Assembly (NCBI GenBank): GCA_964430885.1 | Contig: CAYSHM010000009.1 | Coordinates: 38,703-102,702, forward strand | DNA from: an uncultured archaeon | Lineage (GTDB): Archaea; Thermoplasmatota; Penumbrarchaeia; JASLWR01 | Direction of reading: 5' to 3' | Length of the DNA stretch: 64,000 bases | Shown here: in pieces, positions 1 through 64,000 of the stretch | Layout of the letters: every line of letters starts with the position of its first letter | How positions within the stretch are numbered: the first letter of the stretch is position 1 | The notes under the pieces: model-generated | Told to the model about the DNA's origin: nothing | What the model saw: the letters and a program-made list of their open reading frames with translations, nothing else | The model's database searches: none | Position numbers and translations under genes: made by a program

Positions 1-521
1 ATGTCCTTCATTTGCGGGAAAAATTCCGTATCGCTGATATAACCGATGCTGCCGTCGTTTGACCTGAATATGAAACCTACACTAGTGGGGTCTGAGTGAA
101 CCGATTTTGTAGCTTCGATCAGAAGCTCCCCCACCTTGTATTTACTCTCGGCCTTGGCTTCCATGACCTTCAGGAGCTTTTTTCTATAGTAACTTGGGAT
201 CATAGGACCTGACCCGTTGATTCCTTTCAGAGTTGTAGGGCTAGCCAAAACCATACCGCTTTTTCTGGTGGAACCCTTGGTCATGGCCTCGCAAAGAATT
301 GCTGCGTCGTTTGAATGGTCTATATGGCAGTGTGATACCAGAACTGCATCCAGATTTATGGCATCGATATTTTCCTGATGAAGTCTTACCAAAGAACCGG
401 GCCCAGGATCGATCACGACTTCGGTATCATTATAAGATAGGTAGATGCCTCCTGTTGAGCGGGTCTGAAAAATGGTGGCGAATCGGCCGCCGCATGTACC
501 TAAAAATTTTATATAGACCAT
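1..521 (-). CDS. MBL-fold metallo-hydrolase (partial; runs off the window start)
   Basis: Not in the ORF track. Manual translation from ATG at 521: MVYIKFLGTCGGRF...VIDPGPGS...VLVSHCHIDHSND...SVHSD...YISDT, with HxHxDH and downstream H/D ligands. Confidence 0.88.
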   Translation of the reverse strand, partial: MVYIKFLGTCGGRFATIFQTRSTGGIYLSYNDTEVVIDPGPGSLVRLHQENIDAINLDAVLVSHCHIDHSNDAAILCEAMTKGSTRKSGMVLASPTTLKGINGSGPMIPSYYRKKLLKVMEAKAESKYKVGELLIEATKSVHSDPTSVGFIFRSNDGSIGYISDTEFFPQMKD

Positions 522-684
522 ATGGTGCAGTCTCCGTGTTGCGCGACCCCCTTAAACGTCAATTATTTGTTATTAAATCTTTGGCACAATTAACCGCAGG
601 AATAGAGGTATAGCCATACACACCATATTCTAACCTTGGGCAGATTTTTATTTTTTGATGTATATAGCATTGGAGAGGTATAGA

Positions 685-691
685 TTTATAA
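685..691 (+). promoter_or_regulatory. Candidate TATA box for the ATP synthase cluster
   Basis: TTTATAA in the divergent intergenic region, about 95 nt upstream of the first ATP synthase gene. Motif only. Confidence 0.3.
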
Positions 692-781
692 GGGTAGTCA
701 ACTAATCCACCATCGATTCATGAGCTATTCAGAATCAGATATGATCATTATCTTGTTTAACTATTACAATCCGAGGGGTAA

Positions 782-1117
782 TTGATGGTGCAGGGAGAAC
801 TAAAAAGGATAAAAAAGGCGGAAATAAAGGCAGAGGATAGGGTGGATGGTCTCAGAAAAAAGATCGAGATGGAGTTACCTGAATTAAAGGCCAAGTTGGT
901 CAAGGATAAGGAATTGGAACTGGATGAAAAACGCAGGGAGCTGATATCGCGCAACAGGATCAAGAAGAGGTCCATTGACCGTATGGCCGAGGATATTATC
1001 TCTTCCGGCAAGTCCGATTCAAAAAGGATTCAGGATAGAGTTCATAGAAATGTGGATGAGGTTAGCGAGTGGGTTTTCAGAAAACTGCTTTCCGACCTGG
1101 AAGATAATTCAGACTGA
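782..1117 (+). CDS. atpH: A/V-type ATP synthase subunit H/G (peripheral stalk)
   Basis: 111-aa charged helical protein (LKRIKKAEIKAE) immediately upstream of subunit I, the canonical position. Confidence 0.7.
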   Translation: MMVQGELKRIKKAEIKAEDRVDGLRKKIEMELPELKAKLVKDKELELDEKRRELISRNRIKKRSIDRMAEDIISSGKSDSKRIQDRVHRNVDEVSEWVFRKLLSDLEDNSD

Positions 1118-1190
1118 TTATTCCCTATAATATTTGGATCACTGAAATCAAACATACGGAGTTCAAAGTGAAAATGCGAGGAGTGGTAAA

Positions 1191-3212
1191 ATGCTTTTTC
1201 CCCGAAAGATGCTCAAAGCCAATATCATTGTTCATAAGAGCATTCTCTCTGGAGTGTTGGACTCTCTGGAGAAAACAGGGATAATGCAGATAGACCCCCT
1301 CGAGACTAATCTAGATGAAAAGACAAACAATGTTCTCAGGTCAATGGACCATCCTTTGGAATTAAAGGATCTGGCAGAGATGGAGATACGCCTGGAACGC
1401 TTATGTGATATATTCAACTGTTATTTCCCGGAAAAGACCAGTATGATGGATGATATAAGATCAGCCTCGAAACCCCTTAAAAGAATTGAACCTTTTGAAT
1501 TCCATGATCTGATTTCCAGAACCCAGCGTCACCTATCAGTTTGGGAGGATAAGGTTCTAGCCCTGAACCAAGGGTACCTGGAATGCACGGAGGAATTGAA
1601 GACTCTAGCCGAGCGTAAAAAACAGCTTGAACTGCTACTCCCAGTTGATATTTCCCTTGATCTATTGGCCGAGGGCCCTTATACTTTTGTAAAGGTTGGA
1701 ACCACACCTGATCCCTCTCATCTATATGAATCCATGAAGAATATAGCACTGGCCATCGTTAAGGTTTATCCAACCGGTCTTCCTGATACTCCCCATGTTG
1801 CAGTAGTTGCGGGTCTTCATGAAGTAATGGATGAGACAGTATCAGCACTGAGAGGGAAATTGTTCAACGAGCTTCAATTGAGGGATAATTCAGGTAGCCC
1901 GTCTCAATTAATAAAGGAAATTGAACGGTCTGAACTATCAGCCCATGCCTCCAGGGATGAGGCGTTGGAGGAGTTAAAGGGAATTCGCAACAAATACCTT
2001 AAAAAAACCCTTATCATGCTGGAATTGATCTCAGTTGAGAGAATGAAATTTGAAATGCATTCCAGTTTTGGAAAGACTGAACATACCATAGTGATATCCG
2101 GGTGGGTCGAGGAAAGGAAGCGCTCCGCATTGGAACGGATGCTCTCAAAATACAGGGAATTGTTCTTGGATCTTCAGGAACCTGACCTTAAGAAGGATAA
2201 TCCACCTTCCTCACTTGCACATTCTAAATATATCCGACCCTTCGAATCGCTGGTTACGGCATTCTCGCCTCCCAAATACAACGATCTTGATCCCACACCT
2301 TTTGTAGGGATGCTTTTCATTCTTTTTGCAGGTCTTATGCTGGGCGATGCAGGATACGGAGCTATGATACTTATAGCATCTTTTTGGCTTGGCAGCAAGG
2401 TCAAAAAAGGATTCATGGCCGATATGGCCTATATGGGGAAGCTCTTCGGATCTGTGACCCTGTTGATGGGCCTTTTCACCGGTTCGGTATTCGGTGATCT
2501 GATTCCCCGGTTATTCTACGGGGATCCTTTGAAACCGCTCTATACAATACCGGGTCTGGATTTCCTGCCCTACGATGCCCTTAGGAATCCCATGCCTCTT
2601 TTCCTATTCTCCCTGGGTGTGGGTATGGTAGCTATATACATGTCGGTTATTGTATCCTTTGTTACCCATGTGAAACAGGGTGATTATAGAAAGATGCTTT
2701 TCGAGGACATTGCCCTGCTGATGATGATACCCTCCCTTTCAGCACTTGCTGCTCAGCTCGTGGGAATGACCACGCTGCCTGACCTCATATTTCATCTGTC
2801 AGCAGCAGCCTTAATTTCCTCCATATTACTATTGGTTATAGCAAACAAGAGCATGCCCCTCTTAGCCCTTTTTGAGATAACCGGGTTTATAGGTGACCTC
2901 CTGTCATTTGCTAGGATCCTAGCCCTTGGACTGGCCACTGTGGCTTTGGCCATGACCTGGAACATAATGGCTGAACTTCTATTGCCTGATTGGGCGAACA
3001 TTGGTATGGGGATAATAAGAATAATACTGGTAATAGTGCTTCTTATAGCGCTGAACCTATTCAATTTTGCATTCCAAGCTTTGGGTGCATGCATCCATTC
3101 ATTAAGGCTCCAGTATATTGAGTTCTTCAACCGCTGTTATACAGGGGGCGGGAGGTTTTTCCAGCCCTTCAAGGCAGTGCGGATGTATACCACTCTAGAA
3201 AAGGATGAATAA
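1191..3212 (+). CDS. atpI: A/V-type ATP synthase subunit I (a)
   Basis: Soluble N-half; PKYNDLDPTP, GLMLGDAGYG, LSFARILALGLA (essential Arg) and HSLRLQYIEFF motifs. Confidence 0.96.
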   Translation: MLFPRKMLKANIIVHKSILSGVLDSLEKTGIMQIDPLETNLDEKTNNVLRSMDHPLELKDLAEMEIRLERLCDIFNCYFPEKTSMMDDIRSASKPLKRIEPFEFHDLISRTQRHLSVWEDKVLALNQGYLECTEELKTLAERKKQLELLLPVDISLDLLAEGPYTFVKVGTTPDPSHLYESMKNIALAIVKVYPTGLPDTPHVAVVAGLHEVMDETVSALRGKLFNELQLRDNSGSPSQLIKEIERSELSAHASRDEALEELKGIRNKYLKKTLIMLELISVERMKFEMHSSFGKTEHTIVISGWVEERKRSALERMLSKYRELFLDLQEPDLKKDNPPSSLAHSKYIRPFESLVTAFSPPKYNDLDPTPFVGMLFILFAGLMLGDAGYGAMILIASFWLGSKVKKGFMADMAYMGKLFGSVTLLMGLFTGSVFGDLIPRLFYGDPLKPLYTIPGLDFLPYDALRNPMPLFLFSLGVGMVAIYMSVIVSFVTHVKQGDYRKMLFEDIALLMMIPSLSALAAQLVGMTTLPDLIFHLSAAALISSILLLVIANKSMPLLALFEITGFIGDLLSFARILALGLATVALAMTWNIMAELLLPDWANIGMGIIRIILVIVLLIALNLFNFAFQALGACIHSLRLQYIEFFNRCYTGGGRFFQPFKAVRMYTTLEKDE

Positions 3213-3258
3213 CAAATATTGTAAGATACAGGTCAAACATTATAAAAATCGAGGTGAA

Positions 3259-4026
3259 ATGATGAAGAAATGGATGAGAAAATATCTCTTGGGTGCATGC
3301 ATGGTCGCTCTGGTATTCCTGCTTTTTTCAGGCTCGGCTATTGGAGAAGTGGATGCCGACGGAGATGGAATGGACGATGAATGGGAATCCAGTATAATAA
3401 GGGCGAACGGATTGAACATGACCGTTGCCCAGTTCAGCAAGGATGCGGACCCGGATAATGACGGCGCTACCAATATCGAGGAGTACGAGAAAAGGACCGA
3501 TCCCTATGATGGAACGGACTATCTGAAATCCACAAATTACGCTGCCAACGAGAAGGTCAATATTCTGATACTTCTGGGTGCTGCCTTATGTATTGGCATA
3601 CCCGGAATCCTTTCAGCCTTTGGTCTATATATCGCAGGAGTGTCTGCGGTAGGGATGACCACGGAACATACGGACAGGTTCGGAAAGGGGCTTATACTGC
3701 AGGCTCTTCCAATGACCCAGGGTGTTTACGGTCTGGTTTTCGCCATATTCATACTAATGGGTGCCGGTTTCATAGGAACACCTGATTCCAATCTGCTGGC
3801 CAATGTAAATGTAGGATGGGGCGCAGTTATGATCGGTGTTACAATATCCCTTACGGCAGTATCTGCCATACCCCAGGGATTGGTTGCTGGTGCAAGCGCC
3901 AGCGGAGTAGGCCGTAATCCTGATGTGTTCGGAAAGAGCGTGGTTTATTCAGTAATGCCGGAAACCATGGCAGTGTTCGGTTTCCTTATTGCACTTTTCA
4001 TGACCATGGGTGTTGGACTGCTTTAG
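3259..4026 (+). CDS. atpK: A/V-type ATP synthase subunit K (c), 4-TM type, with N-terminal signal peptide and DxDxDG domain
   Basis: FGKGLILQALPMTQGVYG, AIPQG and VMPETMAVFG match NtpK-type proteolipids. SD GAGGTGA at 3251 favours a start at 3259/3262 over 3205. Confidence 0.93.
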   Translation: MMKKWMRKYLLGACMVALVFLLFSGSAIGEVDADGDGMDDEWESSIIRANGLNMTVAQFSKDADPDNDGATNIEEYEKRTDPYDGTDYLKSTNYAANEKVNILILLGAALCIGIPGILSAFGLYIAGVSAVGMTTEHTDRFGKGLILQALPMTQGVYGLVFAIFILMGAGFIGTPDSNLLANVNVGWGAVMIGVTISLTAVSAIPQGLVAGASASGVGRNPDVFGKSVVYSVMPETMAVFGFLIALFMTMGVGLL

Positions 4027-4031
4027 TGGAT

Positions 4032-4115
4032 CAAAGGAATCCCTTCCGGAATATCATTTCAAAGCTGCCAAAAGTTCCTGCCAGGCCTTTGGAATGAATC
4101 CCAGAGGTTCCTTTG
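4032..4115 (+). other. Long nested stem-loop between atpK and atpE
   Basis: CAAAGGAATC pairs with GGTTCCTTTG (10 bp) and TCATTTCAAAG pairs with CTTTGGAATGA (11 bp); each stem has one G-U pair. Confidence 0.6.
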
Positions 4116-4166
4116 GCTAGCAGATAATCCATTGGTAGTCAATGAGCATGGTAAACCGAAATGAGA

Positions 4167-4175
4167 TTATATAAA
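4167..4175 (+). promoter_or_regulatory. Candidate internal TATA box upstream of atpE
   Basis: TTATATAAA preceded by purine-rich sequence, 30 nt before ATG 4197. Confidence 0.4.
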
Positions 4176-4196
4176 TCCAACAATATGGGTGGTAAA

Positions 4197-4772
4197 ATGT
4201 CGCTTGAGAATATAATTGAGAAGATCAATAGCAAGAGGGACGAGGAAATCAGAGAACTGAAGAATAAAAGAGAGAGAGAGATTTCAGTTTTTTCAGAGGA
4301 GTTGGAGGAAAAGGCGGAAAAAGACTTGATGAATCTGATTCAGGAATATGATGGAGATATAGAGATATTTAAGAACCTCAGGATATCCCAGGCAAAAAGG
4401 CAGGTCAAGCAGAGTGACCTTGAAACCAAGGAGAAACTCATCAATGAAACCCTTGAAAAGGTCAGGAAGGATCTAGAAGAGTTCAAGGGACCGAGATATG
4501 AGAGTATACTGAAAAAGCTGGTAAAGGAGGGGAAAGAGATACTGGATACCCATTGCATCCTTATCCCGTCAAGAAAGGAGGATATTCCTTTCCTTGAATC
4601 CCTTGATGCCGGCAGCGTATCAAATGAGATAATCCATGGGTCAGGTGGATTGATAATGGTGTCTCTTGAAGGTGACCTCAAGCTTAACCGAACCTTCGAT
4701 TTCTTCATGGAGAAAAAGAGGGATGAGCTCAGGCATATGATCGCACATGAGCTCTTTAAAAATGATGTATAA
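4197..4772 (+). CDS. atpE: A/V-type ATP synthase subunit E
   Basis: MSLENIIEKI start, long charged helix, GSGGLIMVS..G...LNRTFD motif, position after K. Confidence 0.9.
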   Translation: MSLENIIEKINSKRDEEIRELKNKREREISVFSEELEEKAEKDLMNLIQEYDGDIEIFKNLRISQAKRQVKQSDLETKEKLINETLEKVRKDLEEFKGPRYESILKKLVKEGKEILDTHCILIPSRKEDIPFLESLDAGSVSNEIIHGSGGLIMVSLEGDLKLNRTFDFFMEKKRDELRHMIAHELFKNDV

Positions 4773-4867
4773 ATGATGTCGGATCTATTCTGGATCAATA
4801 TTGAAAGTAAAGAGGATTTATTGAATTATTTCATGGGAATAACCCGATAAAAAGAGAGTGACAGGAT

Positions 4868-6043
4868 ATGTGGATTGATACAATAGCCAGCTATGATATG
4901 ACCACCATAATACTTATAGGGGTACTTGCAGTGGTGTTTCTGGCTACCATCATTTATCTTGCCGCAAAGGTGCCTCTAGTCTGGACAATTGCCCGGTTCG
5001 GTTATTCCAATGCGATATATAATTCAAGGATAAACCGGTTTGTCCAGAAGATATATCTATTGGGTCTCCTTGAAACAGCTGACATATCCGAAGCTTCAAA
5101 TTATATATCATCGGTCAACAGCAGGGATTTTCCGGTCAAATCGGCGGATTCTCCGGAAGATATCGAAAGGCTGCTAGTTGAAAAACTTCATCAGAGATAT
5201 TCGGAAGCTGTTGCCCTCTGCCCTAAATCCCTCAAATCGGTTCTGGATGCAAATCTCATCAAGTATGAGAATCAGGCTTTGAAATCCATATTCACCTCGT
5301 ATTTCAAAGCTCAGGATAAAGAGGGAGGAACCCGTGCTTCCCATTATGAAAAGGTACCGCCCATAGGGAATCTATCTGAGGGAGTTATCAAGGATATGCT
5401 TAACGCTGAAACATTGAAGGATCTAATAGATCTCATACCCCGGGAGGATATTAGAGAACAATTAAATAACCGTAAACCAGAGCATTTTCATGATGCTGAG
5501 ATGATTCTCGATAATTATTACCTTAATAATCTAACTGTGAGAATTAAAAAGGCCCCTTCGCCCCTGAGAAAGGAACTGACCGATCTTCAAATGGTCAACG
5601 TGGACCTTCATAATATGAGAGCCTTGATGAGAATGGTCAGAACCTCAGTTGACCCAAAATACCGGAAAAAGATTTATTCATTTCATCTAGGTAAGAATCT
5701 TGGCCGGACTACAATTGACCAACTAATTAATGCAGAGGATATGGCGAATTTCATAGAGGCACTCAAGGATACCCCATACGGTCCCATGTTCAGAAGTGTT
5801 TACTCCGAATTCCAGAAGGACCGCAGAACCTCTGTATTTGAACTGGAACTTGACCGATTCTGGATAAAATATATCGAAAATTTTGCATTAAGGACCAACA
5901 CCACGGTAGGCCCCATTATCAGGTATCTTCTCGAACTCGAATATGAGGTCAGGAACATAAATTCAGTATTGAAAGGATTGGAACTTCCAGGGGGCAAGGA
6001 ATTGGCTAGACAGGTAATTATCTGTTCGGAGGGTGATCTATGA
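4868..6043 (+). CDS. atpC: A/V-type ATP synthase subunit C (d), with N-terminal TM helix
   Basis: FGYSNA, LKDTPYG, ELELDRFW and LEYEVRNI motifs; operon position. Confidence 0.88.
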   Translation: MWIDTIASYDMTTIILIGVLAVVFLATIIYLAAKVPLVWTIARFGYSNAIYNSRINRFVQKIYLLGLLETADISEASNYISSVNSRDFPVKSADSPEDIERLLVEKLHQRYSEAVALCPKSLKSVLDANLIKYENQALKSIFTSYFKAQDKEGGTRASHYEKVPPIGNLSEGVIKDMLNAETLKDLIDLIPREDIREQLNNRKPEHFHDAEMILDNYYLNNLTVRIKKAPSPLRKELTDLQMVNVDLHNMRALMRMVRTSVDPKYRKKIYSFHLGKNLGRTTIDQLINAEDMANFIEALKDTPYGPMFRSVYSEFQKDRRTSVFELELDRFWIKYIENFALRTNTTVGPIIRYLLELEYEVRNINSVLKGLELPGGKELARQVIICSEGDL

Positions 6044-6384
6044 ACATAGGGGTTATTGGCGATCGTCATACCGTGGAGGCTTTTCGTCTGATAGGCGTCA
6101 GCAGAGGCTGTATTTTGAGAGACCCTGGGGATGATGCAGCCGTGAAGGCATTGGGCGGTAGGTTTGATGAACTGACCAAAGAAGGAGCTGTAGCTGTAAT
6201 ATTGATAACTGAAACGGCACGCAGGCTAATATCTGAAAGGATCGATTACTATTCAAAATTCAAACCTCTTTTCCCATTGATAATTTCCATCCCAGACATA
6301 TCCGGCGAGGATACCGAAGTTGATCATCTGTCCAGACTTATAGAAAGAGCAGTGGGTATCAGCCTCGAAAATGTGGATCAATAA
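6040..6384 (+). CDS. atpF: A/V-type ATP synthase subunit F
   Basis: IGVIGDRHTVEAFRLIGV, PLIISIP and LIERAVGI motifs; ATGA overlap with atpC. Confidence 0.93.
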   Translation: MNIGVIGDRHTVEAFRLIGVSRGCILRDPGDDAAVKALGGRFDELTKEGAVAVILITETARRLISERIDYYSKFKPLFPLIISIPDISGEDTEVDHLSRLIERAVGISLENVDQ

Positions 6385-6390
6385 GGATGA

Positions 6391-7905
6391 TCAAGATCTG
6401 CTTCCTTTCAGGTATTTCACCAAGGCAATGACGATCACAAGGCACATCAATGAACTGATTATTCCTATTCTCAATATCAGTCCTCTTCCGATTTCTTGAT
6501 CGGGATTACCTATATTGTTCTCATCAGTGTTGTTATCCTCTGCTTCCAATCCCAGTTCTATCGACCTCATGTCCGTGTTCACCCAGTTTTCACCCTGGGA
6601 ATTGATGCTGAATCGGTAGTATAGCTTATCCCTATCCTTCGGAATCAGAACGGTCCTTGAATATGATCTTGTTCCATTCAGGGATAGATTTACATGAGGG
6701 CCGGAATCAAACCAATATTCCAGATGTACATTGATATTCTGGGGACGATCCCCTGTTGAATTGGCGATGCCTATCCTGAATGTCAGGTTTTCTCCGTGAT
6801 CAGCTTTTATGGGGGTAAGGTCGAAAAGCGAAAGATCTAGAACAGGGTCTATAAGATCCAACATATCCATTATCACGTCAACGCTGTAATGGTCTGAACC
6901 TGTATCAGCTGATGGAGTGTCCCCGGCAGTGGAAGATATCAGTCGGTCCTCCAGTACGGAGTTAATAATTATGAAATCTATCCTGGAAATGAAATCAGGA
7001 TTCTTATGCCCGTAGGTGAATCCGTAATTATCAGGGTTTAGGTACCGGTAAACGTCAGTGAAGTAATGAACCTCAGATGAGTACTGGCCATAGTATGAAT
7101 CTCCTGGCTGAACGATCATGGTCATTGGTCCGTAACCCAAACCTTCTTCCGGTTCGGGCATATCCTCATCCTCCGGGGAGTAGCAGTTCAGATCACCCAG
7201 AAGCATAATTGGTACATCCCCCAGTCCATCCATGAAATTGATTATACCCTCCATCTCCCATTCCCTCTGCCATTCATTCCAGTATCCCGACATGGCCTTA
7301 AGATGAACACCTAAGAGATGGATCTCCATATTATTTATCTCAACAGCACAGTGCATGAAGGAGTGCATCATATCATAGGAACTTCCGTCATCCAGTTTGA
7401 CCACCGATACCTGCTCGAAATAGGTTATTGGAAATCTCGAAAGAACCGCTGAACCGCCTGATGAATAATCAACGCCTTGAACACAGCGGGATTCATAGGG
7501 ATCTTCCCTGTAGAAATGATCATTGAAATGTGAGGTATAGCTCTCAAGTTCCTCATTGTCATTGTTGTCCCAATCCCCCGTTTCGATACATACCAGGATA
7601 TCGGGATTCTCTTCCTTTACAACATCCTTCCAGGTGGGGTCCCATCCGCTGTCTCCGATGTTGTAGGTCATGATCTTGACCTCGTTGTCAACAACACCAT
7701 TCCGTTCTGAAACTTGGCCAGTCAAATCGATTTTTTCCTTTTTCGATAGAACAACTGAATTATTGTGATAGTTAACACCAGAATTAAAAATAAGCATGAG
7801 TATCAAAGCTGTAAACAACGAAGGCAGGATCACAGCACCTAGATTCTTCCGACCTCGTCGGTGAGATATAACCATAACATGTCTAGAGGAGCGGAAAGGC
7901 ATCAT
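6391..7905 (-). CDS. Secreted, membrane-anchored endonuclease/exonuclease/phosphatase (EEP) family protein
   Basis: MTYNI, PDILVCIE, HLKA, LLGDLN, RIDFII and SDHY catalytic motifs; N-terminal hydrophobic segment; C-terminal TM followed by basic residues. Confidence 0.87.
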   Translation of the reverse strand: MMPFRSSRHVMVISHRRGRKNLGAVILPSLFTALILMLIFNSGVNYHNNSVVLSKKEKIDLTGQVSERNGVVDNEVKIMTYNIGDSGWDPTWKDVVKEENPDILVCIETGDWDNNDNEELESYTSHFNDHFYREDPYESRCVQGVDYSSGGSAVLSRFPITYFEQVSVVKLDDGSSYDMMHSFMHCAVEINNMEIHLLGVHLKAMSGYWNEWQREWEMEGIINFMDGLGDVPIMLLGDLNCYSPEDEDMPEPEEGLGYGPMTMIVQPGDSYYGQYSSEVHYFTDVYRYLNPDNYGFTYGHKNPDFISRIDFIIINSVLEDRLISSTAGDTPSADTGSDHYSVDVIMDMLDLIDPVLDLSLFDLTPIKADHGENLTFRIGIANSTGDRPQNINVHLEYWFDSGPHVNLSLNGTRSYSRTVLIPKDRDKLYYRFSINSQGENWVNTDMRSIELGLEAEDNNTDENNIGNPDQEIGRGLILRIGIISSLMCLVIVIALVKYLKGSRS

Positions 7906-8075
7906 ACCAATAGTTGTAGAGAGTAGGGCTTATATTTACCAGTATAGCTGCCAGTTTATCAAAAAAAACCACTTTGTGAAATTCTTCTGTCATGTGAGAG
8001 ACCTAAGAAGAAAAATGAGAAATTCCTAGGAAACCATATTATATATATTTCACGTTCAGGCCCTTTGGTGATAGC

Positions 8076-9326
8076 GTGGTGGTAAACCTAGACCGACTGT
8101 ACTCCGACAGGGTAAGAAACCTAAAAGCCTCTGATATCAGGGAACTTCTCAAGCTCACAGATATTCCCGGAATGATATCTTTGGCCGGAGGTCTGCCGAA
8201 TCCCAAGGCCTTTCCCGTGGAGATCATCAGTGAGTGTCTGGACAAGGTTTTCAAGAATGACATTCATTCCGCCTTACAGTACGGTGCCTCGGAGGGTTAT
8301 CCCAAATTAAGAAAAGTTCTTGCCGAAAGGATGATATCCAAGAAGAAGGTCCAGTGCTGCAAAGATGATGTACTAATAACAAATGGAAGCCAGCAGGTGC
8401 TGCATCTTCTCTCCCTCATTCTCCTGAACAAGGGCGACACCTTCATAGCAGGCTCTCCGACCTACTTGGCCGCTATACAGGTCTTCCATTCCTTCGGGGC
8501 CAAATGCGAACCTATACCCGTAGAGGAGGACGGCATGGACCTTGATTCTCTGAGAAGGAATATACGCCGGCTTTACAGACTTGATATCCACCCCAAGTTC
8601 ATCTACACGGTTCCTACCTTCCAGAATCCTTCAGGGGTTACCATGTCCGCCGAGAAGAGAAAGGCTCTTTTAGATCTTGCATCAGAGTACGATCTGCTTA
8701 TAATCGAGGATGATCCATACGGCGAACTGAGATTTGAAGGCGATCTTGCACCGCCCATCAAATCCCTTGACAAGGTGGGGCGAGTTGTTTACATGAGCAC
8801 ATTCTCCAAGATCCTCGCACCGGGATTCCGGCTTGGCTGGACCGTGGCTCACAAGGATATCCTCAACAAGCTGGTCCTTACTAAACAGGGTGCCGACCTA
8901 TGCACAAACACCTTCAGCCAATACGTGGCCCACGAATACATTGCAGGAGGGTACCTTGACAAGCACATCGAGAACATCAGGGACATGTACAAACGAAAAC
9001 GGGATGTCATGCTGGAAGCTCTGGAAGAACATTTCCCCGAGGACGTCACATGGACCCGTCCCAATGGAGGGATGTTCCTGTGGGTAACACTTCCCAAGCA
9101 TATCAACGCCCGTAACATGTTCAGCAAGGCCTTGAAGAAAAAGGTCGCTTTCGTTGTGGGCGACACATTTTTCCCGGACGGCAGCGGGACCAATACAATG
9201 AGGCTTAACTTCTCATTTTCTTCAGACGAGATAATAAAGGAAGGAGTTAAGAGACTTTCTGAGGTAATCAAGGAAGAGATTGAGCAGTCCGACGAGATGA
9301 TGGAACCCTTGGCCGAAGGGGTTTAG
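8076..9326 (+). CDS. PLP-dependent class I/II aminotransferase (LysN/aromatic type)
   Basis: ISLAGGLP, FQNPSG, EDDPYGEL, STFSKILAPGFRLGW and RLNFS. Confidence 0.93.
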   Translation: MVVNLDRLYSDRVRNLKASDIRELLKLTDIPGMISLAGGLPNPKAFPVEIISECLDKVFKNDIHSALQYGASEGYPKLRKVLAERMISKKKVQCCKDDVLITNGSQQVLHLLSLILLNKGDTFIAGSPTYLAAIQVFHSFGAKCEPIPVEEDGMDLDSLRRNIRRLYRLDIHPKFIYTVPTFQNPSGVTMSAEKRKALLDLASEYDLLIIEDDPYGELRFEGDLAPPIKSLDKVGRVVYMSTFSKILAPGFRLGWTVAHKDILNKLVLTKQGADLCTNTFSQYVAHEYIAGGYLDKHIENIRDMYKRKRDVMLEALEEHFPEDVTWTRPNGGMFLWVTLPKHINARNMFSKALKKKVAFVVGDTFFPDGSGTNTMRLNFSFSSDEIIKEGVKRLSEVIKEEIEQSDEMMEPLAEGV

Positions 9327-9463
9327 GATCGGACATCTGATTTTCGGTTAGTTCTTTTTACATTACCGAATTTAGATATTCTTCATTTTTCAGGTTTCTG
9401 GCAAATTATATATACGCATACTCCAATAGTTCATTTGCTATTCGTTATTTTAGAGGTGTGTAT

Positions 9464-12400
9464 ATGCGTAATTTAATGTCATTGTTAGTTGTGAGTCTAT
9501 TTCTGTTCACGTCTTTTATGAATGTGTCGTTCACGTCGGATGTGGGCGGTTATCTGGAAAGCGAATCGGAAGAAATCACCCGTGCCGGCCCTCAGGTCCA
9601 TGAGAGTGAACATGGCGGCTGGTGGCTGCAGGATGATGACGAGGATTTTGAGGGCGGTGAGTTCGAGGATGCTGAGATCGGTGATAATGTGGTTCAGGCG
9701 GTCAGGGAAGCATTGCCATTGAGTGATTGGGAATGGGAAGGAGTTAATTTAAATTTGAATCCAGGCCCTAGAAGGGGACATGCAATGGCTTATGATATTG
9801 AAAATAAAAAAGTAGTATTATTTGGAGGTAAGTATTCAGATTCCCAGGGACAGCATTATTACCCTAATACATGGGTCTTTGATGTGGCAACCAATCAATG
9901 GAACCAAATAGGGTCTGGACCGGGAGAGCGCGAAGGCCATTCTATGGTATATGATGAATATAATAGGCGAGTACTTCTTTTTGGTGGTGTAAAATGGCAA
10001 AGTCCAAATCCAATATATTATGGTGATACCTGGTTTTATGATACAGAAAATAATACTTGGGATTTAGTATCTGATAGTGGTCTTCCTGCTAGACGTTATC
10101 ATTCAATGGCTTACGATAGGATTAATCAAAAGATAGTAGTATATGGAGGTGATGGGGAGGTTCCTAATTGTGGATTTAAAACTTGCATTTTCATGTGCAG
10201 AGATAAAACATGGTTTCAAGTACCTGAGGATGGACCGGTTTATACTACTACTGGTGATATTGCTTTTGATAATAACTTAAATAAAATAGTATTATATGGA
10301 GCCCATGATGGAACTTGGCTTTTTAACACCAATAACAATATGTGGCAGGAATTTCAAAATATAGGTTCTTTTGGAACCATGGAGCATTATTCATGTATTT
10401 ATGATGAAAAAAGTCAAAAAACTGTGATATATGGGGGTTCTAAGAACAATCAACCAGATTTAAGCTCCGAAACCTGGACATTGAATAGTAGTGGGTGGAT
10501 AAAAGGAATATCTGGTCCTGTTGGCAGAAATCAACACGATATGGTCTATGACAGCCATAATCATAAATCAATATTATTCGGCGGATACGCCCAAGATTAT
10601 CTTTCCGATACCTGGACCCTCACAACCTCCCAAATAGTCCCCGAAGCCACTTATACCTCCCCTTCCATCTCTCTCCCATTAAACCAGCAGTGGGACGAGC
10701 TCAACATCAACGCCACCGAGCCCGACAATACCAAGCTCACCGTCTCCGTAATGAACGCGGACACAGGGCTCTACATACCAGATTACCGCGACATGGAGCC
10801 AAGGGAAGTGGACCTCTCGGGGTTGGATGCGGCCAATATAAAACTCCGCTGTCACCTGGAGAGTAGTGGTGATATATCACCTGAATTGGATTCCTGGAAG
10901 GTCACCTGGAAACCTAAAGTCGTAGAACCCGTTTATCTAGGTGGAATTCCTTCGGCCTTGTATGTCACAGAAGATACACCCCAGGATAACATTCTAAACC
11001 TTTCAGAGTACTTCGGAGAAGGACGCAGGTCTAATACCAGAAGTACAGGGCTCGATTATTCATTTGCTTCCATATCAAATACCGACAATATCACTTTATT
11101 GATCGATGAAGATCATATTGACGTGATCTATCTTGAGGACAACTGGACCGGCAAGACCGATGTAGTTGTTGAATGCGAGAATACTGAAGGTACAACTGTG
11201 CAGTCTCCCCGATTCAGCATTATTGTCCAGGGTGTGAACGATCCCCCAGCGTGGCGCTTGCCTCTTCCTCCTATAATCATGGACGAGGGTTTCCAGTTCA
11301 AATCCGCTTTCAAAGTCGATGATTACATTCTTGACGCTGAAGAAGACATGATGGATATAACAGCCAGCTGTGACAATCCCGATGTATCCGTAGTGGTGGA
11401 CCCTGAAACTCGTATCATTATAACTCCCAAAGAGGATTTCTACGGTTTGGCAAATGTTACAGTCGCAGTCAAGGAGACCTATGACCCTTCTAATAAAATA
11501 CAACAATCGGTTTCCCTAATAGTCAATTCAGTTAACGATGATCCGGTAATAGAGTTACTCACTCCGGGTGATAACGCAGTGTTCAATGATGTCAATGTTA
11601 CCCTAAGCTGGATGGGGTCGGATATTGAAACCCCCATTGATCAGCTGACCTATGATGTATTTTTGGGAAATGATTTAGATCCGGCCATACACTCTAGGGG
11701 AATAAAAAATACTTCGATTCTGCTGAGCAGCCTATCAGATAAAAGTACATACAGATGGAAGGTTGCAGTATGGGATACCCAGGGGAAAATGGTTTCTTCG
11801 CCGGTCAGGACCTTCAGGATAGACACGGATTCTGACCCACTGCCGGGCAGTTCAGGAGAAGGTTTGAAGTTCACTGTGGAAGTAACCGGTGAAGAAGTAT
11901 CGGTAGCTCAGGGTAATACTACCTCATTCAATGTGAAGGTTACCAATGATGATTCAATGGATTTAACCCTGGGAGTTCTGGCGGCTGGCATGACTGCACC
12001 CTATGTAGATGTGGATAATATTCTGACCCTGGAAAAAGAAAAGAGCAAGGATCTGACTGTTTTGATCAGCCCAGGTTATAGTGTAAAGCCTGGAGACTAC
12101 GATCTGGTGCTTCTATTCATATCACCCGATGGAGTTAAATGCGTCACTATTCCCATCGATATATTGAAGGGTACGGATCCATCTGATACAACTGGTAATG
12201 ACGATGAGGAAGATGATGATTCCGAACCCAAAGATCAGAATACCGAGGAACCTGCAACAAAGACATCTTCATCTGTGAATGATACGCTGTTCTACATGAT
12301 AATAGCAGTTCTTGTACTCGTACTGATACTTCTGGCAATAGGCTTCCTGATCACCTACCGGAAGACCGAGCAGCTGCAGACCGAAATTGATCAGAAACGG

Positions 12401-12778
12401 GAACAATCTCCAGAAACACAAAAGGAATCGCCCCCTGAGGTGGTAGAAACCGAGATGTACTATCCTGAGAACAATAAGGCATTTACCCCTCAGCCCCGAA
12501 TGGATCAATCCGGAGCTGACTATAATATGCCGGGATCCTTTCCTCCAGGTGACTACCCGCCTGTAAACCAGCATATTGATGTTCAGCTCCCAGGTCTTCC
12601 TCCTGAAAGGGAATCACTTCCTGAAATGACTCAAGCATCGTCTAAGGAAGTCGTTCAGACTCAGCCTCCGACGCCAGCCGGTCCCGAGGTTCAGCTGCCT
12701 CAATCGGTCCAAACCCCAATTCCTTCGGAGGATATGAAGATGCTTCCCCAGAAGGTAACTCCGCCGCCGCCACCCTGA
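9464..12778 (+). CDS. Surface protein: Kelch beta-propeller, cadherin-like (VNDxP) repeats, Ig/FN3-like domains, TM, Pro-rich tail
   Basis: Signal peptide; about six R..H.M.YD....LFGG...DTW repeats; VNDPP/VNDDP; C-terminal TM. SD GAGGTG before ATG 9464. Confidence 0.85.
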   Translation: MRNLMSLLVVSLFLFTSFMNVSFTSDVGGYLESESEEITRAGPQVHESEHGGWWLQDDDEDFEGGEFEDAEIGDNVVQAVREALPLSDWEWEGVNLNLNPGPRRGHAMAYDIENKKVVLFGGKYSDSQGQHYYPNTWVFDVATNQWNQIGSGPGEREGHSMVYDEYNRRVLLFGGVKWQSPNPIYYGDTWFYDTENNTWDLVSDSGLPARRYHSMAYDRINQKIVVYGGDGEVPNCGFKTCIFMCRDKTWFQVPEDGPVYTTTGDIAFDNNLNKIVLYGAHDGTWLFNTNNNMWQEFQNIGSFGTMEHYSCIYDEKSQKTVIYGGSKNNQPDLSSETWTLNSSGWIKGISGPVGRNQHDMVYDSHNHKSILFGGYAQDYLSDTWTLTTSQIVPEATYTSPSISLPLNQQWDELNINATEPDNTKLTVSVMNADTGLYIPDYRDMEPREVDLSGLDAANIKLRCHLESSGDISPELDSWKVTWKPKVVEPVYLGGIPSALYVTEDTPQDNILNLSEYFGEGRRSNTRSTGLDYSFASISNTDNITLLIDEDHIDVIYLEDNWTGKTDVVVECENTEGTTVQSPRFSIIVQGVNDPPAWRLPLPPIIMDEGFQFKSAFKVDDYILDAEEDMMDITASCDNPDVSVVVDPETRIIITPKEDFYGLANVTVAVKETYDPSNKIQQSVSLIVNSVNDDPVIELLTPGDNAVFNDVNVTLSWMGSDIETPIDQLTYDVFLGNDLDPAIHSRGIKNTSILLSSLSDKSTYRWKVAVWDTQGKMVSSPVRTFRIDTDSDPLPGSSGEGLKFTVEVTGEEVSVAQGNTTSFNVKVTNDDSMDLTLGVLAAGMTAPYVDVDNILTLEKEKSKDLTVLISPGYSVKPGDYDLVLLFISPDGVKCVTIPIDILKGTDPSDTTGNDDEEDDDSEPKDQNTEEPATKTSSSVNDTLFYMIIAVLVLVLILLAIGFLITYRKTEQLQTEIDQKREQSPETQKESPPEVVETEMYYPENNKAFTPQPRMDQSGADYNMPGSFPPGDYPPVNQHIDVQLPGLPPERESLPEMTQASSKEVVQTQPPTPAGPEVQLPQSVQTPIPSEDMKMLPQKVTPPPPP

Positions 12779-12848
12779 TGTAGTATATACTGCATTATTT
12801 AATAGCAAACAGTAATAAATAATCAAATCCCGTATCCTAGTCGATACA

Positions 12849-14381
12849 ATGACCAACAAATACGATATTGCGGTGATCGGCGGAGGCATGGGCGGACTTA
12901 CAGCTGCTGCATTCCTGGCCAAGCACGGGAAGAAGGTTGTAGTTCTGGAAAAGCACAGGGTCCCCGGCGGATACTGTACCGATTACCGGCGGGGGCGGTA
13001 CAAGATAGACAGTGCGGTCCATTACCTGGGTGACCCGAAGGAATTCTCCTGGATTCTGAGATCCCTGGGGGTTGAAAAAAAGGTAAAAATGGCCCCAATG
13101 GACCCGGACGGTTTCGATGTTTATAAATTTCCCGATTTAGAGTTCAGGGTTCCCGCTTCCATAGACGGTTTCTGCGATAGATTAATGGAGTATTTTCCCA
13201 AAGAAAAAAAGGCCATAAAGAAGCACAGGAAGATACTTAAGAAGTTCAAGTCAATGTCCTCTGACATGCAGAAGAACCGAACCGCATTTTTCCTGAAATT
13301 CCCATTCAAGTACACTGCATTGCTACCATATCTGAAAAAGAGTCTTGGTCATTATCTTGATAAGTTGACTTCGGATAAAAAATTTAAAGCAGTCCTGTCG
13401 GCCCAATGGGGTATTCACGGGACGCCGTCTCACGATCTGCCTTTATTCATGGCAATAGGGGGTTTTGTTCACTATATGGACGGTGCATGGTATCCCAGCG
13501 GGGGGACGGGTACCCTCAGCAGGGCCATAACCGAGGGTCTGAAGAAGCATAAGGGTGAGCTGAAGCTGAAATGGGAAGTTGAAAAGATCACCGGCTCGCC
13601 GGGGAAAGGATATGTTGTCAAGGGATGCACCGGAGAGAAAATAGGTGCTGATAAGATCATCATGGCAATGGATCTGTGGAAGGGTGCTGATGATGTGCTG
13701 GAACATGGTATTTTGAAGAAAAAGACCATTGACAGGATCTCACGAGTCCTGCCTTCCGACCCCATGATACATCTGCATGTTGGCTTGAAAGAAATCCCTG
13801 AAGAATGGAAGTGGAAGAGCTGCAATATCTGGCTCCACAGGGAATACGATTTCAGAAAGCTCTACCGGAACATGGAGAATAGTATGATTCCCAAGAATTT
13901 CAGCGCCTTCTGTTCCCTGGGCTATATGAAGGATCCTGATTCTTCCAAGGACGGGAAATACGGTCCTGTACTCAGTATACTGACACCCTCCCATAGAAAA
14001 CATTTCAGGAAGTTCATGAATATGGACCTGAGGACCAACGGCAAGAGAACCAAGGAATATCTGAAAGTGAAGGAAAAATGCCGGGATATATTAATGGAGG
14101 GAGCGGAGGAACTTTTCCCAGGTATTCAAAGTGCCGCGGATTATATTGAGATTGCTACACCATTTACACAGTACCGATATACATATTCCAATATGGGCGG
14201 GAGTTACGCTTACGCCCGGAACATGGCCAATTGGTATCTCGGAAGGCCACCTTGGTACAACCCGGCCAAAAATCTCTGGTGGACCGGTGCCAATGGTGGT
14301 TTCCACGGGGTGATAGGTTCAATGCGCACAGGAATGGATACTGCAGGTATGATACTTGGGAAGAATGTAAGAAAGTTGTAG
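12849..14381 (+). CDS. FAD-dependent oxidoreductase, phytoene desaturase/retinol saturase family
   Basis: YDIAVIGGGMGGL, LEKH..PGG, YPSGG, ATP.T..RYT....G..Y. Confidence 0.85.
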   Translation: MTNKYDIAVIGGGMGGLTAAAFLAKHGKKVVVLEKHRVPGGYCTDYRRGRYKIDSAVHYLGDPKEFSWILRSLGVEKKVKMAPMDPDGFDVYKFPDLEFRVPASIDGFCDRLMEYFPKEKKAIKKHRKILKKFKSMSSDMQKNRTAFFLKFPFKYTALLPYLKKSLGHYLDKLTSDKKFKAVLSAQWGIHGTPSHDLPLFMAIGGFVHYMDGAWYPSGGTGTLSRAITEGLKKHKGELKLKWEVEKITGSPGKGYVVKGCTGEKIGADKIIMAMDLWKGADDVLEHGILKKKTIDRISRVLPSDPMIHLHVGLKEIPEEWKWKSCNIWLHREYDFRKLYRNMENSMIPKNFSAFCSLGYMKDPDSSKDGKYGPVLSILTPSHRKHFRKFMNMDLRTNGKRTKEYLKVKEKCRDILMEGAEELFPGIQSAADYIEIATPFTQYRYTYSNMGGSYAYARNMANWYLGRPPWYNPAKNLWWTGANGGFHGVIGSMRTGMDTAGMILGKNVRKL

Positions 14382-14512
14382 GTGTATCTTGTTTGACCAT
14401 TTTCAGCCATCATCAATTAATACACTTCACACAATTATTATTCAAGAATACATAAATATTAGAATTTATTCCAAATGATAGTATTTTTCATCCTAAAAAA
14501 TCATATGGTGAT

Positions 14513-15337
14513 TTGATGCAGGTGATGGGTCTTGTAACACTGATAATCTTCTTGATATTGGTCGCTTTGGTTTATATAATCCGGGGGTTTGCCAGGTCCT
14601 ATGGATTTAAGAAGGAGCACCTCCCGACAATGAATACTCAGAAATGCTATGTTCATAATAACTCACCATCGGTTGATAGCTGTGCCTGGTGTGGAAATTA
14701 CTACTGTTCAGACTGCTCCACCATGATAAATGAAAAATGGAACACCTCCCGATCTTCCACCAGCGGGAAAGTTAGAACAACCACTACAACCACCTATACT
14801 CAGGGAAAAGTAATTTGCAGTCTTTGCGATCTATGGTTCAAGGAACCAAAGAAGAAGTTAGGTCCTAATGGGCATTCTGTATCTGGAGGGAAGCCGCCTG
14901 GTGACCAGCGGGCAGTTTTGAATAAAGCCAATCTTTCCGAAGAGGGAGAAAAGAACTTATTTGAGTTAAGGGATATCTCACTCCATTACTGGTGGTTCAA
15001 TGATCCCCGTGGCATGAGAATTCCCAAGAATTTCACGGTTGTGGCTATTGTAATTACTGTCATTCTAGGAGCAATTAATTATTTTGAGGGTGGATTTGAC
15101 CAGTTAACTCTTGTTTATCAGGATCCCCGTCTTATGTGGCCTACACTTATTTTCCAGGCAGCCCTTGTATTGTGGACAGGGTTAGTTTTCATCCATTATA
15201 TGAAAAAGATATCTTTAATGAGAAAAAGGTGGAATGCTGTAAGGATTTTTATGGGCCAGGACCAGATTGAGTTTAAGCCCATGTTCCTTTTCAATGAGCC
15301 AAATCCCAATGAGACGGTGGATAAGAAGGTAGATTAA
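14513..15337 (+). CDS. Hypothetical membrane protein with B-box-like zinc finger
   Basis: Three hydrophobic segments; CxxH-x8-CxxC-x4-CxxC...CxxC. Confidence 0.65.
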   Translation: MMQVMGLVTLIIFLILVALVYIIRGFARSYGFKKEHLPTMNTQKCYVHNNSPSVDSCAWCGNYYCSDCSTMINEKWNTSRSSTSGKVRTTTTTTYTQGKVICSLCDLWFKEPKKKLGPNGHSVSGGKPPGDQRAVLNKANLSEEGEKNLFELRDISLHYWWFNDPRGMRIPKNFTVVAIVITVILGAINYFEGGFDQLTLVYQDPRLMWPTLIFQAALVLWTGLVFIHYMKKISLMRKRWNAVRIFMGQDQIEFKPMFLFNEPNPNETVDKKVD

Positions 15338-15504
15338 TAAAAGGAAAAAATGATGAGTTGGAATCCTCAACCAGAGTATATTTAAGTTGAGGAAGATTCA
15401 GATTATGCCAATAACTTATTACCATCAAAAAGGCTCTGGAAGGAGCACTAGGTTTACCATTACTAGGAGCAGAAAGTAAGAATGAAGAAGATCTAAATTC
15501 AGAC

Positions 15505-18500
15505 CTACTTCATTCTCCTTATAAACTCCTCTGTGCTAAGGTTTCCTTCAAGATACTTCTTTCTTAGGTCGTTGATGTCACCTACAATATCTGAAGACAT
15601 CTCCGTATCAAGGGACTGCAGAGTATATCCGACCCCGTAAACCGTCAGTTCCTTGTTGGTTTTGCTGTAGAGATGTTTCTTGGCCTTGGACTTGAACACC
15701 AGAACCAGTATGAACAAGATTACACATAGAACGGCAAAGACGATCAGGATCGTCATCTTATCCTCTTCGAGTATGTCCGACACCGATGTGATCTCCACTT
15801 TCTCAGACCCTGCCTTGATTGTTTCCTGACTGGACCACATATCCTTTGTAGCAAAGGTATAATTGTAGTCACCGGATTTCAGGTCTTTGACCACGACCTC
15901 ATAATATCTTCCGTCATAGAGGCTGGGAAGGACAAAATCGATATTGTCACCGTAATATTCTTCATTTGTCTTCTCAAGGGCGGTCATCTCGAATTCCTTT
16001 CCGCCGATCCTGAGCTTCACATATTCAGGTTCGTCCTTGTCACCGTCTGCAACATAAATCCTGAACACGTCTCCGCGATTGGGATTGTATTCATACTCGG
16101 GATATACCTTGTCATTGTAAGCGTCGGGATTGGTATCAGCTTTCACACCCTCCTTGGTCCTTTCCTTGAAGTAGGCGGGATTGTTCTGAGATACGTATAA
16201 TGTGTTACCATCCTTGAACCTACCTGTAGCGAGTTCCAGCTGAATACTGTTGTAGTTGGATTTCCAGGAGTCATCGCATCTCAGGTCCTGGCCTTTTCCT
16301 ATACATAATGTATACCAATCGAAGGGCAGATCGCTGAACATGAAATATCCTGAATCGTCAGTTGTTGTGGATTCACGGAAAATTGGTTCACTTCTGCTCA
16401 CAATTACCAAATTGGGAACACCTAGATAAAGATCCACAACGAGATTATTTAGAGAACTAGTGCCACTCACAGTTCCGGATATCCTTCCTTTGGTGGGTTC
16501 CTCGCCCACTATAATGTCAAATTGCTTTGTTACGGTTGTATATCCAGAATATGTTGCTGTGAATACTATAATTGTGATCTGGTCATTGGTGGGCTGGACG
16601 GTTATCTCGACTCTTCCATTTCCATCAGTAGCGTAGCTTCCGTAGGTGCCGGTAGACACAGTTATGGTAACGCCGGAAAGTTTCTCGGATGTCTCGTTGT
16701 CCGTCACGGTCACTATCACTCTGTTCTCCTGATGCATATATATCTCATCACCACCGTCAATCTCCATCTCCAGGATTCCAGGGTACATATCTATTGTCAT
16801 GAAAGTGTAGGCCTTGTTGATGTTGAAGGTCTTTATGACCCCCTTGTAGTCGCCGTGGGTTACCGTCAGGGTATAGGAGCCGTAATTAAGCTGCTGTTCA
16901 AGCAGATACCATCCATTCCCTGAATCGTAATATATATAATAATTGGTATTCTGTTCAAGGTTGTATTTCAACTGGACCGTTGCGTCGGAAACACTGTTGT
17001 TAGTTCCGCCTTCTATGAGCAATAGTTTGAATCCAGGTTTAGTCATGCTGACGTTTATAATCAGATCTGCATCACTTACGGTTACTCGCACCTCGTAAGG
17101 CAAGTAGGTTCCGTAGGGATTGCCAACTTCCCAGTTGATGTGGGTTATGTTCAATATGTAGTCACCGTTCTCAATGTTATAGAATCTCCAATAATAACCA
17201 TAAGCTCCAGTGTAGAACTCATAATAGTTATCATACAGCTGGGTTGCACTATCCACAAGGGCGTTTGAAAGAGCGGTTGTGTCCTCGGGATCTATTGACA
17301 GTTTGTTCAGTGAGTAAAGTTTTACATAGAACTGACCGCTGGATGTGAATGGATTGCCGGTAGCATTGTCATACATCAGGACTATGAACCTTTTATTTGT
17401 CAAGGTAAGGTTCTTCCAGACCCACTGGTCGGCATATATCCTCACACCAATTGACATTGTAGCATAATCCTGGTGAGTAATGATAAGAGTATAATTACCA
17501 ATGAGGATAGGGCTGAGTCCATATGTGTAATAACCGTTCCAATTCCCTAGAGTAATTGATTGGTTATCCATGTTCTGTCTTATCAGCGTAAGTGTGGCGC
17601 TTTCGGTTATGGTGTTATTGTCCTCGTCCTTAAGTGCAACTAGAATTCCTCCGGTTTTTCTATTAATATAACCGTGAACCTGGCTTGCCTGACTTTCCTG
17701 AATTATCGCCTGGGTTGAGAATGGAATATAATCCTCAAGGGAGAATCGAACAGTATACATTCCGGTTGGAATATTTGCAAATTCATAATATCCATCGTTA
17801 TTGGATCTTGTACTGAGGCCAGTCCCTACTATGTCAACATTAGCATTTCTTACTATATGGGATTGGTCATCGTATACATATCCGTTCAGTGATCCGTAGG
17901 TGGGTGTCAACATTATATCCAGATCCTTATTCTGCCCCTCTTCCATTGTGATCATGGTCGAGAAGGGCGCATATCCGTTGTGATTCACCTGGATCCAGAT
18001 AGTTTGTTTTGGCATTCCGCTGGTCATATAGTCTCCGGAATCATCCGATAGGAAAGCTCCCCACTGCTCAGTCTGTCCCTCGTTCCAAATCTGTATCGGG
18101 ACATTGGAAATCGGGTTGCTTGTGAAGTTATTCAGAACAGTACCGCCTATTGTACCAGCCACCAGAAAAGTAGTGGTATCCTGGGGGAGGAATTCTATCC
18201 TCAGGTAATAGGGATGGGCCATATCGTAACCCAATCCGCTTTCGACCATAATGATATATTCACCGGGGATACCTCCAGGTATGGTGAACATCTCTTGCCC
18301 TGTTGAACCATAGTTGTATTTATCTCCGCACTTGTAATAGGTGCTGTCAGGACCGTAGACCTCATAATGGTAGTATATGCCTTGGACGAAATTTGGTGTT
18401 GTTACATATATGTCAAGCGTTCCAACATAGCTGTCATCGAAGGAGAATGTATAGTAGTCCCTATCGCCCTGATGTTCAATTGTTCCATACATCTCACCAA

Positions 18501-20082
18501 GGTGATATGCCCTGCCGTCACCCGGCTCCAGCATGGTGATGTTCTCGGAAAGGTCTGGCTCGTTATTGTCTCCAATTCCTGCATGCTCCTCTTCAGTGGG
18601 CAGATTGTTTCCCGGAGTAAAACTGAAATGAAGTCTGTATGCTTCCGCTCTTATCACCGGATTTCCCACTCCAACTCCCATCACCCGTATGTAATATAGG
18701 GCAGGTCTTACCGCTAGAAGAGTTTCGGTATATTCACCGGCGGTTCCCTGATTGGATACGTTGAGGAAATCACTGGCAGGTCTGTCTGTTCGGAATATGG
18801 TATACCAGTAAGTAGGATTTACCGCAAGTGTATTTGGAGTGTCAAAGAAGAATTCAAGTTCACCTAGAACCGCACCGGGAAGACTGATATTGTACCAGTC
18901 CTGGTCAGTTTCGCTGTCCAAAGTACCCTTTGCAGTTCCATTATATACCCCGCCGCCGACATTTGATAATTGAACGGTAGTAGCGCTGTCCATAAGATCA
19001 TTCTGCTCAACTGGTTCCTCAAGTTCCGATTCAAGCTGAACGTTTGGATCGGCATACATTTCCGGTGTGAAATTGAGATAGATCCTGTAAGGTTCGAAAG
19101 CAGAGTAGCTGGTTAAGGTCTCATCGAAAACCTCCATTAGGTAATTACCTGGGGGAAGCATGCTACCGCTGATAAGTGTGGCTCCTGCAGCACCGCTGTC
19201 CTCTCCGGACAGCATTATGTCCTCGGCATTTGTCCCGGAGGGCTGAGGTCCGTATAATTTTAAATCATATGTATGACCATTATGAGTTCCCGTTATGTCC
19301 TTGTAGAATGTTTCGAACTGTATATTCACCCGTCCACCAGTAGGTGCTGATAGGTTGATGAGGTACCAGTCGTGATCTGTATCTGAACGAACGGTTCCAA
19401 AGAACTCCACCTCTTTAAGCTCAGTTCCAGTAAGGTTCATCGGAGTAGCGTCAATGGCTTCGTCATTGGGTTGGTTCTTGTCTAGTATTTCAGATTCCAC
19501 CAGCATGTCTCCGTCGGCTGTAAAAGTGAAATTGAATTGGTAATCGTCAGGAGTCACTACGGTAGTGCCCTGGGTCACCTTCACCCGAACATAGTAGAAT
19601 CCAGGTCCTGCTGCCCAGCAAGTTTTCATGGTTGCGAGATTGTTGTTCTGCCCCTGGTCGCTACCGTATACATACTGTTTGGATGCGGTATCGTCATTTG
19701 CTTCATAGACCGTGAATTCATAGTCTGGATTAACCGAGACGTTGAATGGTGCTGTAAGACTCACGTTGATGATGCCTGGATCACTGCCTCCTACAGTTAT
19801 CTTGAACCAGTCCACATCCGCTTCTGCAGATAGGCTTCCGTTCACCAGTAAGGGATCCCCGGGAGTTCCAGCATTGAATTCATCAGCAGTTCCACTGAGG
19901 TCGTTCCCTTCACTTTCCACCTCCTGCCCTCTTACGCCAAGTCTTTTAACTGTATCTGTAAGTTTCAACTTCTTCATTTCACTGCTGCTGCTAGTCAGGT
20001 TGATCACTGCAGAGAATCCCGAAAAAAGCATCAAGAATATAACTGCTACTGAAAATAACCTTATTGTGTTGTTTCCCTTCAT
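15505..20082 (-). CDS. Surface protein: 4 PPC-like domains, carboxypeptidase-regulatory-like Ig repeats, TM, SHOCT-like tail
   Basis: Four E.E..N....A...G.+....D.D[WY][FY] modules; G.+.G.V...+.NA.V repeats; tail DLRKKYLEGNLSTEEF. Confidence 0.8.
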   Translation of the reverse strand: MKGNNTIRLFSVAVIFLMLFSGFSAVINLTSSSSEMKKLKLTDTVKRLGVRGQEVESEGNDLSGTADEFNAGTPGDPLLVNGSLSAEADVDWFKITVGGSDPGIINVSLTAPFNVSVNPDYEFTVYEANDDTASKQYVYGSDQGQNNNLATMKTCWAAGPGFYYVRVKVTQGTTVVTPDDYQFNFTFTADGDMLVESEILDKNQPNDEAIDATPMNLTGTELKEVEFFGTVRSDTDHDWYLINLSAPTGGRVNIQFETFYKDITGTHNGHTYDLKLYGPQPSGTNAEDIMLSGEDSGAAGATLISGSMLPPGNYLMEVFDETLTSYSAFEPYRIYLNFTPEMYADPNVQLESELEEPVEQNDLMDSATTVQLSNVGGGVYNGTAKGTLDSETDQDWYNISLPGAVLGELEFFFDTPNTLAVNPTYWYTIFRTDRPASDFLNVSNQGTAGEYTETLLAVRPALYYIRVMGVGVGNPVIRAEAYRLHFSFTPGNNLPTEEEHAGIGDNNEPDLSENITMLEPGDGRAYHLGEMYGTIEHQGDRDYYTFSFDDSYVGTLDIYVTTPNFVQGIYYHYEVYGPDSTYYKCGDKYNYGSTGQEMFTIPGGIPGEYIIMVESGLGYDMAHPYYLRIEFLPQDTTTFLVAGTIGGTVLNNFTSNPISNVPIQIWNEGQTEQWGAFLSDDSGDYMTSGMPKQTIWIQVNHNGYAPFSTMITMEEGQNKDLDIMLTPTYGSLNGYVYDDQSHIVRNANVDIVGTGLSTRSNNDGYYEFANIPTGMYTVRFSLEDYIPFSTQAIIQESQASQVHGYINRKTGGILVALKDEDNNTITESATLTLIRQNMDNQSITLGNWNGYYTYGLSPILIGNYTLIITHQDYATMSIGVRIYADQWVWKNLTLTNKRFIVLMYDNATGNPFTSSGQFYVKLYSLNKLSIDPEDTTALSNALVDSATQLYDNYYEFYTGAYGYYWRFYNIENGDYILNITHINWEVGNPYGTYLPYEVRVTVSDADLIINVSMTKPGFKLLLIEGGTNNSVSDATVQLKYNLEQNTNYYIYYDSGNGWYLLEQQLNYGSYTLTVTHGDYKGVIKTFNINKAYTFMTIDMYPGILEMEIDGGDEIYMHQENRVIVTVTDNETSEKLSGVTITVSTGTYGSYATDGNGRVEITVQPTNDQITIIVFTATYSGYTTVTKQFDIIVGEEPTKGRISGTVSGTSSLNNLVVDLYLGVPNLVIVSRSEPIFRESTTTDDSGYFMFSDLPFDWYTLCIGKGQDLRCDDSWKSNYNSIQLELATGRFKDGNTLYVSQNNPAYFKERTKEGVKADTNPDAYNDKVYPEYEYNPNRGDVFRIYVADGDKDEPEYVKLRIGGKEFEMTALEKTNEEYYGDNIDFVLPSLYDGRYYEVVVKDLKSGDYNYTFATKDMWSSQETIKAGSEKVEITSVSDILEEDKMTILIVFAVLCVILFILVLVFKSKAKKHLYSKTNKELTVYGVGYTLQSLDTEMSSDIVGDINDLRKKYLEGNLSTEEFIRRMK

Positions 20083-21369
20083 TTATAACCCCTCCATATC
20101 TAGATCAATATCATCCAACCATTCGTCATCCTTCTTTTCAGGCTCCGGAGCTGGCGGTGCTCCTACATTGGATCGAACCATTACCGAATCCTCTATCTCC
20201 ACATCCCCTCCACCTGCTACGTTAGAACGCTGCATGGTAGTCCCCTTTATGGTGGTCTTTCCGCCACTACCGCCAGCTGGAGGCGGTGCACCTGGTACTC
20301 CTCCTCCGCCAGATCCGATCTTGGACCTCTGGATAACTGAATCGCTTATGTGTGTGGACTGGTCCTGTATTAGACTGCCTATATTGATCTGAGTCTCTGT
20401 GCTCTTATCAGGTTTGTTGACTGTTATCCAATCCTGTCTCTTATAATTGAATCGATTACGCTGTTCATCGAAGAATACAGTTAGTATTTCAGCTGGAATT
20501 CTTCCAGCCTCGCTGGCTCTTAGACCAATTGTAACGGTTTCCTCTTCTCCAGCAGGTAAAACCCTTATGGGATCGATAGTACTGACGTCCATTGGCCCCT
20601 TGATCTCAACATGAATGTTGACAATAGAAACATCGGACCTATTAACAACACGGAGTCGAACCTGATCCCAGCTTTTGTACTCGACCTCTTCCTCTATGAT
20701 GTCAAGGAATACTTCCGGTGTGTTTTCAGCAGTCACTCCAGTGAAACCACCAGCCATGCCGGAGCTCTGTTTTCCTGATGGGTCAAGAACTGTGATCCAT
20801 TCATCGAGATAGGTTGGTATGTGCCTGTTGTCCATCTTGCTGTAGGCATCCACGGTAATTCTTATCTGGTTATCGCCTGCATTTTCAAACAATCCTACGG
20901 CTTTCACGGTAATATCATCCTTAGGCCCAAGCATGGATATGGTATCTATGTCCGTATTCACCTCAATATTGCCGTCGAATTCAATATTGATATCCTTGGC
21001 AGCAACATTCCCTCTATTCTTGATAGCTATCTCGAACTTTCGTTGTCTTCCTGCGACAAATATGTTGTTAAGGTTAGCATCAACAACAATATCAGGCATG
21101 CTCTTACCGACTTTGCTTTCGGCTGCCATGAGCGCCTGATCCGATAGTCTCTTTGCCTCATCATAGTTCATCTTCTCAAAGATACTATCAGCCTGGCGTA
21201 TCAACTCGTTAGATTCATCGAAGTTCAATCCAAATGAGGAATACTGGCTTAAATAAGAAGCAGCCTTGTTGTAGGAATCAAAGGCTTTCTCGAATCTCTC
21301 CTCCCGGGTATTGAAATCATGTTCCACGGCCTTGAGAATGTCCAAGGCTTTCTTGTAATTCTTGTTCAA
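20083..21369 (-). CDS. Cytoplasmic helical-repeat protein with two Ig-like (CARDB/NEW3-like) domains and a low-complexity tail
   Basis: TTG start with SD GGGGTGA; no signal peptide or TM; two IKNRG/VVNRS..I.+E+.G...V...I..L...G modules. Confidence 0.75.
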   Translation of the reverse strand: MNKNYKKALDILKAVEHDFNTREERFEKAFDSYNKAASYLSQYSSFGLNFDESNELIRQADSIFEKMNYDEAKRLSDQALMAAESKVGKSMPDIVVDANLNNIFVAGRQRKFEIAIKNRGNVAAKDINIEFDGNIEVNTDIDTISMLGPKDDITVKAVGLFENAGDNQIRITVDAYSKMDNRHIPTYLDEWITVLDPSGKQSSGMAGGFTGVTAENTPEVFLDIIEEEVEYKSWDQVRLRVVNRSDVSIVNIHVEIKGPMDVSTIDPIRVLPAGEEETVTIGLRASEAGRIPAEILTVFFDEQRNRFNYKRQDWITVNKPDKSTETQINIGSLIQDQSTHISDSVIQRSKIGSGGGGVPGAPPPAGGSGGKTTIKGTTMQRSNVAGGGDVEIEDSVMVRSNVGAPPAPEPEKKDDEWLDDIDLDMEGL

Positions 21370-22748
21370 CTGCTCACCCCCTTCAGGAGTTTCTTGGCTT
21401 TTTCAATCCTCTCCTCCAGATCATCGGTGATAAGCTTGTAGCTGGCCTTGGACCCAATTCTGTTCTCAAGCTCTTCCATGATCTTCTTAGCGGATTCGAA
21501 GTTTTCCACAGTTTCATTTCCATCGTTATAGGCGCTTCTAGCTTTTTCCCTCGCTTGATCGTAAACGCCCTTTGAAAAATAATCTTTAGCGCTGTCGTAA
21601 TTGGCCACTGAATTCTTATCTTTGGCCCCAAGTTTGTTCATCTTGTCTATTATATCGCTGGTCTTGTCAAGGAATTCCTTGGCTGTTGTGAACCTGTCCC
21701 TCAACTCTGTAGCATCTCTCTTAAGGTTAACGGCTTTGTCCTTGGCTTTGCCGAGATCGCCACTGTCCAGTATTTTCTCAAGTTTATTGATGGATGCCTC
21801 AAGTTCAGTTACCTTTGCATTTTCATTCTTGAGTGATTTTATTGTGCCGAATACCTCTACGATCTCCTTTGTGCTGGAATCCACCTTGGAAAAATATGAT
21901 TTCAAAGCATCATATATGGTTTGGAATGCCTCTTCCATCCTGTTCATTGCCCTATCATAACCCATACCTGTGAAGCTCCCTCCCCTTTTGGCCTTTTTCG
22001 CTTCAGTAAATTTATCATCAATGAGTTTCAGGTCTGCATTTTTGAATTCCTTTTTGACCTTGTTTCTCAGCTCCTTGAGCCTTTTGAAATCAACTGCAAT
22101 AGATTTTCTCCTAGATGTGATAGGTCTGATGAAATAGAATATTGCCATAATGACCACTATCACCAAAGGACCCACCCATGCAAAGGAAATCCCCGCATCA
22201 TTCATGAACACATATGACGCGACTGCAAGGGTCCAGGTGAGTGTACCTGAAAAGAGAGTGTGGAAGAATCCGGCCCCTGAACCGCGGTTGGTAAGTCCCA
22301 GGAAGGTCAGAAGTCCTCCCAAAAGAAAGATCATCTGGAAAAATCCTTCAGCATTGCCAAGGAGCGCGGCATTGTGAATAAGCCCGGTCTTTATCTCGTC
22401 AATTCCCTTTTCAGCTCCGATTATCATGGGACCGCAGAAGAAGATAAGACTTGCCATTGTCAGGATTATTACCCATCCTTTGGTGGCCTCCCTACTACTC
22501 CGCTTTGATATTCTCTGGACCAGAAAGAATAGTCCGATGATGGTTCCAAGAATTATCAAGGTCTCGATAATTCCGATCATGAACATCCAGCCAGTAGGCC
22601 TTAGTTTGTCCATCAAGGTACCGTGGTTCCCAGTCACAAAAACTCCGAATGCTGTATAGGCGAACATAACAGCTAACCCACCGGCAATTATTGCCCAGAA
22701 TAGAGTGCTTATTCCCCATTTAGATCTAAGATAGTTCACATGAATCAT
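21366..22748 (-). CDS. Multi-TM membrane protein with C-terminal helical repeats
   Basis: About six hydrophobic segments, then ~65-aa charged repeats; 4-nt overlap with the downstream gene. Confidence 0.75.
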   Translation of the reverse strand: MIHVNYLRSKWGISTLFWAIIAGGLAVMFAYTAFGVFVTGNHGTLMDKLRPTGWMFMIGIIETLIILGTIIGLFFLVQRISKRSSREATKGWVIILTMASLIFFCGPMIIGAEKGIDEIKTGLIHNAALLGNAEGFFQMIFLLGGLLTFLGLTNRGSGAGFFHTLFSGTLTWTLAVASYVFMNDAGISFAWVGPLVIVVIMAIFYFIRPITSRRKSIAVDFKRLKELRNKVKKEFKNADLKLIDDKFTEAKKAKRGGSFTGMGYDRAMNRMEEAFQTIYDALKSYFSKVDSSTKEIVEVFGTIKSLKNENAKVTELEASINKLEKILDSGDLGKAKDKAVNLKRDATELRDRFTTAKEFLDKTSDIIDKMNKLGAKDKNSVANYDSAKDYFSKGVYDQAREKARSAYNDGNETVENFESAKKIMEELENRIGSKASYKLITDDLEERIEKAKKLLKGVSS

Positions 22749-22971
22749 GCTAATTCTTCCCTGTTTTTTTCAAGAATAATTCAGATATGAAATAATGTAG
22801 AAACAAGGACAAGTATTTTTATTTTGCTTTTGTTTTCAAATGCCTGTTGAATTCACTGGTGAATTTAAAAAATTAAAAATTTGGTGGTTTTTCCTTCAAA
22901 ATCCCGCTTTTGAGGTTTTAATTGCCGTTCAATATTGAATAATCAATCATAATTCGCCAATGGTAATTCCT

Positions 22972-24000
22972 CTAGAAAGTAAGTATCTCATAATCCCATA
23001 GTATACTGTCACCGTTCTTGAGGATGAATTTGTCCGCTCCTACCATTGGGAGTTCCTCGTTCACCCAGAATTGCCAGTACTTACCTCCATCGCCATTGAT
23101 GTCAGGTCCTATTGAGTCCACAAGGGATGAATCGAATGATTCATAATAAGTATAGTTAAATTTCAGGTTGTTCCGGCGGCAGACATCCTTCAGTACGACA
23201 AATGCATTATTTTTCTCCATGTTGACAATATAGAAATCGGTTATCTCCCAATCATCACCTTTGAGGGTGATCTTAACGGATGATGAGTCAGGGTTCTCTG
23301 GCCACATTTCGCTCCTCTCTGGAACCCTGGCAGTAGTGCCTGTGAAAGATACAATGCATATTACTAGGGTTACTGCCACGACTAAGGCCTTCCGTGGGAT
23401 CGCAAATCTTTTCAGCTCGACAAACCCGACCTTGTTCTTGTACAGATATACCGCTGGCAGACCGATCAATATGAAGGTGAGGGCGCCGGAAACTGCATGA
23501 TATATCATGAATGGAAGTCCCGCAGCGAACACTGCTCTGAGATATCCCAATGTATGAGGATAAAGAAGGTACCACCATCCGATATTGGTCCAGACATCGT
23601 AGATCAGGGAAAGTCCAACGCCTATGCCTCCCACAATTGCAAATTCTTTGACTCCAAGTTTCTTAATCCATCCATCGATATTTTTCCGATTGAGTATGTT
23701 AATCAAGGCCATTATGGCAAAACCGGAATAGGTGAAGAGCACTATCCGGTTCATATCGCTCCCGATAAAAATCGGGTTTCCTATAAGAAGGTCGCTGATT
23801 ACCATGCAGATAAGGGGAATGAACCAGGAAATGGAGGGAATAAGGAGCATAGCTCCAATGAATGTTACCACCATTATCAGTTCGAAATTGGGGAATGGCT
23901 GAAGATTGTAATCAACCAGTAAAAAGCGCCCTAAACTGCCGATTATTATCAATATTAGAAGTAATATGCCTCGCTTGACGGTCAAATCCTTGTTCATCAT
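22972..24000 (-). CDS. ECF S-component-like (DUF6580/CbrT-like) transporter fused to DUF4430 (transcobalamin-like) domain
   Basis: PFPNF, ISDLLIG, TNIGWW and AGLPF in the TM part; VDSIG...KYWQFWVN...VGAD...LKNGDSILW.Y at the C-terminus. Confidence 0.72.
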   Translation of the reverse strand: MMNKDLTVKRGILLLILIIIGSLGRFLLVDYNLQPFPNFELIMVVTFIGAMLLIPSISWFIPLICMVISDLLIGNPIFIGSDMNRIVLFTYSGFAIMALINILNRKNIDGWIKKLGVKEFAIVGGIGVGLSLIYDVWTNIGWWYLLYPHTLGYLRAVFAAGLPFMIYHAVSGALTFILIGLPAVYLYKNKVGFVELKRFAIPRKALVVAVTLVICIVSFTGTTARVPERSEMWPENPDSSSVKITLKGDDWEITDFYIVNMEKNNAFVVLKDVCRRNNLKFNYTYYESFDSSLVDSIGPDINGDGGKYWQFWVNEELPMVGADKFILKNGDSILWDYEILTF

Positions 24001-24152
24001 TCACACCCTTTTTCCATAGATTGTCAAAATTTTTGAATCAATAAAGGTAATGTTCCAGTGTCATCAAAGGGAACTATTGTCCTGTATATATATTATTTTC
24101 TTTCCTGAATACAGCATATAGAACTGGAAATAATGGCCAATAAACTATTTGT

Positions 24153-24773
24153 CTACCAATATCTTTCCTCTTTCCAGGGGTCTCCGTGCATATGATAACC
24201 ATTCCTCTCCCAGAATCCTGCTCGATCTTTCTCCATGAATTCGATCCCTGTCACCCATTTGGCGCTCTTCCAGAAATACAATCTAGGAACTACAAGCCTT
24301 ACTGGAGCTCCATGGGGTGCATTAAGCGCCTTTCCGTTATGTGAAAACGCCAACAGGACATCTTCTTGAAAAAGATCAACCAATGGTATATTGGTAGTGA
24401 AATTCTCATGAGCATGGATCATTGCATATTTTGCTTTGGTGGATATCTTTACAAGATCCTTTATGGTCAGGGAACTGACCCCTTCCCAGTAATTATCCAG
24501 TAAAGACCATGTTGTTACACAGTGTATATCGGAAAACACTCTGGTCCTTGGCAGCTGGAAAAAATCCTTTTTGGTCAGTACAACCTCCCTATCCACAAGT
24601 CCGAATATCCTGAATGTCCATTTCGTATCAAGCCGGGGTATCCTGCCGTGGTGAAGGACTGGCCAATTATCAGCTAGATGCTGACCGGGCGGGATGCGGT
24701 TGGACCTTTTAGTGTCAGGACTAATGATAGTTCTCATTTTTTCCACCGGGTCAGTGTGAATGCTAAAATCCAT
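24153..24773 (-). CDS. Sulfite oxidase-like molybdopterin oxidoreductase (YuiH-like)
   Basis: RIPPGQ, DIHCVTTWS, HGAPVRLVVPRLYFWKSAKWV and GFWERNGYH. Confidence 0.92.
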   Translation of the reverse strand: MDFSIHTDPVEKMRTIISPDTKRSNRIPPGQHLADNWPVLHHGRIPRLDTKWTFRIFGLVDREVVLTKKDFFQLPRTRVFSDIHCVTTWSLLDNYWEGVSSLTIKDLVKISTKAKYAMIHAHENFTTNIPLVDLFQEDVLLAFSHNGKALNAPHGAPVRLVVPRLYFWKSAKWVTGIEFMEKDRAGFWERNGYHMHGDPWKEERYW

Positions 24774-24807
24774 ACTATGGTTATTGAATTAGCACTACAG
24801 GATATGA

Positions 24808-25491
24808 TTATTTTTGCTCAGAGTCATGGGTGGATAAAGTCTGGTTACTGTAATCGGGATTAGCTCCAGAGGGCGGAGCGGCTGAAGTTGGAGAAGCTGG
24901 AGCGAATGCTCCTGTGGTGCCTAGTCCCGCTTTCAATGCAGCCTGTTTCTGTTTTTGCTTTGATATTATCATGAAACCGACCATAAGTAAGGTGAATCCA
25001 ATGACGCATCCGCCTATCATTGCCGGCATGGCCCATGAATCACGGGTGTAAGGAGTAGTGATGTAGATCTGAGCATTTTGGGTAGCCCTGACGTTATATG
25101 ATCCCTTGCTGGGTGCATGAAAGGAACCGTATTTCACCCATTCTTCATATTCCGTCTCGTACCAATAATCCGATTCCATTATGCCTATCTCCTCATTCGT
25201 GGAAGTGGTAATGGTAACGGTTCCGGGTTCGTTGCTCTCAATTATATCGTATTCACCGTATTTGTTAACATACCATATCTGGTATTTCCCCTCGTCAAGC
25301 TGAACCGGTCTGGATGAAACCGAACTTACCGAAGGCGATGCAACAGCAAGATCATCTGGAGAACCCATGTGAATCACACCGAATACAATACCGAGAACAG
25401 CTATCAGAATACCGTCAATGATCATTGCAATGGCCAAGGTTTTGGCCAGTCCATCTTTCGAAAATTTTTTATTTCCCATGTCATCACCCAC
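24808..25491 (-). CDS. Hypothetical 2-TM membrane protein
   Basis: Two TM helices flanking a beta-rich loop; Ala/Pro-rich tail. Confidence 0.65.
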   Translation of the reverse strand: MGDDMGNKKFSKDGLAKTLAIAMIIDGILIAVLGIVFGVIHMGSPDDLAVASPSVSSVSSRPVQLDEGKYQIWYVNKYGEYDIIESNEPGTVTITTSTNEEIGIMESDYWYETEYEEWVKYGSFHAPSKGSYNVRATQNAQIYITTPYTRDSWAMPAMIGGCVIGFTLLMVGFMIISKQKQKQAALKAGLGTTGAFAPASPTSAAPPSGANPDYSNQTLSTHDSEQK

Positions 25492-25745
25492 TAGGAATAT
25501 GAGAATTATTGAATCATAGATAGTAATAAATAAGGTATTAGATTTGTATGAAAAAAGGGGTAAATATAACTTACGGTACTATATCATAAATCCACCCACA
25601 TACTCAACATAAAAAACCTTTTGCAACAAATAGTACAAACCCTAATATCTACATGCCGCCAAATCTGAATCCATGCAGGGTGCCAGTGAATTATCCCATT
25701 GTCATGACTTCCTATATACTTTTAAATAATACTTTATTCTATCTA

Positions 25746-26855
25746 ATGAACATGATTCTTCCTGAACTGCTTTCCGAAAATGAAAGGAATGTTCTCTACG
25801 GGTTGACAGTTTACCCCTATCTTAATGACCGGCAATTGGCCGAGAAGCTCGATTATAAGGTTTCAACCCTCACTTCGATTAAAAACCGGCTGAAGACCAA
25901 GGATTATTACAGGGAAGAAGCGGTACTGTCCTTTGGTAAAGTAGGTTTCAGGATACTTCAGTTCACTGTGGGATCCGGCCATTTACTGTCTCATGACGAA
26001 TTATTTGATGTTGTGAATGGTGTTGAGATAGATGAAGATAAGAGGACTATCTATCTCACCACGGAAGACAATAATTTTCTAATAATGACGGTTTTCAGAG
26101 ATTTCCATGAGGCCAAGAAATGGACTGGGGATATCCGGCAGCAGCTTCAGGATCGATACAAGAGATATGCAACCATTTCCTCTGTTCAATACCATATCCC
26201 GGATATCCTGGGCTTTTATCATCTGGAACATCAGAGAGCACTTGGGAGAATCCTTGGAATGAAGAAGAAGATGCCCCGTCCTGATCTATACTGGTTATGC
26301 GATCTGAAGCCGTTGAAAATGAGGAAACTTGAAAAAAAGGTACTTTTCGGTCTTGTCAGATATCCTGATATTCCTGATAACAAGATAAGCGAGAAGATCA
26401 ATGTGACCCGGCAGGCAATTTCAAGGGCCAAGTACAATTTCAGAAAAAGAAGGATGATCAGGAATTTTAATGTTCCCAATATGGAAAAACTGGGTACGGG
26501 CTTGTTCAGTTTCATAAGGATGAAATTGAGAAGTGATATTCGACCTGATGCTCTTAACGGTTTTATTTATACACTGATAAAAAAACTCACTCCTTCATCT
26601 TTGATATATGACAAATGCGAATGCTGCTGTATCTGTTATTTTGATGATATGAACGATCTGAGAGAACGAACCGTCATGCTCTTCAACAGCAGGTTAAAAA
26701 GCGTTTTGGGATCCGAACCCGATGAGGAAAAAATTGTGGTCAATAATATACTGTCGGGTCCACCCGTTACCAGCATCTTTTCATTAAAAAGGATGAAGAA
26801 TCACCATTCATTCAACAGCTCTTTGCCAATCGAAGGATTTCTGGAGATACAATGA
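25746..26855 (+). CDS. Tandem winged-HTH (Lrp/AsnC-like) transcription regulator
   Basis: Two homologous HTH units: ERNVLYGLTVYPYLNDRQLAEKL..KVSTLT and EKKVLFGLVRYPDIPDNKISEKINVTRQAIS. Start uncertain. Confidence 0.75.
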   Translation: MNMILPELLSENERNVLYGLTVYPYLNDRQLAEKLDYKVSTLTSIKNRLKTKDYYREEAVLSFGKVGFRILQFTVGSGHLLSHDELFDVVNGVEIDEDKRTIYLTTEDNNFLIMTVFRDFHEAKKWTGDIRQQLQDRYKRYATISSVQYHIPDILGFYHLEHQRALGRILGMKKKMPRPDLYWLCDLKPLKMRKLEKKVLFGLVRYPDIPDNKISEKINVTRQAISRAKYNFRKRRMIRNFNVPNMEKLGTGLFSFIRMKLRSDIRPDALNGFIYTLIKKLTPSSLIYDKCECCCICYFDDMNDLRERTVMLFNSRLKSVLGSEPDEEKIVVNNILSGPPVTSIFSLKRMKNHHSFNSSLPIEGFLEIQ

Positions 26856-28021
26856 AAACGAATAAAAGGGAACGCAAAAAGGTGACCATTGTATGGGCTA
26901 GGACAGTGCTGGAGGCGCGGCTTCTGAGAGTTGCCAATACTCTATCCGAAGACGGTTACAGCGTTAATGTATTTGCCTGGGACCGGGAAGCGCGAAAACC
27001 CGATATTGAGGGACATGAAAAGTTCAAATGTCATTATCTTCATATGAAATCGCCCTATGATTCGCCAGTTACATTTCTTCTTCTGCCCTTGTGGTGGTTT
27101 CTCAGTTTTATTTTTCTCATAAGGAACAGACCCAAAGCGGTGCATGCCTGTGATATGGATTGTTTTGTGCCTGCTTTGCTTTATTCCAAGATAACGGGAA
27201 GCAGTTTGATCTATGATATTTTTGATATTTACGGATCCATGGTGGAGGCTTCGGTTCCGTCTTTTGCTTCGCGTTTGCTGAAGTCAGTTGAAGGCTGGTG
27301 TGCCCAAAAGTCGGATGCCGTAATTATGGTTAACACATTTCAATACAAGGAATTAATGGAACCCGATATTCAGAGGAAGCTATTCCTTGTAAATAGTCCC
27401 CATGAGGTGGATATCAGGGAAGTGAGGAAAAGAGGCCGTGCCCTGAAAACAAGTCTGCCTGAAAAGAAGAAGCGGTCCACATTGATTTTTTTCGCTGGAA
27501 GTCTTCAATACAAGCGCCGTTTCGACCAGATGATCAAGGCTATTAAAGGTCTTGATGGTGTTCATCACATTGTGGCTGGTGCCGGTGCCGACGCGGATAG
27601 ATTGATACCCATGTTCCAGGGATCGGAGAACACCGATTATATCGGCCCTATATCCTTCGATGATGTACTGGCCTGGTCCAGTGTGGCGGATATAATCTAC
27701 GTCCTTTTCGACAACTCCGTCAAGAAGTACCGATGGGGTGCCCAGACCCGACTTTTCATAGGAATGATGCTTGGAACTCCGGTGCTGGTTACAGATGACA
27801 GTAATCCTGCTAGGATAATAAAGGAAGCCGGTGCTGGCTTTGCGGTGAAGGACGGTGATATAAAGGGTCTCAGAAAGGCAGTTAAAAAACTGGTGTCATC
27901 CCCCGCTACCCGAAAGAAGATGGGTGAGAGCGGGATGGCCGAATATAATAAAAAATATGCCTGGGGAGAGATGAAATATGAACTGCTGGACCTATATTCA
28001 GAGCTGATGGGGGATAAATAG
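26852..28021 (+). CDS. Glycosyltransferase family 4 (GT-B)
   Basis: VHACDMD, LIYDIFD, FFAGSL...R, M.LGTPVLVTD and AGFAV..GD. Confidence 0.85.
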   Translation: MKTNKRERKKVTIVWARTVLEARLLRVANTLSEDGYSVNVFAWDREARKPDIEGHEKFKCHYLHMKSPYDSPVTFLLLPLWWFLSFIFLIRNRPKAVHACDMDCFVPALLYSKITGSSLIYDIFDIYGSMVEASVPSFASRLLKSVEGWCAQKSDAVIMVNTFQYKELMEPDIQRKLFLVNSPHEVDIREVRKRGRALKTSLPEKKKRSTLIFFAGSLQYKRRFDQMIKAIKGLDGVHHIVAGAGADADRLIPMFQGSENTDYIGPISFDDVLAWSSVADIIYVLFDNSVKKYRWGAQTRLFIGMMLGTPVLVTDDSNPARIIKEAGAGFAVKDGDIKGLRKAVKKLVSSPATRKKMGESGMAEYNKKYAWGEMKYELLDLYSELMGDK

Positions 28022-28022
28022 A

Positions 28023-28493
28023 ATGGGTGAACCACCAGAGATGAAGGGCCGGAAGCGAACCTTGGCCGTATTGGGCATAATAGTGCTGATCATCTTACTG
28101 GGATTTATCGGTTACAAATACGTGATACCGCGTTTAGACCTGGAAGTGAAGGTGGTCTACAGGGAATCCCAGCTGGCGAATATCAATCTTACAGTGATCA
28201 TATCCAATGAGGGCAATACGGATGTTGATGATATCTGGGTCCGTGTAAACATGGACGATGAGAATGGCCGGACTATGGGCGAGATGAACAGAACATATCC
28301 AGGATTGTCTTCGGATTCAAGCAGGGATTTCGGCAGGAATTTGGTAGGCGATCAGGGCTTGGATCACATAATCAATGTCTCAATTTCCTTTGAACATGAC
28401 GGTAAGAGATTTTATAAGGATTGGTCTTTTGAGGAAAATGAGGAGATCATGCTTCTGGCCTTTGAAGAACGGATCAGCGATTGGTTCCCATGA
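28023..28493 (+). CDS. Hypothetical membrane-anchored Ig-like protein
   Basis: N-terminal TM; VIISNEGNTDVDDIWV CARDB-like strand pattern. Confidence 0.6.
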   Translation: MGEPPEMKGRKRTLAVLGIIVLIILLGFIGYKYVIPRLDLEVKVVYRESQLANINLTVIISNEGNTDVDDIWVRVNMDDENGRTMGEMNRTYPGLSSDSSRDFGRNLVGDQGLDHIINVSISFEHDGKRFYKDWSFEENEEIMLLAFEERISDWFP

Positions 28494-28496
28494 TAA

Positions 28497-30026
28497 TTAC
28501 AGGTTCACAGGCATCTTCTTTAGCCAATCCAGGTCGCTAATGTAGAGCTGTCTAATATCATCTAGACTGAGGAGCAGAAGTGCCAATCTCTCAAGACCTA
28601 AACCCCATGCCAATACAGGATCTTCTACATGGAAGGGTTCGAGTACCTCCGGCCTGAAAATTCCGCTTCCCCCAAGCTCAAGCCATTCTCCCTTGAACTT
28701 ACATTCCACGTCCATGCTCGGTTCGGTGTAGGGATAGTATGCGGGTCTGAACCTTATCTCTGTGAACCCCAACCGTTTGTAGAACTCAGCCAGGATCCCT
28801 TTGAGCATTTTAAATGATGCTTCTTTCTCAACGATGATCCCCTCTACCTGATGGAAAACAGGCAGGTGTGTCTTATCTATTGTCTCACGTCTGAAGACCG
28901 GTTCGATGGAGAATACCTTTATTGGAGGTACATTATTTTTTGAAAGATATCGGATGGTGTTGATGGTGGTGTGGGTTCTCAAAAGGGCCTTCTTTGATTC
29001 CTCCAGTGCCCATTCTCCGCCCCAACCTCTAGAATCCGTCCCGCCCCCGGTCTGGTGTATGTCCCTGACCTTGTTGACTATGTCATCGGCCGGAAGGTTC
29101 ATTGTAGAAGGTTCCTTAAGATAGAAGGTGTCCTGCATGTCTCTTGCGGGATGATCCTGGGGTATGAAAAGAGCATCCATATTCCAGAAAGTGGATTCCA
29201 CGTAATCTCCAGATATTTCGGTGAATCCCATGGTGAGGAAAACATCTCTGATTGTTTCCATGAGCCTTCTGAGGGGATTCATCTTTCCGCCGTGAACAGC
29301 TGGTGCGAAACTGTTAATATCATAGGGTCTGAGTTCAACCTGCCCCCATCTTCCATCCTGAAGCATTTCCGGGGTAAGCTGTCCTACCTGTTCCCTGATC
29401 TTCAAACCGAGATCGGCGATCTCCTTTCCTTTATCCGTCAACGATATCCTCCGCTCCACCTTCTCCTTTATCACAATGAAATCCTTTCTTCTATTAAGAA
29501 GGTCCAAGGTTCGGGGGTCTATACTGCTCTTCCCCACCTCGCCCTCTTTGGCAAGTTTTGATAGGAGGTTCTCGTCATCCCCTTTCTTTTTAAGGGCCTT
29601 CCTCCCCTTCTCGGTGAGCTTAAGGAGTGTGTCGTTTCCATCTTTGCTTATCTCCACCCATCCCTTTCTTCTCATCCATCCAATGGTAATGCCGCGCATG
29701 TTCTGAGGGATGGGTGCGGATGAATTGAATTGGTCCATGGGGATTACCCCCTTCATTTTCTTCATGAATTTCAATGCGGTTCTTTCCGGAAGATCTTTTT
29801 CTCCCAGTTGTTTCTTGGCAAGGGTGACCAATTCTGTGATTATCTCCTCCATCACCACCAGTCCCTTCATCTGAAGCCAGGATGCAGCATTCATGACGCT
29901 TACAATCCTCTGGAATCCTGCGTTTTTCCTGATATCCTCCGGACTGCTCTTGCCCATTTCAGACAGTGCAATTATCACCTGTTTCTCAGCATTGCTCAAT
30001 GATTCTCTTTCATCGGACATTTCCAT
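28497..30026 (-). CDS. pheS: Phenylalanine--tRNA ligase alpha subunit (archaeal long form)
   Basis: FWNMDALFIPQDHPARDMQDTF, LRTHTT, FRRE, FHQVEG, YPYTEPS and WGLGLERL. Confidence 0.97.
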   Translation of the reverse strand: MEMSDERESLSNAEKQVIIALSEMGKSSPEDIRKNAGFQRIVSVMNAASWLQMKGLVVMEEIITELVTLAKKQLGEKDLPERTALKFMKKMKGVIPMDQFNSSAPIPQNMRGITIGWMRRKGWVEISKDGNDTLLKLTEKGRKALKKKGDDENLLSKLAKEGEVGKSSIDPRTLDLLNRRKDFIVIKEKVERRISLTDKGKEIADLGLKIREQVGQLTPEMLQDGRWGQVELRPYDINSFAPAVHGGKMNPLRRLMETIRDVFLTMGFTEISGDYVESTFWNMDALFIPQDHPARDMQDTFYLKEPSTMNLPADDIVNKVRDIHQTGGGTDSRGWGGEWALEESKKALLRTHTTINTIRYLSKNNVPPIKVFSIEPVFRRETIDKTHLPVFHQVEGIIVEKEASFKMLKGILAEFYKRLGFTEIRFRPAYYPYTEPSMDVECKFKGEWLELGGSGIFRPEVLEPFHVEDPVLAWGLGLERLALLLLSLDDIRQLYISDLDWLKKMPVNL

Positions 30027-30197
30027 CCATCCCCGCTAATTCTAAAATTCCATTAATGAAGGTGTCATCCATTTTGTAGTTCCAAATTCGATTTAAATAT
30101 ATAATAAATATTAGCATCATATCTTCATATTACAACAAAAAGGAAAAGCAGGTAAACTGCTGGAGAGTCATAGTTTTTGAGGGATTCAGTTCAATAT

Positions 30198-30860
30198 TCA
30201 TACTATCTGATCAATTATTTCCCTGCAGGTGGTCACATAAGCAAAACCGAATGCCAGATTCAGGAGAGTGGCAAGATGCATTTCCTCTATAATTGAACCA
30301 TTCCCATCGGCTGGAAAGAAGACCCTATAATCCCTGAAATATGCGTCTCTGGCAGTGGAATCACAGCACATATTCGTCATGAGCCCTGTAATGACCAGGT
30401 CCTTAATGTTCAAACATCTCAGCACAGTTTCCATATCGGTATTATAGAAGGCCGAATATCGGTGTTTGAAGATAACCTTTTCCAAGGGGAGAGGCGCTAG
30501 ATCATCATGTATCTCGCTCTCGGGGCTTCCTTCAAGACACATCCCTTCCCACCACCATCCCATTATTCCCGCATCATTATGGGACGGATGATGTACATGG
30601 CGTGTGAATATCACAGGAGCGCCTTTAGCCCTGAATGATTCTATGAGCTCTTTTATTTTCGGTAGGACCGCGAGGCCTCCGCATGTGAAGGATGGAGAAT
30701 CCGGATCGAGGAAGAATTTTTGCATGTCTATTACCAAGAGGGCAGTTTTACCAGGATCTATATTCATTACATGTTGGTTGAAAGTGCTTATCTTTTCCAG
30801 CCAGGTAATGCATTTATCATCAATGTTATCCTTTGTAGCATATGGTTCCATGATGATCAC
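30198..30860 (-). CDS. Isochorismatase-family cysteine hydrolase
   Basis: ALLVIDMQ, KHRYSAF and TNMCCDSTARDA (D-K-C triad). Confidence 0.92.
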   Translation of the reverse strand: MIIMEPYATKDNIDDKCITWLEKISTFNQHVMNIDPGKTALLVIDMQKFFLDPDSPSFTCGGLAVLPKIKELIESFRAKGAPVIFTRHVHHPSHNDAGIMGWWWEGMCLEGSPESEIHDDLAPLPLEKVIFKHRYSAFYNTDMETVLRCLNIKDLVITGLMTNMCCDSTARDAYFRDYRVFFPADGNGSIIEEMHLATLLNLAFGFAYVTTCREIIDQIV

Positions 30861-30920
30861 TTCTGTTCATTAGATATATATTCAAAAGGACAAATGGACT
30901 ATTCTCGATGATGCCTTTTA

Positions 30921-31520
30921 TCAATTAAATGAAAACCTGCTTTCATCTTCTGCAGACCTATTTTTCATAGGATCCTTTTTCTTAGATTCTTTTTTCTCTA
31001 TATTGTTGTAATATTTATAACTGCCAGTGGCTGCTCCTAGAACGCAGAATAAGAGGTTCAGTATGAATATAAGTACGAGAATCGTGGTGTCCCAGGAACT
31101 GCCGCTCATCTCTTCTAGTATTGTACCTCTAGCGTATTCTTGAGCAATGAGATAAATGAAATAGATCTCCAATAAGCTGATGAAGATGGCGGCAATTACA
31201 GCAATCTCAATGGCATATCTTCTCTCAACCCATCTGCTGCTCCTTCTCGCAGCAATGAAGGGTACTGCAGTGAACAGCAGAAGTATTCCGCCGGGGATAA
31301 GTAATATTGGCATGGGGGCGATCCACCATATTAGAAGGGAAAGTAATCCTCTATGATAGAGCTGAAAAGGGCGTTCATCCTTCCGATCCGGTTTTTTAAA
31401 ATCATCGCTCTTTTCGTCTCGCCTCTTTTCACCGCTTCGGGTATTTTTTTTAAACTTTTTGTATTTCCCTTTATTCCTCCCTGGCCCCTGCTTCCTTCTT
31501 TCAATTTTATTACCTTTCAC
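30921..31520 (-). CDS. Hypothetical membrane protein
   Basis: Basic N-terminus and three to four hydrophobic segments. Confidence 0.6.
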   Translation of the reverse strand: MKGNKIERRKQGPGRNKGKYKKFKKNTRSGEKRRDEKSDDFKKPDRKDERPFQLYHRGLLSLLIWWIAPMPILLIPGGILLLFTAVPFIAARRSSRWVERRYAIEIAVIAAIFISLLEIYFIYLIAQEYARGTILEEMSGSSWDTTILVLIFILNLLFCVLGAATGSYKYYNNIEKKESKKKDPMKNRSAEDESRFSFN

Positions 31521-31950
31521 TTATAATGCACCCTCATTTATCTAGATGGTCTGAAGAATTCACCTTTGGAGTTTCTATTCGCCTCTCTAAGAATAACCCA
31601 TCATTAGAACTTGTAATCTGCAGGATATATTATAATTCTATCTGTAAGATACTTGACAGTTATTGAATGATTTATTTGCTAGAATAGTAACCGAATTTGT
31701 TTCTATTTGCTTGTGAACCAACAGCCTTGATTTTGATTTCGATGTTATGAAACAGAGATATATTTTATACAATACCTATTTTATACTATACGCAACATAT
31801 TAGGTCGTTAATCCTGCTGTACATCAATTGAAATACGAAGTAGATACTATTGTGAATCCAATAATATAGAATGATGTCAATCCGAAGACCATTGTTCAAT
31901 AACTAATAGAATAATACCAACAGGAATCAATTACCTAGGGAAGTGATACT

Positions 31951-34900
31951 ATACCGCGAAAGGTATTCTCTTTAAAGGTGCTCCTATTTGTAACGCTCTT
32001 GGCACTAACCAGCGTTCAGGGGCTAATAGCTGCATACAGTCCTTTGGACGGTCCGTTGAGCGGTACATCTTCTACCATAAACAGTCTCACCCTCATGGAT
32101 GGTGAGTTGGGGAGTGTTTGTTTAGCTAGATATAGATCCTATACCTTCAGGGTTGAGGTAGAAGATGATGAAGGTGCTTCTGACATTGCATTCATAAACA
32201 TATCTCTAGAACCCATGGACCTGGATATTACCTATTCATGGTATCGATATGGTGCACAGAATTTCAAGGAGGTTGCAGGGACCGATCCCAATGGCTATGT
32301 GTCCATAACCTCAGATAACAACGATTGGTCCGATCTGGATGCCAATACCACAAGGGTGGAGTTCCAGCTCGAGTTCGATTGGGATTATCCCTACGAGGCC
32401 ATGGGCGACATTCTCGTATCGGTTCAGGATAACGATACCGGGGCGGTATATACCAATCAAACATATTTCAATGTATACAAGGTTGAGAACGATCTGGTAC
32501 TTACGGGAGGACTGACTGCTGTTGCCCAGCACCAGGGAACAATAACCAGCGGGGCTTGGGTGCGGGGGAATGAGGTCATCACATTTGGAGGCCAGAGTGT
32601 TACTTACCAGGGGTATGCAAACCGTTATCCGGCAGACGATCATTTCTATGTCAGGGTAATAAATTCAACAGGTTCCCAGTGGTGGGATAACGTTTCTTCC
32701 GGGGGTAACTACCAGGTTCAGGTCACCTCGCCAGGCTTTTCAACGGCATCAGTAACATATACAATAGAGATAGGTGAGATACCGGGCGGAAGAGATGGCG
32801 ATATGCCCGGCAATCAGGTTTTCAATACCGCAGTGGATGCCGTCCGGCCTGCTCTGCGCACCTGGGCAAATCTTCATTTTGAGAACCGGACTCATTTCAC
32901 AAATGACCCCTGGGTCTATTTCAATTTTTACGGTCTCTACGATCCCGGGACCGTTACTTCAGGCGTGAAGGGTTATTATTACAATACCATAGACAGGAGC
33001 GGGACAACTCAGGGAACCTATACCACTTCATCTTGGGATGTTATTCAAATGAATCCCGGGGTTAACAGATTGTATATATGGTCCGTTGATAATGTGGGAA
33101 ATATTGGTAACACAGCAGTCCAGGATTCCATCCTTGTTGATATCGAAGCGCCTCAGCCGGGAACATTGGCACTCCAGGGGGGTGATGATTACTGGAACAA
33201 TAGTATTACTGAGGTAACATGGACAGGGTTTACCGATGACTATGAGGCGGAAGAAGATATAGCAGGATATTATTACGGTACCACCAATAATCAGGGGACT
33301 TCCAACGGTATCCATTCATCAGGCGGGCTCAGAGAATATATCTATAACGGTATAAATTTTAATACTCTGGTCCATGTACAGTACGAAGGGACCGTAAACC
33401 ATAATTGGGGCAATAACGGCGGTCCGGGCCACGGAGCAGGGGGCAGTACTTTTTCAATTATTTGGAACGGGTCGGTTTATGCTGATGAGACTACCACCTA
33501 TAATTTCACCATCGGGTCTGATGACGGGTGCAGACTGTACATCGACAATGAACTGTTTATTTCCAGGTGGTACAACAGACCATACGCAGAGGATACTGTC
33601 AGCGTAAATCTGGAAAAGGGCTTCCATCGGATAGAGGTACATTATTATGAGAACAATGGCGGTGCCAGCGTGGCTCTGAAGTGGAAGAAATGGGGTGCGG
33701 CCGGAAATCCCGTGGTCATACCAGCGAACAGACTATGGGGCGGTCAGGATACTGTCACTATCGATCTCGTAAGCGAAGGCGAGCACTCGGTGTATGCATG
33801 GGCCCAGGATTACGGAGGTAATATAGGTCCGTCAGTATCGGATACCATTTCCCTAGATTTTGAAGACCCTGTGGCCTCAAACGCTTGGGTTTCCGTTCAG
33901 GATGGTGCTCAATATAATTCCGATCAGACCATTGAGGTGGAGTGGGACGGTTTTGAGGATCCTGCTTTTTCCTCAGGTATACGCGGTTATTGGGTGTCCT
34001 ACTTCAACGCAAGTCATACGGATACCGGCATTTGGTCCGAGAACAAGAGCATTGAATTGGATTGTGCAGAAGGCGTTCATACGGTCTATGTATGGGCCGA
34101 GGACGCTGCTGGAAACAGGGGGATCGCCGTGAACGATACCATAGAGGTGATCTATCCGGCCCTGGACAATTTTACCCACACCAACCAGGTTCCCCGGGGT
34201 AAGGAGACGAAGTTCACAATGAACCTCACTGATGTGGTGTTCGGGGAAAGCGCACTTGATGTTGTGCTTCAGATGAAGGAAGGATCGGATCCTGACGGCT
34301 GGGTGAATCTTACGGTGGAATATGTGAACGATACCAGAGCGGACGGTTACTGGCAGGCCTTCTACACTCCATCCCTGGATATCTTGGCCAATACCATTTA
34401 CGATCTTCGGGTCCAATACAGCAATTCGGGGGGATATGTTTCACCTTGGGCCTCCTATGCCTTCAGGGTAGTGAACAATATACCGATAATAAACGGCAGC
34501 AGTAATTTCACGGCTTTGGAGGGTGAGGATATCACTGTTGATTTCAGGCCTTTCGGCTACGATCTGGAATCAAAGGGGGATTATCTCTTGACATGGTATG
34601 TTCAGGATTATGAGGATCACGCCATAGAATCCATAACGCCAGGTGATGACCCTGGAATTTTCGTTTTTACTCCTTTCGATGATTTCTCCGGGACGGCAGT
34701 TGTGAAGATGGGTCTCAGGGATGAAGAGAACCAGGTGGACGAAGAGATATTTTATTTCACCTGGCTGGATGTCAACGACCCGCCGGAAGTGAAGGATGGG
34801 GTTCCGACAACGATAACCCTCCAGGAAGATGATGACCCCTATCCGGTGTACTTTGATGATCTCTTTTTTGATCTGGAAGGGGATCTACTGTTTTTCAACT

Positions 34901-36156
34901 ATTCCGATCCGATCAATCTGGTCATAGAACAGAACCTTTACGCATTCATGGTGAACGGGGTGAACAACTGGTCAGGGTCCGAGGATGTGGAATTCCAGGT
35001 CAATGACGGGTATAACGGTACATCCATAGTAATTACGTTTATAGTGGAGGAGATAAACGATGCACCGCTGCTTCTGAACGGGTCTGTGGAAGTGTCCTTT
35101 CTAGAGGATGGTGATGCTGAAATCGGGCTGTTTCCTCATGTTTATGATTCCGATGATACCGATTTAGAATTCAATCTAATGAATCGACCCAACGTCTTCA
35201 GTGATATATATGTCGATATGGGAAAATTGTATGTCAAACCCGCGGCAAATTGGTTCGGGAAGGTTGAAGTGAATGTTTCTATAGAGGATTCCCATGAGGA
35301 GAAGGTTTACCTAATACTGGTCTTTAATATTACTGGGATCAATGACTTACCTGTTGCCTATTTCGAGCATATGCCGAGCAGTATTGATCTGGGCATCGAT
35401 GTAAAAACCCTCTTGGGCAGAGGTGAGGATGTAGAAGGCAGTATCAAGGAATATATGTGGACCTCTTCCCTTGACGGTGAGCTGGGAAGCCAAGGAAGTT
35501 TGGACCTATCTGAAGTGGACAACTTGACCTTGGGAAAACATACCATAACCTTCAAGGTAAAGGATGGTGACAATAAATGGTCTCAAGAGATAAGTTCTGT
35601 ATTGTGGATATCCAAATCCATTCCGTCTTTGGAGATAGTGAGTATCGATGTTGAGCCTGGCAGCGGTGTAGTTGTAGACGATACGGTTACCATAACAGTA
35701 ACCATTCGGAACAACGGCATGGTCTTGATAGAGAATTTGAGCGTAAAGGTGTTCATTGATGATGAACTGGTGGATCAGGATCTTTATCGGCATGTTTTCA
35801 TCGGGGATGAGAAGAGCTTCTCCGCCGAATGGACTGCTGAAAGGGGTTCCCATGACATCCGTATCGAAGTAATGGATGATCTGAATACAAGCATTGAGGT
35901 TGGGAACGGTAATGAGCTTGAGATTGATATGGATGTGAGTGCTAACAATAATATGATGATTTTCTGGGCGGCTCTGATCATTGCAATAGTGATAATAATA
36001 ATATTCTTCCTGGTATCGGCCCTGATCAGGAAAAGAAGAAAAAGGAAGATAGTGAAAACCATATTGTCCAAAGCCCACAAAAGTAAAGAAAAGGGAGTGG
36101 CCATGGTTGAGGTGGAGGAGATTCTGGATACAATAAAGCAGGAATTCAAGATTTGA
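31951..36156 (+). CDS. Surface protein: FN3/Ig-like modules, PA14, cadherin-like repeats, CARDB, TM, helical half-repeat tail
   Basis: PA14 (FSIIWNG, SDDGCRLYID, YYENNGGA); [VI]NDxP repeats; CARDB. The ORF track starts at GTG 31978; ATA 31951 is proposed instead (see findings). Confidence 0.83.
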   Translation: MPRKVFSLKVLLFVTLLALTSVQGLIAAYSPLDGPLSGTSSTINSLTLMDGELGSVCLARYRSYTFRVEVEDDEGASDIAFINISLEPMDLDITYSWYRYGAQNFKEVAGTDPNGYVSITSDNNDWSDLDANTTRVEFQLEFDWDYPYEAMGDILVSVQDNDTGAVYTNQTYFNVYKVENDLVLTGGLTAVAQHQGTITSGAWVRGNEVITFGGQSVTYQGYANRYPADDHFYVRVINSTGSQWWDNVSSGGNYQVQVTSPGFSTASVTYTIEIGEIPGGRDGDMPGNQVFNTAVDAVRPALRTWANLHFENRTHFTNDPWVYFNFYGLYDPGTVTSGVKGYYYNTIDRSGTTQGTYTTSSWDVIQMNPGVNRLYIWSVDNVGNIGNTAVQDSILVDIEAPQPGTLALQGGDDYWNNSITEVTWTGFTDDYEAEEDIAGYYYGTTNNQGTSNGIHSSGGLREYIYNGINFNTLVHVQYEGTVNHNWGNNGGPGHGAGGSTFSIIWNGSVYADETTTYNFTIGSDDGCRLYIDNELFISRWYNRPYAEDTVSVNLEKGFHRIEVHYYENNGGASVALKWKKWGAAGNPVVIPANRLWGGQDTVTIDLVSEGEHSVYAWAQDYGGNIGPSVSDTISLDFEDPVASNAWVSVQDGAQYNSDQTIEVEWDGFEDPAFSSGIRGYWVSYFNASHTDTGIWSENKSIELDCAEGVHTVYVWAEDAAGNRGIAVNDTIEVIYPALDNFTHTNQVPRGKETKFTMNLTDVVFGESALDVVLQMKEGSDPDGWVNLTVEYVNDTRADGYWQAFYTPSLDILANTIYDLRVQYSNSGGYVSPWASYAFRVVNNIPIINGSSNFTALEGEDITVDFRPFGYDLESKGDYLLTWYVQDYEDHAIESITPGDDPGIFVFTPFDDFSGTAVVKMGLRDEENQVDEEIFYFTWLDVNDPPEVKDGVPTTITLQEDDDPYPVYFDDLFFDLEGDLLFFNYSDPINLVIEQNLYAFMVNGVNNWSGSEDVEFQVNDGYNGTSIVITFIVEEINDAPLLLNGSVEVSFLEDGDAEIGLFPHVYDSDDTDLEFNLMNRPNVFSDIYVDMGKLYVKPAANWFGKVEVNVSIEDSHEEKVYLILVFNITGINDLPVAYFEHMPSSIDLGIDVKTLLGRGEDVEGSIKEYMWTSSLDGELGSQGSLDLSEVDNLTLGKHTITFKVKDGDNKWSQEISSVLWISKSIPSLEIVSIDVEPGSGVVVDDTVTITVTIRNNGMVLIENLSVKVFIDDELVDQDLYRHVFIGDEKSFSAEWTAERGSHDIRIEVMDDLNTSIEVGNGNELEIDMDVSANNNMMIFWAALIIAIVIIIIFFLVSALIRKRRKRKIVKTILSKAHKSKEKGVAMVEVEEILDTIKQEFKI

Positions 36157-36217
36157 TTGAAGATTACAGGTTTCTGGTAATATCAAACGGAAGTTGTAGA
36201 TTCTTTGGTAACGTGGT

Positions 36218-38083
36218 GTGGAAATGAGCAATGATGATAGATTTCAAAACAGGATAAAGGATGTGACGGAAATTCTGAATAAAACCGTTGCCTACCATGA
36301 TTATCTTGAAAAGGAACTCCAGAAGGTTGAAGTTGAGATTTCGACCTTGAAGGCCGAAGGAATGCCTGTGGAAAGAGCCGAGGTTCTCATTTCAGATGCA
36401 AAAGAGATCTTTCAGAGGTCCAAAGGCCTGGATGATTATAAGGAAGCAAATTCTATACTTCAGTCGGCCCAGAGGGAAAGCAAGGACATGGAGAATCGTG
36501 TCCAGAGATTTCTCACCATGGTCTCGGAGACCCTTGCAAATGTCAACAAGTATTCGGATATGGGTTTGGATATGGGCAATGCCCTTAAACTCCTCTCCCA
36601 GGCCAGGACCAAGATGAACAACAGGGAGCATCAGGCTGCTATACTGTTTGCCAGCAGGGCCTGGAACCTCACCGAACAGATTTATCAGAAATATGAACAG
36701 CTAAATGGTTATCGGGAACACATCCAGCAGAGATTTGACGAATGTAGTCATTTCGGTATTGTGACCCCTGATATCCCCATTTTGATCAAGGAGCTTGATG
36801 AGCATATAAAGCGCAATGAGTTGAAGCTGGCCTATGATAAGATAGAAGCATTGTCCGCGATCCTAGACAACAGGGAAGGGGATTACGTGAATGAGATGAT
36901 CCAAGAGGTCTATTATGAGATAAACCGACATTCTGGTGTCCCCCTGAATGCTACCCTTGAGGTCCTATCCCAGGCTGAATATTCCATGTCTCAGGGCGAT
37001 TTCGGTACTGCCATCGAAATGGCTCGGAAGGCCCGTCCTCTATTGGAGGAAGAAATGGAAAGATACCACCGGTTGCGTAAGAAGGTTGAATCCATTTCAG
37101 GAAGACTTTTCCATGCTAAGAATCTCGGAGTCCAGGTGTTTCAGGCTGAATCCGCATTGAACGAGGCCGATGCCGCATTGCAGGTTTCAGAGTATCAGAT
37201 GGCTGAAGGATATCTTCAGCAGGCGGATAATGAGCTAAAATCTTTGGAATATGAGGTCCAGATGAGGGAAAGGCAGGGAATTGAACACCTCAAGAGAGCA
37301 GTTGACAATGGTCTTAGAATATTGAAGGATGAGATAGAGACCGAGAAGGCCCGGGGTGTCGATACAGATGACCCTGAAAGCATCCTGTCCAAGATCCTCG
37401 AAATGCTTTCTGATGCATCAAATATAGATGAATTCAGGAAGATCCAGGAATACCTTGGTCCTGCTCATTCAGCACTCAGCAGGGCTCGCTCCCGTTTCAA
37501 CAAGAAGGAGAGCGAGGAACAGCATGGGCGTCAGGATATCGATGACATGGCGGAAAAGATCAAACAGATGGAATCAGTTATCAATATTCCTAACTCTATC
37601 CTTGCACACTTACAAAAAGCGGAGGAATGTTATTCGAATAAGGAATATGTCGAGGTCACCAGGAATCTTGGCCAGATGGAGCAGTTCTTCAGCATGATAA
37701 ATGATGAGGATGTTGATCTTGAGATAGATATGGAAGTGATCCAGAAGGAGATTGTTGAGGGAGATTGGGCGAAGACAAAAATGAATATAGTGAATCTGAG
37801 TCATCTTCATCTGAACCACTTGCGCTTTGAGATAGGCGGTGTTGATGAAGTTAAGGGAATGCGAAATATCCGTGACTTCCATGGCAATGACAAGACTGCT
37901 ATGAACTTCTTTGTAAAATTCAAGGAACTCGGTCAGAACAATGTAAAGGTCAGGGTGAAGGGCCGGAAGACAATCGATAGAAGCATTTTTCGGATGGTTG
38001 TTAAGACAGACGTATTTGTCGGAAAAGGTGATAAATGGTTCGAGGATGAGCTGGGAGAGGACGGATCCATTGAGTGGTCCTAG
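36218..38083 (+). CDS. Cytoplasmic helical-repeat rod protein with C-terminal Ig-like domain
   Basis: About seven ~65-aa repeats (K..G[VML]....A...L..A.......Y..A); the C-terminal domain resembles the Ig-like domains of 20083..21369. Confidence 0.78.
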   Translation: MEMSNDDRFQNRIKDVTEILNKTVAYHDYLEKELQKVEVEISTLKAEGMPVERAEVLISDAKEIFQRSKGLDDYKEANSILQSAQRESKDMENRVQRFLTMVSETLANVNKYSDMGLDMGNALKLLSQARTKMNNREHQAAILFASRAWNLTEQIYQKYEQLNGYREHIQQRFDECSHFGIVTPDIPILIKELDEHIKRNELKLAYDKIEALSAILDNREGDYVNEMIQEVYYEINRHSGVPLNATLEVLSQAEYSMSQGDFGTAIEMARKARPLLEEEMERYHRLRKKVESISGRLFHAKNLGVQVFQAESALNEADAALQVSEYQMAEGYLQQADNELKSLEYEVQMRERQGIEHLKRAVDNGLRILKDEIETEKARGVDTDDPESILSKILEMLSDASNIDEFRKIQEYLGPAHSALSRARSRFNKKESEEQHGRQDIDDMAEKIKQMESVINIPNSILAHLQKAEECYSNKEYVEVTRNLGQMEQFFSMINDEDVDLEIDMEVIQKEIVEGDWAKTKMNIVNLSHLHLNHLRFEIGGVDEVKGMRNIRDFHGNDKTAMNFFVKFKELGQNNVKVRVKGRKTIDRSIFRMVVKTDVFVGKGDKWFEDELGEDGSIEWS

Positions 38084-38150
38084 AAAATTTTCCAGTACCC
38101 TGGCTGTTTGAATATGTAATCAATTCTTTCTAACCCCGAAGGTAGTTGTA

Positions 38151-38969
38151 ATGAAAATTATAGCCTGCATGACCGAGGACCTTCTGATTTTCTATAAACT
38201 GGTCAAGGAGCTGAAACAAAGGAAAGTAGCTTTTATATCTCTTTCAGTAAAGGAGGCGGTTCCTCTCAATGTAGGTGTTGTGATCACCACAAATGATGAA
38301 GGTAAGAATATCAAATTTTCCCACAAGGTGATAATAAAGGATGGGAAGGATGTTTCCAGGGGTGCGGATAGAGCCCTTCAGATCCTTAAGGGCAGGGAGG
38401 AGGCTCAGTTCCTTGTGGTGGGGATCGATCCGGGTCAGGCTCCGGGTATTGCTGTTCTAAGCGACGGTGAACTTATCAATCAGTACAAATGCTTCTCACC
38501 CTCAGAGGTCGGGGAGGTTATGCGGGACATTTTTTCCACCTACCAAGCACAGAATAAAAAGGTTAAGATCGGTCACCAGGCGATAACTTACCGGAACAGG
38601 ATTGTAAATGATCTATGGGAATTGAAGGATGAGTTCGATTTCGACCTGGAGATAGTGGATGAGACCAGCACAACCAGGTATAAACATAATCCTGATATGA
38701 ATGCTGCTCTGGACATTTCCTTTCTACCAGGTAAACCAGTAACTCATCCGCTGAGCATCCATCCTACAGATGGTGAGATAAGGGACCTACAGCGCATGAG
38801 CCGAATAAAGAGCGATTCAAGGATCACAATATCAAAGGAGCTCGCTAGAAGAGTGGCTGAAGGCGATATTGATATTTCCCAGGCCATCGACATACAGAAG
38901 AATCATAGCGATACGGGCACTGATGGTGAAGGAGATAAGAAGATTGATGTAAGGTCCGATTCCGAATGA
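38151..38969 (+). CDS. Archaeal protein with YqgF/RNase H-like nuclease domain
   Basis: VVGIDPG..PGIAV, IVDETSTT and DMNAALDI acidic triad. Confidence 0.7.
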   Translation: MKIIACMTEDLLIFYKLVKELKQRKVAFISLSVKEAVPLNVGVVITTNDEGKNIKFSHKVIIKDGKDVSRGADRALQILKGREEAQFLVVGIDPGQAPGIAVLSDGELINQYKCFSPSEVGEVMRDIFSTYQAQNKKVKIGHQAITYRNRIVNDLWELKDEFDFDLEIVDETSTTRYKHNPDMNAALDISFLPGKPVTHPLSIHPTDGEIRDLQRMSRIKSDSRITISKELARRVAEGDIDISQAIDIQKNHSDTGTDGEGDKKIDVRSDSE

Positions 38970-39112
38970 ATTAAAAGGCATCCTTTATTGAGCTTGTTCG
39001 ATATTTACGGTAATATAAATAGAAATGTAGGACTTTTTTTGCATAGGTTTTTTTATATCAGTTCTTAGAAGAAAATAATAGATATGATATTAATCAAAAT
39101 TTGTTGATAATT

Positions 39113-39141
39113 TATGGATCAAATAAGTATGGATCAAATAA
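39113..39141. repeat. Perfect 14-bp direct repeat TATGGATCAAATAA x2
   Basis: Copies at 39113-39126 and 39128-39141. Confidence 0.8.
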
Positions 39142-39172
39142 TTATATAATATATTCAAAGGAAGGTAATAGG

Positions 39173-42100
39173 ATGTTTAAAGAAAGAAGTATTTCTAATA
39201 AAAGAAGAGCTGGAGTTTTCAGGAAATTGGTCACGTTCCTATTTCCCATGGTGTTTATTTCACTGATGGCATTGATGATGTTAGTTCCCACAAATTCCAT
39301 TACAAGTCAGATTTCCAAATCCAACAACGGACAGGAAAGCAAAATTGCAGATGATCAGGGGCCCGTATACGATGAGGATGATGTGCCTCCAGAATCAGGT
39401 CATGACGGCAATTTGAATGATGAGAAAACCAATGGAATGATTGCAGGCGAACTCCCTCACTCACCGGTTTGGGACTGTGGTGATCCCATAGAAGTACTGG
39501 ATTTTATATCCGAGAATTATGACGAAGAGTCTGAGAGCTGGCTATTCGAGGGACCGACTGCCCATGAAGACCAGCGGATGGCTCAGGAGGTAGCCGAGGC
39601 TATTGACCATAACCTGGAGAATGCTACCTACGCTCATCAGAAGCAGATGTATGAAGTTCTGACCGATGTCTTCAATGCCATGGGTATATTGAGCATCGAC
39701 GGTACTCCAGGAGGCGACATGTGGTATCCTGGCATTGATGAAGAGATTGATGCCATGGAACATTATCGGCCGGAATCAACCAGAGGTAATTCATACTTTG
39801 TGGATTCCGGTGGCAACCTTGATGTCTATACTGATGCTGATATTTCGTTTATAATTCCCATGGGTATTGATCCCGAAGAAGTTGAATCCGCAGTTCTTAC
39901 ACTTTCTATATATGATGTGGACGAGACCGATGCTCAAAGCTGTGCAGGAGGTCCCGAGGTGGACATGGTCTATATCAACGGCAACCGATTGGGAGCTCTT
40001 ACCGGGGCCAATGATCAATGGTCTACATCTACGTTCAATGTTGACACCGCCTATGTTCAGAAAAATAATACCATACTTATCGATACTGATTCCACAGGTA
40101 CGGGGTGCTGGTGGGTAAAGTGCGACTGGGGTGAATTGATAATCAATGGCGGAGAGGAGGAAGAGGAGATGCGGATCGATTCAATGGAGACCGATAAGAA
40201 GGCCTACCAGCTGGGACAGAATATCCAACTGACAGTGATTGTATCATCGGATATAGATGCTGACGGTGTTCGGCTTGAAATGAACCTTCACAATCCAGCG
40301 GGTGTGAATGTTGACGGTGCCAGTGCCAATTTCAATCTTCCCAAGGGAGGTTCTCATACCGTTCAGCAGTCCCTTTACATCCCATCCGATGATGAAGTGG
40401 GAATATACACTATTGTTGCCATACTTCATCACAAAGGCATACAGGACCAGGAGAAAAAAGAAGTTTCGGTGGGTTCCGATATCATTGTAGAAGATGAGGG
40501 GATAGAATTTGTCAGCATCAATAAGGATGCAGACGGAAAAGTTAAGGATGTGGATGTCAGTGTGATGATCAATTTTGAAAGTGATGACACGGAAACTGAA
40601 GCCACATTCATCTGTAAAGCATATGAGATCAATCTGACCACTGGAGCCAGTATTGACATTGATAGTAAAACCATAACAATGAAACCCGGGAACTTCAAAT
40701 GGGACTTGAACTGGGTCCCGAAGGATCTCAATGTCAAGATATCCTTCGTAGCAGACCCTGAAGATAAGGTGAAGGAGGTGGATGAGACCAATAATAAGGG
40801 TGAGCGGGATCTGGAGACCAAGCCAGTAGTAAAAAGGGTGGATATGAAATACAAGGGCTTTTTTGTACACAGCATCGAAGTTAAAAATGATTTCACCGCA
40901 ATAGTCGAATCCCCGAACGAGGAAGTTATAGGTGTGAAATTCTATCTCAAGGACAAGCTCAAACACACTGATGTGACAAAGGCCGATGGCTGGAAATGGA
41001 CCGAGTATAATGTGGGGGAGCTTGAGGAGGATACTGTCTGTAAGGTAATCGCCATAGCTAAAAGCGGCGAGCAATCAGAACCATATACCTTTGAGATCAA
41101 GGTTTGGAAACTTCCCTGGTGGCTTGAGAAGCTTGTTCTGAACGCTAAACCCATTACCATTCCCGGTCTAGGGGACAAGATAGAGGCCAAGTTCGAGTCC
41201 AAGTCATTGAAATATTCGGTATCTTGGACTATCCTCGAAGCGGAAGATGTGGGATTCAGCGTGCCCAAGGCTATTCCCTATATAGGCGGTGATTACAAGT
41301 TCAGTACTAAGATCACAGTAGGCGCAGACCTATATCTGTCCGGGCAGATAGATGTAACCGGTGAGGGTGAGCTGAAGATGACGATAATGGGATTTGCCGG
41401 CGAGGGTAAATTGAAGGTGGAAGGGTCGTTTTCCGCAGGAATGCCTCCAACATTCCATGGGATGAAGGTTACCGGAAGCGCAAAGATCACTATACCTCTG
41501 AATAAACTTTTAGGACTTCCCTCGGAATTGGCCCTGCCGGACGTGGAGATAGGATGGTGGACCATTCCGTTATCAAAACTCGGAGGAATTAAACTGGAGG
41601 TTTCCGGCTCCCCTAAGGCCGAGATCATCTTCACCCTTGATTCAGGTTTCAGCCTTACCGAAACAGAGCTGAAACCAGGTCTGGAACTGGAAGCCAAAGG
41701 GACCATATCTGCTGAGTGGTATCTTATAGGCAAGGTACTGGCGGAGCTTACTCTTTCCGGAAGCGTGACGGGCTCACTGAAGATACCGTCCTGGGAAGTG
41801 GGAATAGAGCTGGAAGAGAAACTTCAATTGAAGGTACAGGTAAGATCATATGAAGAGACCTTCAACCCCTTCGGCGGGCCCTGGAAGCAGAACCTCAGAA
41901 GGTCAGATGATAGTTCGCTGACAATTGATGACGGAAAGCATGGCTCCAATCCCAATTGGACGCCATACAGGGTCGAGGATTATCTCATAGAGAACCGGTG
42001 GACACGAGGCGGTCTCGGAGGAGATCATCTCACAAAGGACCTGCTTCTTGATACATCACCCGATGTTGTTGCGGATGACAATGGAGCAGTGGCAGTTTGG

Positions 42101-45100
42101 GTTCACGATAACGGAACAGGTCCACTTCCAGGTTCACTGAACATATTCTCCTCGTCATGGAATTCATATTACGGTTGGTCCCAACCAACACCTATAGCTA
42201 TGGATAATAATGTGGATTCATCTCCTTCCATATCTTCCCTGCCAGGATCAGGTCAGATCTGTATCTGGACCCACGAGACATTGGAAGCGGTGGAAGGTGA
42301 CCCATTTGCTTCCTTCAACTCGACGGAGGTATTCTATTCAACATATAACGGCGGATGGAGTGTCCCTTCCAATATTACCAATAACAGCCAGATAGAGGGC
42401 CATCCCGATGTGGCATCGGGAAATAGTATGACCATTGCAGTATGGGAAGCGGATCAGGATAATGATCCGGGTACAACCCATGATGCAGAGCTGTTCTATT
42501 CCATCTATCAGACTGGATCCTGGAGCATGCCGCAAATGGTTGTTGAAGGAGGTAATGTAGGGATGGATTGGATGCCCAAGGTTGCTTTTCTCCCTGACGG
42601 CAACGCCATGGTCGTCTGGATGAACGATGCTGATGGGAATTATACTCCCCAAAATCAATTCACCCTAGTCGCAAGCATCTACAATACAACAACCGGTAAC
42701 TGGAGCGCAGTCAGCGATATTCACACCGGTGTTGTCAATCCTTCATATGATTTTGCGGTAAATCCATCCGGAGAGCTTATGCTTGTATTCACAGAGGAAG
42801 AATATATTCAGGCTGAAGATGCCAATCATACTATTCTGTTTACCGTTATCCGATCAGCTGAAGGCAACTGGTCTGAAGCTTCACCATTCACCACCGAACT
42901 TGGTATCGTATCGCCCAATGTAGAAGTGACCGACCAAGGTTATTATTTGCTTTCAGCCTCGGTATTGGCAGATAACTGGAATGTAGTATCCTGGGTCCAG
43001 CTTGATGAGAACTATACCTGGACGCCTTCCCTAAATATAAGCGATGACGAATACCCTGACGATCAGCTTGTGACGTCCATCGATCCCACCAATGGAAGGG
43101 TTATGAACCTCTGGCTGAAATCCAACAGAAGTCAGGGCTCCACATTCGATGTGTTTGCCCGAGATATGCAAATTCTGCCGGAACTGACCATTGAGGGTGA
43201 CTTGACCTTGAGCGATCCAAATGCCCATGCAGGGGATAATATCACATTGTCCATACCTGTGAACAATACAGGTCTGGCAAAAGCGGAGAACCTGGAAGTT
43301 AGGTTCTACAAGGGTGATCCCGACCAGTGGGGTTCAGAGGAGATAGGAACCTCAACTATTGGGAGCATTATACCGGGAGAGTTGAAAACCGTATCCACAC
43401 ATTGGATAGTTCCGGACGTGGGAGCACCTCTTGATATCTATGCCAAGGTTGACTGGGCAGGTGCCATTACAGAGATAAATGAAAGCAATAATAAGGCTTT
43501 CATACGCACACTGGAACTGGTTCTGGATGAGGATTATATTTCGCTGGTCCCATACAGAGGAAAATACAAGGTGAACATGACCGTCCATAACAGGGGTCTC
43601 TGCTCAATAAGTGCACTTTATATTGATATATTCAGGGGGATAGCGATCCCCGCTAATCTTCTCAATTCCACAAGGGAGGATGTGGTGCTTCTACCCGGGG
43701 AGAGCATTCAGCTGGAGATGTATTTCGATGCGGGCTCACTGAATGCTACCGAGAGGGTCCGGATAGTGGCCAGTGCAAGGGATTATTATTCAAATGTCTA
43801 TCCTGAGAGGAGTGATGAGAATAATCGTCTTGATGTATATCCCACAGTCGTACCTGATCTCAGTATCAACACCAGCAGTATAGAGATACCCGATAGAAGC
43901 CAAGGGGAGGTGGAGGTTAGAGCGTTGGTGCATAACCTCGGTTTCGGTAATGCCGAGAATGTAACAGTCTCTTTCTACCTGGATGAGGTGAATGAAACGC
44001 ATAGAATTGGTGAAGATTTCATTATACAGAGAATATACTCCGGTGGTCAATACACTGTATCGACCATGTGGAATGCAACACCTGGCAATCACCAGATATA
44101 TGTGATTGTAAACAGGGATTATTCCATTATTGAGAGCGATTCCGGTAACAACCATGCCAGTAGAGCCGTGACGATACTTCCGGCCCCGGACCTTCTTATC
44201 GACGAAGCATCCATATCCTTCAATGGAACGGGTATAATAGTTACAGTTCACAACAACGGTCCTATAGATATTCTAACATCGGATCTGGCAGTATTTAACT
44301 GGGATCCCAGGGAGTACATGTATGTCAATCCTTATCAGACTAAGAATCCCTATCAGATTACCACTAGAGGCATACCGGTGATCGAGGCAGGCGGCTCTGT
44401 GACACTTTTCATAAGAATTGACTGGGAGAATGAGAACTTCACAAACGGTGATCTCTATGTGCATCTTGATCCGTGGAACAGGATACGTGAACTGGATGAA
44501 ACGAACAACGTGGGATATAAGAATCTCACACTTCCATCACTCTTATCGCCTAGGTTCAATCCCGAGAGCGGGCTTCCCGGTTCATGGTTCCAGTTCTCAG
44601 TGGGGTATGTTTCATTGATCAATGCCACCCCTGAAAATGTAAAGGCCCATTTAAGTTCCCCCAGCGGTGATCATGAGCTTATTCTATCCTATCATGGCGG
44701 AAATATAAGCAATGCGTCGTTTTCAACAGAGGCGGTCTTTACTGGCGGAATGAATCTGAACAATGTCGGCACCTACGAGCTCTCGTTCTCCGCCTTTGAC
44801 GGAAATAATACTGTTCATGTAAATACCTCCTCTTTGGGCGAGAAGATGTTTATCATTGTTGACAATGATTCCGATAACGACACCTACCTAGATTTCAAGG
44901 ATGCCTTCCCCGATGATCCTAATTATCATCTGGATAGTGATGGGGACGGACTTCCGGACGCTTGGGAAGTCTCCCACAATCTCAGTGCTTATGACAGCTC
45001 AGACGCTATTGAGGATGCGGATTCAGACGGTTTGAACAATACTTACGAATTCCAGCTTGGAACAAACCCAGAGGTGGACGATACCGACGGTGACGGCTAC

Positions 45101-45820
45101 AATGACGGTAAAGAGGTGGACAAGGGCACTGATCCTGTCGATCCCCTGTCAAAACCCAAGGAAGCTTCATCGAATAACCTGCTGTTAATAATCATTATCA
45201 TCGTTGTTGTGTTGGCAATTATAGCCATTGCGGTAATTCTGGTCATCAAGAAAGGGAAGAATACCTCCGATGATGATGATGATAAGGAAGTTGAAGAGGA
45301 GGATAAATTGGATTCGGAGGTTGAGGAGGGGAAACAGCCTGAAGATGAAACACCGAAGAAGGATGAAGATAAAGGCGGGACCGATAAGTCCAAGGAAGGG
45401 AAGGATGAGCCGTTAGAAACCGTAACGATCAAAGAATCAGACACACAAATCCCGAAAACAGAAAAAGATGATCTGCAAGATGTGAAACCTGATTCCCATA
45501 AAGCCAAGGACGAGGATCCCAAGGATGTCAAGGAAAAAGAAAAACTCCCTGAACACGTAGTTGGTGAAGATGACGGTTGGGATGATGATCAAGATGAAGA
45601 TGATTGGGGTGCGGAACCCGATGAAGAGGGAGGTTGGGATGATGATGGGGATGATTCTATTATGGGTGATGAACCCTTGAGCGAATCTGAGGGATCTGAT
45701 GATGATATGCAGAAAAAACCTGATGATGATCCAGCAGGGGAAGAGGTTAATTTCTGTTCTGAATGCGGTTCTAAGGCCTCGGGCAAATTCTGCAACATGT
45801 GCGGGACAAAACTTGTGTGA
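39173..45820 (+). CDS. Giant surface protein: CARDB repeats, propeller-like region, TSP3-like DxDxDG repeats, TM, acidic tail, double zinc ribbon
   Basis: P[DE]L.I...V.N.G...I.E..E.NN motifs; DSDGDGLPDAWE and DTDGDGYNDG; C-terminal CSECG..CNMCG. Start chosen by SD GAAGGT. Confidence 0.85.
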   Translation: MFKERSISNKRRAGVFRKLVTFLFPMVFISLMALMMLVPTNSITSQISKSNNGQESKIADDQGPVYDEDDVPPESGHDGNLNDEKTNGMIAGELPHSPVWDCGDPIEVLDFISENYDEESESWLFEGPTAHEDQRMAQEVAEAIDHNLENATYAHQKQMYEVLTDVFNAMGILSIDGTPGGDMWYPGIDEEIDAMEHYRPESTRGNSYFVDSGGNLDVYTDADISFIIPMGIDPEEVESAVLTLSIYDVDETDAQSCAGGPEVDMVYINGNRLGALTGANDQWSTSTFNVDTAYVQKNNTILIDTDSTGTGCWWVKCDWGELIINGGEEEEEMRIDSMETDKKAYQLGQNIQLTVIVSSDIDADGVRLEMNLHNPAGVNVDGASANFNLPKGGSHTVQQSLYIPSDDEVGIYTIVAILHHKGIQDQEKKEVSVGSDIIVEDEGIEFVSINKDADGKVKDVDVSVMINFESDDTETEATFICKAYEINLTTGASIDIDSKTITMKPGNFKWDLNWVPKDLNVKISFVADPEDKVKEVDETNNKGERDLETKPVVKRVDMKYKGFFVHSIEVKNDFTAIVESPNEEVIGVKFYLKDKLKHTDVTKADGWKWTEYNVGELEEDTVCKVIAIAKSGEQSEPYTFEIKVWKLPWWLEKLVLNAKPITIPGLGDKIEAKFESKSLKYSVSWTILEAEDVGFSVPKAIPYIGGDYKFSTKITVGADLYLSGQIDVTGEGELKMTIMGFAGEGKLKVEGSFSAGMPPTFHGMKVTGSAKITIPLNKLLGLPSELALPDVEIGWWTIPLSKLGGIKLEVSGSPKAEIIFTLDSGFSLTETELKPGLELEAKGTISAEWYLIGKVLAELTLSGSVTGSLKIPSWEVGIELEEKLQLKVQVRSYEETFNPFGGPWKQNLRRSDDSSLTIDDGKHGSNPNWTPYRVEDYLIENRWTRGGLGGDHLTKDLLLDTSPDVVADDNGAVAVWVHDNGTGPLPGSLNIFSSSWNSYYGWSQPTPIAMDNNVDSSPSISSLPGSGQICIWTHETLEAVEGDPFASFNSTEVFYSTYNGGWSVPSNITNNSQIEGHPDVASGNSMTIAVWEADQDNDPGTTHDAELFYSIYQTGSWSMPQMVVEGGNVGMDWMPKVAFLPDGNAMVVWMNDADGNYTPQNQFTLVASIYNTTTGNWSAVSDIHTGVVNPSYDFAVNPSGELMLVFTEEEYIQAEDANHTILFTVIRSAEGNWSEASPFTTELGIVSPNVEVTDQGYYLLSASVLADNWNVVSWVQLDENYTWTPSLNISDDEYPDDQLVTSIDPTNGRVMNLWLKSNRSQGSTFDVFARDMQILPELTIEGDLTLSDPNAHAGDNITLSIPVNNTGLAKAENLEVRFYKGDPDQWGSEEIGTSTIGSIIPGELKTVSTHWIVPDVGAPLDIYAKVDWAGAITEINESNNKAFIRTLELVLDEDYISLVPYRGKYKVNMTVHNRGLCSISALYIDIFRGIAIPANLLNSTREDVVLLPGESIQLEMYFDAGSLNATERVRIVASARDYYSNVYPERSDENNRLDVYPTVVPDLSINTSSIEIPDRSQGEVEVRALVHNLGFGNAENVTVSFYLDEVNETHRIGEDFIIQRIYSGGQYTVSTMWNATPGNHQIYVIVNRDYSIIESDSGNNHASRAVTILPAPDLLIDEASISFNGTGIIVTVHNNGPIDILTSDLAVFNWDPREYMYVNPYQTKNPYQITTRGIPVIEAGGSVTLFIRIDWENENFTNGDLYVHLDPWNRIRELDETNNVGYKNLTLPSLLSPRFNPESGLPGSWFQFSVGYVSLINATPENVKAHLSSPSGDHELILSYHGGNISNASFSTEAVFTGGMNLNNVGTYELSFSAFDGNNTVHVNTSSLGEKMFIIVDNDSDNDTYLDFKDAFPDDPNYHLDSDGDGLPDAWEVSHNLSAYDSSDAIEDADSDGLNNTYEFQLGTNPEVDDTDGDGYNDGKEVDKGTDPVDPLSKPKEASSNNLLLIIIIIVVVLAIIAIAVILVIKKGKNTSDDDDDKEVEEEDKLDSEVEEGKQPEDETPKKDEDKGGTDKSKEGKDEPLETVTIKESDTQIPKTEKDDLQDVKPDSHKAKDEDPKDVKEKEKLPEHVVGEDDGWDDDQDEDDWGAEPDEEGGWDDDGDDSIMGDEPLSESEGSDDDMQKKPDDDPAGEEVNFCSECGSKASGKFCNMCGTKLV

Positions 45821-45848
45821 AGAATATCAATATAAATAAAAAAGTTAG

Positions 45849-45886
45849 ATTTAAAAAGCGGTCGAAAGCGGGCCGCTTAAATTTTT
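45849..45886. terminator. Hairpin between convergent genes, probable bidirectional terminator
   Basis: AAGCGGTC pairs with GGCCGCTT; A-run on the left, T-run on the right. Confidence 0.55.
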
Positions 45887-45916
45887 ATTCATTACCAAAA
45901 TTATTGTTATGGTAGT

Positions 45917-46387
45917 TCATAGTAATTTTATTAAATTTGAAACTAATTCTTGAATATCCATTTCCCTTGTTTTCTCTCTCCATCTGACGATCCCTGTATC
46001 CGCAACATCACCGCCCTTTTTCTTCACCAATCCTTTCATCTGCCTGATTGCATTATTTCCCCCGGTCCAATTTCCTGGAAGCGCCTTGGTCACAAAGAGA
46101 AATGTCCACTTTCCCTTCAATGAGGGAACCTTTTCTTTCAGATATTTTTTCATGACAGGGGATAATGAGAATGCTTCCACCGGAGCCCCGAATACAATCA
46201 TATTGTAATCCTCGATCTTTGGGAGGGATCCGAACTTTATCTTTTTCGCCCCTGGCTTGTAATCACCCTTTAGCTCCAGGTTATCTACGTACGGGTGCTG
46301 TCCTTTATCCTGAAGGGCTTTTTCCAGTCTCTCCGCCACCGCAAGTGTGTTGAAAGTGTGGGAATGTATGATCACAGCAATTTTCAT
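45917..46387 (-). CDS. Flavodoxin-family protein
   Basis: IIHSHTFNTLAVAE, IVFGAPV and LFVT. Confidence 0.85.
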   Translation of the reverse strand: MKIAVIIHSHTFNTLAVAERLEKALQDKGQHPYVDNLELKGDYKPGAKKIKFGSLPKIEDYNMIVFGAPVEAFSLSPVMKKYLKEKVPSLKGKWTFLFVTKALPGNWTGGNNAIRQMKGLVKKKGGDVADTGIVRWREKTREMDIQELVSNLIKLL

Positions 46388-46569
46388 TATTGTCCGCCTC
46401 TGATCAAATGTTCAGATGTAATTTTGAAAGTGAATATTGATGTGGATATTGAATCACCTTTATTTTGGATTTATCAATAAATCATAAAAACTATTTAATT
46501 TCATCAATATTAAGGATAGCTATGGAGGATATACCTATTGACCGGAATATAAATTCTATTTCATTTACT

Positions 46570-49500
46570 ATGCTGTTTTCAAGATTTTCCTTCAAAGCTA
46601 TGGCATACTTTTCGGTAATCATTCTACTTCTGGTATCATTCAGTTTTTATTCGCATTTGGGTTTTGCATCCTTGGATGTATCTGACCGGTCTAACCCCGA
46701 GTTCAGAGGTCTTTGGGCACCCCGCTGGGACGTGAACACTCAGGCAGAGGTAGATCAGGCCGTTGCTGCAACCAAGGCCTCCAACTGCAACGCTCTCCTT
46801 CTGCAGGTCAGAGGTGAAGGCTACTCACTTTACAATTCCAGTTACGACCCGATGTATCCTTCAGTGCCAGATGGTTTTGATCCTTTATTCTACGCTATAA
46901 CGAAATGCCATGAGGAAGGTATTGAGCTCCACGCCTGGATGAACGTTTTCGCTTCAGGGTCCGCGGCAAATATGGATTCATACCCGGCAGACCATGTAAT
47001 GAAGGAGCACCCGGAATGGATAAGCATCGACAGCAATGGTTTTCAGGATTCCCAGGATTATATTTTCATTGAACCTGCACAAGAAGATGTGAAGGGATAC
47101 CTTCTTAACCTGACAGAGGAAATTGTTGCCAATTATGACATAGACGGCCTTCATTTCGATTATGTGAGATATGAAGGTACAAAATTTGGTTACGGGGATG
47201 ACTGCAAGACATCTTTCGAAACAATGTACAATACTACTTGGTCCGAGGGCAGTGATTGGAACGATTTCCGCCGAGGGCACGTGACAGCCTTTGTTGAGAG
47301 GGCCTTCTGGCTTACCAAGGAAATAAAGCCCCATATCCGCCTAGGGGCAGCAGTGTGGGGGATTAACGGGAACGGATTCGATCAGTACTTTCAGGACTCT
47401 CTTTACTGGGCCCAGGAGGGCTTCGTGGACTACCTAGCACCCATGACATACTACACCGATACCCAGCTGTTCACAGATTCCATCCGGGATTATATTTCAG
47501 GCTCTCTGGGCACAGATATTTACGGTGGCATCGGTGTCTACAAGTTCACACCAGGAGGCGACAGTGCAGGCATGGTGAACCAGGTGGAGATCACAAGAAA
47601 TGAGGGCTGTAAAGGACAGGTTTTCTTTTCCATGGCCTATTTACGGGACAATCCATCTTTCCAAACCGCTCTTACTTCAGGACCTTTTAATGCAGAGGTA
47701 AATACCACGTCCATACCGGATTTTCATCCGGTAGGGGAGCCTACATGGGAGTTCAATAATGATTGGTTAAGAAGCGGTTGGGAGACCCGAAATATGGATG
47801 TGAGTTACCCCTTGGATGGCATTTGGAGAGGAGATGTCGGATATGATCCCATGTTAATTTCACCGGAAATGAACATTTCATCGGAGACATGCAATTTCCT
47901 GGAAGTCCGGATGAGGAATTTCAATCATGACAAAACAGCCAAATTGTACTTCCAGAGGGATGTAGATGATGATTTTCATGAAGACCTACATATTTCCTTC
48001 CCCCTTGTTAATGGAAGCTACTGGCATACGTACAGAACCAGGCTTTCTTCAAATGAACTCTGGGAAGGCCCTATTAAAAGGCTGAGATTTGACCCAGTAT
48101 CCTTTGGCGATGCTGAAATCGCTATTGATTTTATTCATATCATTTTTCGCCCTGAGTGCATCAAGTCCTGGCTTTTATCGCAGCGGTATCAATCGGATTC
48201 GGCTTCCAATGCTTTAGCATATGAGTTTTTGAACGATACTGATTCCGTAATACCCGGGCCAGGTATGGAAGCAGGAGGCGCTCTCTGGACCCTTTACGAT
48301 AGTTCCGAAGATTATATAGACCTGAAAATTTCCTTTGCCGATGCAGAAAATTGTGCTTTGTATTCACACATATTTATCCACTCTAATTCACCACAGCCAG
48401 CGCTTCTAAAATTGGGAAGCGATGATGGTATCAAGGTATGGTTGAACGGAGAGGAGTTGTATTCCAATGATGTTCTGAGGGGCGCCTCTCCGGATCAGGA
48501 TCAGGTCCGCTGTAACCTAAGCAAAGGTATCAATCGCCTCATGATGAAGATATCCCAGGGTAGCGGGGAGTGGGGTTTCTATGCTCGATTTACTGATCTA
48601 TTTGGCTTGCCTTTGGAAGATCTGGATTACATACTAGACCTAGGACCCTTGGAGCCCCCTGAGATCATGGACGAACTTGATTACTGGTGGAATGAAAGTT
48701 CACCTTCATTTGCATGGGAACCGGTTTCCAATGCCCTTGTGAACATATCGGGCTATGAGTGGGAACTTGAATCCCTGAATTTAACCATGGATGGCTTTAC
48801 CGAGGATTCCGAGGTCAGGCTGCCTCTTCTGCCGAACGACCATTATACTCTTTCCATCAATTCCATAGACGAAATCGGCCGTCGCTCTTTAAAATCCGAT
48901 ATTTCCTTTGGTATTGACACGGCAGTCCCAGAAACCCCGGGTATAATGCCGGATAATGTGATCAGTTCAAACGGTTCGATCAAATGGCAATGGGAGCGTG
49001 TTTCCCATGGAATATCGGGTATTCAGCATTACGACATTATCTTGGAAGCCAATGGCGGTTTGGTTCGTAAAACCTTAAAAGGCAATACCTATTCGGCAAA
49101 CCTGCTTACTCAGGGAATTTACAGCCTCAGGGTAAGGGCTCAGAGCAGGTCGGGGACTGTTTCTGATTGGGGAATAAGCAAAAATGTTACAGTGGATAAG
49201 AGTCCGCCAACAGCTCCCGGGATCCCAATAGTGGAAAATATTACCGAGAATGGAAGTCTTTTTGATGTACAGCTTTCTTGGTGTTCCTCAGAGGACGCCC
49301 TGACCGATATTTATTCCTATAGCATTGAGATTATAACACTTACCGAAAATTCAACAGAAGGCGATTGGAATTGGATAGCCAATACTACAATGAACAGCAG
49401 TTCAATCTCCCTGCCGCCTCTGAAGGGTCAATATATAATAAGGGTCAAGGCTTTGGATAGAGCGGGATGGTGGAGCGATTATTCCGATACGATGAGCTTT

Positions 49501-49818
49501 CAACTATTAATGCCTGAGGAGAACCATACTGAAATCAATAACCATACTGATCAGGGTAATGAGACTCAAGTTGAAGAAAATGGGACTGGCGAATCCGGAA
49601 TAGTAGATGAAAATGAAGATGATAGCGCTGCTTCCGGTTCTGGAGACCCGAATAACAGTGAAAGCGGATCAACAAAAAAACCAGGCGATTCATCTTTTAT
49701 GAAGTTATTAACGGTCATATTTGCATTAATAATAATACTTGTTCTCGTTGCTTTGGTTTTGGTACTAATTAAATTCAATAAAAAAAATGACGATATTGAA
49801 GAGGATCTTTGGGATTGA
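46570..49818 (+). CDS. Membrane-anchored GHL10 (YddW/DigH-like) glycoside hydrolase with carbohydrate-binding-like and FN3 domains
   Basis: EFRGLW, LQVRGEG, GFDPL, GIELHAWMN, YDIDGLHFDYVRY and QD...W...G.VDYLAPM.Y; GSDDGIKVWLNG module; C-terminal TM. Start uncertain. Confidence 0.87.
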   Translation: MLFSRFSFKAMAYFSVIILLLVSFSFYSHLGFASLDVSDRSNPEFRGLWAPRWDVNTQAEVDQAVAATKASNCNALLLQVRGEGYSLYNSSYDPMYPSVPDGFDPLFYAITKCHEEGIELHAWMNVFASGSAANMDSYPADHVMKEHPEWISIDSNGFQDSQDYIFIEPAQEDVKGYLLNLTEEIVANYDIDGLHFDYVRYEGTKFGYGDDCKTSFETMYNTTWSEGSDWNDFRRGHVTAFVERAFWLTKEIKPHIRLGAAVWGINGNGFDQYFQDSLYWAQEGFVDYLAPMTYYTDTQLFTDSIRDYISGSLGTDIYGGIGVYKFTPGGDSAGMVNQVEITRNEGCKGQVFFSMAYLRDNPSFQTALTSGPFNAEVNTTSIPDFHPVGEPTWEFNNDWLRSGWETRNMDVSYPLDGIWRGDVGYDPMLISPEMNISSETCNFLEVRMRNFNHDKTAKLYFQRDVDDDFHEDLHISFPLVNGSYWHTYRTRLSSNELWEGPIKRLRFDPVSFGDAEIAIDFIHIIFRPECIKSWLLSQRYQSDSASNALAYEFLNDTDSVIPGPGMEAGGALWTLYDSSEDYIDLKISFADAENCALYSHIFIHSNSPQPALLKLGSDDGIKVWLNGEELYSNDVLRGASPDQDQVRCNLSKGINRLMMKISQGSGEWGFYARFTDLFGLPLEDLDYILDLGPLEPPEIMDELDYWWNESSPSFAWEPVSNALVNISGYEWELESLNLTMDGFTEDSEVRLPLLPNDHYTLSINSIDEIGRRSLKSDISFGIDTAVPETPGIMPDNVISSNGSIKWQWERVSHGISGIQHYDIILEANGGLVRKTLKGNTYSANLLTQGIYSLRVRAQSRSGTVSDWGISKNVTVDKSPPTAPGIPIVENITENGSLFDVQLSWCSSEDALTDIYSYSIEIITLTENSTEGDWNWIANTTMNSSSISLPPLKGQYIIRVKALDRAGWWSDYSDTMSFQLLMPEENHTEINNHTDQGNETQVEENGTGESGIVDENEDDSAASGSGDPNNSESGSTKKPGDSSFMKLLTVIFALIIILVLVALVLVLIKFNKKNDDIEEDLWD

Positions 49819-49957
49819 ATCTTGAATATGATAAATTTAATGATAATTCACTTCAACATATAAACCTTACATCTAGGTAAATAATTTAAATACTACTTTG
49901 ATATATTGGATTTGGCAATTTGTTTGCTATGAAATTTTTCTCTATATGGTGATGATC

Positions 49958-52900
49958 ATGAATGCCAAAGTATTGAGCCTATTGATGGTTGGCCTATTGT
50001 TTTTTAGTATAGTGCCTGCATGTGATTGGAATAACAACTTGGATCTAAAGATTTCAAGAGTTTCAGACCCAATAAAATTGGAACCCGGTGTCAGAGCACC
50101 CCACGGTGTGATCCGTATTAACGGGGATGAGGATTTCACATTGGAAAACGGTGTTACAGATGGGAGCGGTACTGAAGCTGACCCCTATATTATCGAGGAC
50201 ATGGATATTAACGGTTCAGGAGAAGGATTTTGTATTTTCATCGGGAATACAACAAAATATTTCCTTGTTAGGGACTGCGAATTCCATCACGGTGACGGTT
50301 CTGACGATACCTGGACTCCTGGAGTCGGGATATTTCTATTCAATGCGAGTAACGGAACCATTAGGTCGGTGAAATGTTACCGTAACGGAGACCTTGAGGG
50401 ATGGGGGATACTCCTTGATCAATGCCGAAAAATATCTGTGGATGATGCTGAACTATACCGCAACGGTAATGACCATCCGAATTACGGAATTCAACTAAAG
50501 GACTCGCATTACATATCCCTCATGAACAGTGTTCTTCACAATCAGAGCTTCTGTTTGAGAATGGACCATTCCGATAAGAATACCATCCATAACAACACCT
50601 TTTCAGATGATGTATTCGGTTTCTTCCTCGATCATTCTGACCACAACAATATGAGTTATAATACCGTTCTCAATACAGAGGTGTCAAATTTCGGCTCCTG
50701 CCCTTTCCTTTACACATGGAATGGTCAGGAATATGAGCTTTACGGCGATGTGAACGGAATGGGCGGCGTGGGATACAGCTTTGATATGACAGTATCCGGA
50801 GGTCAGGGAAGGGAACTCAGGCAACCTACTTCTCTTGATTATACTGCAATAGATTCATCCATGCTGGTTCCTCGAGACGGCTACTACGAGCTGGAACTTG
50901 TTGAGGAACAGGATGAGATAACCTATTTCGATGATGCCGAGCTGTGGGTCATTGATCACAGCGAGGATGTGGAGATCTACAATCCGGAGGCCGCACTCTG
51001 TTCATTTGAACCCTATCTTTTCGAACCTGTCATTCATACTGTCAGCGATCCAATAAAACCTGTGTCAGCAACCGACTGGAACGGAATGGACATACTGGAT
51101 GTCATTTCAGACCGGGACGGGATCTATACCGATGCCCAGCTTCTGAACGATAATTTCATAACAGTAGATCTTGGCGATCTATCAGATGCAGAGCAGATCA
51201 AGCTTATCTATGCTGGTTATACGGATTGGTCGCCAATAGGCAAACTGAAATCCAATGTTTATGCTGAGGTCATCAATACTGAAGGGCAGTGGGAGCTTGT
51301 ATCAACAGAAGAACATCTTGGCAAACCCGAAGCGATGCCTCGAACTTGGGTCATGGACATCACTGACTGGTTCAAGATCGACGATTTCCGGCTTAGGCTT
51401 CATACGGGCAACATCAAGATACACGTTGACTGGATCGCAGTTGACACGTCCTTGGACGAGGATGTAACGGTTACCAGGTTGGACCCCGCCTCTGCTGAAC
51501 ACTATTTCAAGGGCCCTGTCCATCCCACCTTTGAGCGTTTCGCCGGGGATTTCACACGATACGGTGATGTTCTGCCCCTTGTGACTGAAACTGATGATAT
51601 GTATGTGATAATGAAGGACGGCGATGCAGTAAATCTGAAATTCCCCGAGCAGCCATCAATTGGACTTGAACGTGATTTCTGGCTGGTTACCGATGCCTAT
51701 TTCAAACAGCCCTTTTTGAAACATTTTTTCGGTGAACGAGTTTCTCGTGTGGAGCCTCTTCCCTTCCATTCAATGAGCAATTATCCATATTCTTCTGAGG
51801 AAAATTATCCTGACTCCATTCAGTACCAGCAATATCGGGATACCTGGAATACCCGTAAGGTTGAACCAATGATACAGGGCGGTATGTCTTTGCCATATTC
51901 TGATAACAACACTGTTTTCCGCAATACTTTCATGGGAAGCGGTATGGCATACGGTCTAATACTGATAGAGGAGACCAACGCCTTCATCATCGGCAACCAA
52001 TTCCTCGACATGTCCAGGGCGGTTTTGGTAATTGATTCAGCTAATGTGGAGGTCAGGGATAATGTGGTAAGGAATATGTCCAATGGTGCTTTTTCCATCA
52101 ATTCAGAGGATACTATGGAGGTTCATAACAATATCTTGGAAAATGTATCAGATATGGGTTTTGAGATATTCGTTAATGATGAATTGAATATGACCAATAA
52201 TATCATTGATGGTGTAGTCCGCGGTATCTACATGGAGAACGGAGGAAATATCTATGTTGAGAACAACCGTGTGGAGAATTTCCTTGAATATGGTTTGTCC
52301 GGTTATGACCTATGGGGTGAGAGCAGAATAATTAACAATGCTTTCATAGGTGCTGATGTTCTGCAGTATGATCGAGAACTTGATGATGGCATGGTGGGTT
52401 TCTGGAAAATGGATGAGGAGAGCTGGAACGGAACAGCCGATGAGGTGATGGATTCCTCTCTATTGAACAATCACGGAACCTCGGTCAACGGTGCGGACGT
52501 CACCTATGGAAAATTAGGAAACGGAGGAGGATTCCCTGGGAACGATGATCATGTTAACTGCGGGAATCACAGCAGTATGGATCTCACAGGGCCTTTCACG
52601 ATATCAGGATGGGTGAAACCCAATGTCATAGCCGGATATCAGACATTGATCTCAAAGCAGGGAGGGGAAGATCCTTCGGACCTTTCATATTGTTTGCAGA
52701 TAAACCCTGGCAACCATTATGAATTGGAGATTGGAAATGGTACTGCCACACAGAAGATAACCGGGACAGAACAGGTTGATGCCGGAGTATGGAACCATTT
52801 TGCATTCGTTTATACTGGATCAACTACTTTGGAATACAGCGAGGATGAACATGTCAGCACCCACATCCACACCATAACACCCCAGAGTGTTGATCACGAT

Positions 52901-55582
52901 GTTGTCTTGGGAGTGAGAAGCGCTTCAAATCATACGGAATACCTTAATGGCACCCTGGATCATGTTCAGGTGTTCAATAGATCACTCAGTTCCGAAGAGG
53001 TCTATTCTCTTTACTACAGAACCATCGGGAAAGGTGCACATTTCTATCAAATGGGGGAGGTTAATATGGAGAACTGCCGTGTTGAAGGGTCGGTCTGGGG
53101 AATATTCATGGAAGATGTAGCGGCAGGGAGCATTCAGAACAACTACTTCGATAATCAATACAACCACAATATTACCCAGTGCGGTGATATTCAATGGAAT
53201 TCATCGATACGTCCAGGGGAGAATATTTTAGGTGGAAATCATCTGGGTGGAAATTACTGGTCTGATTATACTGGTGAGGACCTGGACGGTGATTGGATCG
53301 GGGATACCCAGGTCCCCTACGGTCCGGGAGACATGCATCCTCTGGTTTTTGAGACCCTACCACCTTCATTGGCTGATGTGACCGTCGGATCCCCTGTTGC
53401 TGGTGAGAACTTCACCATTGGAGCTGAATCATCCGATAAAGGAGGCAACGTGCAGCTATGGGTGGAGTACTGGTTTAATGATGAGGTCCATATTAACGAA
53501 AGTATGTTACAGACCAGGGTTTCATATTCCATTACAATTCCCATACCCAATATCATTGGGAACATGCACTATATTATCAGGGCCCGGGATGCAGCAGGTA
53601 ACTGGAATATCTCCAATGAGGTCAATGTCTCCATAATGGACAACACACTGCCCCTGGCTGATGCCGGAGCCGATATAGCTCTGGTCATGGGTGATACCGC
53701 ATATTTCAATGGCACGGGAAGCAGCGATAACATACTTGTTGCCAATTATACCTGGTCATTCGATTACGGCGGAGGCATGGTCCTACTGACCGGGGGTACC
53801 CCCGAGTTCGTGTTCCACATTGCAGGGTCCTATCTGATAACACTAGAAGTAACCGACCCTGCGGATAATACTGCCGAGGACACATTATGGGTGAATGTAT
53901 CAGACATTGTTCCCCCTGAGGTAACGTCCGTTGATTATCCAATCCTGGCATATACTGGGTCTCCCATCACCATTACATTGAACTGCACAGATGTAACCGA
54001 TGTTGATCATGTTTTCATAAACTATACTGCTGTCAACGGCTCCTGGAGCAATGAGACCCTGGAAAATATTGAAAACGACACTTTCAGAGTTGTACTGCCG
54101 GCTCAGAGCGAGGTCGGCAGTCTCCAGTTCACCATAGGTGCGGAGGATACCTGGGACAATATGGTGATCCTGCCCGCGGAGATCATTGACATTGAGCTTC
54201 CTCCGGACCTAATATCTCCCATAGCCGATGCCGGCCCGGATATGGAGCTGAAAGCTGGCGAGTCCGCTGCTTTCAACGGTTCAGGAAGCAGCGACGACAG
54301 AGGTGTGGTCAATTACACGTGGTCATTTGCGTATGATGGGTCGAATATAACCCTGTATGGGGCCATGCCGTCATTCATGTTCGATCAATGGGGTGTATAC
54401 AATATCACCTTGACAGTGAAAGACCTTGCTGGCAACAGCCACCGTGACAACCTGACACTTACCGTAATTCCGCCGAAATATCAGCTAACCATAACTGTGG
54501 AGCCAAAAGAGTCCTCGGTCTGGCTTAATGATGATAAGCTGACAAATGTGAACGGAAGCGCAGTTGTCAAAGACCTTGTACCTGGAACTTATAGAGTGAA
54601 GGCCTCTCAGGAAGGTTACGAAACACAGGAGAGGACCGTGGAGATTATCGACCGCAATGTAACTTTGAACATTCAGTTAGAATTGAAATCTCTCACCGAA
54701 CCCTTTGTGATCGTTGTGAAGAGTGATGCTGAGACACCTAAACCTCTTTCAGGGGTGAAAGTGTCCTTCGAACTGAATGATGTGAAATATTCCAATACTA
54801 CCGATGTGGACGGTAAGGCACATTTCGATATTCCACTGGGAACAGATATGACCGGAGTTGAGATAACCTATGAAAAGGACGGTGAAAAGGCTACTGCACC
54901 ATATGATCCCAGCGAAGATGCCTATATTTGGAAAGATAAGAAGGATGACGGCGGAGGTTTCCTGTGGATGCGTCTGTTGATAGGCGCCTTGTTATTAATA
55001 GCTGCAGTGGCGGTGTTTCTTTTCATAGGCAGGTCCAAGAAGGAATCTGATGACATCGAAACCGAAGAGGATCTGGAGGGACAAGAGGAGGAAAAGGATG
55101 AGGATGGGGACGAATATGAGGGTGAGGACGATGTTGACAGTGAAGCAGGTACTGACGAATCAGAGAAAGATGAAAATAAAGATGAAACCTCTGATGAAGG
55201 AACAGAGGACGATGCAGAAGCTGAAGATGAGGCCGAGGATTTTGAAGATGATCTAGGTGGATGGGAAGATGATGAGGATGACACTGAAGCAGAGATTAAG
55301 TCTGAAATCGAAGATCAAGAATCAGCGGTGGATACCGATAGTGCGGTAGAGGAGGAAGAGGCGGCGGATGAATGGTTAGAAGATGAAGATGATGCGGGGG
55401 ATGACCTATCGGATACTGAATCATGGGATGATGACACTGAAGAATCAGTGGATGATTGGGATACGGACCCTGATGAGGATACCAATGATCTTGAAGTAGA
55501 TGAAAATTCTGAGTCGGAGTGGGAAACCGATGATGGTGCTGATGAGGATTGGGATGACCAGGAGTTCAAGATAGAAATGTAG
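49958..55582 (+). CDS. Giant surface protein: NosD-like beta-helix with inserted domains, LamG, PKD x2, PEGA-like, TM, acidic tail
   Basis: GSGTEADPYIIE, GGNYWSDY, GFWKMDE..WNHF..LDHVQVFNRSLS and P.ADAG.D...FNG..S.D. SD GGTGAT before ATG 49958. Confidence 0.85.
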   Translation: MNAKVLSLLMVGLLFFSIVPACDWNNNLDLKISRVSDPIKLEPGVRAPHGVIRINGDEDFTLENGVTDGSGTEADPYIIEDMDINGSGEGFCIFIGNTTKYFLVRDCEFHHGDGSDDTWTPGVGIFLFNASNGTIRSVKCYRNGDLEGWGILLDQCRKISVDDAELYRNGNDHPNYGIQLKDSHYISLMNSVLHNQSFCLRMDHSDKNTIHNNTFSDDVFGFFLDHSDHNNMSYNTVLNTEVSNFGSCPFLYTWNGQEYELYGDVNGMGGVGYSFDMTVSGGQGRELRQPTSLDYTAIDSSMLVPRDGYYELELVEEQDEITYFDDAELWVIDHSEDVEIYNPEAALCSFEPYLFEPVIHTVSDPIKPVSATDWNGMDILDVISDRDGIYTDAQLLNDNFITVDLGDLSDAEQIKLIYAGYTDWSPIGKLKSNVYAEVINTEGQWELVSTEEHLGKPEAMPRTWVMDITDWFKIDDFRLRLHTGNIKIHVDWIAVDTSLDEDVTVTRLDPASAEHYFKGPVHPTFERFAGDFTRYGDVLPLVTETDDMYVIMKDGDAVNLKFPEQPSIGLERDFWLVTDAYFKQPFLKHFFGERVSRVEPLPFHSMSNYPYSSEENYPDSIQYQQYRDTWNTRKVEPMIQGGMSLPYSDNNTVFRNTFMGSGMAYGLILIEETNAFIIGNQFLDMSRAVLVIDSANVEVRDNVVRNMSNGAFSINSEDTMEVHNNILENVSDMGFEIFVNDELNMTNNIIDGVVRGIYMENGGNIYVENNRVENFLEYGLSGYDLWGESRIINNAFIGADVLQYDRELDDGMVGFWKMDEESWNGTADEVMDSSLLNNHGTSVNGADVTYGKLGNGGGFPGNDDHVNCGNHSSMDLTGPFTISGWVKPNVIAGYQTLISKQGGEDPSDLSYCLQINPGNHYELEIGNGTATQKITGTEQVDAGVWNHFAFVYTGSTTLEYSEDEHVSTHIHTITPQSVDHDVVLGVRSASNHTEYLNGTLDHVQVFNRSLSSEEVYSLYYRTIGKGAHFYQMGEVNMENCRVEGSVWGIFMEDVAAGSIQNNYFDNQYNHNITQCGDIQWNSSIRPGENILGGNHLGGNYWSDYTGEDLDGDWIGDTQVPYGPGDMHPLVFETLPPSLADVTVGSPVAGENFTIGAESSDKGGNVQLWVEYWFNDEVHINESMLQTRVSYSITIPIPNIIGNMHYIIRARDAAGNWNISNEVNVSIMDNTLPLADAGADIALVMGDTAYFNGTGSSDNILVANYTWSFDYGGGMVLLTGGTPEFVFHIAGSYLITLEVTDPADNTAEDTLWVNVSDIVPPEVTSVDYPILAYTGSPITITLNCTDVTDVDHVFINYTAVNGSWSNETLENIENDTFRVVLPAQSEVGSLQFTIGAEDTWDNMVILPAEIIDIELPPDLISPIADAGPDMELKAGESAAFNGSGSSDDRGVVNYTWSFAYDGSNITLYGAMPSFMFDQWGVYNITLTVKDLAGNSHRDNLTLTVIPPKYQLTITVEPKESSVWLNDDKLTNVNGSAVVKDLVPGTYRVKASQEGYETQERTVEIIDRNVTLNIQLELKSLTEPFVIVVKSDAETPKPLSGVKVSFELNDVKYSNTTDVDGKAHFDIPLGTDMTGVEITYEKDGEKATAPYDPSEDAYIWKDKKDDGGGFLWMRLLIGALLLIAAVAVFLFIGRSKKESDDIETEEDLEGQEEEKDEDGDEYEGEDDVDSEAGTDESEKDENKDETSDEGTEDDAEAEDEAEDFEDDLGGWEDDEDDTEAEIKSEIEDQESAVDTDSAVEEEEAADEWLEDEDDAGDDLSDTESWDDDTEESVDDWDTDPDEDTNDLEVDENSESEWETDDGADEDWDDQEFKIEM

Positions 55583-55595
55583 ATGATAGTTTAAA

Positions 55596-56645
55596 TCAAT
55601 CAATAATGTATCTATCAAATTCATAGGTCTGGTTTTCGTCTGCACTGGTAACTGCCGCTTCCTCTCCAATAAATCTCTCCATCACAAACATTTCTGTAAG
55701 AAAATGCTCAGTGGGATCCTTCACAGAAATCCTTCCTCCGAACAGTGCGATATACGGGAGCAGCTGATCGGCCAGGTGGGAATCAACGCAGGGCTGTTCC
55801 AATTCCCTTCTCATCTCTTTGGCAAGATTTTTTCCGATCCTCTCAGACGGCACCCCTCTTTTTCCGCATCCTGAAACGGCAATTTTACCTTTTCCGTATT
55901 GAGATACGGCAGCAGCACTGACCCCTGTGTTCCATTTCGGATTTGATGCTCTGTTGATATTCGTTTCTATATCAATATCACCAGTAAACCCGCGTCTTCT
56001 CATCGCTTCTTGGAATGAATTGAATATCCTCTGACCTATATGTTCTGGCAGATTATCAGACGCACAGTAGAATGTGGTCTTCAGGTGTTCGCCTTTCTCT
56101 TGAAGCAGAATTGGGGATGGCGGGTTTTCAATTGGTTCTGTGGTAATTCTGACCGCACCCTGACCTTTGGGATAGTATCCTCTCCTTTCCAGATGAGTAT
56201 CTATTTCATTGAAATACTTGTTAACCATGGGTTTGAACGCCTTGGTGAAATAATGCCAAGTTGGAGAAAAGGCCACATCAGTTCCGCCTCTAGCTTTTAA
56301 TGTGCATCTCCCATTGGAGAACAGTGATATTGGTAGAAAGACTGAACTCAGAAGAGTTAAGCTGCCTGCTCCGATATCAATACTGTAGCTTCCTGATTTG
56401 ATAGGGCCAGGGTTAAATGTGCAGCTGTCGGAACCCACCTGTGCCTCCGACACGGTAGCCCGGGTCATTCGGGCAGCAAGATCAAGACAGCCCAGATGCT
56501 GTCTTCTCAAACCAGGTGTCCTTCGGTTAGCTCTTATATTGAATATCCGAAATGGTTTACCGGTAATTGCGGAAAATGCAAGGGCGCATCTGAACAGCTG
56601 TCCCCCACCTTCACCGTAACTCCCGTCAATTTCGATCATGTTCAT
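55596..56645 (-). CDS. rtcA: RNA 3'-terminal phosphate cyclase
   Basis: IDGSYGEGGGQ, IRANR..PGLRRQHL, GGTDV, RGYYPKG and DSHLADQL. Confidence 0.93.
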   Translation of the reverse strand: MNMIEIDGSYGEGGGQLFRCALAFSAITGKPFRIFNIRANRRTPGLRRQHLGCLDLAARMTRATVSEAQVGSDSCTFNPGPIKSGSYSIDIGAGSLTLLSSVFLPISLFSNGRCTLKARGGTDVAFSPTWHYFTKAFKPMVNKYFNEIDTHLERRGYYPKGQGAVRITTEPIENPPSPILLQEKGEHLKTTFYCASDNLPEHIGQRIFNSFQEAMRRRGFTGDIDIETNINRASNPKWNTGVSAAAVSQYGKGKIAVSGCGKRGVPSERIGKNLAKEMRRELEQPCVDSHLADQLLPYIALFGGRISVKDPTEHFLTEMFVMERFIGEEAAVTSADENQTYEFDRYIID

Positions 56646-56900
56646 GATATTATATTGAAGGTAATTAATTATAATTGTTCTATTGGGCTGCTTTCAGGTA
56701 AATCATTTCAATCAAATCTATTTTCAATATATATTCATTTAAAATGAGCTGAACTGTGGCATGAATAGTTAATAATTTATAACTGATATGTATTATTTAT
56801 TAGATTACCATAGGGATTGCAGATAGAATGTCTGGGAACAGCCGTTAATTAATGGTTGTTCATTGATCCCCGTTCTATTGATAGATATGAAGGTGTTGGT

Positions 56901-59900
56901 ATGAGAGTTAGAAACCAGATCATGGTAAGTGCAGTGATATTGATTCTATTATTATCCGCTTGTTTCCCCCTCTTTTCGGATTTCTCCATGAAGAAGACCA
57001 GATCAGACATTTTACTGGAGCCAGGAGTTAAAAAGAACTGTAGATCTACCCGGGGAAATATAAACGGTACCTGGGGTTTGGGGGGATCGCCCTACCTTGT
57101 TGATACGAATATGACTGTAGAAGCAGGTGAAGGATTATCGGTTGAACCAGGTGTGGAGATAATATTCCAGGGGAACTATACATTTGAGGTTCTTGGAGAA
57201 CTCTCCATTGAAGGTAATTATTCTGCCTATGTCAACATCACTTCCAATAATACCGTCCCCAACAGCTCTTTTTCTAGAATATCCATCGGTGAAGCCGGAG
57301 TACTGAATCTTTCCTACGCCAATGTATCTTCCATACAAGGTATAGTAAATAATGGATCAGGTGTGATCAATTCGAGCATTTTTAACAGCTGTTCTCTTCC
57401 TATCACCTATCACGGTTCCAACACACCAGAGCTAGTTTCGATCATGAATACATCATTCTGGGCTTCTCAGGTATCGGATATTTTGTTGAACAACAGTAAT
57501 GTTTCCATATCTGATGTATACGGGTCCGGTCAATCAGGTCCTTCTGTTCAGTTCCAAAATGCTCAATCCAAACTTCTAGACTATAAATCGTTCTTAGTAG
57601 AATGCTATAGAGATACTGGAGAGGTAATGGAGGGGGCAGATCTTATTATTGAGAACGATACAGTCACCATTTATGCAACTTCTCACTATCAGGGTGACGA
57701 TCCTCAAACTGATAACGAAGGACGGACTAGCTGGATCAATGTTCTGACTAATACCAGTTATCAAAGCGGATGGGAAAATAATACCGTCTACATATCCATT
57801 TTCTACAGTGATGCAGGGGAATTGAACGTATCATTGGACCCTGTACATTTGGATACCATGTTGCCTTTCACTATTATATCATATCAGTCTGTCCTAGATG
57901 TGTTTTCACCTGAAAAACCCCTTTCATTTGAGCTTTCACAGCTAAATAATACCGCTTTTAATATTTCTTGGGAACCTTCCCTGACCCCTGATCTGGCCGA
58001 TCATGAGGTTTTCGTAAATAATGGAACAGGATGGCTTTCTGCTGCAATTGTCTCTAGTCCAGATAATTATACCCATTACCAGTCCGCAGAGGAGGATGTT
58101 AACTACCAGGTTAAAATGAGGTCTCTTGACGATGCAGGCAATCCTTCCGAGAACACAACCGTCATAAATCTTCTAATGGCGGATATTGAAGCACCTTATG
58201 TGGTGGATTTCGGACCGACAGGCCTGGATGTACCCCGTAATGAGGATATATTCATAAGATTCTCCGAAACCATGGATGAGCTTTCCGTGAAGTCATTTTT
58301 CACTATCTATCCAACTGCCCACCATACATTGACCCTTACCGAGAATGGGACCTTATTCAGAGCATCTCCCTACCAGACAATGACCCACAATACATTTTTC
58401 AACATAGAGCTTGCATCCAATGCAACAGATATCAGCGGAAATCGTTTGTTGGAAAATTTCACCTTCAATTTCACCACAGTCGCTGACTGGCAGGCGCCTG
58501 TTATATTGAGTTGGGAGCCTACTGGAAATAATGTATCCCGAAGACCGGACATTGTCATCCGTTTCAATGAAAGCATAGATGATGAGTCATTTATGAACGG
58601 TTTCTCCATTTATCCAGACGTCGACGGAACCCTATTCTTCGAACAAAACAACAAGATAGTTACTTTCAAACCAGATTCCAACCTGGATTACGGGACCACA
58701 TACGAGGTCACCCTTGCGGGAACCATTTCGGATACATCCGGTAATGCTATGGGTCAATTGATGACATTCAATTTCACCACCGTGGAAGCCCCTGATACTA
58801 CTGCTCCCACTATTACTGATTGGGGTCCGACAGGGAATAACATATCCATATGGTCATCCATATCCATTAATTTCTCGGAACCAATGTGGATCTGGTCAGT
58901 TTACATGTCTGTGAACATTACACCAAAAGGAGAGTTTGATTTCGAAGCAGGGTTGAATGGAACTTTGTTCCATTTTCATCCGCAGAAGGCCCTTGAAGGC
59001 AATACACGATATGAGGTGTCCGTATCACCCAATGCAAAGGACGAGGGCGGGAACTCGCTGTTATCCACATTCCGTTTCAACTTCACCACCCATGAAAGCG
59101 ATCCTCCATTGATTGAATCCTCTTGGCCTTCGGATAATGCACGTGATGTACCCTTATTCACCACAGTGGTTTTCACATTCAACGAACCTGTGACCCTCTC
59201 AGACAGCTTCAAGGTCACAATCGCACCTGAAATAGGATTCAATGCCATATTGAACGGAGTGAACAATTCTGTTACGATCATTCCCAATTCTACTTTTGAA
59301 CCATTGACCAGATATACCCTGACAATAAAAGGTGTTATAGATATATTCAACAATTCAATGACCAAAAAGGTGATCCATTTCTATACCGGTAAGGAAGAAG
59401 TTGTTGAAAATGCTCCAGTTGTAGATAGAACTTCTCCCCTTGACGGCTCAAAGGATGTTCCTCTGGGTACGCCTTTCTTCGTTACCTTCTTGGGTGAAAT
59501 ATCGGAATCCGATATCAATGATGACAACATGATACTGAAGGAGAACAACAGTACTAGAATAAATGGGACACTTGTGTTTGAGGATGGTTTTCTTTTATTG
59601 TTCCCCTTAGTGAATTTGAAATGGGATACTGATTATACAATAATCATATTCGGAATACTATCCCATCCCAACAAGATTCCCATGGCCAGTCCATACTATA
59701 TCAATTTTGAAACCAAACCGGAGCTTATTGTGCATCATGAATTCAAAATGGTGGATAACACACCTTTGAACGGCTCTACACTTGATATTGACAAGGACAA
59801 GATAGTTATATGGTTCAAGTTCAGCACATCCATCGACAAGAATCTGGCCCTTCAGTATATTTCAATAAGCCCAGTTGTAGATTTTGATCTGTCAGTGGAG

Positions 59901-60866
59901 GATGAAGGCCGACGGCTGGTTATCGATCTTCTTGAAGACCTTGAACCCTCCACCACCTACATCATTGCTCTTGATTCAGGATTGACCGATAAGAACGGAA
60001 CTCGTCTAGATTCTTCGTTTAAGCTTTATATCCATACAATAAAGGATGACGATACAAAAGTGGATGATGACGAATCGTGGTTCCAGTCAAACAAAACCAA
60101 ATTGTTATGGGTTGGTCTTTTGGTTCTTCTCTTCCTGATATTTGCATTCTTCATGCTCCGAAGCGGAAAGAAGAAGGATTATTCATTTGGGGTACCCTGC
60201 CCGCACTGCGGCGAATCCATGCTCAAGGACGAAGCGGTCTGCTGGGCATGCGGTGAGAAGATTGAGGATTCCGATGCTGTAGAGATGGAGGAGCTTCGCT
60301 GTCCCACGTGCGATGCCATAGTAGCTGAGGAGGATAAGGTATGTCTGAGCTGCGGAGAGGAGTTCGAGGATGAGGAGCTCGATGTATTGGAAAAGATCCT
60401 CAAGAAGAGGAAAAAAGAATTGGAATCCGCCCAGGAAGCTGAAGATGAGGACGATGTGGAGGACGAGGACGAAAGTTCCGAGGGTGATGAAGAGGACGAA
60501 TCCATTGATGAGAAAGTGGCTGAGGTTGAAGATGAGAATGCTGAATTAGAAGGCGAGATCGGAGATGAAGAATCGGATGGAATAGAAGATGAGGTTGATG
60601 AGATCGCTGCTGAGGATGCCTCTGATGATGAAGGTGAGGATGAGCCTGAAGGTGTGGGAATAACGGGGTCTGACCAAGATAGAGATGAAGAAACTATTGA
60701 TGCCGCAGCTATTGAAGAAGAGAGTTCAGATACTGAATCCGTTGAAGAGTCGGAATCTCCGTCCGAAACAAGTGTGGAGTCAGAGGATGGGGATGAGGAA
60801 GATGATGACCTAGAAGATGATTTTGACGAATTCGATGAGCTTCTGAGTGACCTTGAGGATTTTTAG
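56901..60866 (+). CDS. Surface protein: beta-helix-like N-terminus, FN3, about six SbsA/Big_5 Ig repeats, TM, two double zinc ribbons, acidic tail
   Basis: AP.+....P....V......I.I.F[SN]E repeats ending FNFTT; CPHCG..CWACG and CPTC..CLSCG. Confidence 0.85.
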   Translation: MRVRNQIMVSAVILILLLSACFPLFSDFSMKKTRSDILLEPGVKKNCRSTRGNINGTWGLGGSPYLVDTNMTVEAGEGLSVEPGVEIIFQGNYTFEVLGELSIEGNYSAYVNITSNNTVPNSSFSRISIGEAGVLNLSYANVSSIQGIVNNGSGVINSSIFNSCSLPITYHGSNTPELVSIMNTSFWASQVSDILLNNSNVSISDVYGSGQSGPSVQFQNAQSKLLDYKSFLVECYRDTGEVMEGADLIIENDTVTIYATSHYQGDDPQTDNEGRTSWINVLTNTSYQSGWENNTVYISIFYSDAGELNVSLDPVHLDTMLPFTIISYQSVLDVFSPEKPLSFELSQLNNTAFNISWEPSLTPDLADHEVFVNNGTGWLSAAIVSSPDNYTHYQSAEEDVNYQVKMRSLDDAGNPSENTTVINLLMADIEAPYVVDFGPTGLDVPRNEDIFIRFSETMDELSVKSFFTIYPTAHHTLTLTENGTLFRASPYQTMTHNTFFNIELASNATDISGNRLLENFTFNFTTVADWQAPVILSWEPTGNNVSRRPDIVIRFNESIDDESFMNGFSIYPDVDGTLFFEQNNKIVTFKPDSNLDYGTTYEVTLAGTISDTSGNAMGQLMTFNFTTVEAPDTTAPTITDWGPTGNNISIWSSISINFSEPMWIWSVYMSVNITPKGEFDFEAGLNGTLFHFHPQKALEGNTRYEVSVSPNAKDEGGNSLLSTFRFNFTTHESDPPLIESSWPSDNARDVPLFTTVVFTFNEPVTLSDSFKVTIAPEIGFNAILNGVNNSVTIIPNSTFEPLTRYTLTIKGVIDIFNNSMTKKVIHFYTGKEEVVENAPVVDRTSPLDGSKDVPLGTPFFVTFLGEISESDINDDNMILKENNSTRINGTLVFEDGFLLLFPLVNLKWDTDYTIIIFGILSHPNKIPMASPYYINFETKPELIVHHEFKMVDNTPLNGSTLDIDKDKIVIWFKFSTSIDKNLALQYISISPVVDFDLSVEDEGRRLVIDLLEDLEPSTTYIIALDSGLTDKNGTRLDSSFKLYIHTIKDDDTKVDDDESWFQSNKTKLLWVGLLVLLFLIFAFFMLRSGKKKDYSFGVPCPHCGESMLKDEAVCWACGEKIEDSDAVEMEELRCPTCDAIVAEEDKVCLSCGEEFEDEELDVLEKILKKRKKELESAQEAEDEDDVEDEDESSEGDEEDESIDEKVAEVEDENAELEGEIGDEESDGIEDEVDEIAAEDASDDEGEDEPEGVGITGSDQDRDEETIDAAAIEEESSDTESVEESESPSETSVESEDGDEEDDDLEDDFDEFDELLSDLEDF

Positions 60867-60937
60867 TAATAATAAACACTGGATTATAAACTTGAATTAA
60901 AAAATCACATCTAAAATTTCATAAACCTAGAAACATA

Positions 60938-63916
60938 TTGAGTCTCATGGTATCCAATGATAACGGCAGTGACACATTTTCATGGGATTTCTCTTATAGG
61001 GATTATGAGGAGTTCTTTCATGGGTATCATGATCTGATGAGATTCAAGATCCAGAATATTCTACTGGTATCAAGTCCTTATGATGCATTCACTTTGGAGG
61101 AAGACGGCAGGCTGTCTGAGCAAATTTTTGGTGAATATAAGGAACTGGGTCTTTCTTTTCCTCCCCGGGTCTACAGCGTCCCTTCCGGAAAGATCGCTCT
61201 TGAAGAGATCAAAAAAACAAATTATGATCTTGTAATCACCATGAGCCAGATATTTGATATGGATCCCAATGTTTTCGGCAGAAGGGCTAAGGGTATAAGG
61301 CCGGAAGTTCCTATAGTCCTTCTCGCAACCGACATGGCTACCCTTTTGAACTATCACGTACCGGGTGACAGAAGGGTCTTTGACAAGGTTTTCCTCTGGT
61401 CCGGAGATTCGGCTTTGTTTCTGGCCATAATAAAATATTTTGAAGATCTGAAAAATGTTGTTGAAGATACTGAAAAAGCTTCTGTGAGAATTATACTAAT
61501 TATTGAGGATTCCGCAAGATACTATTCATCTTTTCTTTCTATAATCTACAAGGAAGTTATGAGACAGACCCAGGAGGTAGCTACCAAGGGTTTGAATGAA
61601 CACGATAAGATGCTTTTAAGAAGAGCAAGGCCCAAAATACTTCTTGCGGAAACCTATGAGGAAGCCAAATGGATTTATGGTAAATATTCCAAGTATATGC
61701 TGGGGTTGATAACCGATATCAGCTTTCCAATGGGAGGGGGGGAAGTAAAAGATGCGGGTTTCATATTCCTGAAAGAGCTTGATGATAGTTTACCTGTACT
61801 ACTTCATTCATCAGAGAAGGCCAATTCAAAAAGAGCTGAAGAATTGGGATTTACCTTTCTAGATAAAAATTCCGAAAATCTGCTAAGGGGAGTTTCAGAT
61901 TTTTTCAATTATGAACTGGGGTTTGGAGATTTCATATTTAGAACGAGAGACGGCAGGGAAATAGCCAGGGCATCTGATGTCAGGGAATTTGTTGGCCTGA
62001 TCAATAATGTTCCTAGCGAATCCATAAGGTTTCATGAAAAAAGATATGAGTTCTCAAGATGGTTATTTGCCAGATGTGAATTTAAATTGGGCAATAAGAT
62101 CAAGAACAAGAGATTCTCCGATTTCAGGTCTGTCAATAAAGTGAGGGAATACCTGATTAATGTAATTAGTAAGAATCGAAGAAAAAAGCAGCTGGGCGTA
62201 ATAACTGATTTCACCCAGCAGAATTTTGAATTTGAGAAGAGCTTCACTCGATACGGCAGCGGCTCCCTTGGCGGCAAGGGCAGGGGTATTGGCTTTCTAT
62301 CAGCCATGCTCAGAATGAGCAGAATAAACAAATCGCATCCTGATTTCAATATTACAATACCAGATACCCTGGTAATAACCACATCCGAGTTTGATAACTT
62401 CATTAAGGACAATGCCCTCCATTTTTTGATAGATGATGATATTGAAGACGAGGAAGTGATGGGGAAATTTGTATCAGGCAAACTTAGAGAAGAACTAGTA
62501 AATTCATTAAATCGATATCTGGAGCATGTAGATGTACCCTTGGCGGTGAGGTCATCAAGTTTGCTTGAAGATTCGCTCCATCAGCCTTTTGCCGGCATAT
62601 ATTCCACCTATTTGCTGCCTAACAATCATAATAGTTTTCATAAACGAATGGTGCACCTTGAAACATCCATCAAACTTGTTTTTGCTTCCGCATATTTCAG
62701 AAGTGCAAAGAATTACATAAAAAGCACTTATCAGAAGGTGGAGGAAGAGAAGATGGCGGTGGTAATTCAGAAATTGGTGGGTGAAAGGTTCGGCCATCGA
62801 TTCTATCCACATTTCTCTGGTGTTGCAGTATCAAAGAATTACTATCCTTTACACCCCTTGAAAAGAGACGAAGGAATATGCAGTCTCGCTGTTGGATTGG
62901 GAAAAATGGTGGTTGATGGAGGCAAGGTACTAAATTTTTCTCCGGAAAAACCCAAGCTTCTCCCAGGTTTTTCAACTGTCAATGAAATACTGCAGAACTC
63001 TCAAAAGGATTTTTATTGTTTAAATCTAGATAATAAGGACTTCGACCTGGAATCTGGAGAGGAGGTCACACTTGATGTTCAAAACATCTCAGAGGCCCTC
63101 AAGGACGGCGTTCTAGATATGATCTCAAGCATTTATGTTCCATCTGATGATATAATCAGGGATGGGCCGCATCATAAAGGGAATCTTTTGATTACCTTTG
63201 CTGGAATTCTAAAATACGATCAGTATCCACTTCCAGATATAATCAAGAAAATAGTAGATATCGGAGTGAAAGGGCTAGGTGGGCCGGTTGAGCTCGAATT
63301 CGCTGTTGCAAAAGACAAGGAAGGCAAACTAGAATTCAATATATTACAGATAAGGCCTATCATATCCACCAGAGAGTACAAGGATGTGGAAATAGATCTG
63401 GAGCAGGATACCGAAGGATTGTTTTTATTGTCGAACAAAGCTTTTGGAAACGGTTTATTCGATGATATTCGGGATATTGTGGTAATTTCCCCAGATGCAA
63501 TGGACCGCAGAGCAACTGTGGAGATAGCACATGAGGTGGATAAAGTAAACCGGGAGCTGGCTTCATCCAAATATTTGCTTATAGGTCCTGGCAGATGGGG
63601 CACTTCGGATAGATGGCTGGGTATACCAGTGAAATGGGATAATATCTGCAATGTAGGTGTAATTGTTGAGACACCTATGCCGGATATCAGTGTAAATCCT
63701 TCTCAAGGATCCCACTTCTTCCACAACCTTACAGCCTTGGGAATCCCATATTTGACAATATCCGAAAAGCCTGATGAGGATATGATCGACTGGGATTGGC
63801 TGAATGAAATAGATCCGGTCTGGCAGGGTGATTATGTTAGACAAATACGATTGGATGCACCCCTGACAGTAAAGGTGGACGGCAAGGCGGGAAAAGGGTT
63901 AGTTAAAAGGATTTAA
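60938..63916 (+). CDS. PEP/pyruvate-binding (PPDK_N) domain protein with N-terminal receiver-like domains
   Basis: ILLVSSPYDAFTLEEDG, GSLGGKGRG, AVRSSSLLEDS, FAGIYST, VELEFA, LQIRP, GPGRWG and SQGSHFFHNL; no PEP-utiliser C-terminal domain. Confidence 0.88.
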   Translation: MSLMVSNDNGSDTFSWDFSYRDYEEFFHGYHDLMRFKIQNILLVSSPYDAFTLEEDGRLSEQIFGEYKELGLSFPPRVYSVPSGKIALEEIKKTNYDLVITMSQIFDMDPNVFGRRAKGIRPEVPIVLLATDMATLLNYHVPGDRRVFDKVFLWSGDSALFLAIIKYFEDLKNVVEDTEKASVRIILIIEDSARYYSSFLSIIYKEVMRQTQEVATKGLNEHDKMLLRRARPKILLAETYEEAKWIYGKYSKYMLGLITDISFPMGGGEVKDAGFIFLKELDDSLPVLLHSSEKANSKRAEELGFTFLDKNSENLLRGVSDFFNYELGFGDFIFRTRDGREIARASDVREFVGLINNVPSESIRFHEKRYEFSRWLFARCEFKLGNKIKNKRFSDFRSVNKVREYLINVISKNRRKKQLGVITDFTQQNFEFEKSFTRYGSGSLGGKGRGIGFLSAMLRMSRINKSHPDFNITIPDTLVITTSEFDNFIKDNALHFLIDDDIEDEEVMGKFVSGKLREELVNSLNRYLEHVDVPLAVRSSSLLEDSLHQPFAGIYSTYLLPNNHNSFHKRMVHLETSIKLVFASAYFRSAKNYIKSTYQKVEEEKMAVVIQKLVGERFGHRFYPHFSGVAVSKNYYPLHPLKRDEGICSLAVGLGKMVVDGGKVLNFSPEKPKLLPGFSTVNEILQNSQKDFYCLNLDNKDFDLESGEEVTLDVQNISEALKDGVLDMISSIYVPSDDIIRDGPHHKGNLLITFAGILKYDQYPLPDIIKKIVDIGVKGLGGPVELEFAVAKDKEGKLEFNILQIRPIISTREYKDVEIDLEQDTEGLFLLSNKAFGNGLFDDIRDIVVISPDAMDRRATVEIAHEVDKVNRELASSKYLLIGPGRWGTSDRWLGIPVKWDNICNVGVIVETPMPDISVNPSQGSHFFHNLTALGIPYLTISEKPDEDMIDWDWLNEIDPVWQGDYVRQIRLDAPLTVKVDGKAGKGLVKRI

Positions 63917-64000
63917 ACATGTTCATTTCTCATTTTCTTTTAGTTCAGTTATTCCTCTAAATATCTAATATATATACCTCGAAATTAGCTCTATTTGAAG

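Follow-up and report, generated by a model that had tools for sequence, protein, structure and literature searches.

A conserved, predicted calcium-binding module fused to the rotor subunit of an archaeal A-type ATP synthase

Gene organization and reading frame

The window analysed here, a 64,000-nucleotide stretch of DNA from an uncultured archaeon, contains genes for a predicted A-type ATP synthase in the order atpI-K-E-C-F (Table 1), which satisfies the membership test that subunit K be encoded between I and E. The K gene specifies a 255-residue protein made of four parts: a predicted export signal, a Ca-loop module, a stalk and a rotor core with four transmembrane (TM) helices. The translation of 3259-4026 starts with MMKKWMRKYLLGACMVALVFLLFSGSAIG, proceeds through EVDADGDGMDDEWE...DPDNDGATNIEEYEKRTDP and then enters the hydrophobic core; it is identical to the protein text quoted in an earlier note on this DNA.

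Table 1. Positions of the features discussed, numbered from the first letter of the window.
Feature	Position	Strand	Remarks
atpI (stator subunit I/a)	1191..3212	+	Pfam V_ATPase_I, E 1.3e-19; immediately 5' of the K gene
Shine-Dalgarno-like GAGGTGA	3251..3257	+	precedes ATG 3259 and ATG 3262; read from the sequence
Subunit K gene	3259..4026	+	255-residue A/V-type proteolipid, flanked by atpI and atpE
Predicted signal peptide, residues 1-29	3259..3345	+	K/R n-region, hydrophobic core, A-I-G; predicted cut before E30
Putative Ca loop 1, residues 32-43 (DADGDGMDDEWE)	3352..3387	+	ligand positions 1, 3, 5, 9, 12
N-glycosylation sequon N53-M-T55	3415..3423	+	sits between the two Ca loops
Putative Ca loop 2, residues 64-75 (DPDNDGATNIEE), exit helix, TDP motif to P82	3448..3504	+	
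Stalk/linker, residues 83-102	3505..3564	+	connects the module to TM1
Rotor core, four TM helices (two ATP-synt_C hairpins), and stop codon	3565..4026	+	Q154 in hairpin 1, E235 in hairpin 2
atpE	4161..4772	+	Pfam vATP-synt_E, E 5.7e-18
atpC (d/AC39-type rotor socket subunit)	4868..6043	+	Pfam vATP-synt_AC39, E 2.3e-41
atpF	6040..6384	+	Pfam ATP-synt_F, E 6.4e-14
Same module type in a 2257-codon surface-protein ORF	44930..45073	+	beside a C-terminal membrane anchor

The database copy of the protein (P0002; 254 aa, 100% identical to the K subunit) begins at the second ATG. No in-frame ATG, GTG or TTG occurs from residue 54, within the module, to residue 128, within TM1, so a start downstream of the module would lose TM1. 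This excludes the possibility, named earlier as one that would refute the fusion, that the true start lies beyond the module: no start codon could give a complete core without it. In the loci of relatives (L002-L023), AtpI is encoded immediately upstream of the extended K gene, and the placing of K between I and E recurs there. Among the 15,245 ORFs of at least 60 aa in the genome, the K gene is the only one with a c domain; the single A/B pair is located on a different contig. The K protein is, by this prediction, the sole rotor (K/c) subunit of the genome's A-type ATP synthase, with the proviso that the assembly (44 contigs, 91.6% complete) does not strictly exclude a second c gene on missing DNA. 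One 199-nt contig from one small metatranscriptome run of the study from which the window may itself derive covers exactly 3352-3550; it is a hint of transcription only and may represent carried-over DNA.

The rotor core

Pfam ATP-synt_C recognizes two hairpins in the K subunit (E 5.3e-25, 87.9 bits against a cut-off of 24) and matches all 64 of 64 orthologues. A profile search retrieved the E. hirae NtpK chain 2bl2_A at E 1.1e-23, and Foldseek superimposed the model of the core on the same chain with an E-value of 2.9e-7, a TMt of 0.89 and an rmsd of 1.5 over 156 columns at 31% identity. T153, Q154, Q206, E235 and T236 are invariant among the 64 orthologues. E235 aligns with the glutamate of the ET motif of NtpK, as the membership test for a conserved ion-binding carboxylate on a hairpin's outer helix demands, and hairpin 1 carries Q154 in place of a carboxylate, leaving one site per four helices. 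The alignment suggests that the ligand set of the E. hirae Na+ site is fully conserved in the K subunit, the roles applied to the K-subunit positions being those that we take the residues to have in NtpK. The curated cut-offs of the NCBIfam subunit-K equivalogs were missed (PRK06271, 100.2 against 211 bits; PRK08344, 96.9 against 108 bits). Judged by its sequence alone, the K protein is a divergent member of the family that fits no curated equivalog.

The calcium-loop module and the stalk

Ahead of the core, residues 32-43 and 64-75 form a repeated acidic DxDxDGxxDxxE loop, which we take to be the PF18884 family consensus and which meets the TSP3 loop criterion. The loops also meet the EF-hand loop criterion, with 12 residues, ligands at positions 1, 3, 5, 9 and 12, and a glycine at position 6. 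Among the 64 orthologues, D34, D36, D40, W42 and E43 of loop 1 are invariant and D32 is kept in at least 90%; in the segment containing loop 2, D64, D66, D68, G69 and E75 are invariant and T71, N72 and P82 are kept in at least 90%. Averaged over all pairs of orthologues, identity reaches 65% in loop 1 and 66% in loop 2, about as high as in the hairpins (68-71%), and drops to 36% in the stalk (residues 83-102) and 26% in the leader. In 59 of the 64 orthologues the segment that separates the loops contains an N-X-S/T sequon, against 18.4 from composition shuffles; only 6 of 35 generic module units of this genome's surface proteins have one. The orthologues share 39-71% identity and, being kin, overstate the independent support behind the invariance and sequon counts. 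The segment of residues 30-100 (71 residues) is acidic, with 19 D+E against 6 K+R and a pI of 4.05. Binding of Ca2+ by the module is inferred from the ligand pattern only.

The AlphaFold2 (AF2) model of the full-length protein has a pLDDT of 90.3, with 86-93 over the blocks of the module; a module-only model reaches 89.6. Helices are predicted after the Ca loops only, none entering them, and the first begins at residue 40 (pLDDT about 90). Residues 87-136 form a single continuous helix, of which approximately residues 87-102 are the predicted helical stalk; pLDDT falls to 73-74 over residues 81-100.

The family to which the module belongs is less sharply defined. Pfam TSP3_bac (PF18884) stays below its cut-off on the K subunit (E 1.9, 8.9 bits against 25) but attains E <= 0.01 in 14 of the 64 orthologues (best 3e-6); no Pfam EF-hand family matches the K subunit at E <= 10. 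The label TSP3-like, proposed in the earlier note, holds to the extent that the acidic Ca-loop pair is present and those 14 orthologues match TSP3_bac, and it fails as a formal assignment because the K subunit itself lies under the Pfam cut-off: the predicted module is TSP3-like, not a certified TSP3_bac member. NCBIfam Amuc_1099_fam matches residues 49-88 at E 4.1e-7. EF-hand proteins and lanmodulin headed a PDB profile search (E 0.016 upward), in which loop 2 aligned, at weak E-values of 0.016-0.5, with EF-hand loops from calcineurin B, calmodulin and lanmodulin. When the module-only model served as query, Foldseek listed 18 PDB entries at E <= 10, the best at 5.7 and none at E <= 0.001, and VIA-align found three chains out of 48,161 with Z >= 2 (best 2.3). 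No fold was assignable on this basis, which does not show a novel fold. The ESM Atlas offered no usable match. A complex prediction of four 64-residue modules with four Ca2+ (score 0.00, mark 0.42) was uninformative on self-association.

An HMM built from the c-subunit module detected it in 23 ORFs of the genome, the K subunit included, and the module is homologous to tandem units in the 22 others. Only in the K subunit do several predicted TM segments follow the module. In 12 of the 22 other ORFs, 10-30 residues separate the end of the last module from the next predicted TM segment, towards the C-terminus. The '39173 surface protein', which had been said to share the module, does match the HMM (E 3.5e-10 for the unit listed in Table 1), and its next TM segment lies 28 residues on.

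The leader

The leader was scored with our own heuristic (positive n-region, hydrophobic core, small residues at -3 and -1), not with a trained predictor. The criteria for a Sec-type (class I) signal peptide were met in 53 of the 58 orthologues scored, in agreement with the Sec-like leader described before, cleavage itself being inferred. Of these 53, 43 have A at -1, 9 have G and 1 has S. AF2 predicts a helix at residues 3-26 (pLDDT 85-89). A lipobox at L11-G-A-C14 was rejected: only about four hydrophobic residues precede it, and no Cys occurs there in the orthologue leaders shown.

Distribution of the module

The module is present in 31 of the 37 genomes of the class, this one included (best match starting at query residue <= 32), and in 68 of the best 120 database homologues; its absence from close orthologues, which would have spoken against the fusion, is not what we observe. 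Outside the class, none of 89 matching genomes gave a best match starting before residue 91. Within the class, G005, G006, G008, G014 and G010 have K subunits that do not carry the complete module (the G010 match runs from residue 63). In a quick tree of the core, built after removal of P0002, 12 rows of about 161 aa missed by the motif pattern and two multi-hairpin rows, the 68 module-bearing rows fall inside one starred clade of 82 rows. The other rows of that clade are 12 with leader plus linker, one without extension and one PKD; among them is a group with only an acidic linker. On this evidence, a single origin of the module is not excluded, yet not shown. Because the five class genomes and the acidic-linker group do without the whole module, it is dispensable for rotor function.

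Leader-bearing relatives without loops have acidic tails with net charges of -2 to -12. Other K subunits of the phylum, P0090 among them, place beta-rich or PKD-like exported domains ahead of four or six hairpins. A search for longer homologues returned six proteins, namely five multi-hairpin K subunits (752-1101 aa) and one TSP3 surface protein (1836 aa); none of the six is a K subunit with a larger ectodomain.

Fate and possible role of the module

We think it rather probable that the leader is cut and that the module is retained, giving the mature ring an outer collar that is glycosylated and stiffened by Ca. The Sec-type signal peptide (residues 1-29) would direct export of the N-terminus and signal peptidase would cleave after A-I-G29, both steps being inferred. 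To our knowledge, c subunits of all rotary ATPases turn their hairpin loops towards the cytoplasmic head, which should leave the two termini of the K subunit outside and the module extracellular. The mature protein of about 226 residues would begin with the acidic module of 50-55 residues, whose two 12-residue EF-hand/TSP3-type loops would bind one Ca2+ each (a proposal made from the ligand pattern, without binding data) and whose inter-loop sequon would carry an N-glycan, likewise inferred. An outward helical extension of TM1 would bear the module, one per ring subunit and about ten per ring if the architecture matches that of K10 from E. hirae. The inferred geometry is that of a Ca2+-stiffened, glycosylated, negative collar that would turn with the rotor on its outer face. 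The likeliest job of such a collar would be structural: it could cap the wide lipid-filled hole of the 4-TM K ring and aid ring assembly and stability in Ca2+-rich sea water. This function is inferred only and is the least certain element of the proposal, which also raises a mechanical concern, as it is not obvious that a collar on a fast rotor would be harmless beside the outer loops of the stator.

Retention is inferred from indirect arguments: the loops are conserved like the rotor core and the leader is not, the sequon is conserved in the K module in particular, and the surface proteins share the module-then-anchor geometry. All three bear on the possibility that leader and Ca module are a pro-region serving biogenesis only (through Sec targeting, N-out insertion of TM1 or templating of ring assembly), with a second cut near the stalk that would leave the working ring bare. 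Loops as conserved as the core, with invariant ligands, are not what a pro-region predicts; a specifically conserved glycosylation sequon would be costly on a discarded piece, and the surface proteins place the module likewise before a predicted TM anchor, where we assume it to be part of the mature protein. The poorly conserved stalk could contain a processing site, but AF2 models it as one helix running into TM1 and no conserved second cleavage motif is visible in the orthologue alignment. That relatives cope with a short acidic linker or none also fits a pro-region, as does the removal of the leader from subunit L of Thermus, which is represented in the PDB by two chain lengths (99-102 and 73-74 aa). 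We consider this explanation unlikely.

A collar might also be retained for an electrostatic job, its acidic tails acting as a cation antenna or buffer that raises local Na+/H+ (or Ca2+) at the outer half-channel of subunit I. The acidity of residues 30-100 speaks for this, and negative charge is a shared trait, since the loop-less leader-bearing relatives keep their acidic tails; the apparently conserved Na+-site ligand set, with the residue roles presumed above, would suit it too. A charge cloud, however, needs no invariant loop geometry, part of the charge would be cancelled by bound Ca2+, and sea water already contains about 0.5 M Na+. The beta-rich, PKD-like ectodomains that other families of the phylum carry at the same place are a further point against it, and we hold the electrostatic role to be quite unlikely.

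Eukaryotic subunit c'' bears an extra N-terminal helix. By analogy, residues 3-26 of the K subunit could remain as an uncleaved signal anchor, TM0. The module would then link TM0 to TM1 as a loop on the outer side, and the central hole of the ring would be plugged by the TM0 helices. The AF2 helix over these residues agrees with this, PDB chains of c'' (180-213 aa) are longer than those of c, and the wide hole of a 4-TM K ring needs filling, according to the accessible part of one source (PMC3604715). Against an anchor, small -3/-1 residues stand at a fixed distance past the hydrophobic core in the 53 of 58 leaders, all but one of which have A or G at -1 (52 of the 53), and an identity of 26% over the segment is that of a cleaved signal, unlike that of a helix packed within a ring. 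Retention of the anchor therefore strikes us as decidedly improbable.

Since the same Ca module adjoins the membrane anchor in a dozen or more surface proteins, the ring of modules might even engage that layer at the membrane surface in the presence of Ca2+ and be a working part, a clutch or brake through which the envelope's state or external Ca2+ would govern rotation; in the most far-reaching version, torque could be passed to something extracellular. We regard this as a long shot. The idea that the gene model is an artefact, with the true c start beyond the module, or that K is a non-rotor paralogue beside another rotor gene, has next to no standing: we found no support for it, leaving only the second gene on missing DNA that is not strictly excluded, and it is contradicted by the lack of start codons in residues 54-128, the single c-domain ORF of the assembly, the operon position kept in relatives and the full reading frame conserved in 31 of 37 class genomes.

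Comparison with known systems

The usual picture of a rotary-ATPase rotor ring is that of a bare cylinder in the membrane. In most genomes of this class of uncultured marine and sediment Thermoplasmatota, each ring subunit would instead be made with a predicted metal-binding, probably glycosylated module, and sister lineages have acidic tails or beta-sandwich domains at the same site. If the module is indeed retained as an outer collar, three matters become testable: the sealing and assembly of a wide 4-TM ring, the access of external Ca2+ to the motor, and how a rotor turns beneath a crowded, glycosylated cell surface. Structural and single-molecule studies would also gain a natural handle by which to grip a c-ring from its outer face. 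A literature search, mostly at listing level and with supplements outside its scope, found no paper on an archaeal c subunit with a leader plus a domain.

The closest likeness of the core is NtpK of the E. hirae Na+ V-type ATPase (K10 ring, PDB 2BL2), also a duplicated 4-TM proteolipid with one carboxylate per subunit, whose PxTQG, QG and ET motifs align with the K subunit. NtpK has 156 residues, is aligned from its residue 10 and lacks both leader and outer module; the K subunit has about 100 additional N-terminal residues. The module resembles PF18884 TSP3, EF-hand and lanmodulin sequences in its DxDxDGxxDxxE loops, which have a spacing of about 22-30 residues and of which the second is followed by GT(D/N)P. 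It differs from TSP3 proteins in that a single unit is fused to a polytopic rotor protein, in contrast to the tandem arrays of surface proteins.

Subunit L/K of the Thermus thermophilus V/A-ATPase is made with a cleaved N-terminal leader, and the PDB chain lengths given above fit its removal. Like the K subunit, it is a prokaryotic V/A-type proteolipid with a leader; unlike it, it has two TM helices and no module separating leader and TM1. The remark in the earlier note that some A/V proteolipids have cleavable leaders finds a match in this case only. The c-rings of eukaryotic V-ATPases contain luminal plugs, formed by ATP6AP1/Ac45, ATP6AP2, yeast Voa1 and the extra helix of c''. These too place protein mass at the centre and non-cytoplasmic mouth of a 4-TM proteolipid ring, but they do so as subunits of their own or as an additional TM helix, without a domain on each member of the ring.

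A parallel in position is the mitochondrial ATP synthase of Euglena gracilis. According to the accessible part of its published description (PMC6930080), the N-terminal extensions of ten c subunits form a beta-barrel that reaches about 20 Å into the lumen and contacts a stator helix. As proposed for the K ring, these rotor N-termini protrude opposite the catalytic head and rotate with the ring. That enzyme is F-type and mitochondrial, each subunit contributes one short beta-strand, and that part of the account is silent on metal loops, on a glycan site and on any module that folds independently (PMC6930080). Within the limits of that source, the euglenozoan barrel is the one precedent that we found for a rotor-borne protrusion on the far side of the membrane (PMC6930080).

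Gene model and operon of the extended rotor subunit

A single open frame spans window 3205-4026 (+) and encodes the K/c subunit, the rotor proteolipid of an A/V-type ATP synthase. The likely start codon is ATG 3259 or ATG 3262, with a GAGGTGA word just 5' of both (3251-3257). Counted from ATG 3259 the product has 255 residues; the database copy P0002 (100% identical, 254 aa) begins at the second ATG. An earlier note had read this gene as a leader and a module joined to a c-subunit core, which is confirmed and correctly placed, and its expected Pfam match to ATP-synt_C is met by two hairpins (E 5.3e-25). It had also considered a true start beyond the module. This is ruled out: no in-frame ATG, GTG or TTG occurs from residue 54, in the module, to residue 128, in TM1, and a start past the module is impossible with an intact core because TM1 would go missing.

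Features of the K/c subunit and of a surface protein carrying the module
Feature	Position	Strand	Sequence or remark
Leader	residues 1-29 of K/c	+	MMKKWMRKYLLGACMVALVFLLFSGSAIG
Ca loop 1	residues 32-43 of K/c	+	DADGDGMDDEWE, in acidic stretch
Ca loop 2	residues 64-75 of K/c	+	DPDNDGATNIEE, then YEKRTDP, in acidic stretch
Linker, then four hydrophobic helices	3' of acidic stretch in K/c	+	from translation
Module of surface protein 39173	window 44930-45073	+	followed by anchor

The gene is flanked by atpI (V_ATPase_I), atpE, atpC (AC39) and atpF, which together with the ATP-synt_C hairpins makes it the K/c gene of an archaeal A-type ATPase operon. The genes of the ATPase lie in two places: I-K-E-C-F at window 1191-6384, with a convergent Exo_endo_phos gene next (6391-7905, minus strand), and catalytic A and B on another contig of the same genome (G000:C15:67336-69677). 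That A/B pair (PF00006) is the only one found in the genome (3.13 Mb, 44 contigs, 91.6% complete), and a phmmer search with the core (residues 99-255) as query matched just one of its 15,245 ORFs of at least 60 aa, K/c itself. One rotary ATPase was thus seen, and the extended protein was the one rotor subunit seen for it. Among relatives, loci L002-L023 have AtpI immediately upstream of the extended K gene; L024, a contig end, retains no more of K than its C-terminal 41 residues, then E and C. The sole c ORF, the lack of a downstream start and the kept operon position contradict a gene-model artefact.

Rotor core and topology

The core is closest to the Enterococcus hirae rotor subunit NtpK (profile E 1.1e-23; Foldseek TMt 0.89) and has one Glu per four helices. 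T153-Q154 (window 3715-3720), Q206 (3874-3876) and E235-T236 (3961-3966), invariant in an alignment of 64 full-length orthologues (39-71% identity to the query), align with the motifs (T-Q, Q and E) in which the ligands of the E. hirae Na+ site lie. Because these motifs align with the K/c core, the enzyme may be coupled to Na+. In all rotary ATPases the loops of the hairpins point toward the soluble head. In K/c, Lys and Arg residues sit in the two hairpin loops (TTEHTDRFGKG and GRNPDVFGK) and are absent from the H2-H3 loop, which places the N-terminus outside.

The putative Ca-loop module

Both loops follow the EF-hand pattern, with ligands at positions 1, 3, 5, 9 and 12 and Gly at 6. EF-hand proteins topped a PDB profile search with the module, none significantly (calcineurin B, E 0.016; calmodulins; parvalbumins; lanmodulin, 0.11). 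Pfam TSP3_bac falls under the cut-off on the K/c protein yet matches 14 of the 64 orthologues at E <= 0.01, and NCBIfam Amuc_1099_fam matches residues 49-88 (E 4.1e-7). The AF2 model, built from the 64-sequence alignment, has a pLDDT of 90.3 overall and 86-93 over residues 31-80 (89.6 for the module alone), with helices exiting the loops at 40-49 and 72-77. A single long helix covers residues 87-136, so that TM1 extends outward by about 15 residues. Fold searches against solved structures found no match to the module model. From loop pattern, sequence matches and predicted structure together we label the module a pair of EF-type Ca loops that is TSP3-like, the likeness to TSP3 having been proposed in the earlier note; the metal is inferred. 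Loop 2 (window 3448-3465, D64-P65-D66-N67-D68-G69) has Pro at position 2, as in aligned lanmodulin EF loops; this Pro is retained in the window's own family, not class-wide (consensus DxDxDG).

An HMM of the module matches 23 ORFs of the genome, including the 39173 surface protein, to which the earlier note had ascribed the same module type. Apart from the K subunit, the 22 hits are large proteins that are secreted or have a single anchor, frequently with units of about 48 residues in tandem; K alone has several TM segments, predicted by a simple hydropathy window, after the module. In 12/22, 10-30 residues separate the end of the last unit from the following predicted TM segment, toward the C-terminus, and in 14/22 the distance is within 58 residues; the corresponding gap in the K subunit is 12 residues. 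Judged by this position, the K N-terminus resembles the portion of a type I surface protein that lies nearest the membrane. Two very large surface proteins are encoded in the window: one (9458-12778, +; 1106 aa) that has a Pro-rich tail and is anchored at the C-terminus, and 39173 itself, a 2257-codon ORF with TSP3-like units beside its anchor (about 39047-45818, +). The DxDxDG loop pattern occurs in 42 ORFs of the genome.

Conservation and distribution

Invariant module columns among the orthologues include D34, D36, D40, W42, E43, D64, D66, D68, G69 and E75; D32, M38, D39, T71, N72 and P82 are retained in 90% or more. Mean pairwise identity is 65% for loop 1 and 66% for loop 2, each with its helix, 68% and 71% for the two hairpins, 43% for the inter-loop stretch, 36% for the stalk and 26% for the leader. 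The loops are about as strongly conserved as the rotor core, and the leader drifts in the manner of cleaved signals. Because the sequences are kin, these counts do not amount to independent trials. Our own leader heuristic (at least one Lys or Arg ahead of a hydrophobic 12-mer, then a small -3/-1 pair) was satisfied by 53 of 58 orthologues, with Ala (43), Gly (9) or Ser (1) at -1; the remaining six were unscored because the loop-1 pattern missed them. The five failures lack an N-terminal Lys or Arg, perhaps owing to truncated gene calls. For K/c the heuristic predicts a cut at AIG29|E30, cleavage itself being inferred.

A survey of the window's relatives and 401 genomes of the phylum gave 125 genomes with a match at E <= 1e-12. 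The same architecture, for which the earlier note had proposed a search, recurs within the window's class: the best match begins at query residue <=32 in 31 of 37 genomes, its own included (families f1 4/4, f2 2/2, f5 1/1, f9 1/1, f7 23/24). Elsewhere in the class, matches begin only at residues 91-103 in G005, G006, G014 and G008 and at residue 63 in G010, and G032 (62% complete) has none at E <= 1e-12. Outside the class, no match began before residue 91 in any of the 89 matching genomes.

The protein database holds 280 homologues at E <= 0.001. Sorting the best 120, P0002 excluded, by our own sequence patterns gave 68 loop-bearing proteins, 35 with leader and linker but without loops, 12 of about 161 aa that the pattern overlooked, two multi-hairpin, two without extension and one PKD protein lacking its start (P0090). 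Source names, where present, are 'Thermoplasmatota archaeon', and the public runs containing the stretch are marine metagenomes of a single study. P0105-P0121 are distant, long-branched K subunits (225-236 aa) whose leader is followed by a linker of about 45 residues rich in Pro, Thr and Asp and without sequon; K subunits with a leader therefore also occur outside the window's class. A 199-nt metatranscriptome contig from one run of the same study covers 3352-3550, the module-coding part, at 99% or more identity (one differing letter). This is only a hint of expression, as DNA can occur in RNA libraries.

Proposed working of the module

What the sequences show is that the sole rotor gene has a conserved precursor architecture. 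We infer that the K/c N-terminus would be exported by Sec and cleaved after residue 29, and that each module would bind two Ca2+, receive one N-glycan and stay on a helical stalk above the membrane. Every ring subunit would contribute a module, about ten in all for an NtpK-like ring, and together the modules would make a charged, glycosylated collar that rotates with the ring. The earlier note's interpretation is supported as far as sequence goes; the external Ca-binding crown that it envisaged, like retention, metal binding, glycosylation and function, is inferred.

An N-X-S/T sequon lies between the loops in 59/64 orthologues, against 18.4 from shuffles of each linker's composition, and at the same place in only 6/35 generic surface-protein units of the genome. 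Archaeal N-glycosylation takes place on the outer face, so the sequon fits an exported, lasting module. That leader and module are instead a discarded pro-region would suit the poorly conserved stalk, but the loops are conserved like the core and the sequon is specific to this module; we regard this as unlikely, and retention of the module as a collar as reasonably probable.

For the collar, we prefer a structural role, since the exported pieces that sister lineages have at the same place differ widely. In L025:1178-2989 (G147:C1; 603 aa) the leader is followed by a beta-rich segment of about 95 aa, which has three sequons, and then by six ATP-synt_C stretches; in L027:678-1994 (G119:C33; 438 aa) a PKD-like segment (Pfam PKD E 0.029, below cut-off) comes between the leader and four such stretches; P0090 has precomputed PKD hits; and acidic tails carry net charges of -2 to -12. 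The only properties common to these pieces are export and location at the ring's mouth. The shared acidity would fit a mainly electrostatic role as a cation antenna, which the PKD-like variants and the invariant loop geometry make quite improbable. An uncut leader forming a fifth helix within the ring, like eukaryotic c'', would fill the ring's hole but is improbable given the conserved small -3/-1 residues and the low leader identity (26%). Our tentative proposal is that the collar caps the wide, lipid-filled mouth of the 4-TM ring; it would also stabilise the ring, or act as a template for it, in sea water rich in Ca2+.

Comparison with known systems

Eukaryotic V-ATPases have luminal plugs (Ac45/ATP6AP1, Voa1 and the extra helix of c''), and Thermus subunit L has a leader. 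A full-text literature search, supplements not covered, found no paper describing an archaeal or bacterial c subunit with both a leader and an added domain; within that literature, K/c joins an ordinary K-type rotor core to an unprecedented, conserved ectodomain. L026:1046-3946 (G057:C67) is a 966-aa ORF of many fused c-subunit hairpins without N-terminal extension, which five database proteins annotated only as ATP-synt_C resemble (P0122-P0126, 752-1101 aa). Each of these may be an entire rotor ring in a single polypeptide, as reported for Methanopyrus kandleri. The closest precedent found for the K/c module is the Euglena mitochondrial ATP synthase: ten N-terminal extensions of its c subunit form a beta-barrel that reaches about 20 A into the lumen and contacts a stator helix (PMC6930080), showing that a rotor can bear a protrusion on that side.

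What the first reader, a model, noticed from the sequence alone, without database searches (positions are those of the whole stretch)
20083..38083. Candidate new system: three-helix repeats split across gene boundaries link membrane proteins to cytoplasmic rod+Ig proteins (seen twice)
Seen: 21366..22748, 20083..21369, 36218..38083 and the tail of 31951..36156 share a ~65-aa repeat (long helix ending K..G, a short helix, then Y..A running into the next long helix). At both loci the upstream membrane protein stops after the short helix, and the downstream soluble protein starts with the missing 46-48-aa segment. Both soluble partners end in similar Ig-like domains followed by an acidic-Trp terminus. 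Both loci include a giant surface protein gene. Known: alpha/beta-spectrin tetramerise when helix C of one chain completes helices A+B of the other. Inference: a modular docking code that couples surface or membrane proteins to a sub-membrane scaffold. Homology to spectrin is not claimed.
Basis: partly seen in the sequence, partly recalled or inferred. Interest (0 to 1): 0.85.

Follow-up and report, generated by a model that had tools for sequence, protein, structure and literature searches.

The report
Membrane tails plug into cytoplasmic rods
In this marine archaeon and its relatives, some membrane and surface proteins end inside the cell in an unfinished helical bundle, and the next gene encodes a soluble rod-shaped protein that begins with the missing helix, which suggests a plug-and-socket link across the membrane that has not yet been tested.

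Summary
P0001 (21366..22748), P0002 (20083..21369) and P0004 (36224..38083) carry a 59-76-aa repeat of one short and one long helix. AlphaFold2 models it as a rod of three-helix bundles joined by continuous helices. P0001 and the surface protein P0003 (31978..36156) both stop just after a short helix. P0002 and P0004 both start with a long helix.

Neither gene boundary is an assembly error. Locus 1 is split at the same residue in a second genus. Locus 2 is split the same way in all four genomes of the family. Similar pairs occur in four more lineages of the class, and one relative has a single-chain version.

The soluble partners carry different output domains: acidic Trp tails here and Ser/Thr kinases elsewhere. 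This fits adaptor or signalling coupling better than a scaffold.

Weak points: only locus 1 is statistically clear (rank 1 of 982 gene pairs). The head half of locus 2 is not supported by profiles. Most related rod-Ig genes have no such partner. The acidic tails are not specific to these proteins.

Verdict: a real, undescribed gene-pair architecture. Docking is likely (about 0.55) but unproven.

The parts
21366..22748 (-). P0001, 460 aa. It has a polytopic membrane domain (about residues 1-206) and a cytoplasmic rod of short and long helices. The last element is a short helix, so the final bundle is unfinished.
   Evidence: Translation. AF2 secondary structure H192-234, H241-256, H261-308, H314-329, H332-373, H378-393, H396-432, H440-459 (mean pLDDT 56). 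Basic stretch after the last TM helix (read from the sequence). Orthologue in G002 at 43-48% identity.
21369..21431 (-). Terminal short helix of P0001 (residues 440-460), '...DDLEERIEKAKKLLKGVSS'. This is the first half of a hairpin with no second half in the same chain.
   Evidence: H440-459, pLDDT about 42-52. C-terminal half-hairpin score 6.8 bits, rank 19 of 5370.
21366..21380 (-). Gene junction of locus 1. The stop TGA and the start TTG overlap as TTGA. A Shine-Dalgarno-like GGGGTGA lies at 21380..21374.
   Evidence: Same relative frame and a 1-nt overlap (TAGTG) in G002. Contigs of runs X1 and X2 cross the junction with 0 differences.
20083..21369 (-). P0002, 428 aa, soluble. It has an N-terminal long helix (residues 1-46), one more hairpin, two CARDB-type Ig domains (20782..21087 and 20410..20712), a Gly-rich 'DSVxQRSxIG' stretch and the acidic tail DDEWLDDIDLDMEGL.
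   Evidence: CARDB 7.5e-6; HMM positions 18-35 at residues 2-19. Orthologues start at the same residue.
15505..20082 (-). P0005, 1525 aa. Giant surface protein (CarboxypepD_reg repeats) with a C-terminal TM helix and a short cytoplasmic tail. It is the third gene of the locus 1 operon.
   Evidence: The same three-gene order is found in G002.
31978..36156 (+). P0003, 1392 aa. Giant surface protein (PA14, CARDB, cadherin-like) with a C-terminal TM helix.
36028..36153 (+). Cytoplasmic tail of P0003: a basic helix, then 'GVAM', then the short helix VEVEEILDTIKQEFKI, then the stop.
   Evidence: Tail aligned with 3 orthologues, invariant G, V, E, L, F, I. Matches positions 1-19 of the P0004 repeat HMM, rank 8 of 2100 tails. 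Aligns with tails from four other lineages.
36224..38083 (+). P0004, 619 aa from the ATG (a GTG at 36218 is possible). It has an N-terminal long helix, about seven repeats, an Ig-like sandwich (37706..38023) and an acidic tail ending IEWS.
   Evidence: Orthologues in G001, G002 and G003 at 34-35% identity, all starting MD(E/N)SDEF.
36236..36355 (+). First long helix of P0004 (residues 5-44). Residues 22-44 sit in the first modelled bundle. Residues 5-21, with invariant F7 and L18, project beyond it.
   Evidence: DSSP; model residues 21/22-96 superpose on designed three-helix bundles at rmsd 1.7-2.0 over 66-76 residues. (invariant columns).
38151..38969 (+). 272-aa gene that follows P0004 in all four genomes. 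Weak DUF460 hit. Its role is unknown and its membership in the system is uncertain.
   Evidence: (E 8.3e-4, below cut-off).

Best explanation
The two loci encode two-part assemblies that span the membrane.

The membrane partner is either the polytopic P0001 or the single-pass giant surface protein P0003. On the cytoplasmic side it ends in two of the three helices of a bundle: the end of a long helix, then a short helix.

The next gene encodes a soluble protein, P0002 or P0004. It starts with a long helix whose first 20 or so residues would supply the third helix. It continues as a rod of the same 59-76-aa repeat. It ends in one or two cytoplasmic CARDB-type Ig domains and an acidic, Trp-bearing peptide.

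The proposed mechanism is non-covalent completion of the bundle. This would attach a cytoplasmic rod-Ig adaptor to the tail of the membrane protein. Short or overlapping gene junctions would favour co-translation.

Shown here:
- the repeat and its phase at the gene ends;
- conservation of the split;
- recurrence in other lineages;
- a fused single-chain relative;
- variable output domains on the soluble partners.

Inferred:
- that the halves actually bind;
- that binding is through the bundle;
- that the function is to couple surface proteins to cytoplasmic effectors (adaptor or signalling) rather than to build a skeleton.
For: 1. Phase.
- P0001 ends with short helix H440-459.
- P0004 starts with long helix H5-44.
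- P0002 residues 2-19 match hairpin-HMM positions 18-35.
- Locus 1 ranks 1 of 982 adjacent pairs at 26 bits, against 0.01 pairs expected.

2. Model arrangement. The second half of a long helix, a short helix and the first half of the next long helix superpose on three-helix bundles (model residues 21/22-96, rmsd 1.7-2.0 over 66-76 residues, Z 8.8-10.2). Longer stretches superpose on the BB0323 N-domain (Z 10.7, 149 residues) and on EzrA (Z 9.2, 148 residues).

3. The split is conserved.
- Locus 1: G002 ends '...RILRGAV' and restarts at GTG 'MNETYREAL'. A metagenome protein starts 'MNEDYKKAL'.
- Locus 2: 4 of 4 family genomes keep tail, stop, a 6-67-nt spacer and an ATG. A 1-nt indel changes the relative frame between G001 and G003.
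- The tail and head keep invariant hydrophobic residues.

4. Recurrence. Pairs of a single-pass protein with a tail of TM helix, helix of about 25 aa, [GS]x[DEP] and a short helix, followed by a rod-Ig gene, occur in:
- G012;
- G014, with a 4-nt overlap, a Kelch ectodomain and a head starting '..YKKAMKTAKAA';
- G005;
- G028 and G024.
The tails align with one another.

5. Fused form. G005:C70 has FG-GAP and CARDB ectodomains, a TM helix at 519, helices, an Ig domain at 662 and DSVxHRS repeats in one chain. Its Ig and tail match P0002 at E 2.6e-11.

6. Not an artefact. Contigs of two runs cross the locus 1 junction unchanged. TAG is an ordinary stop codon (372 of 1703 ORFs).
Against: - No complex prediction was possible, so binding is not shown.
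- Locus 2 is weak by sequence. The head half scores -3.5 bits and the pair ranks 14 of 982. The head ranks 33 of 2100 and out of register.
- In 4 of 4 orthologous pairs, no HMM alignment crossed the virtual junction. 28 of 400 random-tail controls and 93 of 400 random-head controls scored as high as the own pair.
- For the four extra pairs scored (G014, G005, G028, G012), in-register half scores were low: C-half at most 2.8 bits, N-half 8.0, 2.4, -0.9 and 1.0 bits.
- Of 15 further rod-Ig genes whose context could be read, 11 have no such upstream partner. The same holds for own C5_1366 and the C7 paralogue.
- Two pairs have gaps of about 145 and 173 nt.
- A surface protein with the same type of tail (C7_70516_73749) has no adjacent partner.
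- Gene ends tend to fall in loops, so ending in the same loop of a three-loop repeat is not very improbable.
- The P0001 model has low confidence, and its terminal helix has pLDDT of about 42-52.
- Locus 1 in the two genomes may reflect a single ancestral fission.
Confidence: 0.55

Rival explanations
1. Operon neighbours without bundle completion. The helical stub on the membrane protein and the N-terminal helix of the soluble protein are only ends of helical domains that fall in loops. Any functional link is through co-expression, other surfaces or a third component. Locus 1 would be a tolerated ancestral gene fission.
For: - Locus 2 is not significant by profile tests.
- The extra pairs score weakly.
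- 11 of 15 readable rod-Ig genes lack such a neighbour.
- An orphan tail exists.
- Two pairs have gaps of 145-173 nt.
Against: - The same phase recurs at six pair groups with unrelated ectodomains (PA14, Kelch and others) and unrelated output domains.
- The tails keep a conserved amphipathic pattern while the rest of the protein diverges (24-31% identity).
- Invariant F7 and L18 lie on the part of the head helix that projects beyond the first modelled bundle.
- A fused relative exists.
- Locus 1 is an extreme outlier.
Confidence: 0.27
2. Docking is through the acidic Trp or amphipathic C-terminal peptides. These tails, present on P0002, P0004 and many giant surface proteins, would bind a common cytoplasmic receptor, possibly the helical repeats or the Ig domains. 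The split hairpin would be incidental.
For: - 39 of 210 ORFs of at least 1000 aa carry acidic tails, many with D/E-W motifs.
- The terminal Trp is invariant in P0004 orthologues and recurs as ...DWE and ...SWE in G010 and G006 relatives.
- The Ig model resembles adaptin and GAE ear sandwiches at Z 8-10. That is a common fold, so this is a lead only.
Against: - No receptor has been identified.
- The idea does not explain why the membrane partners that lack acidic tails end in a half bundle beside these genes.
- The fold matches are generic.
- It is compatible with the main explanation rather than exclusive of it.
Confidence: 0.1
3. One polypeptide is made by programmed frameshift (locus 1) or stop read-through (locus 2), so there is no inter-chain docking.
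For: - In locus 1 the downstream frame has the same offset in both genomes.
- In G001 and G002 the two ORFs of locus 2 are in the same frame, separated by one TAG.
Against: - No canonical slippery heptamer is seen at either locus 1 junction (read).
- Start codons and SD-like purine runs are present.
- The locus 2 frames differ in the own genome and in G003, which carries a 1-nt indel relative to G001.
- TAG is a common stop codon.
Confidence: 0.04
4. Assembly or sequencing error split single genes.
For: The G002 orthologue of P0001 does have a frame break elsewhere, inside its last TM helix, so errors or decay do occur in these MAGs.
Against: - The same boundary is seen in independent genomes of three genera and in a metagenome protein.
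- Contigs of runs X1 and X2 agree at the junction, although these runs may be the source of the assembly.
Confidence: 0.02

Closest known systems
Spectrin alpha/beta tetramerisation site
   Same: A non-covalent three-helix bundle forms from the tails of two chains within a rod of bundles joined by continuous helices. [quoted passage not shown] That one chain gives two helices and the other gives one is my recollection. The models here have the same logic: the tail gives two helices and the head gives one.
   Different: There is no sequence relation: no Pfam spectrin hit at E up to 0.1. The repeat is 59-76 aa with a 14-16-aa middle helix, against about 106 aa in spectrin (recalled). One partner is an integral membrane protein. 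The proteins are archaeal. Binding is untested.
EzrA, the bacterial 'spectrin-like' membrane-anchored rod
   Same: A prokaryotic cytoplasmic rod of linear triple-helical bundles tethered to the membrane. Passages of PMC4243239 were read. The EzrA fragment 4uy3 superposes on model residues 9-159 at Z 9.2 and rmsd 3.0 over 148 residues.
   Different: EzrA repeats are about 100 aa and the protein is a single chain with its own N-terminal TM helix. Here the anchor and the rod are separate gene products. The Z-score is below the level the tool calls meaningful for helical repeats (about 13).
Rosetta-stone (fused versus split) gene pairs and translationally coupled split genes
   Same: Adjacent genes with 1- or 4-nt overlaps, and a fused homologue elsewhere. 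This pattern is the classical predictor of physical interaction (general knowledge).
   Different: The cut falls inside a structural unit, at the same helix boundary, in several lineages that have different ectodomains and output domains.
Pfam YfdX (PF10938) and DUF4398
   Same: P0004 residues 251-351 score 27.9 bits against YfdX, whose cut-off is 26.6. The DUF4398 structure 4fm3 superposes at Z 10.5. The shared feature is a helical hairpin motif of the A...L..G.Y..A type.
   Different: YfdX is a small bacterial protein with a four-helix bundle, a beta-sheet and a two-helix bundle (PMC6339873 passages). No strands are modelled in the matched region. P0001 and P0002 do not hit it, and a G003 relative hits only at E 0.0044.
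CARDB / Ig-like beta-sandwich domains
   Same: The first Ig domain of P0002 passes the CARDB cut-off (26.5 bits against 22.7). The sandwich in the P0004 model resembles many Ig-like domains.
   Different: These copies are predicted to be cytoplasmic: there is no signal peptide, and they lie after a positive-inside TM helix in the fused G005 form. They form a distinct sub-family found in 14 of 37 genomes of the class and 15 of 121 sampled genomes of the phylum.

Membership tests
Spectrin repeat (Pfam PF00435) | Sequence match to the spectrin repeat profile | tested here: not met
   No spectrin family was listed for P0001, P0002, P0003, P0004 or P0005 at E up to 0.1.
Spectrin repeat (Pfam PF00435) | Repeat of about 106 aa made of three long helices (length recalled) | tested here: not met
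   The period is 59-76 aa, with a 14-16-aa middle helix.
Spectrin repeat (Pfam PF00435) | Linear three-helix bundles joined by a continuous helix | tested here: inconclusive
   DSSP of the model and superpositions on three-helix bundles, BB0323 and EzrA at Z 8.8-10.7 agree with this. However, this is a prediction from a 4-sequence alignment, I could not inspect coordinates, and the Z-scores are below about 13.
Spectrin repeat (Pfam PF00435) | Trans-completion of a partial repeat between two chains | not testable with these tools
EzrA family | N-terminal TM helix followed by about five ~100-aa triple-helical bundles in one chain | tested here: not met
   The soluble rods have no TM helix, the repeat is 59-76 aa, and no EzrA family appears in the Pfam output. 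EzrA features were taken from PMC4243239.
YfdX (PF10938) | Profile match above the gathering score | tested here: met
   P0004 only: 27.9 bits against 26.6, covering 100 of 149 profile positions.
YfdX (PF10938) | Fold of a four-helix bundle, a three-stranded sheet and a two-helix bundle | tested here: not met
   Model residues 242-376 are helices only. The YfdX fold was taken from PMC6339873.
TPR / MIT-like hairpins | Profile match to TPR or MIT families | tested here: not met
   Only sub-threshold hits were found: TPR_NAA35 at E 0.019 and PrgX_C_TPR at E 0.035. The resemblance of the motif to TPR and MIT is my recollection.
CARDB (PF07705) | Profile match above the gathering score | tested here: met
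   P0002 residues 92-178: 26.5 bits against 22.7. The P0004 sandwich has no Pfam hit but joins the same profile family.
Split (Rosetta-stone) interacting pair | Adjacent genes whose parts occur fused in a homologue | tested here: met
   G005:C70 is a single chain of ectodomain, TM helix, helices, Ig domain and DSVxHRS repeats. Homology to P0002 runs through the Ig domain and tail (E 2.6e-11). The helical parts do not align significantly.

The most novel reading that the evidence does not exclude
A modular archaeal 'plug-and-socket' system for coupling across the membrane. Surface proteins with diverse ectodomains (PA14/cadherin-like giants, Kelch propellers) share a two-helix cytoplasmic stub. 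That stub is completed in trans by the first helix of interchangeable cytoplasmic rod-Ig proteins. These proteins carry different outputs: Ser/Thr kinase, acidic Trp peptides, and possibly RING-like fingers. In effect these would be split receptors and surface-to-cytoplasm linkers built on a spectrin-like bundle-completion principle that arose independently in Thermoplasmatota.
Probability: 0.3. Interest if true: 0.85.

Novelty: new variant of a known kind. Interest (0 to 1): 0.66.

Why it matters
If the halves dock, this would be a simple, genetically modular way for archaea to connect large surface proteins to cytoplasmic effectors, including a kinase. It would work on the same principle that joins spectrin chains.

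It would give a testable handle on how these uncultured marine archaea link surface proteins, which may act as adhesins, to the cell interior. It would also supply a compact pair of natural heterodimerising helices.

It shows as well that a large, unannotated helical-repeat family, together with a cytoplasmic CARDB-type Ig family, is a major part of these proteomes.

I found no description of it in four literature searches.

Tried and rejected
The second try came after more than twenty other calls, as the first message allowed.

Searches that found little:
- Fused forms by the search for homologous proteins with P0001, lengths 'longer': none. The tool itself calls this weak evidence.
- The search for related loci with the P0004 alignment: 2 loci in genome contigs (the G001 and G003 records) and 1 in metagenome contigs, identical to G001. 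This added no new lineage.

Tests that were negative or uninformative:
- The P0004-specific repeat HMM across virtual junctions. No alignment spanned the junction in 4 of 4 pairs, and the random controls overlapped the cognate scores. The same test also failed to span the clear locus 1 junction, so it has low power.
- The hairpin HMM drifted towards canonical TPR proteins by iteration 5 (for example C10_52281 and C28_28475). The figure of '31 ORFs' therefore over-counts, and about 19-20 is safer.
- Foldseek against the PDB returned only the Ig sandwich.
- Adjacent rod genes on contig C17 were looked at as a further split. One junction is an N-gap and the other does not continue the repeat.
- No listed sequencing run is on record as RNA, so nothing can be said about expression.
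- Run X3 covers the junction only at a contig end, and X4 does not cover it.

A step I considered and did not take: in G001 and G002 the two ORFs of locus 2 are in frame across a single TAG. Reading it through would have given a natural-looking fusion to fold. I did not do this, because TAG is an ordinary stop codon here and naming a code for that purpose would be making a sequence of my choice.

A winged-helix look of the C-terminus of the G014 partner is by eye only. Pfam gave no such hit.

This call repeats it with that field added.

Full report
**What is there.** The window is contig C9:38703-102702 of a 3.13-Mb, 44-contig archaeal assembly. Relatives are labelled Thermoplasmatota.

Locus 1 lies on the minus strand and has three genes.
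- P0001 (21366..22748, 460 aa) is a polytopic membrane protein with a helical C-terminal domain.
- P0002 (20083..21369, 428 aa) is soluble. It has an N-terminal helical part and two Ig domains, the first passing Pfam CARDB (E 7.5e-6). A Gly-rich 'DSVxQRSxIG' stretch follows, and it ends DDEWLDDIDLDMEGL.
- P0005 (15505..20082, 1525 aa) is a giant surface protein with a C-terminal TM helix.

Locus 2 lies on the plus strand.
- P0003 (31978..36156, 1392 aa) is a giant surface protein with PA14, CARDB and cadherin-like domains. After its TM helix comes a 42-aa tail.
- P0004 (619 aa from the ATG at 36224) is helical, then has an Ig-like sandwich, and ends ...GSIEWS.

**The repeat and its fold.** AF2 of P0004 used a 4-orthologue alignment (mean pLDDT 82.9, pTM 0.42).
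- It gives strictly alternating long helices (36-53 aa) and short helices (14-16 aa) with a period of 59-76 aa.
- A beta-sandwich follows at 499-599, and the tail is disordered.
- An all-against-PDB structural comparison superposes model residues 21/22-96 on designed three-helix bundles (rmsd 1.7-2.0 over 66-76 residues, Z 8.8-10.2). That stretch is the second half of H5-44, the short helix H50-64 and the first half of H69-112.
- Longer stretches superpose on the BB0323 N-domain (Z 10.7, 149 residues) and on EzrA (Z 9.2, 148 residues).
- So in the model each long helix spans two successive three-helix bundles. This is the spectrin and EzrA type of topology (EzrA features from PMC4243239).
- The tool warns that Z below about 13 is not evidence of relatedness for helical repeats. 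I use these matches only to describe the model.
- There is no sequence relation to spectrin, EzrA or TPR.
- P0004 marginally passes Pfam YfdX (27.9 bits against 26.6). The YfdX fold is different.
- AF2 of P0001 has low confidence (mean pLDDT 56). It shows the same alternation after the last TM helix, and its final element is the short helix H440-459.

**Phase at the gene ends.**
- P0001 stops after a short helix ('...EERIEKAKKLLKGVSS').
- P0002 begins '(L/M)NKNYKKALDILKAV...'. A hairpin HMM built from the genome places this at model positions 18-35. It is the only one of 31 hit ORFs that begins in mid-hairpin.
- BLASTP aligns P0002 4-68 with P0004 73-134, from the start of a long helix to the next short helix.
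- The two genes overlap as TTGA, and GGGGTGA lies 4 nt before the TTG start.
- The P0003 tail is a basic helix, then 'GVAM', then a short helix, then the stop.
- P0004 begins with the long helix H5-44.
- In the model, bundle 1 uses residues 22 and onward. Residues 5-21, which include the invariant F7 and L18, project beyond it.

**Statistics.** I scored every adjacent same-strand ORF pair of the genome (982 pairs). The score was the C-terminal half-hairpin score of the upstream ORF plus the N-terminal half-hairpin score of the downstream ORF.
- Locus 1 ranks first at 26.0 bits, where random re-pairing gives 0.01 pairs at that score.
- Locus 2 ranks 14th at -1.1 bits (tail +2.5, head -3.5).
- No other pair stands out.
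- The P0003 tail alone ranks 66 of 5370.
- With a P0004-specific repeat HMM it ranks 8 of 2100 tails and aligns to model positions 1-19 at the very C-terminus.
- The P0004 head is not supported: rank 33 of 2100, out of register.
- HMM alignments of virtual junctions never crossed the junction in 4 of 4 orthologous pairs, and random controls overlapped the cognate scores. That test also failed on the clear locus 1 junction, so it has little power.

**Not an artefact, and conserved.**
- Contigs of two runs cross 21366-21369 with no differences. These runs may be the source of the assembly.
- In G002, a different genus of the same family, the P0001 orthologue ends '...RILRGAV'. The P0002 orthologue starts at a GTG that overlaps the TAG by 1 nt ('MNETYREAL...'), and the giant surface gene follows.
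- A metagenome protein, P0007, starts 'MNEDYKKAL'.
- Locus 2 is present in all three other genomes of the family (G001, G002, G003) with P0004 at 34-35% identity.
- Each has the surface protein tail '...GVG..EA...L.E....F.I.LK', a stop, a 6-12-nt spacer and 'MD(E/N)SDEF...'.
- G001 and G003 differ by a 1-nt indel in the spacer, so the relative frame is not conserved.
- TAG is a common stop codon (372 of 1703 ORFs).
- Together these points argue for two separate products.

**Recurrence beyond the family.** A profile of the cytoplasmic Ig domain (alignment A4) finds 49 matches in 14 of 37 genomes of the class. It also finds matches in 15 of 121 sampled genomes of the phylum.

I read the context of 20 further matches.
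- 5 could not be judged, because of contig ends or masked sequence.
- 11 have no such neighbour.
- 3 have an upstream single-pass protein whose tail is a TM helix, a helix of about 25 aa, [GS]x[DE], a short helix and the end:
  - G014: Kelch ectodomain, 4-nt overlap, head starting 'MSKKIALYKKAMKTAKAA...';
  - G005:C63: gap of 173 nt;
  - G028: 4-nt overlap.
- 1 (G005:C70) is a single chain of FG-GAP and CARDB ectodomains, a TM helix at 519, helices, an Ig domain at 662 and DSVxHRS repeats. Its Ig and tail match P0002 at E 2.6e-11.

Two more pairs were seen elsewhere.
- G012: a 2529-aa surface protein followed by a 1085-aa rod-Ig protein, with a gap of about 145 nt.
- G024: the same genus as G028.

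The nine tails align well. That makes six pair groups, and kin within a group are not independent.

The half-hairpin scores of the four extra pairs scored (G014, G005, G028, G012) are weak. In the own genome, one more surface protein with this tail type has no adjacent partner.

**What the partners carry.**
- In G028 and G024 the soluble partner has a Ser/Thr kinase domain (Pkinase E 3.2e-35 and 7.4e-37).
- Other members of the Ig family, without a membrane partner, end in RING-like fingers. These hits are sub-threshold.
- The own proteins end in acidic Trp peptides. Such peptides are not special to them: 67 of 1703 ORFs of at least 150 aa, and 39 of 210 ORFs of at least 1000 aa, have acidic tails, many of the D/E-W type.
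- The helical repeat itself is abundant: 116 hits in 19 ORFs at the first iteration. By eye, these include a J-domain protein and a membrane protein with an insertase-like look.

**Interpretation.** The most economical reading is that the membrane partner's two-helix stub and the soluble partner's first helix form one three-helix bundle in trans. This would attach a rod-Ig adaptor to the membrane protein.
- For it: the fused relative, the conserved phase beside unrelated ectodomains and unrelated outputs, the overlapping junctions, and the conserved hydrophobic residues on both halves.
- Against it: the weak sequence statistics outside locus 1, and the many rod-Ig genes without a partner.
- Missing: any binding evidence.

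I put docking by bundle completion at about 0.55. A partner-specific 'code' and a sub-membrane skeleton are not supported by anything I saw. The variable outputs suggest adaptor or signalling coupling.

**Novelty.** Four literature searches found nothing on this architecture. The principle is known from spectrin (abstract of PMC9082959, seen in the listing), and prokaryotic membrane-tethered rods are known from EzrA. I therefore file this as a new variant of a known kind.

Noticed in passing
window 39101..45820, 46465..49818, 49898..55582, 56856..60866, and genome-wide: Very acidic cytoplasmic C-terminal tails occur on giant single-pass surface proteins: 39 of 210 ORFs of at least 1000 aa have 8 or more D/E in the last 20 residues. 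There are two flavours. One has repeated D/E-W motifs, often ending ...DWD...DDW or ...EW. The other is an amphipathic end of the type 'DDFDE(L/F)LSDLEDF'. The receptor or role is unknown.
   Followed up: partly
window 20131..20400 (P0002 residues about 325-413); genome C7_106835_108166(-), C2_13138_14217(-): A Gly-rich region with three 'DSV(I/V/M)(Q/V)RS(K/N)(I/V)G' motifs. The same region occurs in a HEAT-like plus Ig paralogue and in another protein, and in both it is followed by zinc ribbons. It also occurs in the fused G005 protein. No family name was found.
   Followed up: partly
L100 (G028:C288) and L064 (G024:C218): A single-pass surface protein with the two-helix tail is followed, by a 4-nt overlap or a gap of about 34 nt, by a soluble protein with N-terminal helices, the cytoplasmic Ig domain and a Ser/Thr kinase domain. 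This looks like a receptor kinase split into two genes.
   Followed up: partly
L083 (G003:C13), L048 (G010:C512), L047 (G006:C5); own C5_1366_4632(+): Rod-Ig proteins that end in a Cys/His finger with sub-threshold hits to RING families (zf-C3HC4_2 at E 0.0019; Prok-RING_1 at E 1.2e-4 and 7.7e-4). Two of them then end ...DVDWE and ...VVSWE.
   Followed up: partly
window 15505..15590 (C-terminus of P0005): The tail '...GDINDLRKKYLEGNLSTEEFIRRMK' looks like a SHOCT-type short C-terminal domain by eye. Pfam gave no hit at E up to 0.1. It is conserved in the G002 orthologue.
   Followed up: no
L023 (G002:C102) about 4900: The G002 orthologue of P0001 is broken into two frames inside its last TM helix. 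This could be an assembly error or gene decay. The downstream split from the P0002 orthologue is nevertheless at the same residue as here.
   Followed up: no
window 38151..38969: A 272-aa gene follows P0004 in all four genomes of the family. It has only a weak DUF460 hit (E 8.3e-4, below cut-off).
   Followed up: no
L026 and L028 junctions (G001, G002): In these two genomes the surface-protein ORF and the P0004 orthologue are in the same frame, separated by a single TAG and 2-4 codons. In the own genome and in G003 they are not. TAG is a common stop codon here.
   Followed up: yes
genome C17:38983..52299, C18:10466..29070, C5:98349..105293: Giant cytoplasmic proteins without a TM helix (1502-3278 aa) are built largely of the same helical hairpin repeat. 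Several are adjacent to one another. One junction on C17 is a scaffold gap.
   Followed up: partly
genome C7_70516_73749(-): A 1077-aa surface protein has the same type of tail (TM helix, basic helix, 'GVGV', short helix, end) but a convergent neighbour and no adjacent rod gene.
   Followed up: partly
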